A program made the position numbers and the translations under genes. From Bilabrum cf. latius (Eukaryota): 64,000 nt of DNA. Location of the stretch: the NCBI GenBank assembly GCA_965178125.1, contig OZ237736.1, positions 1,116,001 through 1,180,000 on the forward strand, given 5' to 3'. Under the pieces are notes generated by a model. It was not told where the DNA came from, did no database searches, and worked only from the letters and a program-made list of their open reading frames with translations. Below are positions 1 through 64,000 of this stretch, in pieces (positions within the stretch are counted from its first letter, which is position 1; each line of letters opens with the position of its first letter).

Positions 1-2862
1 GACTCCGGTGGCCTGATCAGGGCAGCCAATCGCTACCCGTCCATGTCGCTCAGCATCGATGCCACTGAAGGCGATTTCGAGGATGCGTCAGAAGAAGAAG
101 AAGTAGAATCTACTTAGACTAAATCGAGTCTCCCTCAGCACGGGACAGAATCTCACCGTGGGCCGCGCAGTACCACCGCAGAAGACGGCTCGCTGTCCCA
201 CAACAAGAAGCCTTCGCTGGAGCATGAGACTGAAACGGCCAGACTGGCTGCAGTAGCCGAAGCTCTTGGACTGTCAGTCGCAGAGGCTGCGAAGCTGGTA
301 CAGACCGGCACATAGTCCGGGCAAACCGAGGCGTGCGACGAGCAGCATTCCACAGCATCTGAATCGGGCAGTGATGGATGGGAGGACGCGGAGGAGGCAG
401 CAAGCGACCAAGACAGCGCGGATGCGCATACATCTTCTGGAGTCGAGGCCGAGGTCCCAAGTGCAAACTGTGCGGTGCTGGATTCTAGCAAGGAATACTG
501 CGACGGCAAAAGGGGCGAGACTAAGCCGGTCGATAGCGATGGTGAAGAGTATGTGCTGGAAGGCGGGGGTGGATTCTTCATGGAGCCAGACGCAGGCACT
601 GTTCATGACGATGAGTCACGCCCTGTGCCGGGCTTTGACGGAAAAGTTGCTGATTCTAATGCTGGCGTTTGTGCAGAAGCAACTAAGGTCAGTATTGTGC
701 CTTTGGAAAGCAGTGATGCTTCCGAGCCACACGGTGTTGTTGCTGGAGATTCGGATGACCAGTTAGCTGTGAGCCAATTAGATGTAAGCGAGGGCGCCGA
801 TGGTGGGGCCGGCGGCTTCATTCCTGAGACGAGGTAGTAGCAGTCGGCAGGACGAGCTTCAAGCTCTATCGATTCCGATGAGGCTAACAACGAAGCTAGT
901 GCTGCATCAGGTAGTACATAGGGAGCAGCACCACCTCATCAACTGTACGGCGCTGCGCAAACTGCAGCTGCAAGCACTATCCCGATCATTGGCCAGGATG
1001 AATCCGGTTTGAGTTCATAGAAAGGTTCTGCTGTGAAGGGTGAACATAGCGCCCGGCTGTCCCATGGCGCTGGGTCCAGCTCTAGTGCGGAATAGGCTGC
1101 TCTGGACGAGGCGCTGAAGATGGCTGGCTCCATGGCTGGCTGGGCTGGCGCTGCGATGCGTCGGGCAGTCCAGGCCACTACCGGAAAAGCTGTGCAGCCG
1201 GTTCTCCCAACCGGCCAGCCGTCGAGTTCCACACCATCAAAGGTGCGAGCTGGTGCCTCAAGCGCTGCGTCGTCCCGCGACGAGCAGGCTGCTAGTGACC
1301 CGCACGCTGTTCAGCAATATAGCAATCTAGAGGCCGGTAACAGCACTGTGCAACCAACGGATTGCGCGATTGACAGGGGATCGACCGGTGTGAGTTAGGT
1401 GGCGTCAGAGGACTTTCCAGACAGCGGCTTTCACACCGAAGGCTTCTCAAGCTCAAGTCGGACTCTGGCTGACTCCGGCTCGTCCTCTCAGTAGCAACTA
1501 GACGGGGATGAGACGGGTCCAACAGCTAACGCAGACCTGGAAGAACTGGAAGAACTAGAAAAACAAGAGAAGGAGCTGCGCAAGACGCGAAGGTCTGCCG
1601 GCAAGGCAGCAGAGTCAATGCAGGACGGCATGCTGGAGGACATCGTGGAGCTGCTCAATGTGTTCGGTATCCCTTACCTTCGAGCTCCTATGGAAGCTGA
1701 GGCACAATGTGCTGAGCTGGAGAGGCTGGGCCTAGTTGAAGGCGTCATCACGGACGATTCAGATGCCTTCTTGTTTGGCGCCCGGCACGTGTACCGCAAC
1801 ATCTTCGACTAGGGCAAGTATGTCGAGGAGTATCGGATGCCCGACATTGAAGCCGACTTGGGCCTGTCTCGAGAGAGCCTACAGCGACTTGCTCTGTTCC
1901 TTGGGTCTGATTACACGGACGGTCTCAAGGGAATTGGAATCGTGACTGCATCAGAGATTATGCACGCTTTTCCTGGCGATGAGGGCCTGAAGGAGTTTGC
2001 CGATTGGGTCAAGAGCGTAAGCCCTGACGAGCTCAAGGGCAAGAAAAAGCCGTCCAAGGCAGAGCTAGAGAGCAGTGATCCCAAAACAAGGTTCAAGCTG
2101 GTGCACCAAAGCATGAAGCGGTCGCTCATCCTGCCGGATAGCTTCCCCAGCGCGCGCGTGCTGGAGGCTTACCGCAAACCTCGGGTCAATTCATCCGAGC
2201 AGAAGTTCACCTGGTAGACGCCAAACCCCAAGCATGTCGTACCCTTGTTGCAGCGCAAGATCGGGTGGGAGGAACGACGCACAGCAGAGCTGCTGGATCC
2301 TGTGGTCAAAGCGTTGAAGGAACGCCGCGTGCAGCGTAGCATAGAGGGTTACGCCGTCCTGCAGTATGACGCCTCGCAACGAGCCAGCAAGGTAGTATCT
2401 AGGCGGATGAGGGCGGCTCTGGGCGGGCTGCGGCGCAAGGAGCGGGTTGGATCAGCCAAGGGTCGCGCATCGCGTGGGGCTGCATCCAGCGGAGATGACT
2501 CTGAGGAGCTTGAGGACATCGCGCTGCCTGATCGTGAGGTAGCGGCACTCGCGAAGGCAAGAAGATAGCAGCGCCAGAGGGAGTTAAAAGCCTTGGTTGA
2601 CCTCGCCGAAGAAGCGGAAGGGACAGGGTGTGGCAGCGAGGACCAGTTACCTGTTGGTGCAAAGCGGCGGCGTGATCAGCTGCAAAGCCGCAGGAGCCCT
2701 GGTGCTCCTACTGGTCTAAGCGTGGAGTCAGAAGGCAGCGACGAGGACACAGAATCTAGCAGTGATGATGGAGAGACTGTGGAGGACCTTGTGCTCAGGA
2801 TGCAACTCACGCGGTAGCGCAGGAAGGCAAGACCGCAGCGGAAGAAACGACGTTGGTCGTGA
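1..2862 (+). CDS. ERCC5: XPG/Rad2 structure-specific endonuclease, 5' end outside window (acidic spacer, I-domain, H3TH, basic C-terminal tail)
   Basis: Frame 1 is open from base 1 to TGA 2860-2862, with only TAG interruptions (e.g. 115, 313, 835, 838, 1492, 1810, 2215, 2566, 2815). I-domain motif [19 protein letters not shown]...[29 protein letters not shown]3TH motif [18 protein letters not shown]-terminal NLS-like [12 protein letters not shown]. Confidence 0.92.
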
Positions 2863-2920
2863 ATGCATCGACAAATAAATTCAATATTTCAGATATCAAT
2901 TATATCGTGCAAATGATGAT
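2863..2920. terminator. AT-rich 58 bp spacer between convergent 3' ends, with a possible polyadenylation signal
   Basis: Sharp AT-rich stretch between two convergent TGA stops; AATAAA at 2874-2879 on the + strand. Confidence 0.3.
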
Positions 2921-5900
2921 TCAAGACTCTTGGCCGGGTCGGCTGTGCAGCCCAAGCTAGCTGGCCCCAGCTCCAGCCAGTGCTCTCGACTAATGAGTGT
3001 GGTACTCTTGCGACCCAATCTGCTGGTCGGTTTGCGCGAGTCTCACGGTTGCCGGGCTGCGGTGCGCCCTGGCCGACAGCGGCATAGTGCCGCGAGAATC
3101 CGTCTGGTGCTTGGTTGCATCTGCCATGAGTCGATCGACCGCATCCAGTTTCTGCGGCGCCTTGGAGCCTCCACCTGTCAGGGCCGCCAACGAACCCGCG
3201 GTGTGGCCGCCGGTGTCCATGGAGGCAGCTCTCGGACGGCTCACTCCAAAAAATTTACCCTTGGTGCGAAGATGCTACACGCCCCTTGAATATAGCCTGT
3301 CGCTCCAACTATCCTTTGGATGGCTCGAGGCAGTTTCAGGGGTAGGCTAGGGCGCTGTTCCAGTAGCCACGGCATCCTTCTCTCGCAATGCCGCTAGCTA
3401 TGATGCAATAGACCCTGCCGGTGTCTTAGGGGCGCTATGAGCCACGGGCCTTCCGCTCGGCCTCTGCTGCAGCCTGCCAACGGGTCCCCTGCCACTGCGG
3501 CTGCTGGACTGCGCATCAGACGGGGCAGCGCCATCTGGCTCGTGCTTGCCTGTCTTCGAAGACACGGGTGGTACAGACTATCCGAAGTCTTGACTGCCAG
3601 AGTCTGTCGTTCGCGGCCGCAGCACTGCTCGGAGAGAAGGCCTTCTCACCCGTGCTTGCTCCCGCAGCCTGGCTCCCCTTTGACTGCCTCGAGATGTGCT
3701 TTCATCTGGAGCACCCTGGCCACTGGCATTCGGCGTGCTGGATTCTGGGTTCGTCGGACCGGAACTCGAACGCGTGGTGCCCAGGAGATCCCGCCTGCCA
3801 CCAACACCAATGAGTGCTCCTCGCGGTCGGCCCGCCGGTCGCCCCGTGCTTGACGACCTGGATGCGGTCTGAAACATCGCAGTCCGGTTGCCTCCGCCTA
3901 GCCCACGCTGCGCACGTGCCCCAAAGCTGAGAGAAAATCCAGAGTCCTAGCCGGTCACTCCACCGGCGTAGGCCGCGCCTGCAAAGGACTGCGTGGAGCT
4001 ACCTGAGGCAGCTTGAGCGGCAAACGAGTCAGGTGCCGACTGCCGGCCTACCCGTGCCCTTCGCAAGACTGTGGGCGTCTGTGAAGCCCGCTCTATTGGC
4101 GTCAGATGGCCAAATCCACCGGTTCGTCTCCCCATGGCAGTCATGGCACCTCGTTGCGGCGGGCCTCGGCCACTCGCCGGCGATACTGGAACATCCACAG
4201 CGGCTGGTCGGAGGGCTCCAAGACGGCCGGCTTGGCCGCCGGAGCGTCGCGATGGTGCCGCTGCCGACAGCGCGCTAGATGCGGCTGATCTGCCGAACGA
4301 CACCCCTGACTTCTGCGGCCCGTGGCTCAGACCAGCCAGCACTGGAGTTGTCGGTGGTCGGCTGTCGCTTCTCATCGATGCGCTCGACTCGGTCCGCTTC
4401 AGCCCTCTCACCGAGAAATCCTCCCCTGGTCCTTTGGCGGCCTGGAGCGCAAATGCGGCACCGCCTGCGTGCGCTCCATTCCAGCTACCTTGGGATGAGG
4501 CCGTTGAGGGTCGCGATGCTGATCCATGCGAGTCGCCGCGATGCAGTGGAGGGACGGCCATGCGCTCCCGCGCCCGAAGCCCAATCCCAGGCGTGCCGTT
4601 GGGAGCCTTCGGCGGAGCTCCATGCGATAGCGCGTGATCCGCCGAGGCCGGTCTCATAAATAGTCCCGGCACTTGGTCTGGCTCGGGGCTTGGCGGCTGT
4701 GTCCAGGACTCCCTGGCTGCGACCCCCTCGGGCTGGTTGACGTGCCCAGCAGAACGGTGCCTCTTCACACCACCTCCTTGAGGCAACCCCGGAGAGGCCC
4801 GCTCCGTTGACATCGGAGACATTCCAAATGGAACGAATGTCGCAGACCTGCCCTCTGGGGTGATGTGCCTCTCCGCGCTGGTTGCCGAGCCGCTGCTTGC
4901 GGTGCGGACTGCCGAGATCACCCCGACCGCATCTTTCACGGAGCCATCCTTGCCAAGTTTCACCGGGCCCGCCGCCACCCCTTCATTGGGTGCAGTACTG
5001 GGTCTCGACACGGGGTCTGCATCAGCTGGCAGCGAGGGCAAGACCGGACTGGCGCCAATCCTGGCCTCCACGAGAGACGAACCTGCAGCACCTTCGTGGG
5101 CTATCGCAGGCGTTTCGGTAAGGTCCTTGCCAACTCCATGCGACTCCATGTGACTTCTGCCACTCAGGTGCAAGCTATCTCCGTGGGATTCTCGCGAGAG
5201 TCCGGCCTATCTTGAGTCTGTGGGCGCGCCCTCCATTGCACCAGCACCATGGTGCCCCCTCACTGACGACGAGAGCAAGCTGCTGCTAGCGAGGCCAGAG
5301 GGACCGGCGTCCAAGTCCACGCCAAGATCTGCCTCTTCATACAGCCTTAGATTGTGCTCCCGCTGCTGCTAGATTCTATCGGCAAAGTCCTCCGAGCTGT
5401 GGCCCGAGGGGTCCCTCCTCGCACGGAGCAGGGCAGCGTCATTCAGCTGAGACATAGCGCGTGACCTCCGCGGTCTGGCACTCTCCTGCTGCCCGTCCGA
5501 GTCACCGGTCGAGCCGACAATGACGCCTATACCCACGCTACCTTGCGACGCGTGCGTCTGGGAGTCCGCCGCTGCTCCTGCCCTCTAGGGCCGTTTCTGT
5601 TCCTCTGCCGATGCCATGCTCGAGTTCCCGTCCACGAGACCCGTTCGTGTGGCGCTGCTGTGGGGAGCAGGGAAGCCCGCCTGACTGGCTGCTTCCTCCG
5701 CTGACGGAGACAGCATCATGGAAGGCAGGGAGTTACGCCCACCGGATGACAGCCACACGTGTGAGTGAACCTGGTCGATGGTCGCCCTGTGTCTGGGCTC
5801 GACCTCAAGCATGGACCGGATGAGTGCGCGCAAGGACCGGCTCATCGGAATGCAGTCTTGCTCATCTGCACGCTCGCTTCCACTAGCAGTGCCAGACGCC

Positions 5901-7044
5901 TTCGTGCCGGAAGTAGCACCACGACGGCGGCCACGACCGTCCGCACCTGCGGGCGTCTTGGCTGGTAGCACGAGCGTCTATCCCAAGATGCGTCTCCGTA
6001 GCTCTTTCTTGTTCTTCGCTGGGAAAGGCAGCCGGCCGTACACCATCTCGAACAAAATCACGCCCATGGACCACATGTCTGTTGGGTTTGGGTCGTACTC
6101 GAATCGCCCAGTGCCCGAGCCCCTGCCCTTGCCGTCCGCCCCGGCGCCGTGGCCCCCCGCCCCCACCCCCTGATCCCCCCCCCTGTGGCGGTGCGGTCTC
6201 TATGCCTCCCCCGTATCACCCGTCCCAGCGAGCTCCCGTCGCACGTCCGCTTTCAACCTTCCGGTCTCGTCGAAGTCAGACCTAAACAGTACTTCGGGTG
6301 CCGAGTAGAGCGGCGTGCCGACAGGGGAGGAGGGTCGCCCACCAGCCGCAGTATGGCCGACGGTGTTGCTCAGCCCAAAGTCAGCTACCTTGACGTGGTC
6401 GCCGTGAGACAGAAGCACATTATCCGGCTGTGGTGATAGAAAGAAATGGTATTGTAAAGCGCATACAGTGCAAGAAATGCACAGTGGTGGCTTGGTACTG
6501 TCCAACCCAAGCTCACTTTGAGGTCTCTGTGGACAATGTGCTTCCGGTGGCAGTACCGCACCGCCTTGACAAGCTGCTAGAAGAATCGCCTTGCCCTTTT
6601 CTCTCCCATGCGACCGTGTTTCTGAAGCAGATCACCAAGGGAACCGCCGTCTGCGTACTCCATCACTACGAATACTCGCTTGCCGTGCTGGCGAACGATG
6701 ACCTCATGTAGCTAGATGATATTGGGGTGCTCCAGCGTCTGGAGGATGTAGAATTCGCGAGATGCGCGCTCAATTTCAGCGAGGTTTACAATAACCCCCC
6801 TGCTGATCATCTTGATGGCAACCTGCGGAGCAATGCAAACGGCAACTCGGGGCTCGATTGTACCTGGGCTCAATCAGTGCGCCGCATGATCGCCTCGAGC
6901 AATCCATACCTTTTTGCCAGTCTTTTTGTGAATTCCTAGCCGGACCTGCCCGAATGATCCCTCGCCCAAAGACCGTGACACCTCATAGTCTTCCAAGTCA
7001 GCAAACACTCCGCTACCGTCATCCTCAGCGCTGCTACCTGACAT
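2921..7044 (-). CDS. SNF1/AMPK-related (CAMK group) Ser/Thr kinase with long low-complexity C-terminal tail, ~1315 aa; exons 6910-7044, 6517-6822, 2921-6427
   Basis: Motifs LGEGSFGQV, VAIK, HPNII*L, RRFF*QL, HRDLK|PDN, DFG, YSAPE, DMWSMGV. GT-AG introns 6823-6909 and 6428-6516 restore the motifs. The frame continues through TAGs to TGA at 2921-2923. Confidence 0.88.
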
Positions 7045-7226
7045 TCGATCGTGATCAGGATAGGCGTTTAAAGATCAAAGTCGGCGTATCGCCAAATCAA
7101 GCACATGCTAAGTGAGCCGGCGCACACAAAGGCTACTGCGTACAGAACACACTGGCAGCGGCAGTGCGTCGTCACAGTGCAATGCATGTTCTACACATTC
7201 CATTTTTGGCCCACTTCGAACCAGGC

Positions 7227-9224
7227 ATGGCATCAAATGACCAGTCTGGTATCTCATTGTTTAGCTTTCTGGGTACGCTAGCTCCTGATTAGCTCATGCA
7301 GCTGTATTAGTGCTAGTGGAGCGCGAGAGCAGTTGTGGAATCTCTCAGCCCGTTCCAGCAACAAATTGTAATGCGAATGGTGCTGCGATACAATATCAAG
7401 ACCCCTGAAAGTTTCATTCTATCCTGGTTCCACGAGTCGATTACCCCCCAGCGACATGCCTTGGATTCGATAGAGCAGGTGAGCGACGCAACGACGGGGT
7501 AGGGGATCCAGCCACGAGAGCACATGCCTGTCATCACTTTCCCTATGGTATTCAATTGAAATGTCGTACTAATTCCGCAGCTCTCTGCCCTTCGGATTAT
7601 TGGGAGCAGAGGACCTAGCACTGCCGCAGCAGCTGCTGCAAAGCCAGAGCCGGCCTTCATACTCAGCCGAGGTGTGCGCAATGCCATCGTAGATCACATG
7701 GTGGACCTCGAAAACGCGCCATTTCCCATTTGCTCCGCACACACTGGTTCCAAAGAGCGGTTTACTAAAACGATTCCCCAGACGATCGTCGAGGACAGCG
7801 CGGCGAAGGCTTGGAGCTCGGTGCTCGCTTTCCTGCTCGGTGTGGGCGGCTTTGGAAGCGCCAAGCGCTCGAAGCGCGGGGCACACTCAGCGTCCTCCCG
7901 GTCTCCCAAACCAGATCCTGCCACCATGCTATTACTGCTGAACACCGGTCTCGTGGAGCCAACCGGCAAAGGGGCAGCAGCGGCTTCAAAAGCCCCCTCG
8001 ACCTCCCCGGCCTCCTTCACCATGGCCCACGTCCTCAAGGGGGGCTCCTACAGAGTCACCGCCGCCGGGTACAGGTTTCTGCTGCAAGATGTGGGGTCCT
8101 AGCTCTGGACGTTTCTTGTAGAGTACGTGCGCTCTGCGGCCGAGAGGGGGCTCTCCCAGAGTGCTGTTCTGTCTCTCCTTTTGCGTCTTGGATACTGCGA
8201 GCCCGGGGTATGCTACAGCGGCCGCAAGCTGTCCGAAGAGGAGAAGAAGCTCCTCCTCGATTTCTCCGGGCTTGGTCTGCTCTGCATGCCCGCGAGACAA
8301 CCGGTGAGGAAGGGATCGGGCTTTGATCCAGGCGTGTACGACCACTGGGACTTTCAGCCCTCGTCACTGGCCTCTGCAGTGGCCACACCCGCGGGCGCGG
8401 CGGCAGCCTCAAGGTCCAGAGAGCAGGCGCAGGCGGGTGCTTCGGCCACAGAAAGCATCGGGTCCAAGGTGGTAGCCTCAAGCGGCGGCAGTCGACTGAC
8501 TGACACGGGATGGGTCGGGGGCATCACCGGGGCTGGCCGCAGCGGGGGCCCGACCGAAGCACCCGGCTCCTTGGGCATCGATGCCGACCATGACGGCGGC
8601 GGGGGGACCGATAAGGGAGCAGCTGAGGCTGCTTCGGGCGCCACCAAGACTGGATCGGCTGCAGCAGGAGGCGCAGTGGCAGCGCTTGGCCTAGGAGGAT
8701 CCGACGCCGTCAGCCTCCGCGTGGTGGTCGAAAAGAACTACAAAGTGTACGCGTACACCCGACAGGAAGCGCACGCCAGGCTGATCGCGCTCTTTGCAGA
8801 GGTAGAGGCTCGGCTGCCCAACATGGTGGTGGCTCGGCTGACGAGGGCTTCGTGCCTGAAGGCCTTCGGGCTCGGCATGACGGCACCGTTGATCGCTAGC
8901 TTTCTCACCGCGAATGCGCACTCTTCCATGCTAGAGTCGTCTGGAGGATCTATCCCCGAGAACGTGGAGGACCAGTTGCACATCTGGGAGCGGGAGCAGC
9001 ACCGCGCGAGTTTCGAGCCGGCTGGGCTGCTGCAGGACTTTAGCGGGGAAGGTGAGTTCGTGGCGGTCCGGGATTTCCTGAGGACGTCTGGCTTGCTGCG
9101 GTTCTGCGACGATGCCGGGCAGCGACTGGTGCTGCCTTTGTCTGGGGTGTCAAAGTTGAAGGCATTTTTGGAGCAGTGGAGGGGCGCACAAGGAGCGGGA
9201 TCGGCTGCTGGAGGTGGGAGATGA
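7227..9224 (+). CDS. GTF2H4: TFIIH subunit p52/Tfb2, ~631 aa; exons 7227-7478 and 7581-9224
   Basis: N-terminal AVVESLSPFQQQIVMRM; VTAAGYRFLLQDVGS*LW; VVVEKNYKVYAYT; LPNMVVARLTR; IPENVEDQLHIWERE. Intron 7479-7580 (GTGAGC...TACTAAT...GCAG) contains an in-frame TGA. TGA stop. Confidence 0.9.
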
Positions 9225-9551
9225 CAAGGTGAAGGTATGATAGACTTCAACTTGAAGCGGCGGCGAACCTTCGACCTTCGTGACTTCGCCGGTACAGATT
9301 CCGGCACATCACTGCACACTTTATCTGTAGCGCCACGCTTGCTATTACTTGGTGCTATCAATGTTAGTATTGAGAGCATTTTCTTGCCTTGTAGCGGTCA
9401 AGCTTGCTGTGCTATGCGTTGACCCATTCCACTCCTGTCTACTTTCCTTTGCATGTTTTGCTCGATTTCCCCGGCGACACTGTATTTTCTGCGCCTATTG
9501 TAATGATGAAAATCTTTTATTTTGTATTATTGCAGCACTGAAAAAAAAATT

Positions 9552-11393
9552 ATGAGGTCAGCTGTAGGAGTGGCAGCTGCGCTTGTCATGACAGCGGCTT
9601 CTCCGGTTGTGAACACAACGTACGGAGCTGTCCGTGGCGAGACCATCGGTGACGTTGACATTTTCCACAGCATCCCGTTCGCCGCACCACCAGTGCACGA
9701 GCTTCGTTTTAAGGCACCCCAGCCACCAACTCCGTGGACCGGAATCAAGGACGTATCAGCAATGCCCGAAATGTGCCCGTAGCTAAAGCTTGACGGCGAC
9801 TTGTTCTTTGGAAACGAGGACTGTCTGTATCTGCATGTTTACAGGCCCAAAAACGTTGCTCCGGACGAGAAGCTTCCCGTCATGGTGTGGATCTTCGGAG
9901 GCGGCTGGTCGCTGGGCGATGCTAATGAGTTCGGGTGGTACGATGGTACAAACCTGGCTACAAAGCACAATGCCATCATTGTGAGCATGAACTACAGAGT
10001 GGGGCCCCTCGGCTTCATGGCACTGGACGAGCTCGCGCAGGAAGACAGCAGGGGCGCGCTGGGCTCCATGGGCCTGCAGGACCAGAGAGCTGCTATGCAA
10101 TGGGCGAAGGCCAACGTGGCAGCGTTCGGTGGGGACCCGGACTAGATCTCCATTTTCGGTGAGAGCGCCGGCGGCTTCTCCGTGTGCTGGCACCTGGTCT
10201 CGCCCGATTCGAAGGGTCTGTTCCGTGCAGGCATTCTCGAGTCTGGATCCTGCGACTCGCCGCAGTTCTTCCGCCAAAAGCAGGACGCGATCGACTTTGG
10301 GAAGCTGTACGCATCCTCGATCGGGTGCTCTGGGTCAGGCAGCGAGCTGTTGACGTGCCTGCGCTCCTAGAACACAGAGCATATCATGAAGAGCTTGTTG
10401 GATTTCTTCGATCCCAACTGGCCCTTCACCAACAGCAGCGAGGCAGGGGCACGCGCCCTGAACGACGCGCGCTCCACGATGCTCGATTCTGCGGCAGCTC
10501 GCGCGGCTGACCGCCTGACTAGACAGAAAACCGGTGCCCTGAGGGGCGGCAAGGAGGCCCACAATGCTGCCAGGATCCAAGAGGCGCGCGCGGCTCTTGA
10601 CGCCTCTCCTGCCGCCACCATGGCCCTGTCTAGCGCGCTGCAGTTCTTCCCTGCCTTTGCGCCCATCATGGCATGGGGTGCCCCGGTGGACGGCGTGGAT
10701 CTGACCGACCTGCCACTGGGCATGATGGAGAAGGGCCAGACGAACGACGTGCCTGCCATCTTTGGCACCAACAAGGACGAGGCCAACCTGTTCGTCCCTG
10801 CTCTGCCCATCGTGATCAAGGGCGCGCCCCTGCTGCCGACGGCAAAGTCTTTCAACGAGACCATCCGGCACGTCCTCGCGGTGTATGATGCTGCCAAGGT
10901 GGAGGCAGTGCTGCCTACAATCAACAAAGTGTACTCCTCGTCTTCGTTCCATGACGACCAGTGGGATCGTGTGAGCACCGCCTTCACGGACTACTTCTTC
11001 CTGTGCGGAATGCAGAGGAGCGCGCGGGCCTGGTCTAAGGCTGGCAACGATGCCTTCATGTACCGCTTCACGAGAAACCCGGGATGGATTGATACAGACC
11101 TGCTCGGAGACTACCACACCATTGAGCTCGACTTTGTGTGGGATAACGAGTGGCCACCAATCGTGCATCTGTTCGACGACAGCGACAAGCAATTGGCCGA
11201 GCAGATTGGCGAGTTCTGGACATCAATGGCTCGCAAAGGATAGCCGGATGGAGACTTGAACTGGCCCCTATACAACGGAACGGCGTCGTAGATCATGCAG
11301 CTGGATGCCCCCATCAGCTTGCAGCCGAGCCCCCAGCGGCCGCAATGCCAGATGTGGGACAGCGTCATCCAGCAACTGGGGCCTCCGTAGTAA
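9552..11393 (+). CDS. Type-B carboxylesterase/lipase (alpha/beta hydrolase), probably secreted, 613 aa
   Basis: Signal-peptide-like N-terminus; IPFAAPP..LRF; MCP*L; EDCLYLHVY; PVMVWIFGG; NYRVG; FGGDPD*ISIFGESAG (catalytic Ser); GTNKDE; YHTIEL. Ends ...CCG TAG TAA. Confidence 0.92.
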
Positions 11394-11784
11394 GAGGCCA
11401 GGTCGGTGCTGCCACCGGGTTCACTTGATTGTATGCCTCTCGAACGTGTCTCTCAGGGTGTCTAATGCGGCTAGCTGTGGCTCTGCCAGGTTCGCCGCAA
11501 TGCAGTCTGTGCGGCATCACGTGTGGTACAATCTACCTCTTGAGGTTTATGACATTGCATTCAATTGAGATACTTTTGTCCGCGTTTCAGCATAAATCGA
11601 AATCTATATTCGGCACAAACACACGAGCCAAGGCCTCTGGGGCCTCGGCATCACCCACGCGCCCGCAGCGGCGTCAGGGCATAGGTAAACACATCGTTAA
11701 CACATGGGGACACCAACCGGCGATCACCCCAGGGGATTGATTCCCCCGACCTTGAATGTAATAGTTTTGCTCTTTCGAGCTTCT

Positions 11785-14700
11785 TCATCGTTGAGTGTCG
11801 TTGCTGATTGCAACGACTGCCACAGCTTGTGGCCCACTGTGGCTGATCGAGACTGCAATGCTGCTCGCTGCGCCCAGCCTGAGGCCAGCCGATGTTGCAG
11901 CTTCTGCGAACGCACCAGATAGGCGGATTGTGGGCGGGCCTCCGCCTTTAGGTACGGATACTTCCGCGTCTAGCAAGGGAGCACCCGCCCCTGAGGACTG
12001 CACACGACCGGCAGTTGCGCTGCTCACAGCCTTGAACGTAGCCTCCTTGGCAGCCCACCGAGCTGCGAGGCTTGCCGCGGGGTCCGCTGCATGCCTACAA
12101 TACTCGAGCTCGGCTCGCGTGAAGTTTCTCTGCAGCAGGGGAGGCAGTAGCGCAACCTCAGCTCCTGCCGATAGCTCTGCTGCACCCTCAGCAAACGCAG
12201 ACGTCTCCTGCACGTCCACTCCAACCGATACCTTTGAGTCGCCTAAACCAGACGCTGACAGGCGTGCCACTGCATCAGCAGCGCTCTTCTAAGCGACTTG
12301 CGTCGACAGGGACACGTCCTCGCCCGGTCGACCACGCCGCATGTGGGGCCCACGGGATGGCTCCACAGCGAAGGCTCCGCTGACGCCGTCTTGGATGGCC
12401 CTCGCTTCCGGATCCAGGTACACGCTGGGCTCGTCCGACTTGGAGAATGGCGGGTCGGTCTTCACGTTGAGCAGCGGCCGCTTCCCCGTCAGGACGTTTT
12501 GATAGTATCGGTACGCCGCCCTTTCGCGCTCGTCCCTACGAGTCTCGTACTTCTACCGATCGGCATCCGGCAGTGCCGCCAGCAGGATGCTCGGGTGCAC
12601 AAGTACGATCTCGCCACCGGCCTGGCCAAATCCAAAGCTCTTCAGCAGGGCAGCTGGCACCGCCACCCCACCCGCTCTTTCGGCCAACACGAGCGAACGG
12701 TTGGGGTATGCGAGGTGCCAGAATTTCTGCAGCTTCGGTTCGATGTCATCGGCATTGCGATTGCCAGGTACAACCCCAGTGAGCATGGACTGCATCAGGC
12801 CATTGAGCATCCACGCAGCTGCGGAGCCCTTGGGGTGTCCAGTGAGGTATTTCTGGGCCACTACAAGCAGCGGATTGCCAGGTGACCGCCCCAGATGCAT
12901 CATTTGCCGCTGGGTGACCTCGCTCTCGTTCACATCGTTCGCCTTGGTCCCAGTGCCGTGGAAGCTTGCGACGGCAAGGTCATCAATTCCGAGCCCAAAG
13001 ACTCCAAGAGCGCCGCGAATAGGAGCGATTTCCGACCTCCCCTTCCAGAATTCCTGCATCCACCGGCGCTTGGCGGACGCAGCCTTCCTCCCGGCTTCGT
13101 CATCAACGAGTCGCAGCCTCTCCTCACGCCACTGGGTCATCGCACCATTCGAATGGCTTGCTGCACCAGCAGCGCCGCACTCCTCGTTGATTTCACCCGT
13201 CTCCTCGAGTCTCCAAGCCTCAATCTGACGCAGCTCACGGTCTAGCTTTCTCCGACGGTACGCTGGATCTACGTCCATCGCAATCATAGTAACCGGCTGC
13301 GCACTCCGAGACCACGGTGCCATCCCCACTGTGGATGCCCCCTGCGATATGACGCTAGCCGAGTCGGCGTGCTTGCGCTCAAGACTGGCGCGAGACTCGT
13401 CGCCCTCCGACACCTTGCGACCGCTGCCACCCGCTGGGGCCGGTGTGGCCTGCCCACCTGCCCCAGAGGCCGGGAGCGTGGGCGGTGGGACAGCTCGGTG
13501 GCTAGCTGAAGCCGCCCCACTCGGTGCATCTCTTGGAGACATCGTGGGAGAAGGAGGTTCACTACTAGAGACTGCCTGCAACCTTTTCTCCCTGGCGGTG
13601 GTAAGGACTCCCTGCCCGGGGGCTGGCACGGAACGGCCGGCCTTGTCCGAGGCCGTGCTAGTCAAGGCAATCACGCCGTAGATCGGGGCTCCGATATCGA
13701 TGGCAAGCCGCGCCGACATCAGGACCTGCACACCAGAGCCCTGCGACTCCATGAATCCGCCCCGGGTGGTTGTCATCGGCCTCGACATGTCGGCTGGCTC
13801 TCGGCCCTGCTTGGATTCCTTCTCCGCTGAGCTGGTCGCCTTCATTTGCGCGAATTCGTAGGAGCTCTCCTCTGCAAAGTCATCAACGCCACCAGCCACC
13901 ACGACTCGCGCCTTGCCCGACTGGATGGTTTCAACGGCGATGTCTACGCTCGCTGCAGCGGTCGCACATGCTCCGACTGGTGTCTTGATAGGACCAGACG
14001 AGGACAGCAGCAGCATGTTGACCCATGCCGCGACAGTATTGATGAAAGTCTCCTAAAGCACGTCTGCCGGCGCCTCCTCCTCCTCGCGCCTGGTTCTGAA
14101 GATGACGCGCAGGCTCTGAAGCCCACCGACACCGCTCCCGATCGTGTTGCCAACCTCACTCACGTGCACGTAGCGGTAGAGCTCGTAAGGGTCGGTGATA
14201 CCGCTGGAGATGAGCGCATCTGCCGCAGCCACGAGCGTGAACAACGTCACTCGGTCGATCCTTGACGCAAGTTCCGCTGGGACACCGAACCGAGTTGCGT
14301 CCCATCCCGTGGGCACCTGGCCGGCGACCCAACGATCAAACCTGAGCGCGCGCGGAAGGCCAAGTACGGCTCCCTTGCGAAGACGGACCTGCCAAGGTCC
14401 CTCTGGACACTCGGGATCCGACGGTCGAGCGTCGGCCAGCGGGACCTTGTCCTAGTCCTCGCCCGCATCCACGGCGTCGTTCCTGGCCCTCTCCCTGAAC
14501 AGCATGGCCTCCTCTTCGGATGCAACGTCCACCCACGGCATGTCGCGATCCAGGGAAATGAAACGAAGGAACGTGCGGCCAGTCTTGTGCGGTTCAAAGC
14601 CGTCGCAGACGGCGGGTTCGATCAGCCTGCACCCTGCATGGCGCAGCATGTCCTCTTCGAACTTTGCCTTCACCTCCGTGTCGTCGACGGGCATTCCAGT

Positions 14701-17700
14701 CGACGCGTTGACCCAGCCTTGGTAATTAAGCTCTTCTGCCTTCGAGCGCGCGACAGCCGGGGCCAGGGGGCCGTTGTGGTACTTGATCCTTCCAGTGGCC
14801 CACGCCAGCTCGATACAGCCCTCGATCGAGAGCTCGCCAGTTGACTCGATCTCCCACCTCAGCCGAGAGGAACCGAAAGGACCGACCTCGCCAAACCCGG
14901 TGCACACCACAATGGAATCGAGGTCAAGAGAACCGACGATCGGCCGCAGGCCGAATCGGTCCCTAATTGCTAGGACACCAGCCGCCGATGGGAGCGCAGG
15001 GAAATCAACGCCTGATGAATTCGCCCTTGGTGCACCGTGGGATGCCACAGCTCCAGTTGAGCTCACATCTCCCTCCAACGCCCGTCTTGGCGCATCCTTT
15101 GCTGCCATCATGCTTGCCCTGCTCTGTATCGATTTACGCAGGTCTGCCACGAGCTCCTTTAGGTTAGGCACCTTGTCAAACCCACCGGAAAAATCTCCAA
15201 TGATAGGCGATTCGCCGGCGACACGCACCATGGCGGGGTGCATCAGCCCGACGAGCAAAGCGGCCATTTCAGGCGTGCTGAATGTTCGCAGACCTGCCTC
15301 CTCCACCCCCTCTGCGACGATGTCATTCGCGCTCATCAGGCCAGTTCCCCTGGTCCAGCCGATGATGGCACCCGCAACCGAGATGTACTCCTGCCATCCC
15401 TCGGAGCCCCACTTGTTCAGGAGACTCTCCAGGCCGAGTTTGCTCTCAGCGTAGAGGCCATCGCCACCGAACAATCCATGGTTAGGAGACATGGGCAGCA
15501 GCGCAAGGGCGGGTCGCGTGGTCACCCCGCGGGCCTCTTTCGCCTTCTTGACCTCGCCGATCAGCCGCAGCACGTTTGTGAGCATAATGCGATGTGCAAG
15601 CTCACTCCTGTCGTCAATCTTGTCCATGTTGCGCCCGTTCTCACTAATGGCGGCAAAAGGGACCAAGAAATCAACGTCGCCGAGTTTCTCGAACGCGAAG
15701 CGCACGAGGTCCCGCACGTCCTGCTGGGAGCCCTGGTTGAACGGTACAACTGTAAGCGATGAGCCCTTGCTGCCATACCTCTCAAACATCCCGCGGAAGA
15801 GACGCACTGAACCGGCTGAAAAGGAGGACGTAGTGGCGATTATGTTGGCCCCTCCCGCTAGGAGCGCCTTGAGCAGTTCGGCACCAATGGAACCGCGCCC
15901 GCAGCCGGTAACGATGGCACATTTGCCGGCAAAGCTCACACCGTCGGTTGCCATTCCTCGCAGGCAATCAACGAACGACACCGTTGACCGCGCGTGAATT
16001 GGCCGACTTTGCACGCTACCTAGGCGCACTGACACCATAGGCTCCCTGCGAGTAGGTTTGTCCTCCTGGCTAGCAGCGAAATCTTCGCTAATTTCGTTCA
16101 CGAACGAGAGGGCGTTTGCACCAGACTGCCTGGGCTCCAGCTTGACGTTAATTTTTCCAGAACCGTCGATTTCAACTTTTGGAATATCTGGGACTAGGCT
16201 AACTCGCAGGATTGGGGGCAGGTGCAGAGATTCCGAGATCGCATCTGCTGTGCCGGCAGACAGCACGCCTCGAGGGGTCGACACAGTGGCATCGTCTGTG
16301 GGGCTCCACGGACAGCTTCGAGCTACCGCATCCGAGAGAGACTCGGGGCTCTGTTCCAGGTACCTCGCGACGGTCACCAGTTGCTTGGTTGCACGGTTGC
16401 GAAGGCTCTGCATCGCCTCGTCGCTCAGACGCACTGCGCCTGAGTTGTCTTGTGCCACGCTGTTCTTGGCCTCATGGAAGGCTTCAATCAGATCAACGAT
16501 GCACCAGTTCCACCAAGAGCGGTATTCTCTTGCCTTGAGAGCATCGAACTTGGGCTGGATCCCCTGGAGGTATGTCTCTCCATGTTCCTACAGATGCTGG
16601 TCGAGCCTTGACTCGGCCGTCCTGAGCTCGGTGAACGCGCGCTCGAGCCTACGATCCGTTTGCATGTCGTCCTTCTGCAGAAATATCGAAATGGCCTCTG
16701 CCTACTGTTCTAGCATGCCTTGAAGCTGCTGCGATGCGGCGCCTGTCGCACCTCCAGCGCCTGCACCACTACCAAGGGCAGCGATCAAGGCAGCCGCGTT
16801 CATGCCCGCACCAGCCACGCCCGAGCCGCCTCCTCCCCCACCGCCGCCTCCACGCAGAGTCACACCAAATGCAGACTCGGAGCCACTCACCCCATCTTCC
16901 AGCCATTTCTTTGCAGCCGACGCATCGCCAAAACGACCCTTCGGCGCCTGGCATGACGCATACAGCAGCACCTTCTCCACCGACCCCGTCCCGAGGCCCA
17001 GCGACTGCAGGTGACCGCGGGCTGCACTAGCTCCAAAGCCACCAGGCAGCTTCGACGACAAAACACGGCTCACAATCTTGCCTGCAGACTTGCCCGGCGC
17101 TTGGTAGCCAGGACTGGCGGCGGCAGCCGCAGCGGCTAGATCCTGCAGCGGCTTGTCCTCACCGCCCTCCAGAGCCTTGGATGCAGCAGGCCCGAACTCT
17201 GCCTCCAGCTCACCGACGATCTCGTTCTGCAGAGCGGACTGTCCGCCGCAGAGAGCCTTGAGGGTGTCGGATGGCTTGATGTCAGCCAAGGACTTCGCCC
17301 CGGTCTTGACCGCGACGATGGCCCTGATGGCATCGAGCGCAGTGGGAGGGGAGTCAGCGGCAGCGGAACCACCGGCACTTGGACCCCCAGCACCCGATGC
17401 CGCGCCAGATCCCAGGGCAGCCAGCAACGCTGCCAGACCTGCTGCTCCACCGGCACCCGAGCCGCCCCCTCCTCCACCGCCGCCTCCACGCAGAGTCACA
17501 CCGAATGTAGACTCGGAACCACTCACCCCATCTTCCAGCCATTGCTTTGCAGCCGACGCATCGCCAAAACGACCCTTCGGCGCCTGGCATGACGCATACA
17601 GCAGCACCTTCTCCACCGACCCCGTCCCGAGGCCCAGCGACTGCAGGTGACCGCGGGCTGCACTAGCTCCAAAGCCACCAGGCAGCTTCGATGACAAAAC

Positions 17701-20700
17701 ACGGCTCACAATCTTGCCTGCAGACTTGCCCGGCGCTTGGTAGCCAGGACTGGCGGCGGCAGCCGCAGCGGCTAGATCCTGCAGCGGCTTGTCCTCACCG
17801 CCCTCCAGAGCCTTGGATGCAGCAGGCCCGAACTCTGCCTCCAGCTCACCGACGATCTCGTTCTGCAGAGCGGACTGTCCGCCGCAGAGAGCCTTGAGGG
17901 TGTCGGATGGCTTGATGTCAGCCAGGGACTTCGCCCCGGTCTTGACCGCGACGATGGCCCTGATGGCATCGAGAGCAGTGGGAGGGGAGTCAGCGGCAGG
18001 CGGTCCACCAGGTGCTGCAACCGGAGCGTTTGTTGGAGCAGAGACCGGAGGTGCCGGTGGTACCACAACCGGCCGAGCTTGCGATACTGCCGCTACCTTG
18101 CTTTCGCCTTGGGATTCTGTTGATGGTGCTTCCGCCTTCTCAGGCAGGCCGCCAGCTTCAGCCTCCATCGCCGCTTGGGCTGCCTCGGCTGATTCCTTTG
18201 CCGTACTGCCAGCCTGAGGCAAGGAGAAAAAGACCTTGTCCGAGTCTTTGTCAATGTACAGCAGCTCACGGGCACCGTCCCCATACTTTCCAGTCTGCAA
18301 CGTGCGCATAGCCATGCGAGTCAAGGTCACGGCCGGCCCGATCTCAAGCATCCTTTGAACGCCCGAGGTGAAGAAGACGTGTTGCGTGGCGATCCACTGC
18401 ACGGGGCTTGCAAACTGGTACGCCAGTAGCTCAATCACGAGATCTCTAGCAATGCTTGCCCTGTCACTGCGCACAGCTGCAGCGAACTCACCAGGCCCCA
18501 GCGCCACCAGCTACTTGCATCTTTCGCTGCTAGACTTGTCGGCCACAGCTTTGCAGAAATCGAAGGTTGTCTCGAACGGCATTGCTACGAGATTTGGCAC
18601 GTAGTTGTGGTCCAGTCTGCGCAGCACTGCCCTGACCTGGTCCTTGTGAATGCTGCGCTGCAGCACTTTCCTGAATGAGGGCACGCCGCCTAGCAAGAAC
18701 CTAGAGTGGAACGGCACGTCCACACCCGGCAGTGGGATGGTCGCCACGCCTCTCTCGAGGGCAGGGTGCTCCCCAGCCGCGGCAGCTTCCGCAAACACTC
18801 CACGCACCTACGCGATGCAGTTCTTCACGACGGTCGGCGGGTCTTTGGTGGTGCTTGGCTCGGCCTTGAACGTGTTCAACACTGCAGTCAGTACGGCCAG
18901 GGCCTCCAAGTGACCGGTCACCACGTACTGCCAGTCGATCACGTTGTAGTTCACGAGCTGGAGCAGCTATCCTGTCGCAGCTTGGATGCCAGACACGAGC
19001 TGGTGCAGGTGGTCCTCGGAGAACATCGGCGACACCCTCTAAGGGTTGCAAGCCATCATGCCGAAGTCACTCCTCCCAAGCTCGTCACGAGGGACGGCGT
19101 TTTGCATGACCAGCCCACGCAGGAACACCAAGTGGCACAAATCATCAACGTTGAGCACCTTGGTAGCGGCAGACAGGCTTGCATACTCGCCCAGAGAATG
19201 TCCTGCCATGAAGAACCGCTTCGGCACCACGCCCTTGCTCCTTGCGTCCTCGAACGCAGCCTTCTCTAGCAGCACCAGAGCCACCTGGGTGAACTAGGTT
19301 GCGAAGAGCAAGCCGCGAGGATGCATGAACTGGTAGCTCTCGGTGTCTTCTCCGATTGATGGAAGCAGGGGCATCTCCTCGCTCGACCCGCTCGGCTGGA
19401 AGCGCAGCTGCCGGTAATTCTCTCGGATGGCTGCTCCGCGCTTGCCACCAAAGTATATCCTCAGCTCTTTCGGATTCTCTCGGACGATCTTGAGGATGCT
19501 GAAGCCAAACTTCTGTTGAAGCACGCGCTCCGCATGGTCCCACGTTTTCCTCGCGGCTTCCGACCTGTCGTAGAGATCCATGCCCATGCCAGGGGCTGCG
19601 TAACCTTGGCCCGTAAACACGATGGCGGTGCGAGGCTGCACAATTTGTGCCGTTCCTTTCAGTACTAGCCTTGCTGAACGGGAGCTGCTCGCCGCGTACG
19701 CCTCGACCTGCACCACTTTGGCGCCGCCGCTCATCGCTACGTGGGACAGCTGCGTGGTCACTTGCTCTCCAGGCAGCACCATGCCCACAAAGTCGGCCTC
19801 GAAGGATCGAAGGAGCTTGGGGTTGCCCTTTAGCAACTTGTGCACGACCACTTTGAGGCAGTTTCCGTAGGTCCACATGCCGTGGGTGATAGGACCAGGC
19901 AGCTGCGCTAGCACAGCAAACCCCCTGTTGCGGTGGATGGGGTTCAGGTCCTGGCTCGCCAACGCATACTCAGTGTTGTCCAATGGTGCTTGGGCCACAT
20001 CTGGCTCTGCCAGCAGTGTGTACCCAGATGAAAGTGGCTACTGCTCAGGGTGCTTCGTCGCGACACTTGACAGGAAGCTGTCAAGTGATGCCAGCTGTTC
20101 GGAAGACTCTGCCCTCACGGACCCGACTAGCCGAAGTTCTGAAGCATCTGGCAGCTACCCCTCTGATTCTAGCGCGGATTGTTCATCAAATTTGCAATCG
20201 TCGCTGGCTTGCAGCGCCTCGGGAGGGCTGGGTAGTAGACCGGTGTCAATCTCACAGTGACCGATCGAAGGGATCTCCCTGGCACTGCCGCACACAGTCA
20301 TCGCGGGCGAGCCATCAGATCCGACCGACCTTGCCGTCCACAGACGCAGCAAGATTACCGAGCCTGCCTGAAGCTCTTGCTCTGCTCCACCGGCGCCGCT
20401 TGACGCAGCCAGCTGCAGCCACGGCATGGAACGCAACCTGCCCACGTCGCGGTCAGTTGACAGCTTCACCGTGTATTGCTCGGCCTTCCGCTCGTAAAAG
20501 ACGCCGTGCTTCTGGCTCGCGGCCGTGGCGTGCTTGGCGGAGGTATCCCGAACGAGGAACTTGGACGTCATTCGAACCCAAGGAGTCTCATCGTCCTTTG
20601 ACAGCACCCCTTCGACTTGGATCAGCAAGCCCCGCACATCTCTGATCATGCGAGTAAGAGCTAGGCGAGAGCAGACTAGATCGCCTTCAACCACTTCGGC

Positions 20701-23700
20701 TACATCTGATGGCTCATCAAAGCAGGATTCTACTTTGTGCGAGAGATGGACGAGGTCCATGAGATTTCCATTGACGTGCTTGGCGAGCAGCGGGGCCACA
20801 AGAGCGCCCCATGATGCCACAATGGAGAATCCAACAGGCACTCGCAGTTTTGCCCTACCAGTGCCGTCAGATGGCGCCTCTCCCGATCTGGGAGACACGG
20901 CGCCTAGCCTCGGTGACGGTGGCAGGCCGGTCGTGCTGTCTTCAACGGAAAACACTGGCATGCGAATCGCTGCCGCGTACTGCTCGATCTTGGACCTCGT
21001 GACTTCAAAGCTGTGCACGTGAGTCTCGACTGCAGGGATCACTGCGCCGGCTGCCTCGTCAGCGACAACTGAGCGGCCGCCCGACGATGCGCCCAGGTCA
21101 GATCCCTCCTCGTCATCACCCCAAAGACGCGAGTAGAACTGCCGGACGCGCTCGTGCATGGAAGAAATCTTGACCCCATCCGCTCCTGGTGCTACGCCAC
21201 CCTCGGGCAGCTGCAGCAGGACGCACGATGCTCGTGCAGGATCAAAGTAGAAGTACAGGTCCAGGTTCGTCAGTTGCTCTCCGACCCGATCGAATATCTG
21301 CACAATGATCGTAGACGCTCCCGGGGAGAGATCGAGGGCAGCACGAGCCCCGTCCACGACGCCTTCCTGGTATCGCATCGAGACGATCACCTCGGAACCG
21401 CCCCCATCGCGTCCTTTATTGGCGCCTTCGAGCACATCGAGCCCGACAACGGCGGAGCCCCCTGCGGAAGCAGCCCCACCTGCTTGCGCGGTGACAGCGA
21501 CCACCTTGAGGTCGTCATATTTGGCGAACAGGTGTGGCAGCAGGTTTCGTTTCCACGTCGTCCCGCTGGCGATGTCGGTCGAGGCCAGTGCAGCCACAAT
21601 CCATGCTGGCGGCTTCCGCGTTCCAACTGCATGGCAAGCGCCGCGTGCGGCAAGAAGGGCCTTCGACCGAAGGTTCCAGTCTGGGCCGAGGAGCGCGGCT
21701 TCCTCAGGGTCCTCCGGTGAGGCATCTAGAGCCGCACCAGCGACTCGACCAGGCAGCAGCTCCGTCAAAGTGTCCGTGATGGGGACGTTCTCGGCGTTCC
21801 CCTCATACTGCTGCATCAGCAACGTCTTAGCGACTCCATCATGAATTCCCCCGAGAATGTCTGCGGCTGGCTCCTCCTTGTTCGAGTAACCGACCGACAC
21901 AGGTCCCTGCAAGATACAGACCCTTCCTGCATCTCGGCCAGGGACCGCCGCCAGGTCCTCGGAGTACCACAGCGAGTCCTTCTTGAAGTAGAACTGCAGC
22001 GAGTCGCCATCGATGCACGGTACAAAAGGGACCGGTTTCCCTCCGGAGCGACACATGCTGTAGAAGTAGTCCACGTCGTCCCCAGTGAGCAAGTGACTCT
22101 ACGAGCGCGGAATGGCACTTGCAACATGCTCCACAACTTGGTGAGGCGACATGGATATATCCTTGTCCATTCGGTCTGATTGGAGCTGCCTCAGAAGTTC
22201 GGCCGCGTCGCTCTCGTTCGTCCCCGCAGGTGCCGCTGCAGAACTTGACCCCAGCCCCAGAGACGAGATTGGACCAGCAGCAGCGGCTGCCTACCGCACA
22301 GGACCACCTTGAGCGGAAGCCTCGCCGGCGAGTCGCTCTGCAGTACGGAGCAGCAGCTTCTTGAATCGAATTTTGTACGTCGGATCCAGCCAGCGCCCTG
22401 ACTCGGTCGAGTCCTCATGGGGAGCGTCCGGGTGCTCGGCGTCGGGTAGCACAAAGCACAGACTGACGAACCGCTGAAGAACTTCGTGGTAGGTCATTTC
22501 CTCGACGTCGCACACGCTGCCATCTTCATGCCGTCCAAAGTACACCTTCTGGAAGTCGTTATTTAGACGCCCAATGATCTCCTGCTTGGCAGCCTGGACC
22601 GCGGGCCCGCGCTCAGCGGGTGGAAGGGAGAAGAAGCGACGATCCATCTCCCGCCACAGCATCATGCCACGGTTCGCAATCTTGTGAATCGGTTCCCCCA
22701 GCTCCGATCGCACCGTGAGCACTCCGCCGGCAACGCCATCATAGCTCTGCTCCCATTGCTTCTCGTCAGAGCGTCTGACACCCGGGGTGTCCACGAGCAG
22801 TTTCTTGACTTCGGGCGCAGTGGCTGCCTCCGCGGCGACCATCATGCGCGAGCCCAGCAGAACCGCGTCGAAGGGCATCTTGGCTGCAAAGTAGGGGCTC
22901 TTCATGCTCCACTCCCCGGTGATGTACGGTAGCGCACTCTCAGCGTCACCGATCCCAGAGCCGGCCACAAGAACGAGGTTCGGGCAGGCGCGCATCTCTC
23001 CGTAGGTGGCCATCAGCGGCTGGTGCATGTCTTCGAACGAGTGATGACCGCCGGCTCGGCCCCCAGTCCACTGCAGGACGACTGGCATATAAGGGCAGGC
23101 CTTGGCAATCTCAAGCGTGCGTCGAATGGCCTGCAGGCTGCCAGGCTTGAATGCCACGAAGCGCAACCCGGCTTGCGCGCAAGCGGCCAGTATCTCCTTG
23201 GCCTTTCCCGCAGTTGGAACGCCGGCACCAATCGTCATGCCATCAATGGGCCAACCGGCCTTACGCAGCTCCAGCATGAGGGGGAACTGGAAGGCCCACT
23301 GCCTCGGGTTCAGGTACAGCAGGTTCAGGCCGATGGCGTCCCCTGGACGCAGTGCATCGATGGCCTTCTGCATCCTCGCCTTGAAAATGCCCGGGCGAGG
23401 GAGACCTCCGGCTGCCAGCTCTGCGTGATAGCCTGCAACCGTGCTGGCCGCGACGAGCTGCGTGCCGTAGAACGACGTGCATGGTGTCATGCCCGCAACC
23501 ATCACCGGGGGTCGACCCAGCAGGTCAGTGTACCTTGTCCGCACGAAAATCTTTCCGTCAGAAGAGCGGCGCACGAGGGTTGGAGAATGGTCGCGGGCCC
23601 AGCAGCAGGCGCGGAGCACTCGTTTGCACGCTGGTACCTGCTCGTGGCACACCATGTCTCCCACCGTGGGGAACACCTCGAGCGGATTCGCGCTGTTTAA

Positions 23701-25941
23701 GCACCCTGATGCACTGCCCGCACCGCCATCTTCCGCAGGGCTTTCTAGCGCGAGTCCAGCAGGCACGATATCGATCCCGCTGCAACGGACCAGCGTGATT
23801 CCATGCCCGTGGCACAGTCGAGCCGAGAGCCCAACGGCACCGGATGCGCCCCCTGGGCCGAAATCAAGCAGCAAAGGGTCCTCTCTCGAGTCGTGCGAGG
23901 GGCCTGCAGCAGGGCTCTTCTCTGCACCGGCCCGTCCTTCGTACATGGCCTGCAGGCACAGTACAGACGCCTGTTTCAGTGCCCTGGGCCAGTCCACATG
24001 CTTGCAGCACTGGAGCTCGACCAGGTGCCGCAGCAGCCCACTACTGGACTCCGCATCAGCCGCCCCTGCCCCGCTGCTCGCTGCTGCGCCCAGTCCTGTC
24101 GAGTTGGGAACGCCGTCCCTGAGATCGCCACCATTCTCGGTAGACAAGACTGGAACCTGGAGGCCATCCGATGTGAAGCCGAGTCCGATCTCCACGGCAT
24201 CTGCCATGATCGGCGCGATGGCTGCCTCCAGTACCTTTGTATGGAAGGGCGCGGTGACGCTCAGGAAGCGAGTGCGCACCTGCGGCTTTCGCTTGGAGTG
24301 AGGAACCCTCGACTGGTCCTCTCCAGGGTCAGCCCTTGTCTTCTCGAGGGTTTTCTTCAGGATGTCGAGGGCTTGCGGTGCCCCCGCCACAACGCACGCG
24401 CCCCGGTCGTTGACGAGCGCGATCTCCATCGTCTCTCTGAGCAGGGCACTGGCCTCTGCTTCTTCCGTGAGGGGAAATGGCTGCGACTCGCGCTTGGACA
24501 CGCGGTCTGCCTGTAGCTTCTTCCTGACTCTGTCCAGCTGTCTGATGGCGACCGCGGGCGGCAGGCCGGTGATGGACAGCATGGAGGAGGCCCCTTGGCT
24601 GGGCGACACGTCGCCGGAGTCGGAAGGGAGCTGTAGCGAGCTGGTGCTGCCCGCCAATGCCTTGGAGGTCTGAGCAGCTCCTTGTCCTGCGGCCGTGCCG
24701 ACGAGGGCGGGGCGCAGGTGCTGCGTGCCTGGGCCGAGCCCGATGCGGGTCTGGGCCGTCTGCTGGGAGCGCATCCCGATGGACATGAGGAGCCGAACGA
24801 ACTTGGGCGCCTACTCCAGCAGCTCGTCCGTGCTCTTGCAGGTTGCGAGTAGGGCTGCGGTCATGATTCCCTGGCTGTGGCCCACGCACGCGGCCGTCTC
24901 TCGAATGACTGCGTCATGGTTCGCTCCCAGCATGTCAAGGGTTGCCGCATAGTTGGCCAGCTGCACGAGTCCCACGAGCGGGTACGACACGGGCGCGCTG
25001 ACCAGGTACGACTTCGGCGGTACGAATCCTTCCGAACCATCAATCCTGCGGCATGATTTGTTTGAGGATCGGCATATAGGTAACATGGGCAAGGGTGGGA
25101 TGCCGGCAGGCAGACGAGAGTTTTCAAACAACATGACCAAACCACGCAATCAGAATGTCGCCGCTCACCACCCAGAAACGTTCAGCCCAAGCGGATAGTA
25201 GCCAATGGAGGCAACTCTTGGCTTCTGGACCTCTTCACAGAGCGCAGCCGAGCACGCGTCCACGAGGGCCCTGGCGGTTGGGAAAGCGTAGCACGCTTGC
25301 ACCTCCGCAAGGCCGTGCCTGCCCTGCCCACTAAAGTGCAGGAGTAGTCCCCCGCCCGAAATCAAAGAGCACGCTTCTTTTTCATTGAACTTTTTGCCTG
25401 GTAGGGCGCACAGGCGTAGCCACTCCTTGGCAGAGTCTGCGCCTTGCAAGCCCGGCACTTTCGTGAGCAGTTTGGCGCACATTCCACCCTACCCAGACGC
25501 CTCGGAAGCGGCCGTAGACACCTGCAAAACGTAAACAACAAAGCTAGGATGTGATCTATGCGAACTGGACTGTGGTCGTGTTCGGTGTTGAACAGCCTTG
25601 GGTGGAGGCCCGAATGGGGCAACAAGGCCGGGCGAGGGGCAGACAGCAGGACATAGCAAATCGGACAGGTTTACAAGATTCTAATGAAGGATAATACGAT
25701 CAGGGCCAAACAGAATCGTGTGTCTTACCGCAGATATTGCGCTTCGAGCAGTCTCTCCATCGGATCCCGCCGCATCTTCTCCTAGTTTACGGCATACCTC
25801 GAGTGCAACAATCTCAATTCCCTCTGACTTGGTTTTTAATCCATCACTTAATTGTTGGAGCCTACGCTGTACCGCCACGCTAGGACAAGGAACCTGCAGG
25901 ACAGCCCTTCCAGACTTATCTTGCAGGGCAACAGAGTGCAT
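11785..25941 (-). CDS. Single-polypeptide fungal-type (type I) fatty acid synthase, AT-ER-DH-MPT-ACP-ACP-KR-KS-PPT, ~4,600 aa; introns 25046-25168 and 25522-25728; 5' end uncertain
   Basis: One frame with at least 17 in-frame TAGs and no TAA/TGA until TGA 11785-11787. Active sites: AT GHSQG; ER GGRAGGHHS; DH DLNPIH/HGMW; MPT GHSLGEY; two ACP GGQSALQNE; KR TGCGRGSIG/YAESK; KS GACAT/HGTGT/GHPKG; PPT GVDV/RWAAKEA. ATG at 25939-25941 used as start. A branch-site/acceptor-like signal at 25998-26020 hints at a further upstream exon. Confidence 0.93.
16820..17999. repeat. Tandem near-identical duplication of the FAS ACP domain (copies ~16820-17363 and ~17456-17999, offset 636 bp)
   Basis: Direct comparison by eye shows two ~544 bp copies differing at only about ten positions. 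Confidence 0.95.
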
Positions 25942-26586
25942 CACCTCCGTTCCTTTGCGATTAGCCTTACGCTTGCTACTGCTCGGATTGGACACGACTA
26001 TACAAACAGGTCGGGTTAGCCGTCCTAGAGTACACGATTACCAGCAACTGAGCGCAGCAATATGCCGCGAGAAGCTGCGACACTTCGCGACGTCCGGAGC
26101 AACAACTTCTAGTAGGCGCCACTTGGTGTGGCAGTGGGCCCCCCTGCCTAACGCGACACTCGTGTGGCCGACAATTATCCTGCTGGATGTTGAAACGAAT
26201 CTACCACGGGTCTCACCTCCCCATCACCATACACCATTGGATCAGAACGCTCGTGGATCTAATGAGCGCGAGGCACGCTTAGCAGATACGACTGTATCTG
26301 TAGGACTGGATCCAGCTTGGGAGACTATACTCTCCGTGTGTCACTTATCTCTTTGACGCAAAGCACCATCGATGCAGCTCGCCCCGCTGGCAACGCCATG
26401 ATGATCACTCTGATAATGCGACCGCCAGGACGCCGTTCGCCGACACCGTGACCGCTCAGCATGGCTTGCGACCAAAATCGATCCGAGCCAGAAGCATGAA
26501 CCATAGTTGTGCAATGCTGCATTCAAACTGTCCAATGCACATCTAAGGGTATTATAGTCGATACGAAATCGCAGACTCTGCTAGAC

Positions 26587-29500
26587 ATGGCATCTGATAC
26601 GCCCAACTAGATGGTTCGCAGCCTCTTCAATGACGCTGCTGCGAGCACTTTCGCACCGGAGCAGCAGCCGGCCCAGGTTCCAAGGGCCCTCAGGGACAGG
26701 GCACACAGTACAGGATCTAACGACAGTCGAGGGTCTAGCGGCAGGGCTTTACTTTTCAGAGCGAGAGCCTCGGACGGGTCATTCCGCGGAGGGCCGCCGG
26801 GCGTGCCTCGTAGCTTGATACCGCATACTCAAAGACGTTAGCCGCGCTAGACCAGTTTGGAATGTCATTCCGAAGCAGTGGGGATTCGCAGGCCGGGCAA
26901 CGAGGACTCCCTGCTCGGAAGAACCGAAGCAAGGATGGATGACAGCCGGGTTGAAGGCCTCTCACCGCTGCCACGACGAAATACCACTGGTTCCAGCGAT
27001 TCGCAAACAGCAAGTCGCGCATCATGTGCAGTTGTATAGACCTCAGGTCCTGGAATGGGTGCTACGAGTGTTCAACCAGTACATCAGGACGAAGCAGCCA
27101 GCAGACCTCGGCAGCGTCGCTCGATCCTGAGCTTCGCTGAGGTGCTTTCGGCAATTAGCTCTGATGGAGACGCAGGTGATGATCTCAAAAATGAAGTCGG
27201 ATCGGTGGAGCGGATGTCGTCAAGGCAAGCTCGGTCAGGGTCAGCTGCAACAATGCTGGTCACTTCGCGTGCTGGCAGCTCGCTTTCCATGTCGCACACT
27301 CCAATCAGAGAAAGTCAGCCGGCATTAGGAAATTTGTTTGGAGTAGATGTTAGCGAAGGCGCAGAGTTAGGCTTCGGTGCCTCTGTTCAACCCCAAAAGG
27401 ACCGCATGCGACAGCCTCGCACCGGTGACAGGTCTATGTAGGTTCGGTATGAGGGGAACCGGTCTGCACGCAGCCGGGATGTCAGGGATGTGACAGAAAC
27501 CTCACCAGATTCATCATCACTAGCCTCTGGGTCGCGAGAAAAGAGGCGTTCGGGCCATCTCGGTCGCAGCCCATCAGATTCTCCCGTGTTGCTGCCAGGA
27601 CAGAGCCCAAGCAGGCAGCCAGCCGGCGATTTTGGGTTCATTGGCGAGGATGCGGCCGATTCAAGCCCAGAAGATCGCCAAAGAGTGAGGCGAAGGCATG
27701 GAAGGGCGTCATCATTGGCAAGCACAGCGTCAGTGAGAGACAAGGATGCCGGCGGCGCTGCTAGCCCGACACTGCAAGACGGATCCAGTCGCCAGAGTAC
27801 CACACCTGGTCTTGGGCTTGCCTCCATTCGCAGCGCCGGCCCCAACAGCGAGCCGGCAGCGCACGATATTGACGTTGGGGAGCGAACTGAGGCAAGGTCA
27901 GGTAGGATGGTGCACGGGCGGGCGCGGGTGGTGGAGCCGGAGGAGCCCGCCGCGAGAGCGAGCACATTGCAGCAGGGCGGCCCGGGAGACGAAACCTCCG
28001 GAGCTGAACCGGCCGGTTGGACCAGCGACTGGAGGAGATCTGCTGTTGCTGCCCGAATGCAGCAGAGGGCAGGTAGACCGTATGGGTCCGGCCAGGCGGT
28101 GGCGAGCGGAGGCAGCAGCTACTTCGGGGGCGAGTCTGGCGGCAGCTGGGCAGTCCCTCGCATGGGCCCATCGGAGTCCATGGAGTTTGTCGACACTATC
28201 GATGCAGATGAGAGGCCGCCGGTGGCAGTCTTTCATTCAGGCAGTCAGCATCAGTCGGGCGCATCGCGTAGCAAGCTTTCCCGCAGTGTGTCCAACACAT
28301 CGGGATCAGGGGACGGCAGCGAATCGGGGGGATCCACGCCACCTGCAGCAGCAGCGGCAGCGACCGGCATGCGCAGCTACCTCGCCGAAATGGACCCCGG
28401 CTTGGACCCCGACGATGTCATCCCGCGCAGAGCAGGAGCGACCAGGGAGGTGGCCGTAGGTCCCCTGCCCCTCCGTCGGTATCCAGGCAGAGCCGATGGC
28501 GGCCTGCGAGCGCGGGGTCCCGGATCTCCTGGCGGTGCAGGGCAACCCATTGGCCAGGAGCGCCTCCGAGCGCTTCCCATGCGTTGCAGAGTCATCATAG
28601 CTCGCGTGGCTCCGTCGATCGCAGACCTGACAAGCTACGTGTTTATGTTTCAGGTGCTCTCTAGGGTCGCCCGTGCCCGACTATCGGCTGCTCTGGGCTT
28701 CGCCCGGAACGGGGCTTGGCAAGCCGCAGAGACTGCTGCCCGACAGATCGAACTGCAGGAGCACAAGGCAGGCGATGGCCTGGTTGTCCTCTTTGCCCGG
28801 ATGCAGCCGTACTCCAAGACGCCGTACTTTGCCATATCCACGAACCCCGATGACCTGTTTGCGTCTCGCTCTAATCGATCCAGTGGCTACGCTGGCAAGC
28901 TTAGGGGGGACGCAGTGGGTCACCACTACGTCCTGTACGACAGCGGAAACGCACCCTCTCACGACTCAAGGCCGTCCCCAGACCTAGGGGTGCCCGTCGC
29001 TGGCGGGTCGTCGCTACGCCGGGAGCTTGGCCTGATCTCATTTCGCCATTCCGGTGGCGGAGTACAGCTCCCGAGCGGAGCTGCATCCGTTGCATCCTCC
29101 CGTGCAAAAGCAGGGGGGCAGCACCGCGACGCCGACGTTGACAGGCCGCTGGCGTCCAGGTACAGCAGTCGATCCTTGGCCAGCAAGTCGAGCAGGGACA
29201 GTTCCCGCGAAGGGTTTGATAGCGAGCACTCGGGTTTCATAGACAAGGAGCCCAGAAGTGGACGTGCCGCCGGCTCGTCAGCCAGCTCGCATGCAAGGGC
29301 TGCCATGCCACCACGCCTGAAAGAAAGAGCTCGGGTTGGGCTTGGCAGGACGACTGCAGACCATGGACACGCCCCGGCACCACCGAAATCGACTCGGAAC
29401 TCTGCTGCACGACTGCCGTGGCAGCAAGAAGCCCACAAAAGGCGTCCGATTCAGCCGAGAACAGCTCCTGCAGGGGCCCACCCGCAGGGCTTCTTTTCTG

Positions 29501-31113
29501 GGGAGGATGCATGGAGGGTGGATACGATGGCCGACACTTCCGAGTCCGGCGCTGACGCGGCCGATGTGGCAGTATCGGGAGCACGGGGGCACCGCGCACC
29601 GGACAGTTCCAGGAGCCTCGAGTCCCAGGGCAGCGCCGGGGCGGTCGAAGTACAGGGCGGAAGGGCTGGCCTCGACCCTCTGGGAGCCCCATCCACCCCT
29701 GATTGCATGCGTGTGGTCCTTCCCGCCGTTGCTAGGCACGGGTTGAGAGGAGATCGGCTCACTCCAACCACCTGGTAGCCGTCCAAAGCTTCAGAAGGCA
29801 TCGTGCGGGTGGTCGCCGACGCGGAGGGCAACTTGCAGCCGCTTGACAGCGGTAGGCTGTCAGTGCTACCCAGCGTTCCCGTGCCGATTTCCAGTCTGTT
29901 AACTGGTAGTGTCGCATGGCTGGAGTCAAACAAGGCGCTTCTTGCCCGGCTGCGGCTGGATCGCTCTGCGCAGCTCCAGCGAAGCTCCGGGGCTGGCTGC
30001 ATGTCGTTCGCTCTGCTGGGCCAAGCAACGGCCGGTGATAGGCAGGCACAAACGGGCAGCGTCAGTGGATCGTTGGCCTCAGTAAGCGACAGAAATGGAT
30101 CCGTAGAGAGCAGGGACGACGTATTTGCTCTGAAAGACGACTCCGGTCCTCGTGAGTCGAGCTTGGGGTCGAGGGGCGAATCTGCGACGAGATCCTTGCG
30201 GGAAGAAGGAGCTCCCGCGGTCGGCCGGCGCAGGCCAGGTCTCACCGTGAGGCACGCCATGCGAGACGTGGGAACGACGCCGACTAGCCCCGAAGCAAGT
30301 CTTCCGCGGGCCAGAATTGCCGAGGCAGGCACGGGATGGGACGCCTGTCACACAGAGGTGCAGCTCAGGTGTGACCAGGTGGGTCCTTGCGCGTTCGACG
30401 TCGAGGTTCGGTCCCCCTTGAGCATGGTGCAAGCCTTTGGCATCGTGCTGGCAAGGCTCGACTCGCTTCGGCTAGCGTGCAAGCAGGCAAGGGAAGCAAA
30501 GTCCCGGGCCAGCAAGACGGTCGGATCGTCTGCATCCGTTGTCCCGCTGCATCCGGGGACGGGCAAATCTCTTGCGTCTTCGGGCAGTGCCGGGGACCTG
30601 CGCCGAGCGCCTACTAGTAGCGCGCCGACCGGCATTGCGGTGGACCTCGACGGCGGTGCGGGGGGAGGGGTGCGAGGCCGCAGCGCGTCGAGAGGCGGGG
30701 GATCGATCTCCGTGTCACCCACGAGAACCAACATGATGGGTGAGGACTCGGTGCATGACGTGCTGGGTCGGCTGATGGAAGGCAAGGCGCCGTGCGATCG
30801 GATCAAGGCCGGCGACCTTGCTCGGTTCTCGTTCGCGAGCAGCTTCTCGACCGCGGAGGAGCTGGCGCACGCACAGCACACGGCCGAGCAGGTCGGTGAG
30901 CTCGGGAGCTCGGGTATTAGACAGGGCGTTCGCGGGGGACAATAGGGTGGTGCGGGAGGTGCAGGTGGCAGCAGCGGCAGGCAGCAGGCCGGCTCGCGCG
31001 CCGCTCGCTAGGGCAGGCGCAAGCCTGCTACCTGGGTTCGGTCTCGGCGAAGAATGAGCCTTTCGGCGATCGGGGATGCTCTCCGGCAGGGCTTTGGCTC
31101 TCTGTTTTCTTGA
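26587..31113 (+). CDS. Tubby-like protein with long disordered N-terminus and a Tubby domain broken by insertions, ~1508 aa
   Basis: Single frame from ATG 26587 to TGA 31111-31113, interrupted only by TAG. Tubby motifs SKTPYFAISTNPDDL, YAGKLRG, YVLYDSG, LRRELGLISF, MRVVLP, AFDVEVRSPLSMVQAFGIVLARLDSLRLAC. Confidence 0.78.
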
Positions 31114-31215
31114 TTAGTTCGATATCTTCCGTCGCGACTTTTGTGACCGCCTGCGTGGTGTGGATACATTTGTTCTCACTCTCGAATTCGCACGCACGAG
31201 CGCAATATCAGCACC

Positions 31216-32154
31216 ATGCGAGTGGCAAGGCTTGCGATGAAGAGAATCTGTACTGCTAGCAGCCATATGTTCCGCCGTGCTACGCCTGGACGCCAAGCGA
31301 GCGCCAGCGCAGCTGGAGTTGCTGCGGCAGCTGTGGCGACACTGTATGCATCTTCGATTGCCTGCGAAGAATCGAAGCCGCGAAGCAAACCCCCTGCTGT
31401 CATTTCTGTAAAGCCAGTGGGGTCGGCATCACTGGCTGCTAGTGGCGAGGATCTGATCTCTATGCTGCGCTACACTACCTAGTGCGCCACCATTACTTCT
31501 CAGCAGCACCATCCGAATCTGGTAGTAGTGGACAGCCCTGCAATTCGTGGACTATTTACCATGATTCGAGACAAAGACTTGGAGCCGGCTCGCTTCGCTC
31601 CAGCGGCCAACCGACTCATGAATTTGCTGGCGGAGCTGGGTCTAGGGTTCGCGGCCAGCGTGCAGCCCAAGACAGTGGAAACCCCATGCGGCGTATACCA
31701 CGGGGTCAAGCTATTGACAGAAAAAGACATTGTTGTTGTTAGTATTGTGAGGGGTGGGGACGCTCTGCAAACGGCTGTGAGCAAGATCATCCCCGGCGCG
31801 CCTGTCGGCAAGATCCTCATCCAACGAGACGAGACCACGGACGAAAAGAAGCCGATTCTGCTGTACCAGAAGCTCCCCGACCTAGGATCTCGCACCGTTG
31901 TTCTAACAGACCCAATGCTCGCGACCGGAGGTAGCGCCATCCGCGCCATCAAGCAGCTGCTCTAGGCGGGCGCCAAGGAAGACCAGGTCCTGTTCCTCAC
32001 GGTGGTCTCGTCCCCCGAGGGACTCCGGCGACTCGGGAAAGAGTACCCATCCATTCGCGTGGTGACTTGTGCCGTGGACAGCCACTTGAACGAGCACAAG
32101 TACATCGTGCCTGGCTTGGGAGACTTCGGAGACCGCTACTACGGGACCATATGA
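31216..32154 (+). CDS. UPRT: Uracil phosphoribosyltransferase with N-terminal extension
   Basis: LFTMIRDK, VSIVRGG, GKILIQRDE, DPMLATGGS, then after TAG 31963 ...YIVPGLGDFGDRYYG and TGA 32152-32154. The start codon and a possible short 5' intron are not resolved. Confidence 0.9.
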
Positions 32155-32411
32155 AGGGAGTACAGAGCGATCCATCGGTGGATTCAGGTCGGGAACCGTC
32201 GAATGGGCGGCAGTGATACATGCTCTGGTCGTACTGGACGCATTTAACCGAAGACAGAGAGATATTTTAGACATTCAAGGTATGCTACAGCCAGTTGGCA
32301 CACGCAGAAGGCCGAATCGGATCGGATGCAGGATAAACCCGACCTCATCAATCGCGGCCGTGCCCAATTTGCATGGCCTTCCCAACTATGATTCCATGCG
32401 GCAAGCGTCTA

Positions 32412-33485
32412 TCACAGCATGCTAGTCATGCCCGTCTTCGCGTCGTCATCCGCAAATACCGCCGCGGCGTACTCCCTCAGAGGTAGCGCCATGCCCCCCG
32501 GGCCCACCCCATGCAGCTGGTAGATGGCCTGCAGCACGTGCTCCGAGGGCTCTAGCACCAGATGGTCCATCGCTTCCTTGAACTCGCATACCTCCATCAG
32601 GCCGTCTGCACGCCTATCGAATCGTCTGAGGATCCTGGCGAGCGCGGTGGGATCCGAGTCGGAGCCGTGGGTCCTCTGGCGCACCTTGGCTCGCAGGAGA
32701 CCGTGGAAGCCCTCGATCCTCTCCTCCAGCACGTCCTTGGCCTCTTTCTCAGCCACGCCGAACGTCCCAACCAGGAATTGTACCACAAAGATCTCATCGG
32801 AAGCAACGGCGCAGCTGAGGTCGGCCATTGCCGCACTGAATGCATCCCACGAGATGGGAGGGTCGTCGCTACCACTGGCACTGGCATCATCATCGCCTCC
32901 GGAGCCGGTCTCGCTGGCGGCCGTGACGAGGATATCTACCAGACCCTCCATGGCTTGCCGTTCATTCATACGACCATCCAAAACGTCTGGGTGACGGGAT
33001 AGATCCGCTTTCTTTAGCACTGCAGATAACGGCGGTGTCTCCGTACCTGCATAGCTTGCGATCTCGTGAAATACCTTTTCGACCATCGCCTTGCGCCTGT
33101 CCGAATGTGCGCCTCCAAGCGATCGCATAAACTCTACCCATGATATTGTGGAATCTTCGACCGCTGCTCTGCCCCCCACGGTAGAATGATTCATCTCTCG
33201 AAACAAGTAGCCGATTTCTTGTTTGGTCAAGAAAACACCACTTGACTGCAAGCAGTCGTCAAGCTCCTTCCTACTAAGCCCTTCCTTTCCATCCAAATCG
33301 CTGAATGCCAAAAAGTTCTTTGCCAGAGGGCGCGTCCCGCTCAATCCGAATCGTTGCAACAAGCTGTCCCGTACTTTCTCCAATAAAGTGGACACAGGCA
33401 CCCTTCCAGCCGCCGCTAGCGCCAGATCATCGCCAGATGCAACAAATCCTCTACCACTGCCTGATACCGAAGCAGCGGAAGCCAT
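32412..33485 (-). CDS. Calcyphosin-like EF-hand protein, 357 aa
   Basis: Degenerate EF-hands (DLDGKEGLSRKEL, ISWVEF, FDRRADGLMEVCEF) plus calcyphosin-type RRKAMVEKVF and RHPDVLDG. No internal TAG; TGA stop. Confidence 0.75.
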   Translation of the reverse strand: MASAASVSGSGRGFVASGDDLALAAAGRVPVSTLLEKVRDSLLQRFGLSGTRPLAKNFLAFSDLDGKEGLSRKELDDCLQSSGVFLTKQEIGYLFREMNHSTVGGRAAVEDSTISWVEFMRSLGGAHSDRRKAMVEKVFHEIASYAGTETPPLSAVLKKADLSRHPDVLDGRMNERQAMEGLVDILVTAASETGSGGDDDASASGSDDPPISWDAFSAAMADLSCAVASDEIFVVQFLVGTFGVAEKEAKDVLEERIEGFHGLLRAKVRQRTHGSDSDPTALARILRRFDRRADGLMEVCEFKEAMDHLVLEPSEHVLQAIYQLHGVGPGGMALPLREYAAAVFADDDAKTGMTSML

Positions 33486-33620
33486 GCTGCAGAGAATTTT
33501 AGTGCACAAGTCCGTTGATGTTTAACAGCTCCGAATCAATGCATGTGTAATAAAAAAAGTACACTGTTTAAAAAATCGAGGACTTGAAGGCAACTAGCCG
33601 CAAATCTCCGTGTTTAGGCG

Positions 33621-34429
33621 ATGAAGCGAAGCATCGTGCCTGTATAGTGTATAGTTGGGTTTTTACTAGGAAAGTCCTTGGCAAAGTCAAGATCTGAGCC
33701 GTCATTTGAAAGGTGCACGACAAAGACTGCTTGCACGAGCAAAGACGAGTTCTTGGCCGCGTTTCTTGACGATGATAGTAGCGGCCAGAAACAGCGACAG
33801 ATAAATCGCTAGTAGCGATTACGCAACGCCAGACGAGCTGCAGCTATAGGAAACAAGATGGAAAACTGTCCCCCTGATCGGGAAGAATTGGGCCGGAACA
33901 CTTGGAATTTAGTTAGATGCTTGTTACTCGCTGTGCGCGCTACCATGTTTTGTGGAACGACGACCTTGGTGTCTTTTAATTCATGATTAGCACCTCATCG
34001 CAGCTGCACATGACGGCAGCCTACTACCCGGAACATCCAACCGACGAGCAGCAACGAGCGATGCGAGCGTTCGTAGGCGGGATAGCTGAGTTCTATCCCT
34101 GCTCGCACTGCCGCGCAGCATTCGTAGATGACATTAAGAGACATCCAGTCTTGGCCTCGAGCCGACGGGATCTATCCATTTGGCTGTGCAAGCGCCACAA
34201 CCAGGTGAACATGGAGTTAGGCAAGAGCAAGTTCCCATGCACGATGGCTGCTTTGGACGAGAGATGGAAGGACGGCCACAAGGATTGCTGGTAGTAGAAG
34301 ATGCTGACCTCGCGTGAGAGCCTGGGGCAGGCCGACGATGACGAAGATGACGAAGAAGAGGACAGCGATGCCACCGCACCAGGTAGCGAAACAGGCACTG
34401 CTGCCAGTCAGACAGGTGGCCGCCGCTGA
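33621..34429 (+). CDS. ERV1: ERV1/ALR FAD-linked sulfhydryl oxidase; exons 33621-33911 and 34004-34429
   Basis: CPPDREELGRNTWNL|LHMTAAYYP across GT-AG intron 33912-34003; active-site YPCSHC; WLCKRHNQVN; ERWKDG; TAG TAG then acidic tail to TGA 34427-34429. Start codon less certain. Confidence 0.88.
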
Positions 34430-34626
34430 CAGGAGCACGGGCAGCACGATCCATCGGCCGGGGTCGCACGTATGCACCCGCAGTCTCTGGTGCACAGAAT
34501 CGGATTTCCATGGTTTACGGGCTGGTGGGAGTGCGTGCTCGTGAGGCCGTGCTGGCGGGGAATCATCATGAACAGGAACAGAACACAGTTGTATCACGCT
34601 GAAAGTCATGGCATGCTCGCCTCTCG

Positions 34627-35259
34627 TCACGCCGTCGCATCCGAGGAACCTCCTGCGTCCGAAAGCTCCTCAAGGGTTGCGCCCTTGCCCTGCTTCTAGC
34701 TCGCCTACACGTACGATGAGACGATCGCAGTGACCGCAAACACCAGCTGCGTGATCACCTGCATCCAATCCCTACTTAACTTGGTACTGCTAGCCAAGTA
34801 TGCAAGAGTGCAAAACAATCCTAGCCATGTGTAGAGCCTGTTTCGCATGAAAAGACCTGCCATCGAAAGTACCGTGCCCGCAATCTGCCACATTTGTTGC
34901 TCAGCACTCATTTCCTAAGGAGCTGCGAGAACCGTTTTCATAGTAAATAAGATTGACAGCATCGACGCGCATGCCTTAGCTATACTACAGCCGCTGTAGT
35001 CTATAGACGGGCCGCACGGACATTCAGTTACACTGAATCGCCACGCGTCCCCAGGCTGGCAAACATGTTACCACTAGTACGTGCAGCATGCAAACATAAT
35101 CAATTTGATCGCGATCGAACTGTCCTGCGACAAGAGAGACTCACACCCGAAAAAGCCGCCGCCTCCGCTGTCGTCCTTCTCCTTTTCCGGATCACGAACT
35201 ACCGAGGAAAAATCGTAAATTTTCACCCCTTGCTTCGGGTCATCGTACTTCGTTGGCAT
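34627..35259 (-). CDS. WDR83OS: Asterix/PAT10 (WDR83OS) small ER membrane chaperone, ~136 aa; exons 35145-35259 and 34627-34922
   Basis: LSMAGLFMRNRLYTWLGLFC...DWMQVITQLVFAVTAIVSSYV* resembles the Asterix core, which ends SYLQ. Phase-1 intron 34923-35144 (GTGAGT...GCAG) joins a DP-containing first exon. TGA stop. Confidence 0.75.
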
Positions 35260-35381
35260 GCTGGTACTCGGGACCACCAATCGTTAAACTCTACGGACAG
35301 GTGTGGCAGGTTTTCGGACGAATCGGGGCTGGAACCGGAGTCCATAATTGCATACGAAAACACTCTCGCCCCAGATTTGGT

Positions 35382-36506
35382 ATGGAGGAACTGGCTAGTA
35401 TCGTAGCGCGGGCGCTCATTTTGATTTCACAAGCAGTAGCAGCAGGCCAGCTGTGCACAGCGTCGGGAAAGAGGCTGCGCAAGAGTTTGCTAATGAACCC
35501 AAGCAGGTTCAGCGATCGATTCAATCTCCTCTAGGGACGTGTGATCAAACCTGAACAGTTGCGGGGGCTATTGGCATAGCTATATCATGATATTTGCGAC
35601 ATGAGCCCTGCGGGAGCTGGTTGTGCCGGCCGATGCGATCAGGTGTGTTCAGCCGGCGAAGCAGCAGAGGCCTCAATTCTGTCGAGCAGCATCCGAAGGC
35701 GGACCAGCGTGCCTCTGCTGGGCCACCAAGATCAATCATTAAGAGTTGCACGTGTCACTGGATCAGGAATCCAAGTACTCAGAGCAGGCAGCAGTACGCC
35801 GGAGGCGGATATTCACAGAATCAAGGTTTCGAAGGATGGCTCTCTTTTTTGCTTGTATCATCGGAAGTCTTTGGCCGAGGAAGTAACGCTGCTACCCTCA
35901 GACAGCAGTCCGGTATCTCATCTCGCCGCGATCGTGGGCTGCCACTCGAGCAGGACGGCTGCTTCGTACCTCAAGCAAAGCACAGGGATGCTTGCGTCCG
36001 TCAGTGCCAATGCCAGTGCTGCTGCCAGTGCCGATGGTCGGGACTCGCGTGGCGCTTTGTCCGACTGGAGACTGTATCCCGAGGCTGTTGCATGCGGACA
36101 GATGCTAGTGTACTGCTTGTGCACCCGTTTACTGCGTTTGGTGGAGGCAGACAGATAGCCGCAGCCAGCACTGCCTACTGCTGCGTCGTGTGGCGGGCAT
36201 GTCAAGTCCGACAAATATGCCACTGGCAGCGGGCCCCACAGCACGGAGGATGCAGACCCTTTGGATGAACCCATTGCATCGCGCATGCCAACAGGGCGGC
36301 CTGCTCAGGCGGCTGAGGGTGGTCCGACCCGGAGTCCGGCGGTCGTAGCGCGGGTTCTTGTTGACACGATCGAGGCGCTTCGAGGGAGGCGGCGCGTGCG
36401 GAGTGCCTGGCAGGAAGCGGAGTCTGGCATACTTAGTTCGCCCGTGGGCGGCGTGTTGCTGTTGGAGGGGCTGATTGGCATTGCTATCGATGGTGTGGGG
36501 TTGTAA
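35382..36506 (+). CDS. Hypothetical protein, 374 aa
   Basis: Three track ORFs (35253, 35601, 36261) share one frame separated only by TAGs. ATG 35382 to TAA 36504-36506 fills the gap between Asterix and PTEN. No recognised motif. Confidence 0.55.
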
Positions 36507-36611
36507 TGTAAGGCAGGCAGTCTCGAGACGGGGCGCGCCCGTTCTGAGTATGGTGGATGGGAGCCATGAAAAACCAACAAGATCAAGCACGCAACGCAAT
36601 CAAATTCTCTA

Positions 36612-38666
36612 TTACCCCGGATCAGCCGCACCAGCGGCCCCGGCGGCCGATTGACCCGGCTCCGTCGGCTCGTCAGACGAGTCGTACTCGACCAGCGCAC
36701 CTCCGCTCAGCCGGATCGTGCCTCCAGCGGCACCCTTCCCTGCGCCCGCCTCGCCGCTGCCACTCGCGCTCGTTCCCGCCCCGGCCCGCGGACTACTGCC
36801 GGCGTGCCCGGCATCCAGCTGGTCGGCTGTGCCATCGCTGCCGTTCGCAGGCATGGCAGCCCGCACAGGCATCCGCATCTCCTGCCCCGTCGACTCCCGC
36901 AGCGCATCCCGCAGCGCGTCACGCACCGCAGCCTTCTCCTCGTTGTGCTCTCGTCTCGCGCGCCCGGCTGCATCGCCGGCGCCCTCCCCACCTTCCTCTT
37001 CCTCACTGGCCTGCGCGATCCACGCACGGCGCCTGCCTGGCCTGGCCGGCGGAGCGGGCGCCTTGCGCGGCGGCGCCATCACCCCGACCCTCCTTCCGCC
37101 CAGCTGCCTGTCGCCGGCTCCGCTCGCCGCCCCCTCCTGCTCGTCATCGTCGATGAGTCCCTCCAGGCCCTCCCCCCGCAGTAGCTCCTGCTCCGTGTCG
37201 CTCTCCGTGTCGCACAGGTAGCACCCCGCGCCCTCACCCACGATGCCCTCCGCCATCTCCTGCTCCAGGACGCTCGCCCCGGCCCCACTCGCCGCCTCCT
37301 CGCCCTCCCTGCTCTCCTCCGAGGGCAACCCGAGTGCCCTCCGCCTATCTTGCTTCCTCTTTGTCGCCTGCTGCTCCTCCGTAAGAAAGCTCGTGGCCAC
37401 ATTTTTCTTGACCTTGTCGTCTCCTAGGAACGGCGTGTGAGTGCCGGTTGTGCGAGTGACCAGCATCTCCACGGCAAAGGAAGGAGCGAACACGCCCTTT
37501 TTGTCCTTGTTTGCCTTGTCCGTGACGTGCCGGTCGAAGTGGAGGAAGGAGCTCTCGACGTACGAAGTGTGGAACCACACCATGCACAGCCGCCTGCCTT
37601 CGCTCTCCAGCTGCACGCGGGCGTTGCCAAGGATCCTGATGTTGAACGGGGTCAGGTCGAAGTCGATGTACGGCTCCGGCCTGTTTATGCGCCTTAGTTT
37701 CGTGCCTATCGATTTCTTGAAGTCGAAAATGCGGCGGTTCTCCACCGCCACCACCAGGTTCGGCACGCAGCCCCCGTTGCCGTCTGAGTTGGGCACCGTG
37801 ACGAAGCGCACGTGGTGCAGCAGAAGGGTCTGCCGCGGGCTCGGGCCATGACGTAGCATGTAGCTGTAGTAGTGGACGTACCGCATCTGGCTCGGGATCG
37901 TCACACCTTTCCCGTTGCTGGTCCGCCTCGAGCCGAAGAAAGCGAGCGAGTCCTCGGGGTCTCTGAACATGCCGCAATGCACCATGTACGCGCACAGCAT
38001 CAGGCCAGTGCGTCCTTTGCCTGCCTTACAATGCACTGCAACTACGTTGAGAGGATGGGCGCCAAGCCAGCGATCCATGTCTTCGCAGAACCCTTTCATG
38101 ATGTGCAACGGGCACGGGTTGTGGTCGTCGAACGGGTAGCGCGCAACACGGCCTCGGAAAAGGGCCTTATCGTACGCTTTTTCCGAACATAGATTATATA
38201 TACGATACCTGCCGTAGTGCCTGGTTTCAAAGAATCGCTGCACATCTTCGACAGGATTCCTGTAGATGCCTTCGGCTCCTTCGGACGGAAACCCCATAGC
38301 AATCATTCTTGGCGTTATGTAGGTCAAATCGAGGTCAAACTCCCCCAGCTTGAACCTGCGCTTCTTCTTGCTTACCTTTCCTCGCAAGGACTTGAGCGCC
38401 TTCCCGAGTCCCCAATACTTCCTGACTTTAGGCGGCGGCAGCTTCGACGTCCACATTGGCCCACTCGTCGCACTGGCGGCGATATAGGCCGCTGTCGGGT
38501 CTTCCGCGGAATCACTGGATCTGTGCAACCTAGTAGGCGGAATCGCGGTCAGTATCGACCGATCACTGCTGTCTACTGGCTTGTCGCCGTACCCAACGGT
38601 AATCGATCCCCCGCCTGGGGGCAGCTGCACTCTCGGCGGACCGACAGTTGGGACAGAGCTTTCCAT
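36612..38666 (-). CDS. PTEN: PTEN phosphatidylinositol 3-phosphatase (phosphatase + C2 + acidic tail), 684 aa
   Basis: VSKKKRRF..FDLDLTYIT, IAMGFP, YNLC, DHNP, HCKAGKGRTG, GVTIPSQMRYV, WFHTSYV. TAA stop, no internal TAG. Confidence 0.95.
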   Translation of the reverse strand: MESSVPTVGPPRVQLPPGGGSITVGYGDKPVDSSDRSILTAIPPTRLHRSSDSAEDPTAAYIAASATSGPMWTSKLPPPKVRKYWGLGKALKSLRGKVSKKKRRFKLGEFDLDLTYITPRMIAMGFPSEGAEGIYRNPVEDVQRFFETRHYGRYRIYNLCSEKAYDKALFRGRVARYPFDDHNPCPLHIMKGFCEDMDRWLGAHPLNVVAVHCKAGKGRTGLMLCAYMVHCGMFRDPEDSLAFFGSRRTSNGKGVTIPSQMRYVHYYSYMLRHGPSPRQTLLLHHVRFVTVPNSDGNGGCVPNLVVAVENRRIFDFKKSIGTKLRRINRPEPYIDFDLTPFNIRILGNARVQLESEGRRLCMVWFHTSYVESSFLHFDRHVTDKANKDKKGVFAPSFAVEMLVTRTTGTHTPFLGDDKVKKNVATSFLTEEQQATKRKQDRRRALGLPSEESREGEEAASGAGASVLEQEMAEGIVGEGAGCYLCDTESDTEQELLRGEGLEGLIDDDEQEGAASGAGDRQLGGRRVGVMAPPRKAPAPPARPGRRRAWIAQASEEEEGGEGAGDAAGRARREHNEEKAAVRDALRDALRESTGQEMRMPVRAAMPANGSDGTADQLDAGHAGSSPRAGAGTSASGSGEAGAGKGAAGGTIRLSGGALVEYDSSDEPTEPGQSAAGAAGAADPG

Positions 38667-38858
38667 TTTAAAACTGATTGATATTCAGGTTTTGTGCGCG
38701 CGATATGCGCAAGCTTGCGCGAGTGTAGCTTATTTTATCTTTGGCGGGGGTCACACGAGGGAGAGAACGAATAATAGAACGCCAGCCTGAGGTTCTTGCT
38801 CGCTCCATTTTACCTGCGAATATCACCATGATTGTCTTGAAATAAGTCCAAAGGTATC

Positions 38859-39593
38859 ATGCGTCAAAGTCGCTGTGTTGCGCTGATGGACTTAGATTGC
38901 TTTTACGCCCAAGCTGCGATGCTTTGCGAGCCGCAGTTGCTGAGTGTCCCACTTGCTGTTACCCAAAAGCTGATCTGCGCAACCACAAATTATGCTGCTC
39001 GAGAACTTGGTGTCGGAAAGATGTCTAGGATCAAAGAGGCTCGGGAAGTCGTGCCAGAGTTGACGCTTCGTTCAGGCGAGGACCTATTTTGGTTCCGTCG
39101 GGCATCTCGAGCCGCAGCATAGGCGTGTAGGTCCGTCCTGGGGCCTTTAGCAGCCCTACAAAGGATAGGTCTTGATGAATTTTTCATTGAGTACGACAGT
39201 GACTGGTTACTATCTCATACCAAAGCCTATGAGTCTGCTGGAGGCTCTGAAAGCGTGCTCGTATATCCTGGCACTCTGCAGTCCACCCTGTCGGACAGGT
39301 GCAGCATTGTATCAGAAGCAGAAGTTGATATTTCTGCAGCACTGCAAACTGCTGCTTGCAGTGGTAGATCTCGGCGTGGTGCTGACTTTAGAGGTGAACG
39401 TTCAAGCGCAGGTGAGCCCCCCCAATCACAAGTGGATCTTGCCACCTGCTCTGCAGCAGCCATCGCACGATCCTGCCTGCAGGCACCCACAGTGCAGTGT
39501 CTTCTTGAACTGATCGACAGAAGCACTGAGAGGGAAGATGTGGGACCCCCCACCTCAAAGACAAAAGCGACTGCGACAGACCCCCCATTAAGT

Positions 39594-39647
<54 letters not shown>

Positions 39648-41645
39648 TGCAAGGCGGCGATCGAGCTTGTTGAAGAAGGCTTATAGGTTGGCGGGTAGAC
39701 GTGGGGTGTGAAGATGCCATAGCGCAGCAAGCGCGGTACTGGTGCATCCGGTGGGGCGCAGGCAGTCTTCCACAGCGATGCGGATAGACAGACACCACGC
39801 GGCTCTAAGGGGCTGTCGCCTGCCGCCAGGATCGCAGGTGCGGAACAAAAGAGACTGCATCGAACGATCAGGCTAACGGCCAAACGCTCGGTGCATCCGC
39901 CGGGAAGCCCGCAGCATCGGGCGGAGGCGCAGCTCTGCGCGTTGGCTTGGATCATTGCGCTTGTGAGACACAGGGTGCGCAGCGAGACGGGATTCACGAC
40001 ATGCGCGGGAGTTGGCACGAGCCGCATGGCCGCCAAGCTGGCGGCGGGTCTTCGCAAGCCGAACCGCCAAAGCGTGGTACTGCCTTCTGCGGTAGTACCG
40101 ATGATACACCCGCTGAAGGTAGGGTCTCTGCCAGGCATTGGGCACTCCACGGCGGCCCTGTTGCAGTCAGCTGGGATAGAGAAAGTCAGCGATGTTGTGT
40201 CTCGTCTATTGGGCATGAGGGCAGGCGCGACCGGATCGAGCGCAGGGAGATGCGGCCTGTTTGACCCCAGCGACCGCTCCAGCCTGGCCGCCGCATGCAA
40301 GGCGCTTCGCCTTGGAGAGAGCACTTTCGCGCAAAGACAGGCTGTGCTTCTCAGTCAATTGTGTTGCGGGCAAGACAACTCGAAGGTGGTCCCAATGGAG
40401 CCTCCAAAGCAGCTGTCCGACGAAGACTCCTTCAGGCGCATCGATAGCACCGAGGCGCTGCTTGCTAAAACCAGGCAGCTGTGTACCGGCGTCCTGTCTC
40501 GCCTCATGCAAGACGGTCGCACCCCAATGCTCCTGCGGCTACAGGTCTTGCGAAACGGACGAAATCGAGTGTCAAGGTCAGTTCGAGTGCCAACGAAGGC
40601 ACTGGCGTGCTTACAGGTATCAGCGTCGAGCAATTCTGGATCTATTGACGCGATGGCCGCAGGGACGCATGAACCCGTGCCGTCGGTACCCGGTCCATTC
40701 GGGTTTATTCCACCGGTAGCCCCAGTACCTGGGCGCGCACCGCCATGGGCCACCGGAAGCAAAGCGGTGCCTCCAAGGGAGAGCGTGGATGCTCTGGCAA
40801 AGGGCTGCTGGGTGCTGCTGTGCCAGCTGGTCCCCGAGGTGGCGAGGCGAAATCTATCCTTCGAGCGAGCGCACCAGGTGCTGAGTGCTGGTGCATCGGC
40901 AAAAAAGGAGGCTCTAATTGAGCCGCCAATCATAGTGTTAAACGTCGGACTTACAGAATTCAAGCGCGAACCCGGGCATCGCGAGGACAGCAGCCCCGAT
41001 GAAGAAGGCGCATCGCCGGGCAAGAAGCGGCGCAGGATGAACCCCATGGAGGAATGGATCTCTAAGCGACACCAGGAAGGTGCTGAAGGGCGTCTTATGA
41101 CGAGTGAAGCGGCTGGAGGAGAAGCTTAGGTCCTTGGTGCCAGTGAATGCACGAGTCGCGTTCATGATGCAGCGCGAGCAAGCGGTAGGTAGTAGCGACA
41201 TCAGCATGCTAGCACCCTGCATGGAAGGAAGGGCCACTCCGGCGACGGATCGGCGCAAGAGGCTGCAGTGGTAGACGTCTCCTCCGGCAGCGACTCGGAT
41301 ATCGAAGACGTCACCGCAACAAAGCGCAAATTAGTGGCGACTGGCTCCGCAGGCTCGTCGTCAGCACCGCCTGCATCGTCTGCGGTCCAATCCAGTGCCA
41401 GGAAAAGCGGCCTGGCGGTGCCAGCAGCCGGGAGCACTCCAAGTGCCGCCATGGCTCTCATGGCGAGCGCTCGGGCTGTCGATGCGGCAGAGCGACGACG
41501 ATCTGCCGCGCTGGGGAAAATGAAGACAAGCAAGGGACTGGGCAGGGCAGGGCGTGCTGCGACTCACTGCGGCAGTCGTCAAAAGAAGGCTGGCAAGACA
41601 GCGGGGCTCGGGGGCTTCCTCTAGAAAGAAACAGTCGGGCGGTAA
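38859..41645 (+). CDS. POLI: Y-family translesion DNA polymerase, Pol iota-like, ~928 aa
   Basis: DLDCFYAQ, VTQK..TTNYAARELGV, GEDL, IGLDEFF, TGFTTCAGVG..AKLA..KPNRQ, LPGIG. One frame through several TAGs to TAA 41643-41645. Confidence 0.82.
39594..39647 (+). repeat. (AGC)18 microsatellite encoding poly-Ser within the Pol iota-like gene
   Basis: Perfect trinucleotide run preceded by AGT, giving 19 consecutive Ser. Confidence 0.95.
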
Positions 41646-41739
41646 ACGTTGCAGGTGTGGCAGCGAGCGCGGTTCATCCGCAAAATTGCGCTTGCATGCG
41701 ATGTACATACTGTAGACATGTCTATGCAACGATTCGCGC

Positions 41740-42981
41740 TCATACGCGCTGCTTGTGCTCGCTGAGAGCCTTGCGAAGCTCCAGCTCCACTGCGTCAAGG
41801 GCCAGCTCCACTAGGGCCATGGAAGAGCCCATGCAGTCCTCTGGCCTGACGGGCCCGTCCCCGTGCCATGCACCGAGGGGCAGCACCGCCTCTGGCGCCT
41901 CCCCAGATGCTGCGACCGGCCCCGGCACCTCCGCAGCGAACTGCGAGGCATCTACCCTCCTGTGCCTCGGCGTGCTGGCGTAGTCTTTGCATCCCGGTTC
42001 CTTGAACCAGTGCATGTTGAATCGGATGGCGAAGACTGCGTTCATTCGCTTGCCAAGGCCTTCCTCGCCGACGCCCTCCAAATCGGCGAGGGCCTCGCAT
42101 GCCACCAGCAGTGCCTGGATGCACGGAGCGCACGACTTTCTGTGCCCATCCATGCTAATTCCATTCGTTTTGAGCTCCGTGTGCGCCGCCTTTACCGCTC
42201 TGTAGGCATCTAGGATGGGGTCGATGCCGCCGCCAACCTCGTCCAACCCATCCAGGTCGTCAGGAGTTCCCGCTCCGAGCACGCTCGCTAGCACCCACTA
42301 TGTCAGCTCACAGGTATGCAACACGTTGTGGTATCTTCTGGAGAGTTGCTCGGCATCAATGGCTCCCTTCACGGCCTGCAGGTCGGGGATCGCAGAGACC
42401 CCAGGAGCTTGCCCCGTCGTCGCAACGAAGGCAAGCATCTCGGGCACGGTGCGAAGACCGGCTCGCTAGATTCCAAAGGCATCTGCTTCGGATTCCAGCA
42501 GCCTTAGGGACTGCGCGTCAGAGAGAGAGCCGCCACCCGGAAACAGCACAACCAGCGGGGCCGATCCCGTGTCGATTTGCTCTGGTGGCGTGAGAGTCTG
42601 ATAGCACTTCACGCTGTCGCCATACTACTAATCGAGCACTTCCTCGAGAAGCTTGAACTTCGGGTGCAGGGCAGCGCAAGCCATGCAGCCGCGCATGTAC
42701 ATCTCGACAATTGTGTCCTTTCCCTCTCGCTGCCTCGACTGAATAGTTTTAAGCAAATCCTGGTCGCCTGCAAGCTCTGCACTATCTTTTGGCTATAACG
42801 AGTCGGGCAAGGCATACGGAGTCGCCACAAGATCCCGCAAATCGGCTTTCGATGGTGCTGCGAGAGAAGCGTACGTGTGTAGTCCCACCCCAAGCCCTGT
42901 TCCTGCAATAAGAGCCCTGGAAACCGCAGAAACGGCACGAGACCTATACAGTTTTCGAATAAATCGGCTAGCGGCTCGCAT
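41740..42981 (-). CDS. Thioredoxin-fold protein (CMAC) with mitochondrial-type presequence and unknown C-terminal domain, 413 aa
   Basis: Reading through TAGs gives DTIVEMYMRGCMACAALHPKF, matching the thioredoxin pattern VEFYAPWCxxCxxLxP. Arg-rich N-terminus; second CAPC near the C-terminus; TGA stop. Confidence 0.65.
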
Positions 42982-43103
42982 TCAATCGACTAGGCAGCGA
43001 GTAGGCCAATAAAAGTGCGACCGAGTGGAGCAACTGCGTCAAACCGGAACACCGCCGGCGAGGTAGACCCGCCGGTCCATCCATTCTCTATTCCCCAGGA
43101 CCA

Positions 43104-44805
43104 TCATTTCGAGTTCCCCTTTGAAGCCATCTCGACAGAAGCAGCCTGCATTGGCGCTTCGAGCTTAACGGCAGCAAGCCCGCCGCCACGCCCCTCCACG
43201 ACGGCTGACGCCGCCCCGCCGGCGTGGTCCCCTCGCGCCCTGTCTCCGGAGCCACCTCCCTCCCCATCGGCGTCATCCGCCCCGCGCACAACGGACCGCT
43301 GCGGCTTCTTCCCGTTCCCGCCACCGGCCCCGTTGCCAGCCCCGTTACCCTTCCCCTAGCCCCCGCTTGCCCCCGCCGCCCCTTGGTCCTCAATGTCCCC
43401 GATCGCGGTGTCTATCTCGTCCCCGTCCTCCAGGCCGAACTCCCCGTCCTCATCACCCGTCCTGTCCTCGCTCCCCGACCGAACGCGCACGTACGGGTTT
43501 CCCCCATCCGGCCGGAACATCCAGCCCGTTACGACGTAGAACACGAGGGATGCGAGCTCCCCGAAGAGGGCGGCCAACCAGACCGTTCTGAAGCCCATGG
43601 TGGCCTGCATGATGTAGACAACAATGCGGGTTACGTACAGGTAGATTGCCACGTACGTGTAGAACGACCTGAACCTCTCTATCCTATTCACTGCCTCCCT
43701 CGCCTTGCCGTCCGCCTCGGCCGCGGAGCTCAGGTGCCTCAGGGACCATGACACGGGCACGAGGACGAATCCCCAGCAGACGAGGTCTGCTACCATCAGG
43801 AGCACTCGCCAGGTGTTGTATGCCTTGGATCCCGGTGCCGTTTCGTCCACAACCACCACGGCGATCTGGACCAGCACCTGAAGCGGCAGAACAAACATGA
43901 AGATCTGTCGCTCCCTGTCGCTCAAGAACGGTTTCAGCAGGGACCATCCGGTTGCAATCAGCAGTACCACGGTCACCAGGAGCAAGGCCTTGCAGAACAC
44001 CGCGATGTAGTACACGACCGCCCACCCCCTCGGCTTTCCGTGTATGTTGATGGAGTGGTACATGAGGGCCTCGAACATGAGGGACAGAACTTTCAGGGCG
44101 AGCAGGACTGTGAACATGGTGTGCAGCACGTGTTGCTACTCTTTGTGTTGCCAAAGCCACCAGAGCCATGCCGCGCCAGCGAGCACGAACAGTGCGCACA
44201 TGCACCCGTACATGGCAGGGAGAGGAGCTTCACCGACCGACAAGTAGTTGCCGCCCGGGTTGGAAAAAGATGCTCGGATGATTGCCGAGACTTTGCTTTT
44301 GACTGGGGCGCACCGAACGAACATCAAGTCGTACAGACCAGCGTCTGGCACAATAAACTGTGCGTGCTGCTTTGCTAGTTCGGGGTCTAAAGTAAGCGTT
44401 GTCTCTCCCCCCGAGCCATCTTCCAGGAGGCATTCGCCACTTTCTTCGATCTCAGCAATTCTTTCCAGAACTGCTGATTCTGATTTGCTCTGCGATGGGT
44501 TGCGGTCGGTTGGTCGTCATTTGTGGTTCGTGCGCGGTTCAGCACCAGAGACGGCTTCACCAAAATGTGAGCAGCAGGAGTCCGGTACTTACCGGCCGAA
44601 GAGTTAACCCCAGAAGAGGTGGGTCTGACTTGACCCCGCTGACTTGCAGAGCCCTGACATCCAACGACAACTTGCCGCCTCGCTCGAACCCGAAAGTCTC
44701 GATACTAAAAATCCGCCGGTTGTCGCGTTTGAGCTTGAGGGTGTGTATTCTGGAGTAAACAAGTCCAAACAAGCCAAATAGTACAAAAACAATAGGACGA
44801 CGCAT
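43104..44805 (-). CDS. GPR107: GPR107/GPR108 (lung seven-transmembrane receptor family), ~532 aa; exons 44593-44805 and 43104-44489
   Basis: Signal peptide, IHTLKL, FGFERGG, NYLSVGEAPLP, LIATGWSLLKPFLSDRE, VLPLQVL, FYTYVAIYLYVTRI, FRPDGGNPY. Intron 44490-44592 (GTAAGT...GCAG). TGA stop. Confidence 0.9.
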
Positions 44806-45002
44806 GGTGTGTGCCGTTTCTTAGAACTTGCGCCGCGAGAAACTGGTTCATGAAGCTTCATGTGGTATATGCATCAATCTGCTCGCTACAACATCGAAGA
44901 CTGGCCAGATCGGAGATCGACTGGCAAATCATATCGTACGGATCCTGCGGCTGATAGGTACAATTTGTCCACATATTCTATCTAATAAACGAGTTCCACG
45001 TG

Positions 45003-48000
45003 ATGGAATCTAAGGAATCCATCGTTCCTTGGCAGGAGGAGCTTGTCAACCATGTACTACGTGTCCACTTCCAAAGACCGGTAAAGGGTCACTACGCGAT
45101 CTAGAATCCGGTGACCGACCCCAATGTGGCAACATCGCAGATGTGTCTTGACCAAATTGTGGTAGAGCGGCTGTCTTCGCTTCAGGACATGCCCAGCGAG
45201 GGCTCCACGTTAAATTTTCTCCTCGCTAGTTTTGCCAGAGCCGTGGAATGCCTCAGCAAACGGCCCTCTGGCTTGGCATTTCGAATGACAAAAGACAAGA
45301 TTGGGGAAGACGAGCTTCGGACTGCTGTTGGTGGCGTATTGAAGGTCCTTGCGCAGTATTGCGCGCTAGTAATGATCGAACCGGAAATCTACGAGAACAG
45401 CATGATCGACGCTCAGAGCAAGCTTCCGCCGCACGGTCACGTAGCTCGATTGCTTGCAACCCACGGTGCACTACCTGGTGACTTCATCAACGTTTTGGTT
45501 AGCGTGCTGCAGGACGACACGCCGGACTTGGATTCGGAAGGTGGCGCAGACGACCTTGCAGCAGAAGAAGACTGCGTGGATTTGAGGACGATAGTCATGC
45601 CCATGGTGCGGCGCCTCATCGCGCAATTGGGAATGTACCAGCGGCGGCAGAAGCGAGGAGCCTTGGCCGCCGATGCTGCCGAGATACTCAGGATGATGGA
45701 CGTAGCAGACCTTGACGAAGACGATGCCGGGCCAGGGGCCGGGGCCGGCGCTTCTTCGCTGGCAGGCGCCGGTTCTGCGAAAGGAATACTGGTCACGCAC
45801 GATGCCTTTGGAAGGCCCTACGGCTGGGACACGTCGCCTGGCATGCGCGGGCTCGTCCACAGCCCGGCGGCGGAGGCTGCAGTGGGCCCATGGTTTGGGG
45901 GACCGGGCGGAAACGAGCCCCTGCCGGCCGACGGGCCAGAGTGTCAGAGGGTCAGCATCACCGACACGAAGACTTTTAGCGGCCCGCTGCGGGCGCTGTC
46001 CATCCTGCTGCAGCATCGGAGCCTGATCGGCATGGTGGCCAGGTCAAGCATGTGGAGGCCGTACGCAGCCAATGCAAGCAAGTCCGCGGGCTCAGACGGT
46101 GATGCTGCTGTAGACCCGAAGCCAGTATCGGGGGTGCGCATCGAGAGGGAGTCGTTTCTCGGCGTGATCCTCGGCCTCGGTCCCAAGAGGGAGGACACCC
46201 GCCAGCTCCAGGCGGACGACGTCTCGAGCATGCAGTCGAGGGAAGCCGAGAGGCAGGCCACGGCCATGCGCGCGCTGATCGCGCAGGTTCGATCGTCGGC
46301 GGGCAGCGCCGCCGCCAGCGAGAGGGTCTCCAGCACACTGAGGACCATGGCCAGAGAGCGGGGCATGGACCAGCGGATGCTCCTGGACCGGATACTGGAC
46401 CACCTCCGCACGGGTGCATCCATCGATGACCTTTTGAGGCCGACTGCGCCGCAGGTGGCTGGCGGCGGCGGGGCAGGCGCAGCAGGTGGGTCTGCGTCGG
46501 ACCCTGCGCTGGACCCTGCTGCAGCTCTTGCTCGTGGTGACCTTGCTGCTGCTCTGGCGCTGGAACCGCAAAGCGACCGCCCCGGGCTCTCTGGGGTGTC
46601 TGCCGGAACGGCAACCGCGTTGCGGGGGTACTATTCCAGCGTACGAAACGGGCTGAAGGCTTACGTCACGTCAGCGGGCGGCATCGTGAAGACGATGATG
46701 AAGAGGGGCGCCAAGGAGGAGGCCTTCTCCTGGATCGCAGACGTGCTAAACGCGAACTCGAGGAGGGGTGGCATGCAGTACACCCATCTCGGTAGGCAGC
46801 CCAAGGAGACGCCCTTTAGCAGCCCAGCTCTTTTGCACAACCTTGCATCCGTGCTCATCGACCTGTGCGAGCCTTTCCTGGACCCCACCAAGAAAATGAC
46901 GACCAGCATCGACCTCCGTTTCATGTCTCGCGTGACCCCGAACGGCATGGGCTCCGGGGCCGGCCGCTTCGATTGCTCCGAGGAGGCGGTGCTCAGCAAG
47001 ATCGTCGCGGAGTCTGCGGTGCCTGCCGACAACGGAGGCGAAGCTGCCGCCGAGTCGGGCAAGGGCAGCTCTGCAGCAGGCTCGTCATCGTCTTCTCGTG
47101 CGGCTCGGGCGGACCGCGTCGGAGACGATCATGCCGTGGACGCGCGCAATCTCTCGCGATAGCAGGCATGGGCGACACGACTGCGGGCCATCGCCAGAGA
47201 GATGGCCGGAGAAGCCGGGCAGGCTGGATCCTCCGACCTTGTGCAGACCGTGGTGCACGCCCCCACCAAGTACACTGGAGCGACCAACTTCTTCTTCCTG
47301 GCCTTGCGTGCGCTGCACCTAGGCCCCGTCTCCTCGATCGCCCGACTGGACAGGGTGGACCGGGAGATTCAGGAAGCCAAGAAGCAGAGGGACAGGCTCA
47401 GCGACACGGTGCGCATGTTTGCCGCCCCGCACCTCGTCAGCCAGCTCAAGGCGCTCAACGACGCAATCACGAGGCTTACCGAGGAGAAGATAGAATTGGA
47501 ATCCTCCCTGCTCGACCCCGCCGAAGTGGACAAGCGCATGCGGTTCTACCGACTCGTCTCTGTGCTGTTGCTGCGGGGCGCGTTGGATCCTGCCTCGCTG
47601 AACTCGCCGCCGTCTGAGTCTGGAGGTGCAGCGGCCAAAAAGGCCAAGGGCAAGGGCGATGATACGGTGCCACTCCCGGTCCCCAAGCTCCCATTGCCGA
47701 TGCCGTCGCCCGTCCTGGCCGGACTGCCGGAGCACATCGTCCAAGACGTGGCAGGTTTTCTGATTTGGTGCGTGCGCACCTTGACTGAGTCTCAGCTGCG
47801 GCAGCAGTCGCTTTCGCTGCATTCTGAATTTGTGGGTTTCTGCGTGGCGTTTGTGGCGTCGCCGCTCCACGTCACCGCAACCCACGTGCGGCACCGGCTC
47901 GTGCAGGCCCTTGAGACGTTTGCGCCGGGCCACTACGACATCGACGCGAGACGGCGGCTGGCGAAGGGCGAGGCGAACTGCGCCGAGCGATTGCACCTGC

Positions 48001-49535
48001 TCAACAGGCACCCGATCTCCCTGAAGAGCCTAGCACCCGCTCTGATTCGGTTCTACCAGGACGCCGAGTCGAGCGGGTCGCACACTTAGTTCTACGACAG
48101 GTTCCGGATGCGAATGTCGGTGGCGAATATCCTCGGATTCGCTCTCCGGTACCACCCGCACAGGGAGGCCCTCACCGATTTCGCAAAGATGTCGTCGTCG
48201 GCGTCGGCGTCTACGTTCAAGCGATTTGCGTCGCACATTTTGAATGATGTCAATCACCACTTCAACGAGATCGAAGAGAACCTGAAGAAGGCATCCGAGT
48301 TGCTAGTCACCAGGGCAGCCGGCATGTGGGAAGCAGCCGACCGAGCAAGCAACACCAAGAGCCTGAAGCAAGCGCTGGGTGTCGCGAAGCATTGGGCGTT
48401 TCACATGCAGCACCAGCTGTTCCTGCTTGCTGACGTATGCGAGTGTGCCCCGCTGGTATTTGGAGCTGGTGACATGGCACCCCGCCTGGCCTAGACCATG
48501 CAGCAGGTGCTGAAGATGCTACATGGCCCTGATAGGGACGTATGCACCACCGCAGAGCCGGGTAGTAAGCCGGCGTTGAACGTGACGTTCACTAGCTTCT
48601 TGTGCGCGCGGTGCATGGCAGCTGTGCATAGGGCCACAGAGGGCATCGATCCGTTCGAGTCGGCCTCTTCGTCGTCGAGTGCTGCACCAAGCGGTGCTGC
48701 TGCCGCTGCTGCTGCTGGTGACGATGATCAACGAGACGATGATGCTATGGGGCCCTCGAGCGGCGCTGGGGGAGATGACGAGGAACAGATGTACACGGCC
48801 GTATCTGCGACCAGCTTTGCAGGGGCGATGGCCCGAGACGACAGGTACTACTCACACGACGTGCTGATGCGTTGCTCGGAGGCTCTGTCCAAGCCGGGCA
48901 CTGCTGCGGCCTGCAAGGGCTACACGACGGACTTTGCCGCTTCGTAGCTGCAGAAACTCGCTGCGCGTGTGTAGGAGGTGCGAGAGCAGGTTGATGATGA
49001 GGAGGGCGACGATGACGATGACGACATTCCTGACGAGTACGAGTGCGAGATGATGTGCAGCCTCATGCAAGACCCCGTCCGTCTGCCCGGTGGGGTTATC
49101 GTAGACCGCTCAAGTATCGAGAGGCACCTTTTGGACTCTGATATGAACCCATACACGCGTGAACCCCTCACCATTTAGGACGTGGAGCCGTTGCCGGAGC
49201 TGAAGGCGGAAATCGAGGCGTACAGGAAGGAGAGGAGGAGGGCGAGGAAGGCGGCGAGGGTGGCGGCGGCGCTCGCTCCCAAGGATGGGGTTTAGGAAGG
49301 GGGGGACAAGTAGGGGCAGGGAGGTGGGGAAGACAGCGGTGGGGCCAGCGGCGCTGCAGCCAGTGACAATAGTGCTACTAGTATCGCTCCGGCTCCAGTT
49401 GACCCCGTCCCTGCTGCCGCTCCAGCAGGTGGTCAGCCCGGCTAGAGCGACGAGCAGGGGATAGCAGCTGAGGTGGCCGATGACGACGCAGAGCTCATGG
49501 AAGCTATCCGCAATAGCTTGGAGCACGACACTTAA
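45003..49535 (+). CDS. UBE4B: UFD2/UBE4 ubiquitin E3/E4 ligase with U-box and C-terminal UIM, ~1510 aa
   Basis: WIADVLNAN..R, FFFLALRALHLG, LPEHIVQDV, GSHT*FYDRF, ILNDVN; U-box IPDEYECEMMCSLMQDPV..DRSSIERHL..NPYTREPL. One frame from ATG 45003 to TAA 49533-49535. Confidence 0.9.
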
Positions 49536-49755
49536 GTCCCCGAGCCATGGGCGCGCCAGACTGTTCGTAGAGAAAGTTGTGATGAGTGCAGTGATGCGCG
49601 TATGATGGATGCGATCAATCACAGATTGTGTCGAGAATTGGCACCGTTTCACAAGATAATCTCTATCTACCTGTCATCGGTGCGCTGTTTATTCATTAAA
49701 TAGCCCTGGAACTCTGCTCGCGTAACTTTGCGGCAGACCGGCCGGCTGACGTGGC

Positions 49756-51429
49756 ATGCACGCATCTCACTAGTTGTCCTTTGATTCTGATACCTTCCCG
49801 GCATGCTGGGCTATAGCGAGGTTTCTGACTGTTCCAGAAGTGATGTAGCTATCCTCAGCGTCGTCAAAGTTCCGCAAAGTGGTCACAAACGGACTGCATG
49901 ACTACTGGCGGGACAGAACCCAGGCAAGGTTTCATCCTCACGTTGGGCCGAGGATTCTGAAGTCCCCAGACACAGACTGGGTGTCTAGGTTTATCTCAAT
50001 GCACAAGGAGAACTTAATGCCTCGGGGACGCTACACGGCGAGGCACAATCCAATCATGGGAGCGGCACTTGTGCGCCGGCGAGAGTTTGGGCTTGCAGCC
50101 AGGCTGTGGCTAACCGTCGTCAGCAGAGAGAATAGTCGCTTGATTCACAAGTCATCACCATTAGACGTAGACAGGGGAGCGGTGGCGGCTGAAGCGGCGG
50201 CGCCTACACCTGATACCGAGCGCAATCTTGCTGCTGTCACAGCTTCAGGTCCGCCACCCGTCTCGGCCCCTGGCATAGGGGCTCCTACTTCAGTCGACTG
50301 GTCTGGGCTCGACACGGAAGATGGTTTGTTCAGACATCCTGCGGGGTGTTTGTGCTGCGGCGGTGGGATGATCACCCGTCGCGCGTTCGGTGTACCGCTT
50401 GCAGGCACGGCAACGGCAGGCACTCGTGCCCAGATCGACCCAGCGAATCTGTTTGGTGCCTCAGCCAGCTCACGTGGTGACGGTGCTACGCGCTCTAGGG
50501 GTGTCGGTACAGGCAGTCGAGCCACATCGGAAAGGGTGGACGCTGGTGCTGGCGCTGGCACCGCTGCCGGAATGGGATTGTCCGACTCTTTGGATCTTGA
50601 AGCCGGCGAGGCTGCAGCGGGCACCGCTGCGACCCGCGCCCCAGCGCCTACCGGGACAATCTTACCCGGTTCCTTGGCTAATGAAGGGTACACACCTCAG
50701 GATGACGGCGCTGCTGACCCTGGTGCATCTGCTGGTGGAGCCTCTGCCTCTGGCAGAGAAACTTCCGCTGACGTGCCGGCCTCGACAGTCGCAGGATCGA
50801 GCACAGAGAGCAGAGGAGGCGCTGACGGTGTGTCGGCTGAAAGGACACCAGCTGCTACTGGTCCAGATGTTATCGATGCCAGTGCAGGGACAGGGGCAGG
50901 GACAGGGGCAGGGACAGGGGCAGGGACAGGGGCAGGGACAGGGACAGGGGTAGGGGCAGGGGCAGGTGCCAGTGCAGGGACAGGAGCCAGGGCAGGGCGT
51001 CGTGATACCGCCGAGCACTGGCTGGAGGTGCGCGTAGTGGTGCAGAATCCTGGTGGTTGCCACGACCTCCTAATATCTGCGGTGAATGCAAGGGCAGAGC
51101 TGGCGAATGGAGAGGTGAGGCCCATGGTGCCGGTGCGCATGGCGCCAATCGTCGCGGTCAATGGCTAGGCCTGCGACGAGCCGCGGGTCTCGTGCGTCCT
51201 GCGGCCCTACGAGTTCTGCGTGGTGCAGCTATGCATCCCATTTAAGGCAAGTGAGGCCACCAGGGAACCATTTGCGCTAGAGCTGGTGAAATCTGTAACC
51301 CTATACGGTGCGCGTGCGGACGGCATCGGTCGCGGCCTGACTTTGCGTGTGGAGGGGATCGGCGCCGGGGTGTGGAAGCACTACATGTTCATGCCTGGCG
51401 GGTTCATCGGATTTAAGCCGAGCATGTGA
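49756..51429 (+). CDS. Hypothetical protein with N-terminal F-box-like motif and Gly/Ala/Thr repeat, 557 aa
   Basis: ATG 49756 to TGA 51427-51429 via three TAGs. IARFLTVPEVM*LSSASSKFRKVV...DYWR resembles an F-box. Confidence 0.55.
50884..50943 (+). repeat. 12-bp tandem repeat (GCAGGGACAGGG)5 encoding (AGTG)n; degenerate copies extend to ~50997
   Basis: Directly visible in the sequence. Confidence 0.9.
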
Positions 51430-51675
51430 TGTCGGCACAGGGACCATCTTATGTATTGGCGAGTGGCCTGCACAATCTCATTTGCACCTGCACCGCTGTA
51501 GCACACCTGGACGTAAGTAGAACAGCGTGTTTCGTCTTGGGTCCCACCGTCCGCGGCAATGGTTGCGGCAAAACAAGGCTAGGCGATACATGAAGGAGTA
51601 TCTTTGATTGCAAAGGTTGTATAGCTCGACAAGCAAATGAACCGGGGCGGCTTGAAGCGGCCCCGCTCGATCACC

Positions 51676-52647
51676 TCACTTGGCCTCGGCCGCCGCCTCG
51701 AGCTGCGCCATCACGTCATCGTCTGCCGCGTTGTCGTCCAGCGTCAGGCTGCTGAGCGTACCGCTGGCCTTGAATGCCTCGATGAGGGCAGTGGCGCCCT
51801 CGTTGCCGATGCCGCAGCCGGTCAGGTCCAGGCTCTCGATAGTGGAGTTCTCACCCAGCATGGCAGCGAGCGCCAGCGCCCCCTCGTCCCCGCAGTCGCC
51901 GTTTCCTGACAAGTCCAGCTCTACGACTGCCTTGTTGGCCTTGAGGGCCTCTGCCACCTTGCCCATGGCCTCGGAGCCCATGCCGCAGTCGGCCAGGCTC
52001 AGCTCGTAGCAGCCTGTGTTCCCCGCCAGCCCAGCCTCGGCGAAGGCCCCCGCAGCCTCGGCCCCGATGTTGTTGAGCCGCAGCATCTCGATCACCTCGC
52101 TGGCGGCGAAGGCCTCCCCGAAGGCGGTCATTCCCTCCGTCCCGAATTCGTTGTCGCCCAGCACTACGGCCCCACACATCTTGTTGGAGGAAAACATGTC
52201 CGCCAGAGCTGCGAGGCCCTCGTCACCGATCCCGTTCCCGGGCAGGTTGAGTCGCCCCACCAGCTCGTTGTCCTTAAGCGCGCCGGCGATGGCAGAGGCC
52301 CCCTCGTCCCCCAGCCCACACTCGCCGGCCACGACATTTTCCAGGCAGTCGTTTTTTTCGATGAGACCCGCGATGGCGGCCCCTCCTTCCGGTCCCACAT
52401 CGTTGCCAGACACGTCGAACATCCGAAGCTCCGACGCGGCAGAGAGAGCCTCGCACAGCGCGGACAAGCCGTCGGCTGTCATGCCGCAACGCATGGCGAA
52501 GAGACTCATAACATTGTCCGGAGCTCCCTTGATCATCTCGGCCAGTTCCTTGGCGCCTTCATCTCCGATCTCTTGGTCAGAAACGTCGAGGTAGCCGGGC
52601 TGCTCCTGCTCAAAGACCTCTTTTGCTGCTGCTCTCCAGTCTCCTGA
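51676..52647 (-). CDS. Acidic ribonuclease-inhibitor-type leucine-rich repeat protein; last exon only, first exon unresolved
   Basis: 28-residue LxLxxNxIGDEGA repeats. Acceptor-like TTTCGCAG immediately upstream of 52647. TGA stop, no internal TAG. Confidence 0.8.
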   Translation of the reverse strand, partial: SGDWRAAAKEVFEQEQPGYLDVSDQEIGDEGAKELAEMIKGAPDNVMSLFAMRCGMTADGLSALCEALSAASELRMFDVSGNDVGPEGGAAIAGLIEKNDCLENVVAGECGLGDEGASAIAGALKDNELVGRLNLPGNGIGDEGLAALADMFSSNKMCGAVVLGDNEFGTEGMTAFGEAFAASEVIEMLRLNNIGAEAAGAFAEAGLAGNTGCYELSLADCGMGSEAMGKVAEALKANKAVVELDLSGNGDCGDEGALALAAMLGENSTIESLDLTGCGIGNEGATALIEAFKASGTLSSLTLDDNAADDDVMAQLEAAAEAK

Positions 52648-53339
52648 CTGCGAAAGGAAACCCAACGGTGAAACTAGACGCGTAGTTAAATGATCATCTT
52701 GCACATGTTAAACCAGCTATGGACTGTTCACGCATTATTTTAAGCATTTGAGGTCAGAATCGCAGGTTCTACGCGTCGAGAACGAGCGAACCAGCCGTCT
52801 ACCCCAACAGAATTTCGGCTTGGTTGGTCCTTCCTGACGGATCCAACGCGACAGCGTATCGAATTTTGCAGTATTTTCATGGATGTGTCATACTTGCTAT
52901 CGCCAACCGGTGGAGGAGCGGTATCTTGGCGAGCAGAAGGCAGGCGACAGAATTCCGCAGCAGCCTAGGCTAGGGCATGAATGGAGGGGCCATCGGGTGC
53001 ATGGAACTCAACCCACTGTCAACAAGGAATCAATTGGTTTGCCTCACTTCGGCCATAATTTTAGTTTGATGTGCGGCTTGTAAAGTGATGAAGAGTCAAT
53101 GAGATCCGTTCCGGTTCACTGGAGGCATTTTCTTTACCGGTCCTCGATCGGAGCACAGACTCGCAAATGGCCGCGCAGTTCTACCGTGGTCGCCGGCTGC
53201 AAGTGGTACGAAACAGGTTCATCCGTTCCATGTGCCACTGCATTGCGTCCATTCTTTTTGGTTCAGCTCACCTCTTTGCTGGATATCCATCGAACACCAC
53301 AGCGAGCGCTACCAGCTAGCCGCCAGAAATTCGCCTTTC

Positions 53340-55730
53340 TTACCCATCCTCGTCACCTCCTGCACCACCAAGGGAGCCTTCTACCAAGCCGGCATCAGGT
53401 CGGGCAGGCGAGCGTTCGATTGCCTCTGCAGGCTGGCCCGCACCGTCACTCGGTGGCTCAAGGGCGAAGGGCAGCACGCCGTCGGTGGCCTCGAACAGAA
53501 TACCGCGGCCGGCGGCATGCGCGTCGGGCCGGCCAGTCCGCGCGATGAAGTTGCCCTGCTTCTCAGCGAGCTGCTCACAAAGCAAGAATGGTGTCCACGC
53601 GGTCTCGCCTTCTGGAAGCTCCAGGCCATACAACGTCTCGAGGGGAAGACGCTCAGCGAGGTATCGCACTGCAGTGTAGGGCTCCCGAACCTGCGCGAGC
53701 GGGACGATCCCCGACACTTCCTGCAGTGCCCTCTCCGTCTCCATCTGCACCTTGACGGCCTCGGATGGAGGCGGCGGCACTCGGACAGGCACAGCACCGC
53801 TCGCACTGTCCTTTGCACCGGCACCTGCCCCAGAGGCAGGAGCCCCCCTTCCTCCTTTTTCTGGGGCCTTTGCAGACGAATGTATTGCACTAATACTCCG
53901 TGATGATTGATCGATACTCGTGGCGTCATCATCCTCTTCCGGGCCCGCTTGGGTCCCGGCAGGGGCTGCTCCAGGCTTGCTCGCCTCCGCCACATCCACA
54001 CGTGTCGCAGCTGTCGCAGCTGCGTCAGCACCGCAGGCAGCCTCCTTAGGGGCAGCGCCCGATTCGCTGACAACGATGGCATCGCTATCGCTATATGCGT
54101 GGGGGAAGAGCATGCCCGGACAGTCGAGGATCTTGAGGCCATCCACCAGCTCGATCGTCTGGGCTCGTTTCGTGTGGCCAGCCGTGCGAGAGACAGACAC
54201 TCGCTTGGCGCCCGCGAGCGTGTTCACGATGCTGCTCTTGCCCTGATTTGGTTCTCCAATCATGCCTAACACAACGGTGTCGGCTGCCGGTATCCCATGC
54301 GACGTTCTACCGCTGGCTGCCGCATCACTGCATGCACCAGCGCCCGAGGCCTCCCCTGATGGGCCTGGAGCATCCCCTGATGCACCAGGGTCAGCACCGG
54401 CCTCCCGCTCATCTTCATCGGAATCAGAGCACGTCCCCTAAGACTGCCCCCTGTCTCTCTCGCTGGGCCCCCCACCTTTCGTCTTCCCTTTCCTCTTTCC
54501 CTTTCCCTTGCGCCTTCTGCCCTTGCCTTTGCGACGGCGCCTGCCCCCATTATCGCTTGAATCGCTGTCAAAAACCGGCAGAGATGACCTGACACCACTG
54601 TCCGCAGTATTTGCAATCTCTGCAGCCGCAGAGGAGGGAAGTGGCGAGGTGGAGTGGCCCACGCCAGGTAGGTCAAAGGCGCCAGCTTCCGGATCCAGAT
54701 GGCCGTCCAGAGCCCGTTGCAGATCCCTGGCTTCCTAGACGGCATGCTTGCCATACTTTTCCATAAGCATGGCTCGCTTAGCAGAAGTTCCACTCGCCCT
54801 GGAGCCCGCAGCGCCCCGCCCGCCTCCGCGAGCACTCATGACGAGCTGCTCGGCCGCCTCGAGCACTTGCTCGCTGCTCACCTCGGCGGCTTGCAGGAGC
54901 TCCTTGCAACAGTTCCAGCGCGCGGCCAAGTGAAATTCAGAATACGATTTCCTGGCATCGTCAATGTGTCGCCTGCGCGCTGCGAGGCCGGCCTTTTCAG
55001 AAACCCTCTTGCCTGCAGAGCTGAATTGGACCACCCCGCTGGCCTTGGGATACCGGAGTTGCATGTACCGAGACCATCTTGCGGCTAGACACTCTGAAAT
55101 GAGGTCTACCTTTGTCAAGACTATCACGAACGGCTTGCGAAGCGTCTCTGTGACGTATTCGTACAATCTTTCGGAGATGTGCAAATGAGGATGCCTGCAG
55201 TCCACGACCATGCAGATGGCGGTGCTGTGCTCCAGGACGTGGCGCAGCTGAGACCACACCTACGGATTGTGCTCGAACGCGTTGAGCTGCTCCGGGCGAT
55301 ACCTTGAGTACACCCTGTCGATGTATGTTTTGAACACGTCAGCACCGTCTTCAGCTAGCCCCAGCGCCGACTTCGCCATGCCGCCGGACACACGCGCGGT
55401 AGCAGGCATGTCTAACTCGGTTGATGAAAAAGCTTCGAATCGATGCGATTCTATTCTTGGCCCTCTGTAGATGGGCAGGTTGGCCCGCCTCTTTCTTAGA
55501 GCGACCGCCTCGTCTGATTCTCGGACTACCACAGTCGACCAGCGATTTTCGACCCCCGATTTGCCCAAGCTTGTTCTTAATGCTACATCCTGTCCTCCGA
55601 GGGATGCATGCGGCAGTTTCCGTCCGTCATGTTGCGGATCGTCCGACGCCGCCGCCTTCCTAGCTCGTTTCTGCTTCAAATACTCCTTTTTGGCCTTCCC
55701 AGAGAATGGTTTCCGCCTTGTCTGAGGCAT
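53340..55730 (-). CDS. GNL1: GNL1 (HSR1/MMR1-type circularly permuted GTPase), 796 aa
   Basis: N-terminal RRKPFSGKAKK; FEHNP*VWSQLRHVLE; G4 TKVD; G1 GEPNQGKSS; G2 GHTK; G3 DCPG; GRPDAHAAG. TAA stop at 53340-53342. Confidence 0.88.
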
Positions 55731-55874
55731 CTCAGTGTGTGCGGAGAATTTTGTTCCCCCGTTTTGTAGTTTCAATGTTTCTCAATGTGCGTGGATCGGC
55801 ACCGCAATCGTCACCAGCGCCCTGCTGCAACTCCAGCCACCCGCTGCCAAAGTCCGGCTCTACCCGGTGCATCA

Positions 55875-57656
55875 ATGCTGCGTAGATTTTTGTTACGGTC
55901 ACGGTCTCATCTACATAGCTTTGCCTTGTTCGTTCGGGACAGAGTAGCTGTTGTTGGTGCCTCTGTAGCCGTCATCGCAGCCGTTGGAGGCGGATCCCAG
56001 CTATCTTGCGCAGCAAAGCCGGGACGATTCGACGCACCGCCGAGCGCTCTCGAATTAGACACAAAGAAATCATCCGTAGGCGGCTCGCATGGTCTCGATG
56101 GGGAGAGCTCTTCGTAGAAGTTGAAAGGTACGGGAAAGGAGGGCACGGCCCCAAGTGGCGATGAAATGCGCGCAGCTCTGGATATGGAGCGATTTAGGAC
56201 CGAAGGCCACAAGGTAGTTGATTTTATCGCCGACTACTACAAGAATGTGCACAAAATGCCTGTAAAAAGCCAGGTCAAGCCTGGCTACCTCGCTCCAATG
56301 CTGCCGACCGGCCCCCCGGAGGAAGGGGAGCCGCTCGACAGAGTGCTGTCAGACGTTGAGAACTTGATTATGCCGGGAGTGACACATTGGCAGTCGCCGC
56401 GTTTCATGGCGTATTTCCCTGCAGGATCCAGCTGGCCGGGCCTGATCGGCGAGATGCTCTCAGGGATGTTTAACGTCATCGGCTTCAGCTGGGTGGCGTC
56501 GCCGGCGGCTTCGGAGCTCGAGACGATCATGCTTGACTGGCTTGGGGAACTTCTCGCCCTTCCGAAAGACTTTCATTCCAGCGGAACCGGGGGCGGCGTC
56601 ATCCAGGGCACCGCCTCGGAGGCGACGCTTGTGGCCCTGCTGGCTGCGAGGGCGCGCGCGCTGGAGCAAATGACCGGCGCCGCAGAAGAAGGCGAGAAAG
56701 GCGACATTTTTGACAGAGCAAACTCGAAGTTTGTCGTGTACACGTCGGAGCAGGCCCACAGCTCGGTGCAGAAGGCAGCCATGATCGCAGGCATCCCGCT
56801 CTCCCGGTTTCGCAAGATTAAGACCTCGGGGCCCAAGTACGAGGTCACCCCGGAGGCACTTGACGCAGCCATGGCTGAGGACCGTGCCAAGGGACTGGTG
56901 CCGATCTTCTTCTGCGCCACCATTGGCACCACGGGGGTGGGTGCCTTCGACCCCCTGGGGCCACTCGGGGACGTGTGCGAGAGACATGGAGCGTGGATGC
57001 ATGCCGACATGGCGTGGGCCGGGAGTGCCTGCATCTGTCCCGAGTACAGGCACCTGCTGGACGGCATCGAGAAGTGCGACTCGCTCGATTTCAACCCGCA
57101 CAAGTGGTTGCTCACCAACTTTGACTGCAGCGCCATGTGGATCAAGGACCGCAAATGGCTCAGGCAGGCCCTCTCCCTCACCCCAGAGTACCTAAGGTCA
57201 AAGGAATACGACACCGGCCTGGTGTAGGACTATCGCGACTGGCAGGTCCCGCTCGGCAGGAGGTTTCGGTCCCTCAAGCTCTGGCTGGTGATGCGCACGC
57301 TTGGGGCGAAAACCCTGCGGTCGTTCATACGAGAGCACTGTCGCCTAGCGTAGTCGTTTGCCGACAAGGTCGAGAGCAGTCCCGAGTTTGAGCTGGTTAC
57401 GCCCGTGTCCCTGAGCTTGGTGTGCTTCCGGCTGGCGGGCGTGCCAGACACCGTCTCGCAGCGTGCCATGGAGATTGTAAACGAGTCCGGGCAGACTTTC
57501 CTGGTCAACACCAAGCTGGACGGGAGGTTTGTCATCCGTCTGGCGGTGGGGAACGCGCAGACCACAGACGCAGACATTGAGCGCTGCTTCCGGCTGCTGG
57601 AGGAAGCCGCCGAGGTGGCAAAGGCAGAGCACGCCGCCGCCGGCAATCAGGGTTGA
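55875..57656 (+). CDS. DDC: Aromatic-L-amino-acid decarboxylase (group II PLP enzyme) with N-terminal presequence, ~593 aa
   Basis: [43 protein letters not shown]-lysine [28 protein letters not shown] stop; start codon inferred. Confidence 0.92.
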
Positions 57657-57863
57657 TTGCGTGCCAGCGGGTCAGCGGGTGCCATTGTTGAGCATTTGTG
57701 CGCCTGTTTAGGGCTTGTCCATGGCTCCAAGGGGCCTGGCAACCAAAGACGGACGTTGGTCGAACGGAACCGGCGGAACACTGCCGCGGCCGGCCCGGGA
57801 TGTGACGACGGCGATGCGCACTGTGAACATTTTGTCCCCTAAAATCAAGGTTGTATCGCTACA

Positions 57864-59033
57864 ATGGCATCAGTTGCGGAAGAATCGAGCAGGTCATTTA
57901 GCTATCCCTCTGAAAGGATGGTGGGTCTTTCTGAAAAAGGCGATGTTTGGGCAGTCAAGGGACTATTTCATTTAGGTGCTGGTCAAAAGGAAGGGCTAAC
58001 GTACGCTGGTTTACGCGAGCGAATGCTTGGTGCACTGGACAAAAATCCATGGGTGCTTGATAAAGATGATCCCAAGCAGGAATCATCGGACGAACAGCTC
58101 GCCGAAGAGTAGGCGAAAGCTGACCTATTGCGTGCAGGCGACGAGCCTTTCCCTCTGGATACCACCATGACGATCGTCAAGCATCCGAATAAAGCCAAAG
58201 AAGATGCCACATGTGTAATAATCAGTCCAGTTCCATGGACGTCTGACTTGGAGGTCGAAATATTGGAGAAGGCTGGGAGTGTGGACGCCGTAGTCTGTCC
58301 CAATTTGCAGCACTGGTTGTATGCCCTGCAGTGGGCGCGGCGATTCCCTGCTGCATCTGTTTGGGTTGCCCCAAGCGCGCACGGCGAAGATGTCGCTGCT
58401 AAGCTGCGCATGGCTGCGGCTGAAATCGCACCGGAAGGCAAAGCGGACTAGGTCCTGGCAACGGATGCAGTGCAGGTTCTGTCGACCGACAGCGAGGCTG
58501 GTTCCGGCTCCCGCGTGTCTCCGAACCTCAAACACCGATTGCTAGACGGCGCCAGCTTGGCCATGAACGAAATCGTATTCCTTCATGAGGCATCTGGCAC
58601 GCTCATCGCATCCGACGGCGCGTACACAGGGTACTCGGCCGACGCCCCTGCGGATCAGCAGCCACAGTGGTTTGGCCGATTGTGGTTCAAGCTTACGAAA
58701 CCATCAGGATCGTTCCGCAAGCCAGAAATGCCAATTTACCGCACGATGCGCGTGCAATCGCACGGCGACCCTCTTGCTCTGCGGGACAGCGTGCTGAGCA
58801 TATGCGAAGCTTGGGAGTTTACCCAGATTGTATGCGCCCATGGGACCGTACCCCACACCGGCTGCAAGGAAATCGGGGATGCGAAGGCTGTCTTCAAGCA
58901 TCTGTGGTATAGCGGCTGCGGTCTGGACAAACTGGATGGGGTGGGCAATGCTGAAGCGGCTTCTGAATCTGGGCCTGATATTGGCTTGGCAGAAGGTCGA
59001 GCAGCCGCGGGTGGTGCAGGCGACGAGAGCTGA
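57864..59033 (+). CDS. DUF4336 family protein (metallo-beta-lactamase-like fold), 389 aa
   Basis: TMTIVK, IISPV, VCPNLQHW...WARRFP, EIVFLHEASGTLIASD, WEFTQIVCAHG. Two internal TAGs; TGA stop. Confidence 0.75.
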
Positions 59034-59145
59034 AGGGCTGTATAGGAGCACATTGCGTGAATCAGCAGATGTACTGCATCCAGGATAGCACGTGTTCGAG
59101 CCAAACGCAAAATCGCTTTGATTGCTTGTATGCTCGTTAACTTAC

Positions 59146-62100
59146 TCACATGCCCATGGCAGCCAAAGCAGCAGCAGCAGCCCCGCCGTGCTAGGGCGAC
59201 TGCATCGTCGAAACCGCCTGCCCACCACCCCGAAGGGGCGACTCCAAACCAGCGGGTCTTCTTGACCTGTATCCCCCTCCCGCAGCCCCGGAGCCGCTCG
59301 AAGCCGCGCCGCTGGCCCCGCTTTCCGCGCCGTCGCCCTCCTCGTCCTCGTCCTCGGCTTTCCCGTCACCGTCAACGGCATCGATCCAGGACCTGAGCTT
59401 GCCTGCCGGATCTCGTTCGGCCTTAAGACTTACTGCATTCACAACTTCCTTGCACATGGGGCACGCTGACCCGCCATCCGTGCCAAACTTGTCGATGTAG
59501 CTCGCAAAGTCCGGGTAGTGTGCGGGCTGGTGGCAGCTGGGGCACGAGGTCCAGTTTTCCAGAGTCATGTGCCTTCCCGTGCAGATGTCCATCGGCAAAT
59601 GAGACTTGCAGGACGGGCAGTCCAGCTGCCAGGCCGGGATTACGGTGCCGCACACGGGGCACGGGCTCGTCTCTGCGGGCGCCTCCTCGGTCTTGGGTCG
59701 CCTTACGATGCCCTCGATCTTGCGCATCAGCTTCTCCTGCACCTTGCCCTTGAGCTCGGGGTCCCCCACGAGCCTGACAGCAAGCGCGTGAGAGCTCTTC
59801 TTGAGACCGGCGCGGGAACACTCAACGACACCGCTGGCAAGAATCTGCTCTGCGTGCTTGGGAAACTTGGAAATGTCACCGGCGAGTCGCAGCAAAAGGC
59901 GAGCCGCGCCGTCGTGCCTGTCCTGCTTCACGAGAGGCTTCACGAGGCTGTACGAGTGCAGGAGCTCCATGTTTCGGAGCAGCTCGTGGGGCACGCGGAC
60001 CCCAATCCTAAGCAGGTCTCTGAAGGACCGGAGCAGCAAGGCCTTCGCGGCAGCGTACTCGCCCATCTCGCGATGCTGCCTCGCGATCGTGACCGCCGTG
60101 CGGGTGGCTTGGGTGTAGTCCTGCAGGGCGATGTACAGCTTGTATATGTAGATCTGGTCCTTGGGCACCCCGTCGCTCTCTCCGGTCAGGAAATCGATGA
60201 GGGTCGTGGTCAGAACGTCCTGCCTCGCCTTACCCGTCACCTCCACGGCATCCTCGAGCTTGTCCTCTCCGCACTGCATGAAGAGCGTCAGCGCCTTGCC
60301 GTACCTGGAGGCCCTCTGGTAGAACTTGCCGGCCTCTGCCGCCTCGCCCCTCTCCTCAAAGTACTGCGCAACCTTCACGTATTCCTCCGGGGGGATCAGG
60401 TTCGAGCCCTTGTCTCCGTCCGAGTCGGACTTGCCGGCGGTCCTGGAGCTCGCCGCGCCCCCGCGCTGCTCCTGGGCAGCGATGGCGGCCTTGGCCGCGT
60501 CCAGCAGCGCCTGGACGTACTGCTGCATCTCATTGGTGGCAGCAGCAAGCTCAAAGGCCTCGCTCCTCTGCCCCGCGATGAGAAGGAACTCGATGGCACC
60601 CCTCGGGTTGTCGTTCTCTTGGCACCACATGGACAGCTTGCGGGCCGCTGAGGTGCTGCGCGAGGCCCGCACCACCTCGCCGGCCTTGTCGGGCTGGTGG
60701 AGCTTGTCGATGAGGATTCGAACCACGGCATCGCTGTCCCTCGCGCGCTCGTACACCCTGACAGCCTCTTTGAACCTGCCCTCCACCTCGAGGGCCTTGG
60801 CGTAGGCTGCGAGCAGCTTGGGCGCGTGCACTCGCGGGATGAGCTTGGCCACTGCGGAGAACTCTTTAGCTGAGATGAGGATCTGAGCCGCCTCTTCCGT
60901 CTGGTCGCATCGCTCGTACAGCTCCGCGGCTTCGTGCCATAGCTTGAGCTCCACACAGATCGCGGCGCAGTCTGCCACCACCGCCCTATCGACCACCTTC
61001 CTGGCCCGTTTCATCCCTTGCACCACCTCACCAGACCGCAGCAGGCAGCGCGCCTGACCGGCGTCGCACATGGTCTGCACCCTCTTCTAGTCAAACCTCG
61101 TGAGGGAAGACGCCGCCTCGGTGCCAGAGGCCCCGGACACGACCCCTGCCAAGCTCTCCTCAGCTGTGTGGTACAGGGTCAGGGCGGTGCTCGAGTCGCC
61201 CCGCAGCTCGGTCTGCCGCCCCAGCTGGGCCGCACACTCGGGCACCTCCCACGCGGCGAGCGCCTCGGCAAGCCGTAGGGCCTTGTCCCAGTGCAAGAGA
61301 TCCTTCCGCATTCGCAGAGCCTCGAAGGGCTGCCTGGAGTCAAGGAATAGCTGCTGTGCCGTGTCGTAGTCCGCGAAGAGCAGAGCCATGTGCCCCGCCA
61401 GGAGGTTCTGGTCCTCCACGTGCTTCACCGCCTCGAGGGCCATGACCATGGCAGCATCGCCCAGGTATCTGTAGCACTTGACGGCCTCGGCCACCTCCAG
61501 GTTCTCCATGGCTCGGTTGGCAAGCGCGAGGAACAGGGACCGGTCCGACTTGGCCACGACGGCAGCTTCCCACGCGCGATCGAAGCGATTGAGAGCTAGG
61601 GCCTGGCCGAAGCCGCCCCGCAGTACGTCAGGGTCCACCATCTGGTGCTTGGGAGGTGCGGACAGATGCTTGTGCGACGCCAGCGTGACTCTCTCTATCC
61701 TGCCTCCCTGCAGCTGAGCGAAGAGCACCCCATCGTAGGAGACCGCAGGCCTGCCCCCATGGGGCACTACCGTGCCAACCCCAACGGTGGTCAAAGAGCC
61801 GTCCTCTGCCACCGCGGTGCTGCCGATGCGCTCCAGCTGCGCACCCCGCACCGTGAGCGGCACGTAGTGATACGAGTGGACCGTCCGGCCGGTTGCAACC
61901 ACGAAAGAGCCCCAGTCCGCCGGGTCCCAAATGACCTGCTGCGGCAAGAGACTGACGCCGCCCGACCCGCTGCCCGACGCGGCACCGCGCGGAGCCACCG
62001 CCGCGCCTTTCTCCTCCACCTCAATGGCACGCTGCTCGTCTGCCTTGGTGGGCAAGGGAACCTCCAGTGCGCTGCCGTCCACGGGGTTGAACAAGAAGCA

Positions 62101-63928
62101 CGCCCCGGCGCTGTCTGCGATCACGACTCGCGTGCCCGCGATGTTCGGGTACAGTCCACCGATGGATGCCGCCCCCGCTGCCGATGGTGACGCGCCACCA
62201 GCGCCCGAGGACGGTCCGCCTCCTCCAGCCTCTGCAGCGTCAGCCAAGGGGTGCTTGAACCTGCAGCCGTCCAGTACCTTGCCGGTCGACAGGTGCACCA
62301 CGTCCACTGCGCCCGAGGAATGCCCCACGAACAGCATCCCACCGGCGGCTCGCACGCATGTCGCAGTCCCAGGCTTGTCTGCAGGAGGAAACACGATCGA
62401 CTTCGCGCCAGGGGGACCTTCGATCGGGTGTATGTTGACCCTGCCTCCACAGAGCACCGCCGCGTTTGTGTCGTCTAGCGTGATGGCCTGCACGCTAGCC
62501 AGGTATTCCTTCTCCAGGATGGGAGACGGCGGCGAGCCTGGGGGTGTCACGAGCAGCCTGTGGAAGCACACCTTCGAGTTGATCGCCACTGCTGCGTGCC
62601 GAGGACCCAACGCGACGGCGGTAGGTTCGATGGACAGCGGCACTGTGATTCCTGTGGTCGTGTTTGGAGGGGCCAGCACGTCCACCACCGCGAGCTCTTT
62701 CAAGCTGCTGAGGTGAGCCACCTTGCTGCCGAACACGCCGCTCATGAGGGGCATCGAGGCCAGGTAGCTCGTAACACGACCCCCAGTCGTAGAGACCGTG
62801 AGGATCTGGCCGTCGCTGGTCCACGCGATGCGCTCGACCCTGCCGGCCATCGAATCGATCGCGGTGTAGTCGCCTTTCACCTCCTCCCTCGTGGTCGTGT
62901 CCAGGACGCGGATGCCTCGCGTGTCCGCGATGGCGCAGCGCTTGAGGCTCTAGGAGAAGGCCATGGACATGATCGTGTCCTTGGTTAGGTATGCCCCGAA
63001 TATTTCGTCGTTCACTTCGTTGGGATGCGTGGACACGACGGCGACGTAGCCCCCCGTGAAGGCGGCGATGAGGTAGCCATCTCCGAACCAGTCAAACCCC
63101 ACGACAGCGCCGTACCTGCGGTCATCATGAAGGGGGTGAGAAGGGCGATGGGAAGGCGGTGCAATACATCCTGAATCAAGGGATTCTGTGCGGCTCACAC
63201 GCCTGGACGGCCTGGTTGGCTGGCCAGCGCCGAGGCACTCTCACTTTTCATCAAACCCCAGCTCAAGGGGATCGTTCTGCTGCTGGATATCGTATAGTAG
63301 CACCGCATTTCCATTCATGTTTACCATGACGGTGGTATCTTGCCTCGCTGCAGCCGAGGGGCCGTCTACCTTCTGTCGCATGAAGGACAGCTGCGTGGGT
63401 ATATGCTGCAGCTCGGTCGTGTCTAGCGTCTTGCCTTTGTCGTCGCTGAATGTGAGCACCCTGTCTTCACTTCCAAGCACTAGCAAACCATTGGAAGACC
63501 AAGACCCCGAAATAATGGCGTTCTCGTGCTTTCCTACGACAGGCACCTTTCGCCTCGTCTCTTTGTTATACAAGAGCAGGTTGCCGCGAGCGTCACCAAC
63601 TGCGAGCTGGGGCCCCCTCTTCGCCCAGCATAGATAGGTGGGATCCTTTAGATTAGAGCTTCCGTCTAGAGTTATCAAGCGCCTGGACGACAAGTCCCAG
63701 AGATTCACTTGGGAAATGCCGTCCTGGATCACAGCAAGTGTCTGCGCAAGTCAAAGCGAGGGGCAGCAGTAGCTGCTGGTGCATCATTCATTGCAAAAGT
63801 ACATACCTTGCCGCGGAGGTAACTCACCTCTCCGTCGCAATCCCACTCCAATGCCTTGCACGGACCTCTTGTTGGCAGCGCCTATTCGAACACCTCAGAG
63901 CCATGCCGATCATACACATGCAAAACCC
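59146..63928 (-). CDS. WDR19: IFT144/WDR19 intraflagellar transport A subunit, 5' end outside window; exons 63828-63928, 63245-63741, 59146-63115
   Basis: VYDRHG, LEWDCDG, GNLLLYN, WFGDGY, LEMR-like LRMRKDLLHWDKAL, LHSYSLVK, ISKFPKH, C-terminal CPVC/CPSC zinc motifs. GT-AG introns 63742-63827 and 63116-63244 restore homology. TGA at 59146-59148. Confidence 0.93.
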
Positions 63929-64000
63929 CTGCTAAATCGAGTGTGAAAATTCGAATGAAAACCGTTTTGCTCCGTGCGCATGACAACTAGCACGGTAAAG

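What the first reader, a model, noticed from the sequence alone, without database searches (positions are those of the whole stretch)
11388..53342. UAA stays a stop while UAG is sense: the two UAR codons are uncoupled
Seen: no in-frame TAA inside any reconstructed exon, although CAA codons are common. Six genes end at TAA: carboxylesterase 11391, orphan 36504, PTEN 36612, Pol iota-like 41643, UFD2 49533 (right after a complete UIM) and GNL1 53340. The other 16 end at TGA. Established: UAA and UAG are nearly always reassigned together in eukaryotes (ciliate code, diplomonads, some ulvophytes). Split meanings are known from only a few lineages, such as Iotanema spirale (UAG=Gln), an uncultured rhizarian (UAG=Leu) and some ciliates. 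Inference: this may be an independent origin. It would need an eRF1 that accepts UAA/UGA but rejects UAG, plus a CUA-only suppressor tRNA.
Basis: partly seen in the sequence, partly recalled or inferred. Interest (0 to 1): 0.88.

Follow-up and report, generated by a model that had tools for sequence, protein, structure and literature searches.

The report
UAG means glutamine, UAA still stops
In this GC-rich protist genome piece the codon TAG sits inside genes where glutamine belongs, while TAA and TGA still end genes: a rare split of the two UAR codons known from only a few unrelated lineages.

Summary
I find 22 ORF-level genes: 6 end at TAA at the stated coordinates and 16 at TGA. In 21 ORFs (18,689 codons) frame 0 holds 105 TAG, 0 TAA and 0 TGA. 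The other two frames hold 121 TAA. From the CAA:CAG ratio about 40 in-frame TAA would be expected (P 2e-15).

TAG is glutamine. It falls on columns that are Q in 60/60, 50/60 and 42/60 FAS homologues and in 75/85 carboxylesterases. A 97%-identical fragment has Q at both TAG sites it spans.

Two metagenome contigs of a diverged relative (L001, L040) also carry in-frame TAG. There TAG pairs with CAG or CAA in 5 of 11 aligned codons. Orthologue ends swap TAA and TGA within 3-6 codons.

If only TGA stopped, all six TAA would lie in the last 0.7-7.5% of their frames (combined p 6e-5).

The code has the same content as translation table 15 (Iotanema, some ciliates). The host looks like a stramenopile near Cafeteria, for which I found no report. 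No tRNA or eRF1 gene lies in the window, so the mechanism is inferred. This is a new member of a known kind.

The parts
11388..11393 (+). TAG TAA at the end of the carboxylesterase gene (ORF 9510-11393). TAA is the stop; the TAG just before it is either the last Gln or the real stop.
   Evidence: Searches show the letters. In one search the C-ends of 85 homologues cluster at query residues 606-617; TAG and TAA are residues 614 and 615.
36504..36506 (+). TAA stop of the orphan gene (ORF 35109-36506, 3 in-frame TAG)
   Evidence: It lies 105 nt from the converging PTEN stop. No Pfam family.
36612..36614 (-). TAA stop of the PTEN-like gene (ORF 36612-38684, no TAG)
   Evidence: The L001 orthologue ends at TGA about 6 codons away in the alignment.
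41643..41645 (+). TAA stop of the Y-family polymerase gene (ORF 38841-41645, IMS domain, 8 TAG)
   Evidence: The frame beyond it would run 39 codons into the converging gene at 41740.
49533..49535 (+). TAA stop of the UFD2/U-box gene (ORF 44955-49535, 11 TAG)
   Evidence: The 82 codons beyond it have no Pfam match.
53340..53342 (-). TAA stop of the GNL1-like GTPase gene (ORF 53340-55781, 3 TAG)
11785..25149 (-). Fused fungal-type fatty acid synthase: one 4454-codon frame with 16 in-frame TAG, 0 TAA, ending at TGA
   Evidence: TAG columns are Q in 60/60, 50/60, 42/60 and 27/60 homologues.
19294..19296 (-). TAG at FAS residue 1952, a column with Q in 60 of 60 homologues
14053..14055 (-). TAG at FAS residue 3699, a ketosynthase column with Q in 50 of 60 homologues
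9780..9782 (+). TAG in the carboxylesterase, a column with Q in 75 of 85 homologues
33980..34429 (+). Erv1/Alr last exon with TAG TAG at 34292-34297, ending at TGA. Used for the comparison with L001.
34627..35067 (-). Asterix (PAT complex) gene with 3 TAG, ending at TGA. Its L001 orthologue ends at TAA 3 codons later.
31147..32154 (+). UPRTase gene, the 22nd gene: 2 TAG, TGA directly after the end of the Pfam domain

Best explanation
The window comes from a GC-rich (about 0.60), intron-poor, flagellated eukaryote, probably a stramenopile near the bicosoecids. Its nuclear code reads UAG as glutamine and keeps UAA and UGA as the only terminators. This has the content of translation table 15.

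Shown here:
- TAG stands in frame at glutamine positions, and it is present unchanged in transcript-like contigs.
- TAA is never in frame and lies at gene ends.
- A diverged relative shares both features.

Inferred, not seen:
- A tRNA-Gln with anticodon CUA decodes UAG. It is most simply a mutated copy of tRNA-Gln(CUG). It cannot pair with UAA.
- An eRF1 still recognises UAA and UGA but has lost, or loses the competition for, UAG.

TAG supplies about 15% of glutamine codons (105 of 711). It is commonest in weakly constrained, low-GC3 genes. This fits new TAG codons arising from CAG by C-to-T change.
For: 1) Open frames. Reading TAG opens a 4454-codon FAS frame and raises the summed length of ORFs of 300 aa or more from 11,333 to 27,912 aa. 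Reading TAA instead adds almost nothing (11,702).

2) TAG is Gln.
- FAS: of its 16 TAG columns, the commonest residue among 60 homologues is Q in five: 60/60, 50/60, 42/60, 27/60 and 17/60. I used the first 60 of the 120 homologues listed.
- Carboxylesterase: Q in 75/85 homologues at one TAG. I used 85 of 150 hits, those 500-720 aa long.
- P0124, 97% identical over 233 aa, has Q at both TAG sites it spans.

3) Relative.
- L001 (PTEN 73% identical over 706 aligned columns) holds 10 in-frame TAG and 0 TAA in 1,247 codons.
- L040 holds 9 TAG in a GNT-I gene and 0 TAA.
- Of 11 aligned codon pairs with TAG on at least one side, the partner is CAG in 4, CAA in 1, CAC in 1, TAG in 2, and AAG/GGG/GGA in 3.

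4) TAA is a stop.
- Frame counts in 18,689 codons are TAA 0/56/65 against TAG 105/154/128; P = 2e-15.
- In TGA-to-TGA frames the six TAA lie in the last 0.7-7.5% of the frame. The Fisher combined p is 6e-5.
- Sequence after TAA has GC1/2/3 of 0.58/0.52/0.54. That matches sequence after TGA (0.57/0.49/0.57), not the coding sequence upstream (0.72/0.59/0.66).
- Asterix ends at TGA in the window and at TAA in L001, 3 codons apart. PTEN ends at TAA in the window and at TGA in L001, about 6 codons apart.
- Mismatch by codon position is 0.25/0.24/0.57 and 0.22/0.12/0.56 in the two coding stretches. Between the stops it is 0.55/0.57/0.55.

5) No editing or assembly artefact.
- Runs X1-X3 hold contigs that join across a 103-nt and a 400-nt CT..AC segment. 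On the minus strand that is GT..AG. Run X4 does not show these joints.
- Of the 35 in-frame TAG in 35001-55000, 26 lie in listed X1 pieces that show no differing letter.
Against: - The sample is 22 genes plus two short relative contigs. A rare sense use of TAA elsewhere in the genome cannot be excluded.
- No polyA-anchored 3' end, peptide or ribosome footprint was available.
- Two of the six TAA say little on their own. The carboxylesterase ends TAG TAA. The PTEN TAA is followed by TGA only 3 codons later.
- TAG is denser in the last 40 codons of ORFs (13.1 against 5.3 per 1000, p 0.0076). Against Gln codons this is not significant (p 0.15). A residual stop role of TAG near 3' ends is therefore not excluded.
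- L001 alone is weak: P(0 TAA among 10 TAR) = 0.09.
- Runs X1-X3 are not on record as RNA. Their transcript nature is inferred from the joints.
- No tRNA gene and no eRF1 gene were seen, so the mechanism is untested.
Confidence: 0.85

Rival explanations
1. This is the ordinary ciliate-type code (table 6). Both TAA and TAG mean Gln, and TAA is simply rare because the genome is GC-rich. The six genes would really end at the next TGA.
For: The genome is GC-rich and TAA is the rarest of the three triplets (392 against 968 TAG and 1,625 TGA on both strands). The frames stay open for 3-82 codons after each TAA.
Against: A-ending codons are not rare: the CAA share of Gln codons is 0.276. About 40 in-frame TAA are expected and 0 are seen. 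All six TAA lie in the last 0.7-7.5% of the TGA-delimited frames (p 6e-5). Composition after TAA is non-coding. The tested extensions have no Pfam match. TAA and TGA swap at orthologous ends.
Confidence: 0.04
2. The code is context-dependent. TAG is Gln inside genes but still terminates near some 3' ends, as in Condylostoma or Blastocrithidia-type codes. Some ORF tails would then be 3' UTR. TAA and TGA are stops as well.
For: TAG is enriched in the last 40 codons (11 in 840 codons against 94 in 17,849; p 0.0076). The carboxylesterase has TAG exactly where homologues end. In 7 of the 21 ORFs the last TAG lies within 35 codons of the end.
Against: Gln codons are enriched in tails too, and TAG against Gln codons gives p 0.15. 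In Asterix and Erv1 the protein stays conserved between the window and L001 downstream of TAG codons that lie 22-44 codons from the end. No gene needs TAG as its stop.
Confidence: 0.08
3. The in-frame TAG are artefacts: pseudogenes, sequencing errors, or codons corrected to CAG by RNA editing.
For: None specific. It is the default doubt for a single assembly.
Against: There are 105 TAG across 18 of 21 ORFs, and no TGA or TAA in frame. The same letters stand in contigs of four runs from three studies. Of the 35 TAG in the laid stretch, 26 lie in spliced-run contigs without a difference. An independent relative shows the same pattern.
Confidence: 0.01

Closest known systems
Iotanema spirale (Fornicata) nuclear code: UAG = Gln, UAA/UGA stop (PMC5304391, passages read)
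   Same: The codon meanings are the same. UAG is read as Gln, UAA is kept as a stop, and no convincing in-frame UAA was found. A tRNA-Gln(CUA) is predicted there too.
   Different: It is an unrelated anaerobic metamonad, and UAA is described there as the dominant stop. Here TGA dominates (16 of 22), the genome is GC-rich, and the host looks like a stramenopile.
Ciliates with UAG-only = Gln: Protocruzia tuzeti, Hartmannula sinica, Trochilia petrani (PMC11687900, passages read). The paper handles them with translation table 15.
   Same: UAG = Gln with UAA and UGA as stops. UAG is spread along genes like a Gln codon.
   Different: They are ciliates, and 93.5-100% of their C-terminal alignments end at UAA. 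Here TAA ends 6 of 22 genes.
Rhizarian exLh and TARA phyllopharyngean MAGs: UAG = Leu
   Same: UAG is uncoupled from UAA, and only UAA and UGA are used as stops (56 and 15 in the rhizarian).
   Different: The amino acid differs. The conserved TAG columns here are Gln.
Ciliate/diplomonad/ulvophyte code (table 6): UAA and UAG = Gln
   Same: UAG = Gln.
   Different: TAA is not a sense codon here.

Membership tests
UAG-only = Gln nuclear code (content of translation table 15) | In-frame UAG at conserved glutamine positions | tested here: met
   FAS columns are Q in 60/60, 50/60 and 42/60 homologues. The carboxylesterase column is Q in 75/85. P0124 has Q at 2 of 2 TAG sites. TAG pairs with CAG/CAA in 5 of 11 orthologous codon pairs.
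UAG-only = Gln nuclear code (content of translation table 15) | UAA absent from coding frames and used as a terminator | tested here: met
   0 in-frame TAA in 18,689 codons, against 121 out of frame. Six genes end at TAA. The position test gives p 6e-5. TAA and TGA swap at orthologous ends. The sample is only this window plus L001 and L040.
UAG-only = Gln nuclear code (content of translation table 15) | UGA is a terminator and never sense | tested here: met
   0 in-frame TGA. 16 of 22 genes end at TGA.
UAG-only = Gln nuclear code (content of translation table 15) | UAG no longer used as a terminator | tested here: inconclusive
   No gene requires it. Protein conservation continues past late TAG codons in Asterix and Erv1. 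However, the carboxylesterase ends TAG TAA and TAG is denser in ORF tails.
UAG-only = Gln nuclear code (content of translation table 15) | tRNA-Gln(CUA) present and tRNA(UUA) absent | not testable with these tools
   No tRNA gene in the window or in L001, L002, L006. No Rfam match in the window. No genome is held.
UAG-only = Gln nuclear code (content of translation table 15) | eRF1 N-domain compatible with UAA/UGA-only recognition | not testable with these tools
   No eRF1 family among the Pfam results for the window's ORFs. No genome is held.
Ciliate-type code (table 6, UAR = Gln) | UAA used in frame at Gln positions | tested here: not met
   0 in-frame TAA where about 40 would be expected.
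Context-dependent stop/sense codes (Condylostoma, Blastocrithidia type) | The same codon is both sense and terminator, depending on position | tested here: inconclusive
   For TAA: never internal. For TAG: tail enrichment has p 0.0076 against all codons but 0.15 against Gln codons.

The most novel reading that the evidence does not exclude
This would be the first stramenopile clade with UAG captured for glutamine while UAA and UGA still terminate. The FAS gene places it beside Cafeteria. It would be an origin independent of fornicates and ciliates.

It arose, or persists, in a GC-rich genome where UGA, not UAA, is the main stop. That is the opposite of the UAA-dominated hosts of the other known cases.

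The trait is old enough to be shared by members whose synonymous sites are saturated (the window organism against L001/L040).
Probability: 0.55. Interest if true: 0.72.

Novelty: new member of a known kind. Interest (0 to 1): 0.62.

Why it matters
Cases where UAG and UAA have different meanings are the natural experiments on two questions: why the two codons are normally coupled, and how eRF1 can tell them apart.

A GC-rich, TGA-terminating, apparently free-standing lineage would add an independent replicate with a very different base composition. It appears in public DNA runs and in transcript-like runs from three studies. It would test whether the usual story of AT pressure and rare UAG is needed.

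There is also a practical point. Standard-code gene callers shred this genome. Summed ORFs of 300 aa or more fall from 27,912 to 11,333 aa, and the database fragment P0124 looks like such a piece. Annotation should therefore use a UAG = Gln table.

Tried and rejected
- Whole genome: none is held. Genome-wide counts, a tRNA scan and an eRF1 check were therefore impossible.
- Sequencing runs: no RNA holder listed.
- I do not use depth or missing cover as evidence for transcript ends.
- I also do not use the ends of single contigs. X1 35387-36578 stops 72 nt after the orphan TAA. X1 39660-41641 stops 2 nt before the polymerase TAA. Contigs cannot show RNA ends, and no polyA-like loose end was listed.
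- tRNA and Rfam scans of the window found nothing. L001, L002 and L006 hold no tRNA.
- The UIM at the UFD2 C-terminus was not found by Pfam at E up to 10. The frames beyond the UFD2 and polymerase TAA gave no family either.
- Pfam on antisense or alternative long frames gave nothing, including one frame that spans a TAA at 42796. I dropped them as non-genes.
- More relatives:
  - Genome-contig scans with GNL1 and with PTEN found none.
  - A viral-contig scan with Erv1 found none.
  - Of the 31 metagenome loci of 2.4 kb or more that I screened, only L001 and L040 clearly gain long frames when TAG is read. L002 looks standard. Very GC-rich loci were uninformative.
- The homologue searches with IFT144 (6 hits) and UFD2 (3 hits) were too thin for placement or for C-terminal comparison.
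- A codon log-odds script crashed. I replaced it with the GC-by-position comparison.
- Literature: five full-text searches found no paper reporting a UAG = Gln nuclear code in a stramenopile. Supplements were not seen and subscription journals are not covered.
Full report
**What the window is**

The window has a GC fraction of about 0.60. With the standard stops it holds only broken frames. Reading TAG as sense opens very long frames: 4454, 1537, 1526, 1364 and 1236 codons. Reading TAA as sense changes almost nothing. Summed ORFs of 300 aa or more are 11,333 aa (standard), 27,912 (TAG sense) and 11,702 (TAA sense).

Pfam identifies ordinary eukaryotic genes in these frames:
- XPG, a protein kinase, TFIIH Tfb2, a carboxylesterase
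- a fused fungal-type fatty acid synthase, a Tub-domain protein, UPRTase
- an EF-hand protein, Erv1/Alr, Asterix, PTEN
- a Y-family polymerase, a GOST/TMEM87-like membrane protein, UFD2 with U-box
- an LRR protein, a GNL1-like GTPase, a pyridoxal decarboxylase, DUF4336, IFT144/WDR19

Genes are tightly packed. Converging stops lie 58-391 nt apart. Some introns exist: the kinase, Tfb2, Erv1 and IFT144 domains are split over frames.

**The observation**

I count 22 ORF-level genes.
- Sixteen end at TGA.

In 21 ORFs (18,689 codons) the counts by frame are:
- TAA 0 / 56 / 65
- TAG 105 / 154 / 128
- TGA 0 / 306 / 376

In frame there are 167 CAA and 439 CAG. If TAA and TAG were both glutamine with that A:G ratio, about 40 TAA would accompany the 105 TAG; P(none) is 2e-15. 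In stretches covered by Pfam matches (9,262 codons, limits typed approximately) there are 37 TAG and 0 TAA.

ORFs delimited by TAA cannot contain TAA, so I also used frames delimited by TGA only. In those frames the six TAA lie in the last 0.7-7.5% of the frame. The Fisher combined p is 6e-5. The other real genes that have a TAA in such frames (EF-hand, LRR, decarboxylase, DUF4336) have it only in the first 7-61 codons, upstream of the recognisable protein.

**TAG is glutamine**

I aligned FAS with the first 60 of the 120 listed homologues. Of the 16 TAG columns, five have Q as the commonest residue: 60/60, 50/60, 42/60, 27/60 and 17/60. The others are gaps or variable columns, and none is conserved for another residue.

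In the carboxylesterase one TAG column is Q in 75 of 85 homologues. I used 85 of 150 hits, those 500-720 aa long.

P0124 is a database fragment 97% identical over 233 residues. It has Q at both TAG sites that it spans.

**A relative shares the code**

A scan of metagenome contigs with PTEN gave 54 loci.

L001 (5.4 kb, GC 0.53) carries four orthologues: PTEN (73% identical over 706 aligned columns), the EF-hand protein, Erv1 and Asterix. It has 10 in-frame TAG and no TAA in 1,247 codons.

L040 carries a GNT-I gene with 9 in-frame TAG and a PTEN paralogue. Both end at TGA.

Among 11 aligned codon pairs with TAG on at least one side, the partner is:
- CAG in 4
- CAA in 1
- CAC in 1
- TAG in 2
- AAG, GGG or GGA in 3, mostly in poorly conserved stretches

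Third codon positions differ at 0.56-0.57 between the two organisms. The relative is therefore well diverged, and the code change predates their split.

**TAA is a stop**

Besides the counts above:
- The 216 codons that follow the six TAA up to the next TGA have GC1/2/3 of 0.58/0.52/0.54. This matches the 1,522 codons after TGA stops (0.57/0.49/0.57). It does not match the last 60 codons upstream of the stops (0.72/0.59/0.66).
- Asterix ends at TGA in the window and at TAA in L001, 3 codons apart. PTEN ends at TAA in the window and at TGA in L001, about 6 codons apart.
- Between the Erv1 and Asterix stops the two sequences no longer align with any codon periodicity: 0.55/0.57/0.55, against 0.25/0.24/0.57 and 0.22/0.12/0.56 in the coding parts.
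- Carboxylesterase homologues end at query residues 606-617. TAG and TAA are residues 614 and 615.

**The TAG codons are real**

Four public runs from three studies hold the stretch.

Three of them (X1-X3) are not on record as RNA. They contain contigs that join across a 103-nt and a 400-nt segment bounded by CT..AC, which is GT..AG on the minus strand. The fourth run (X4), with even cover, shows no such joint.

Of the 35 in-frame TAG between 35001 and 55000, 26 lie inside listed X1 pieces that have no differing letter. Editing of TAG to CAG, or assembly error, is therefore unlikely.

**What stays open**

TAG is denser in the last 40 codons of ORFs (13.1 against 5.3 per 1000, p 0.0076). Glutamine codons are denser there too, so against them the excess is not significant (p 0.15). 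One gene ends TAG TAA. A residual terminator role of TAG near 3' ends cannot be ruled out. Against it, Asterix and Erv1 stay conserved downstream of late TAG codons.

The mechanism is inferred from the passages of PMC5304391 that I read: a tRNA-Gln(CUA), and an eRF1 that spares UAG. The window has no tRNA gene and no eRF1 gene among the families found. No genome is held.

**Who it is**

In a FastTree of FAS with 60 homologues, the query is sister to a clade of Cafeteria and two unnamed proteins. Local support is 100, and the best identity is 50% over 3,440 columns. The tool warned of composition bias, and FAS is patchily distributed: Diphylleia, Cyanophora, a diplonemid, fungi and oomycetes also have it.

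The best named IFT144 hit is a pelagophyte at 38%.

I therefore call the organism 'probably a stramenopile near bicosoecids', and I hold this placement tentatively.

**Comparison with what is known**

From passages of PMC11687900 and PMC5304391:
- UAG-only reassignment to Gln is reported for Iotanema spirale, Protocruzia tuzeti and two phyllopharyngean ciliate lineages.
- UAG = Leu is reported for a rhizarian and for TARA ciliate MAGs.
- UAG = Ser is reported for Scotinosphaera.

The present code has the same content as the Gln cases, which PMC11687900 handles with translation table 15. It differs in host lineage and in stop usage. TGA ends 16 of 22 genes here. In those ciliates UAA ends 93.5-100% of aligned C-termini, and in the rhizarian 56 of 71.

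Five full-text searches found no report of such a nuclear code in a stramenopile. Supplements and subscription journals were not seen.

**Verdict**

This is a new member of a known kind of variant code, probably an independent origin.

Noticed in passing
window 11785-25149 (-): The fatty acid synthase is a single beta-alpha fused polypeptide of 4454 codons. It has two almost identical tandem ACP units (two Fas_alpha_ACP stretches; the repeat is visible in the printed translation). Its nearest relatives are Cafeteria and unnamed metagenome proteins.
   Followed up: partly
window 34698-34709 (-) and L001 2219-2656 (-): In Asterix two TAG codons three codons apart (SSYV-TAG-A-S/T-TAG) are conserved as TAG in both the window and L001, although synonymous sites between the two are near saturation. 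This could be chance or a constraint on these particular codons.
   Followed up: no
window, last 40 codons of the 21 ORFs: TAG is 2.5 times denser in ORF tails than in ORF bodies (11 in 840 codons against 94 in 17,849). In 7 of 21 ORFs the last TAG is within 35 codons of the stop.
   Followed up: partly
window 59140-59148 (-): The TGA that closes the IFT144 frame is followed directly by GTAAGT, which looks like a splice donor. The true last exon may lie further on, though only 112 nt separate it from the converging DUF4336 stop.
   Followed up: no
window 51676-52260: The LRR_6 gene has a close paralogue elsewhere. Contigs of X2, X3 and X4 match this stretch with about 20 differing letters, and depth is raised there.
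   Followed up: no
window 52648-53047 and 44490-44592: Two minus-strand GT..AG introns (400 and 103 nt) are supported by joined contigs in three runs. The first exon of the LRR gene lies within about 300 nt of the GNL1 stop.
   Followed up: partly
window 2862-2921, 36506-36612, 41645-41740, 59033-59146: Converging gene pairs have only 58-112 nt between their stop codons, so the 3' UTRs must be very short or must overlap.
   Followed up: no
L001 versus window 32412-38684: The gene order EF-hand / Erv1 / Asterix is conserved. In L001 PTEN follows Asterix directly and in the opposite orientation, and the window's orphan gene (35109-36506) has no counterpart there.
   Followed up: partly
window, per-gene TAG counts: TAG density falls as GC3 rises. 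PTEN, LRR and the EF-hand gene have none and IFT144 has 3 in 1364 codons. XPG has 13 in 953 and the kinase 12 in 1236.
   Followed up: no
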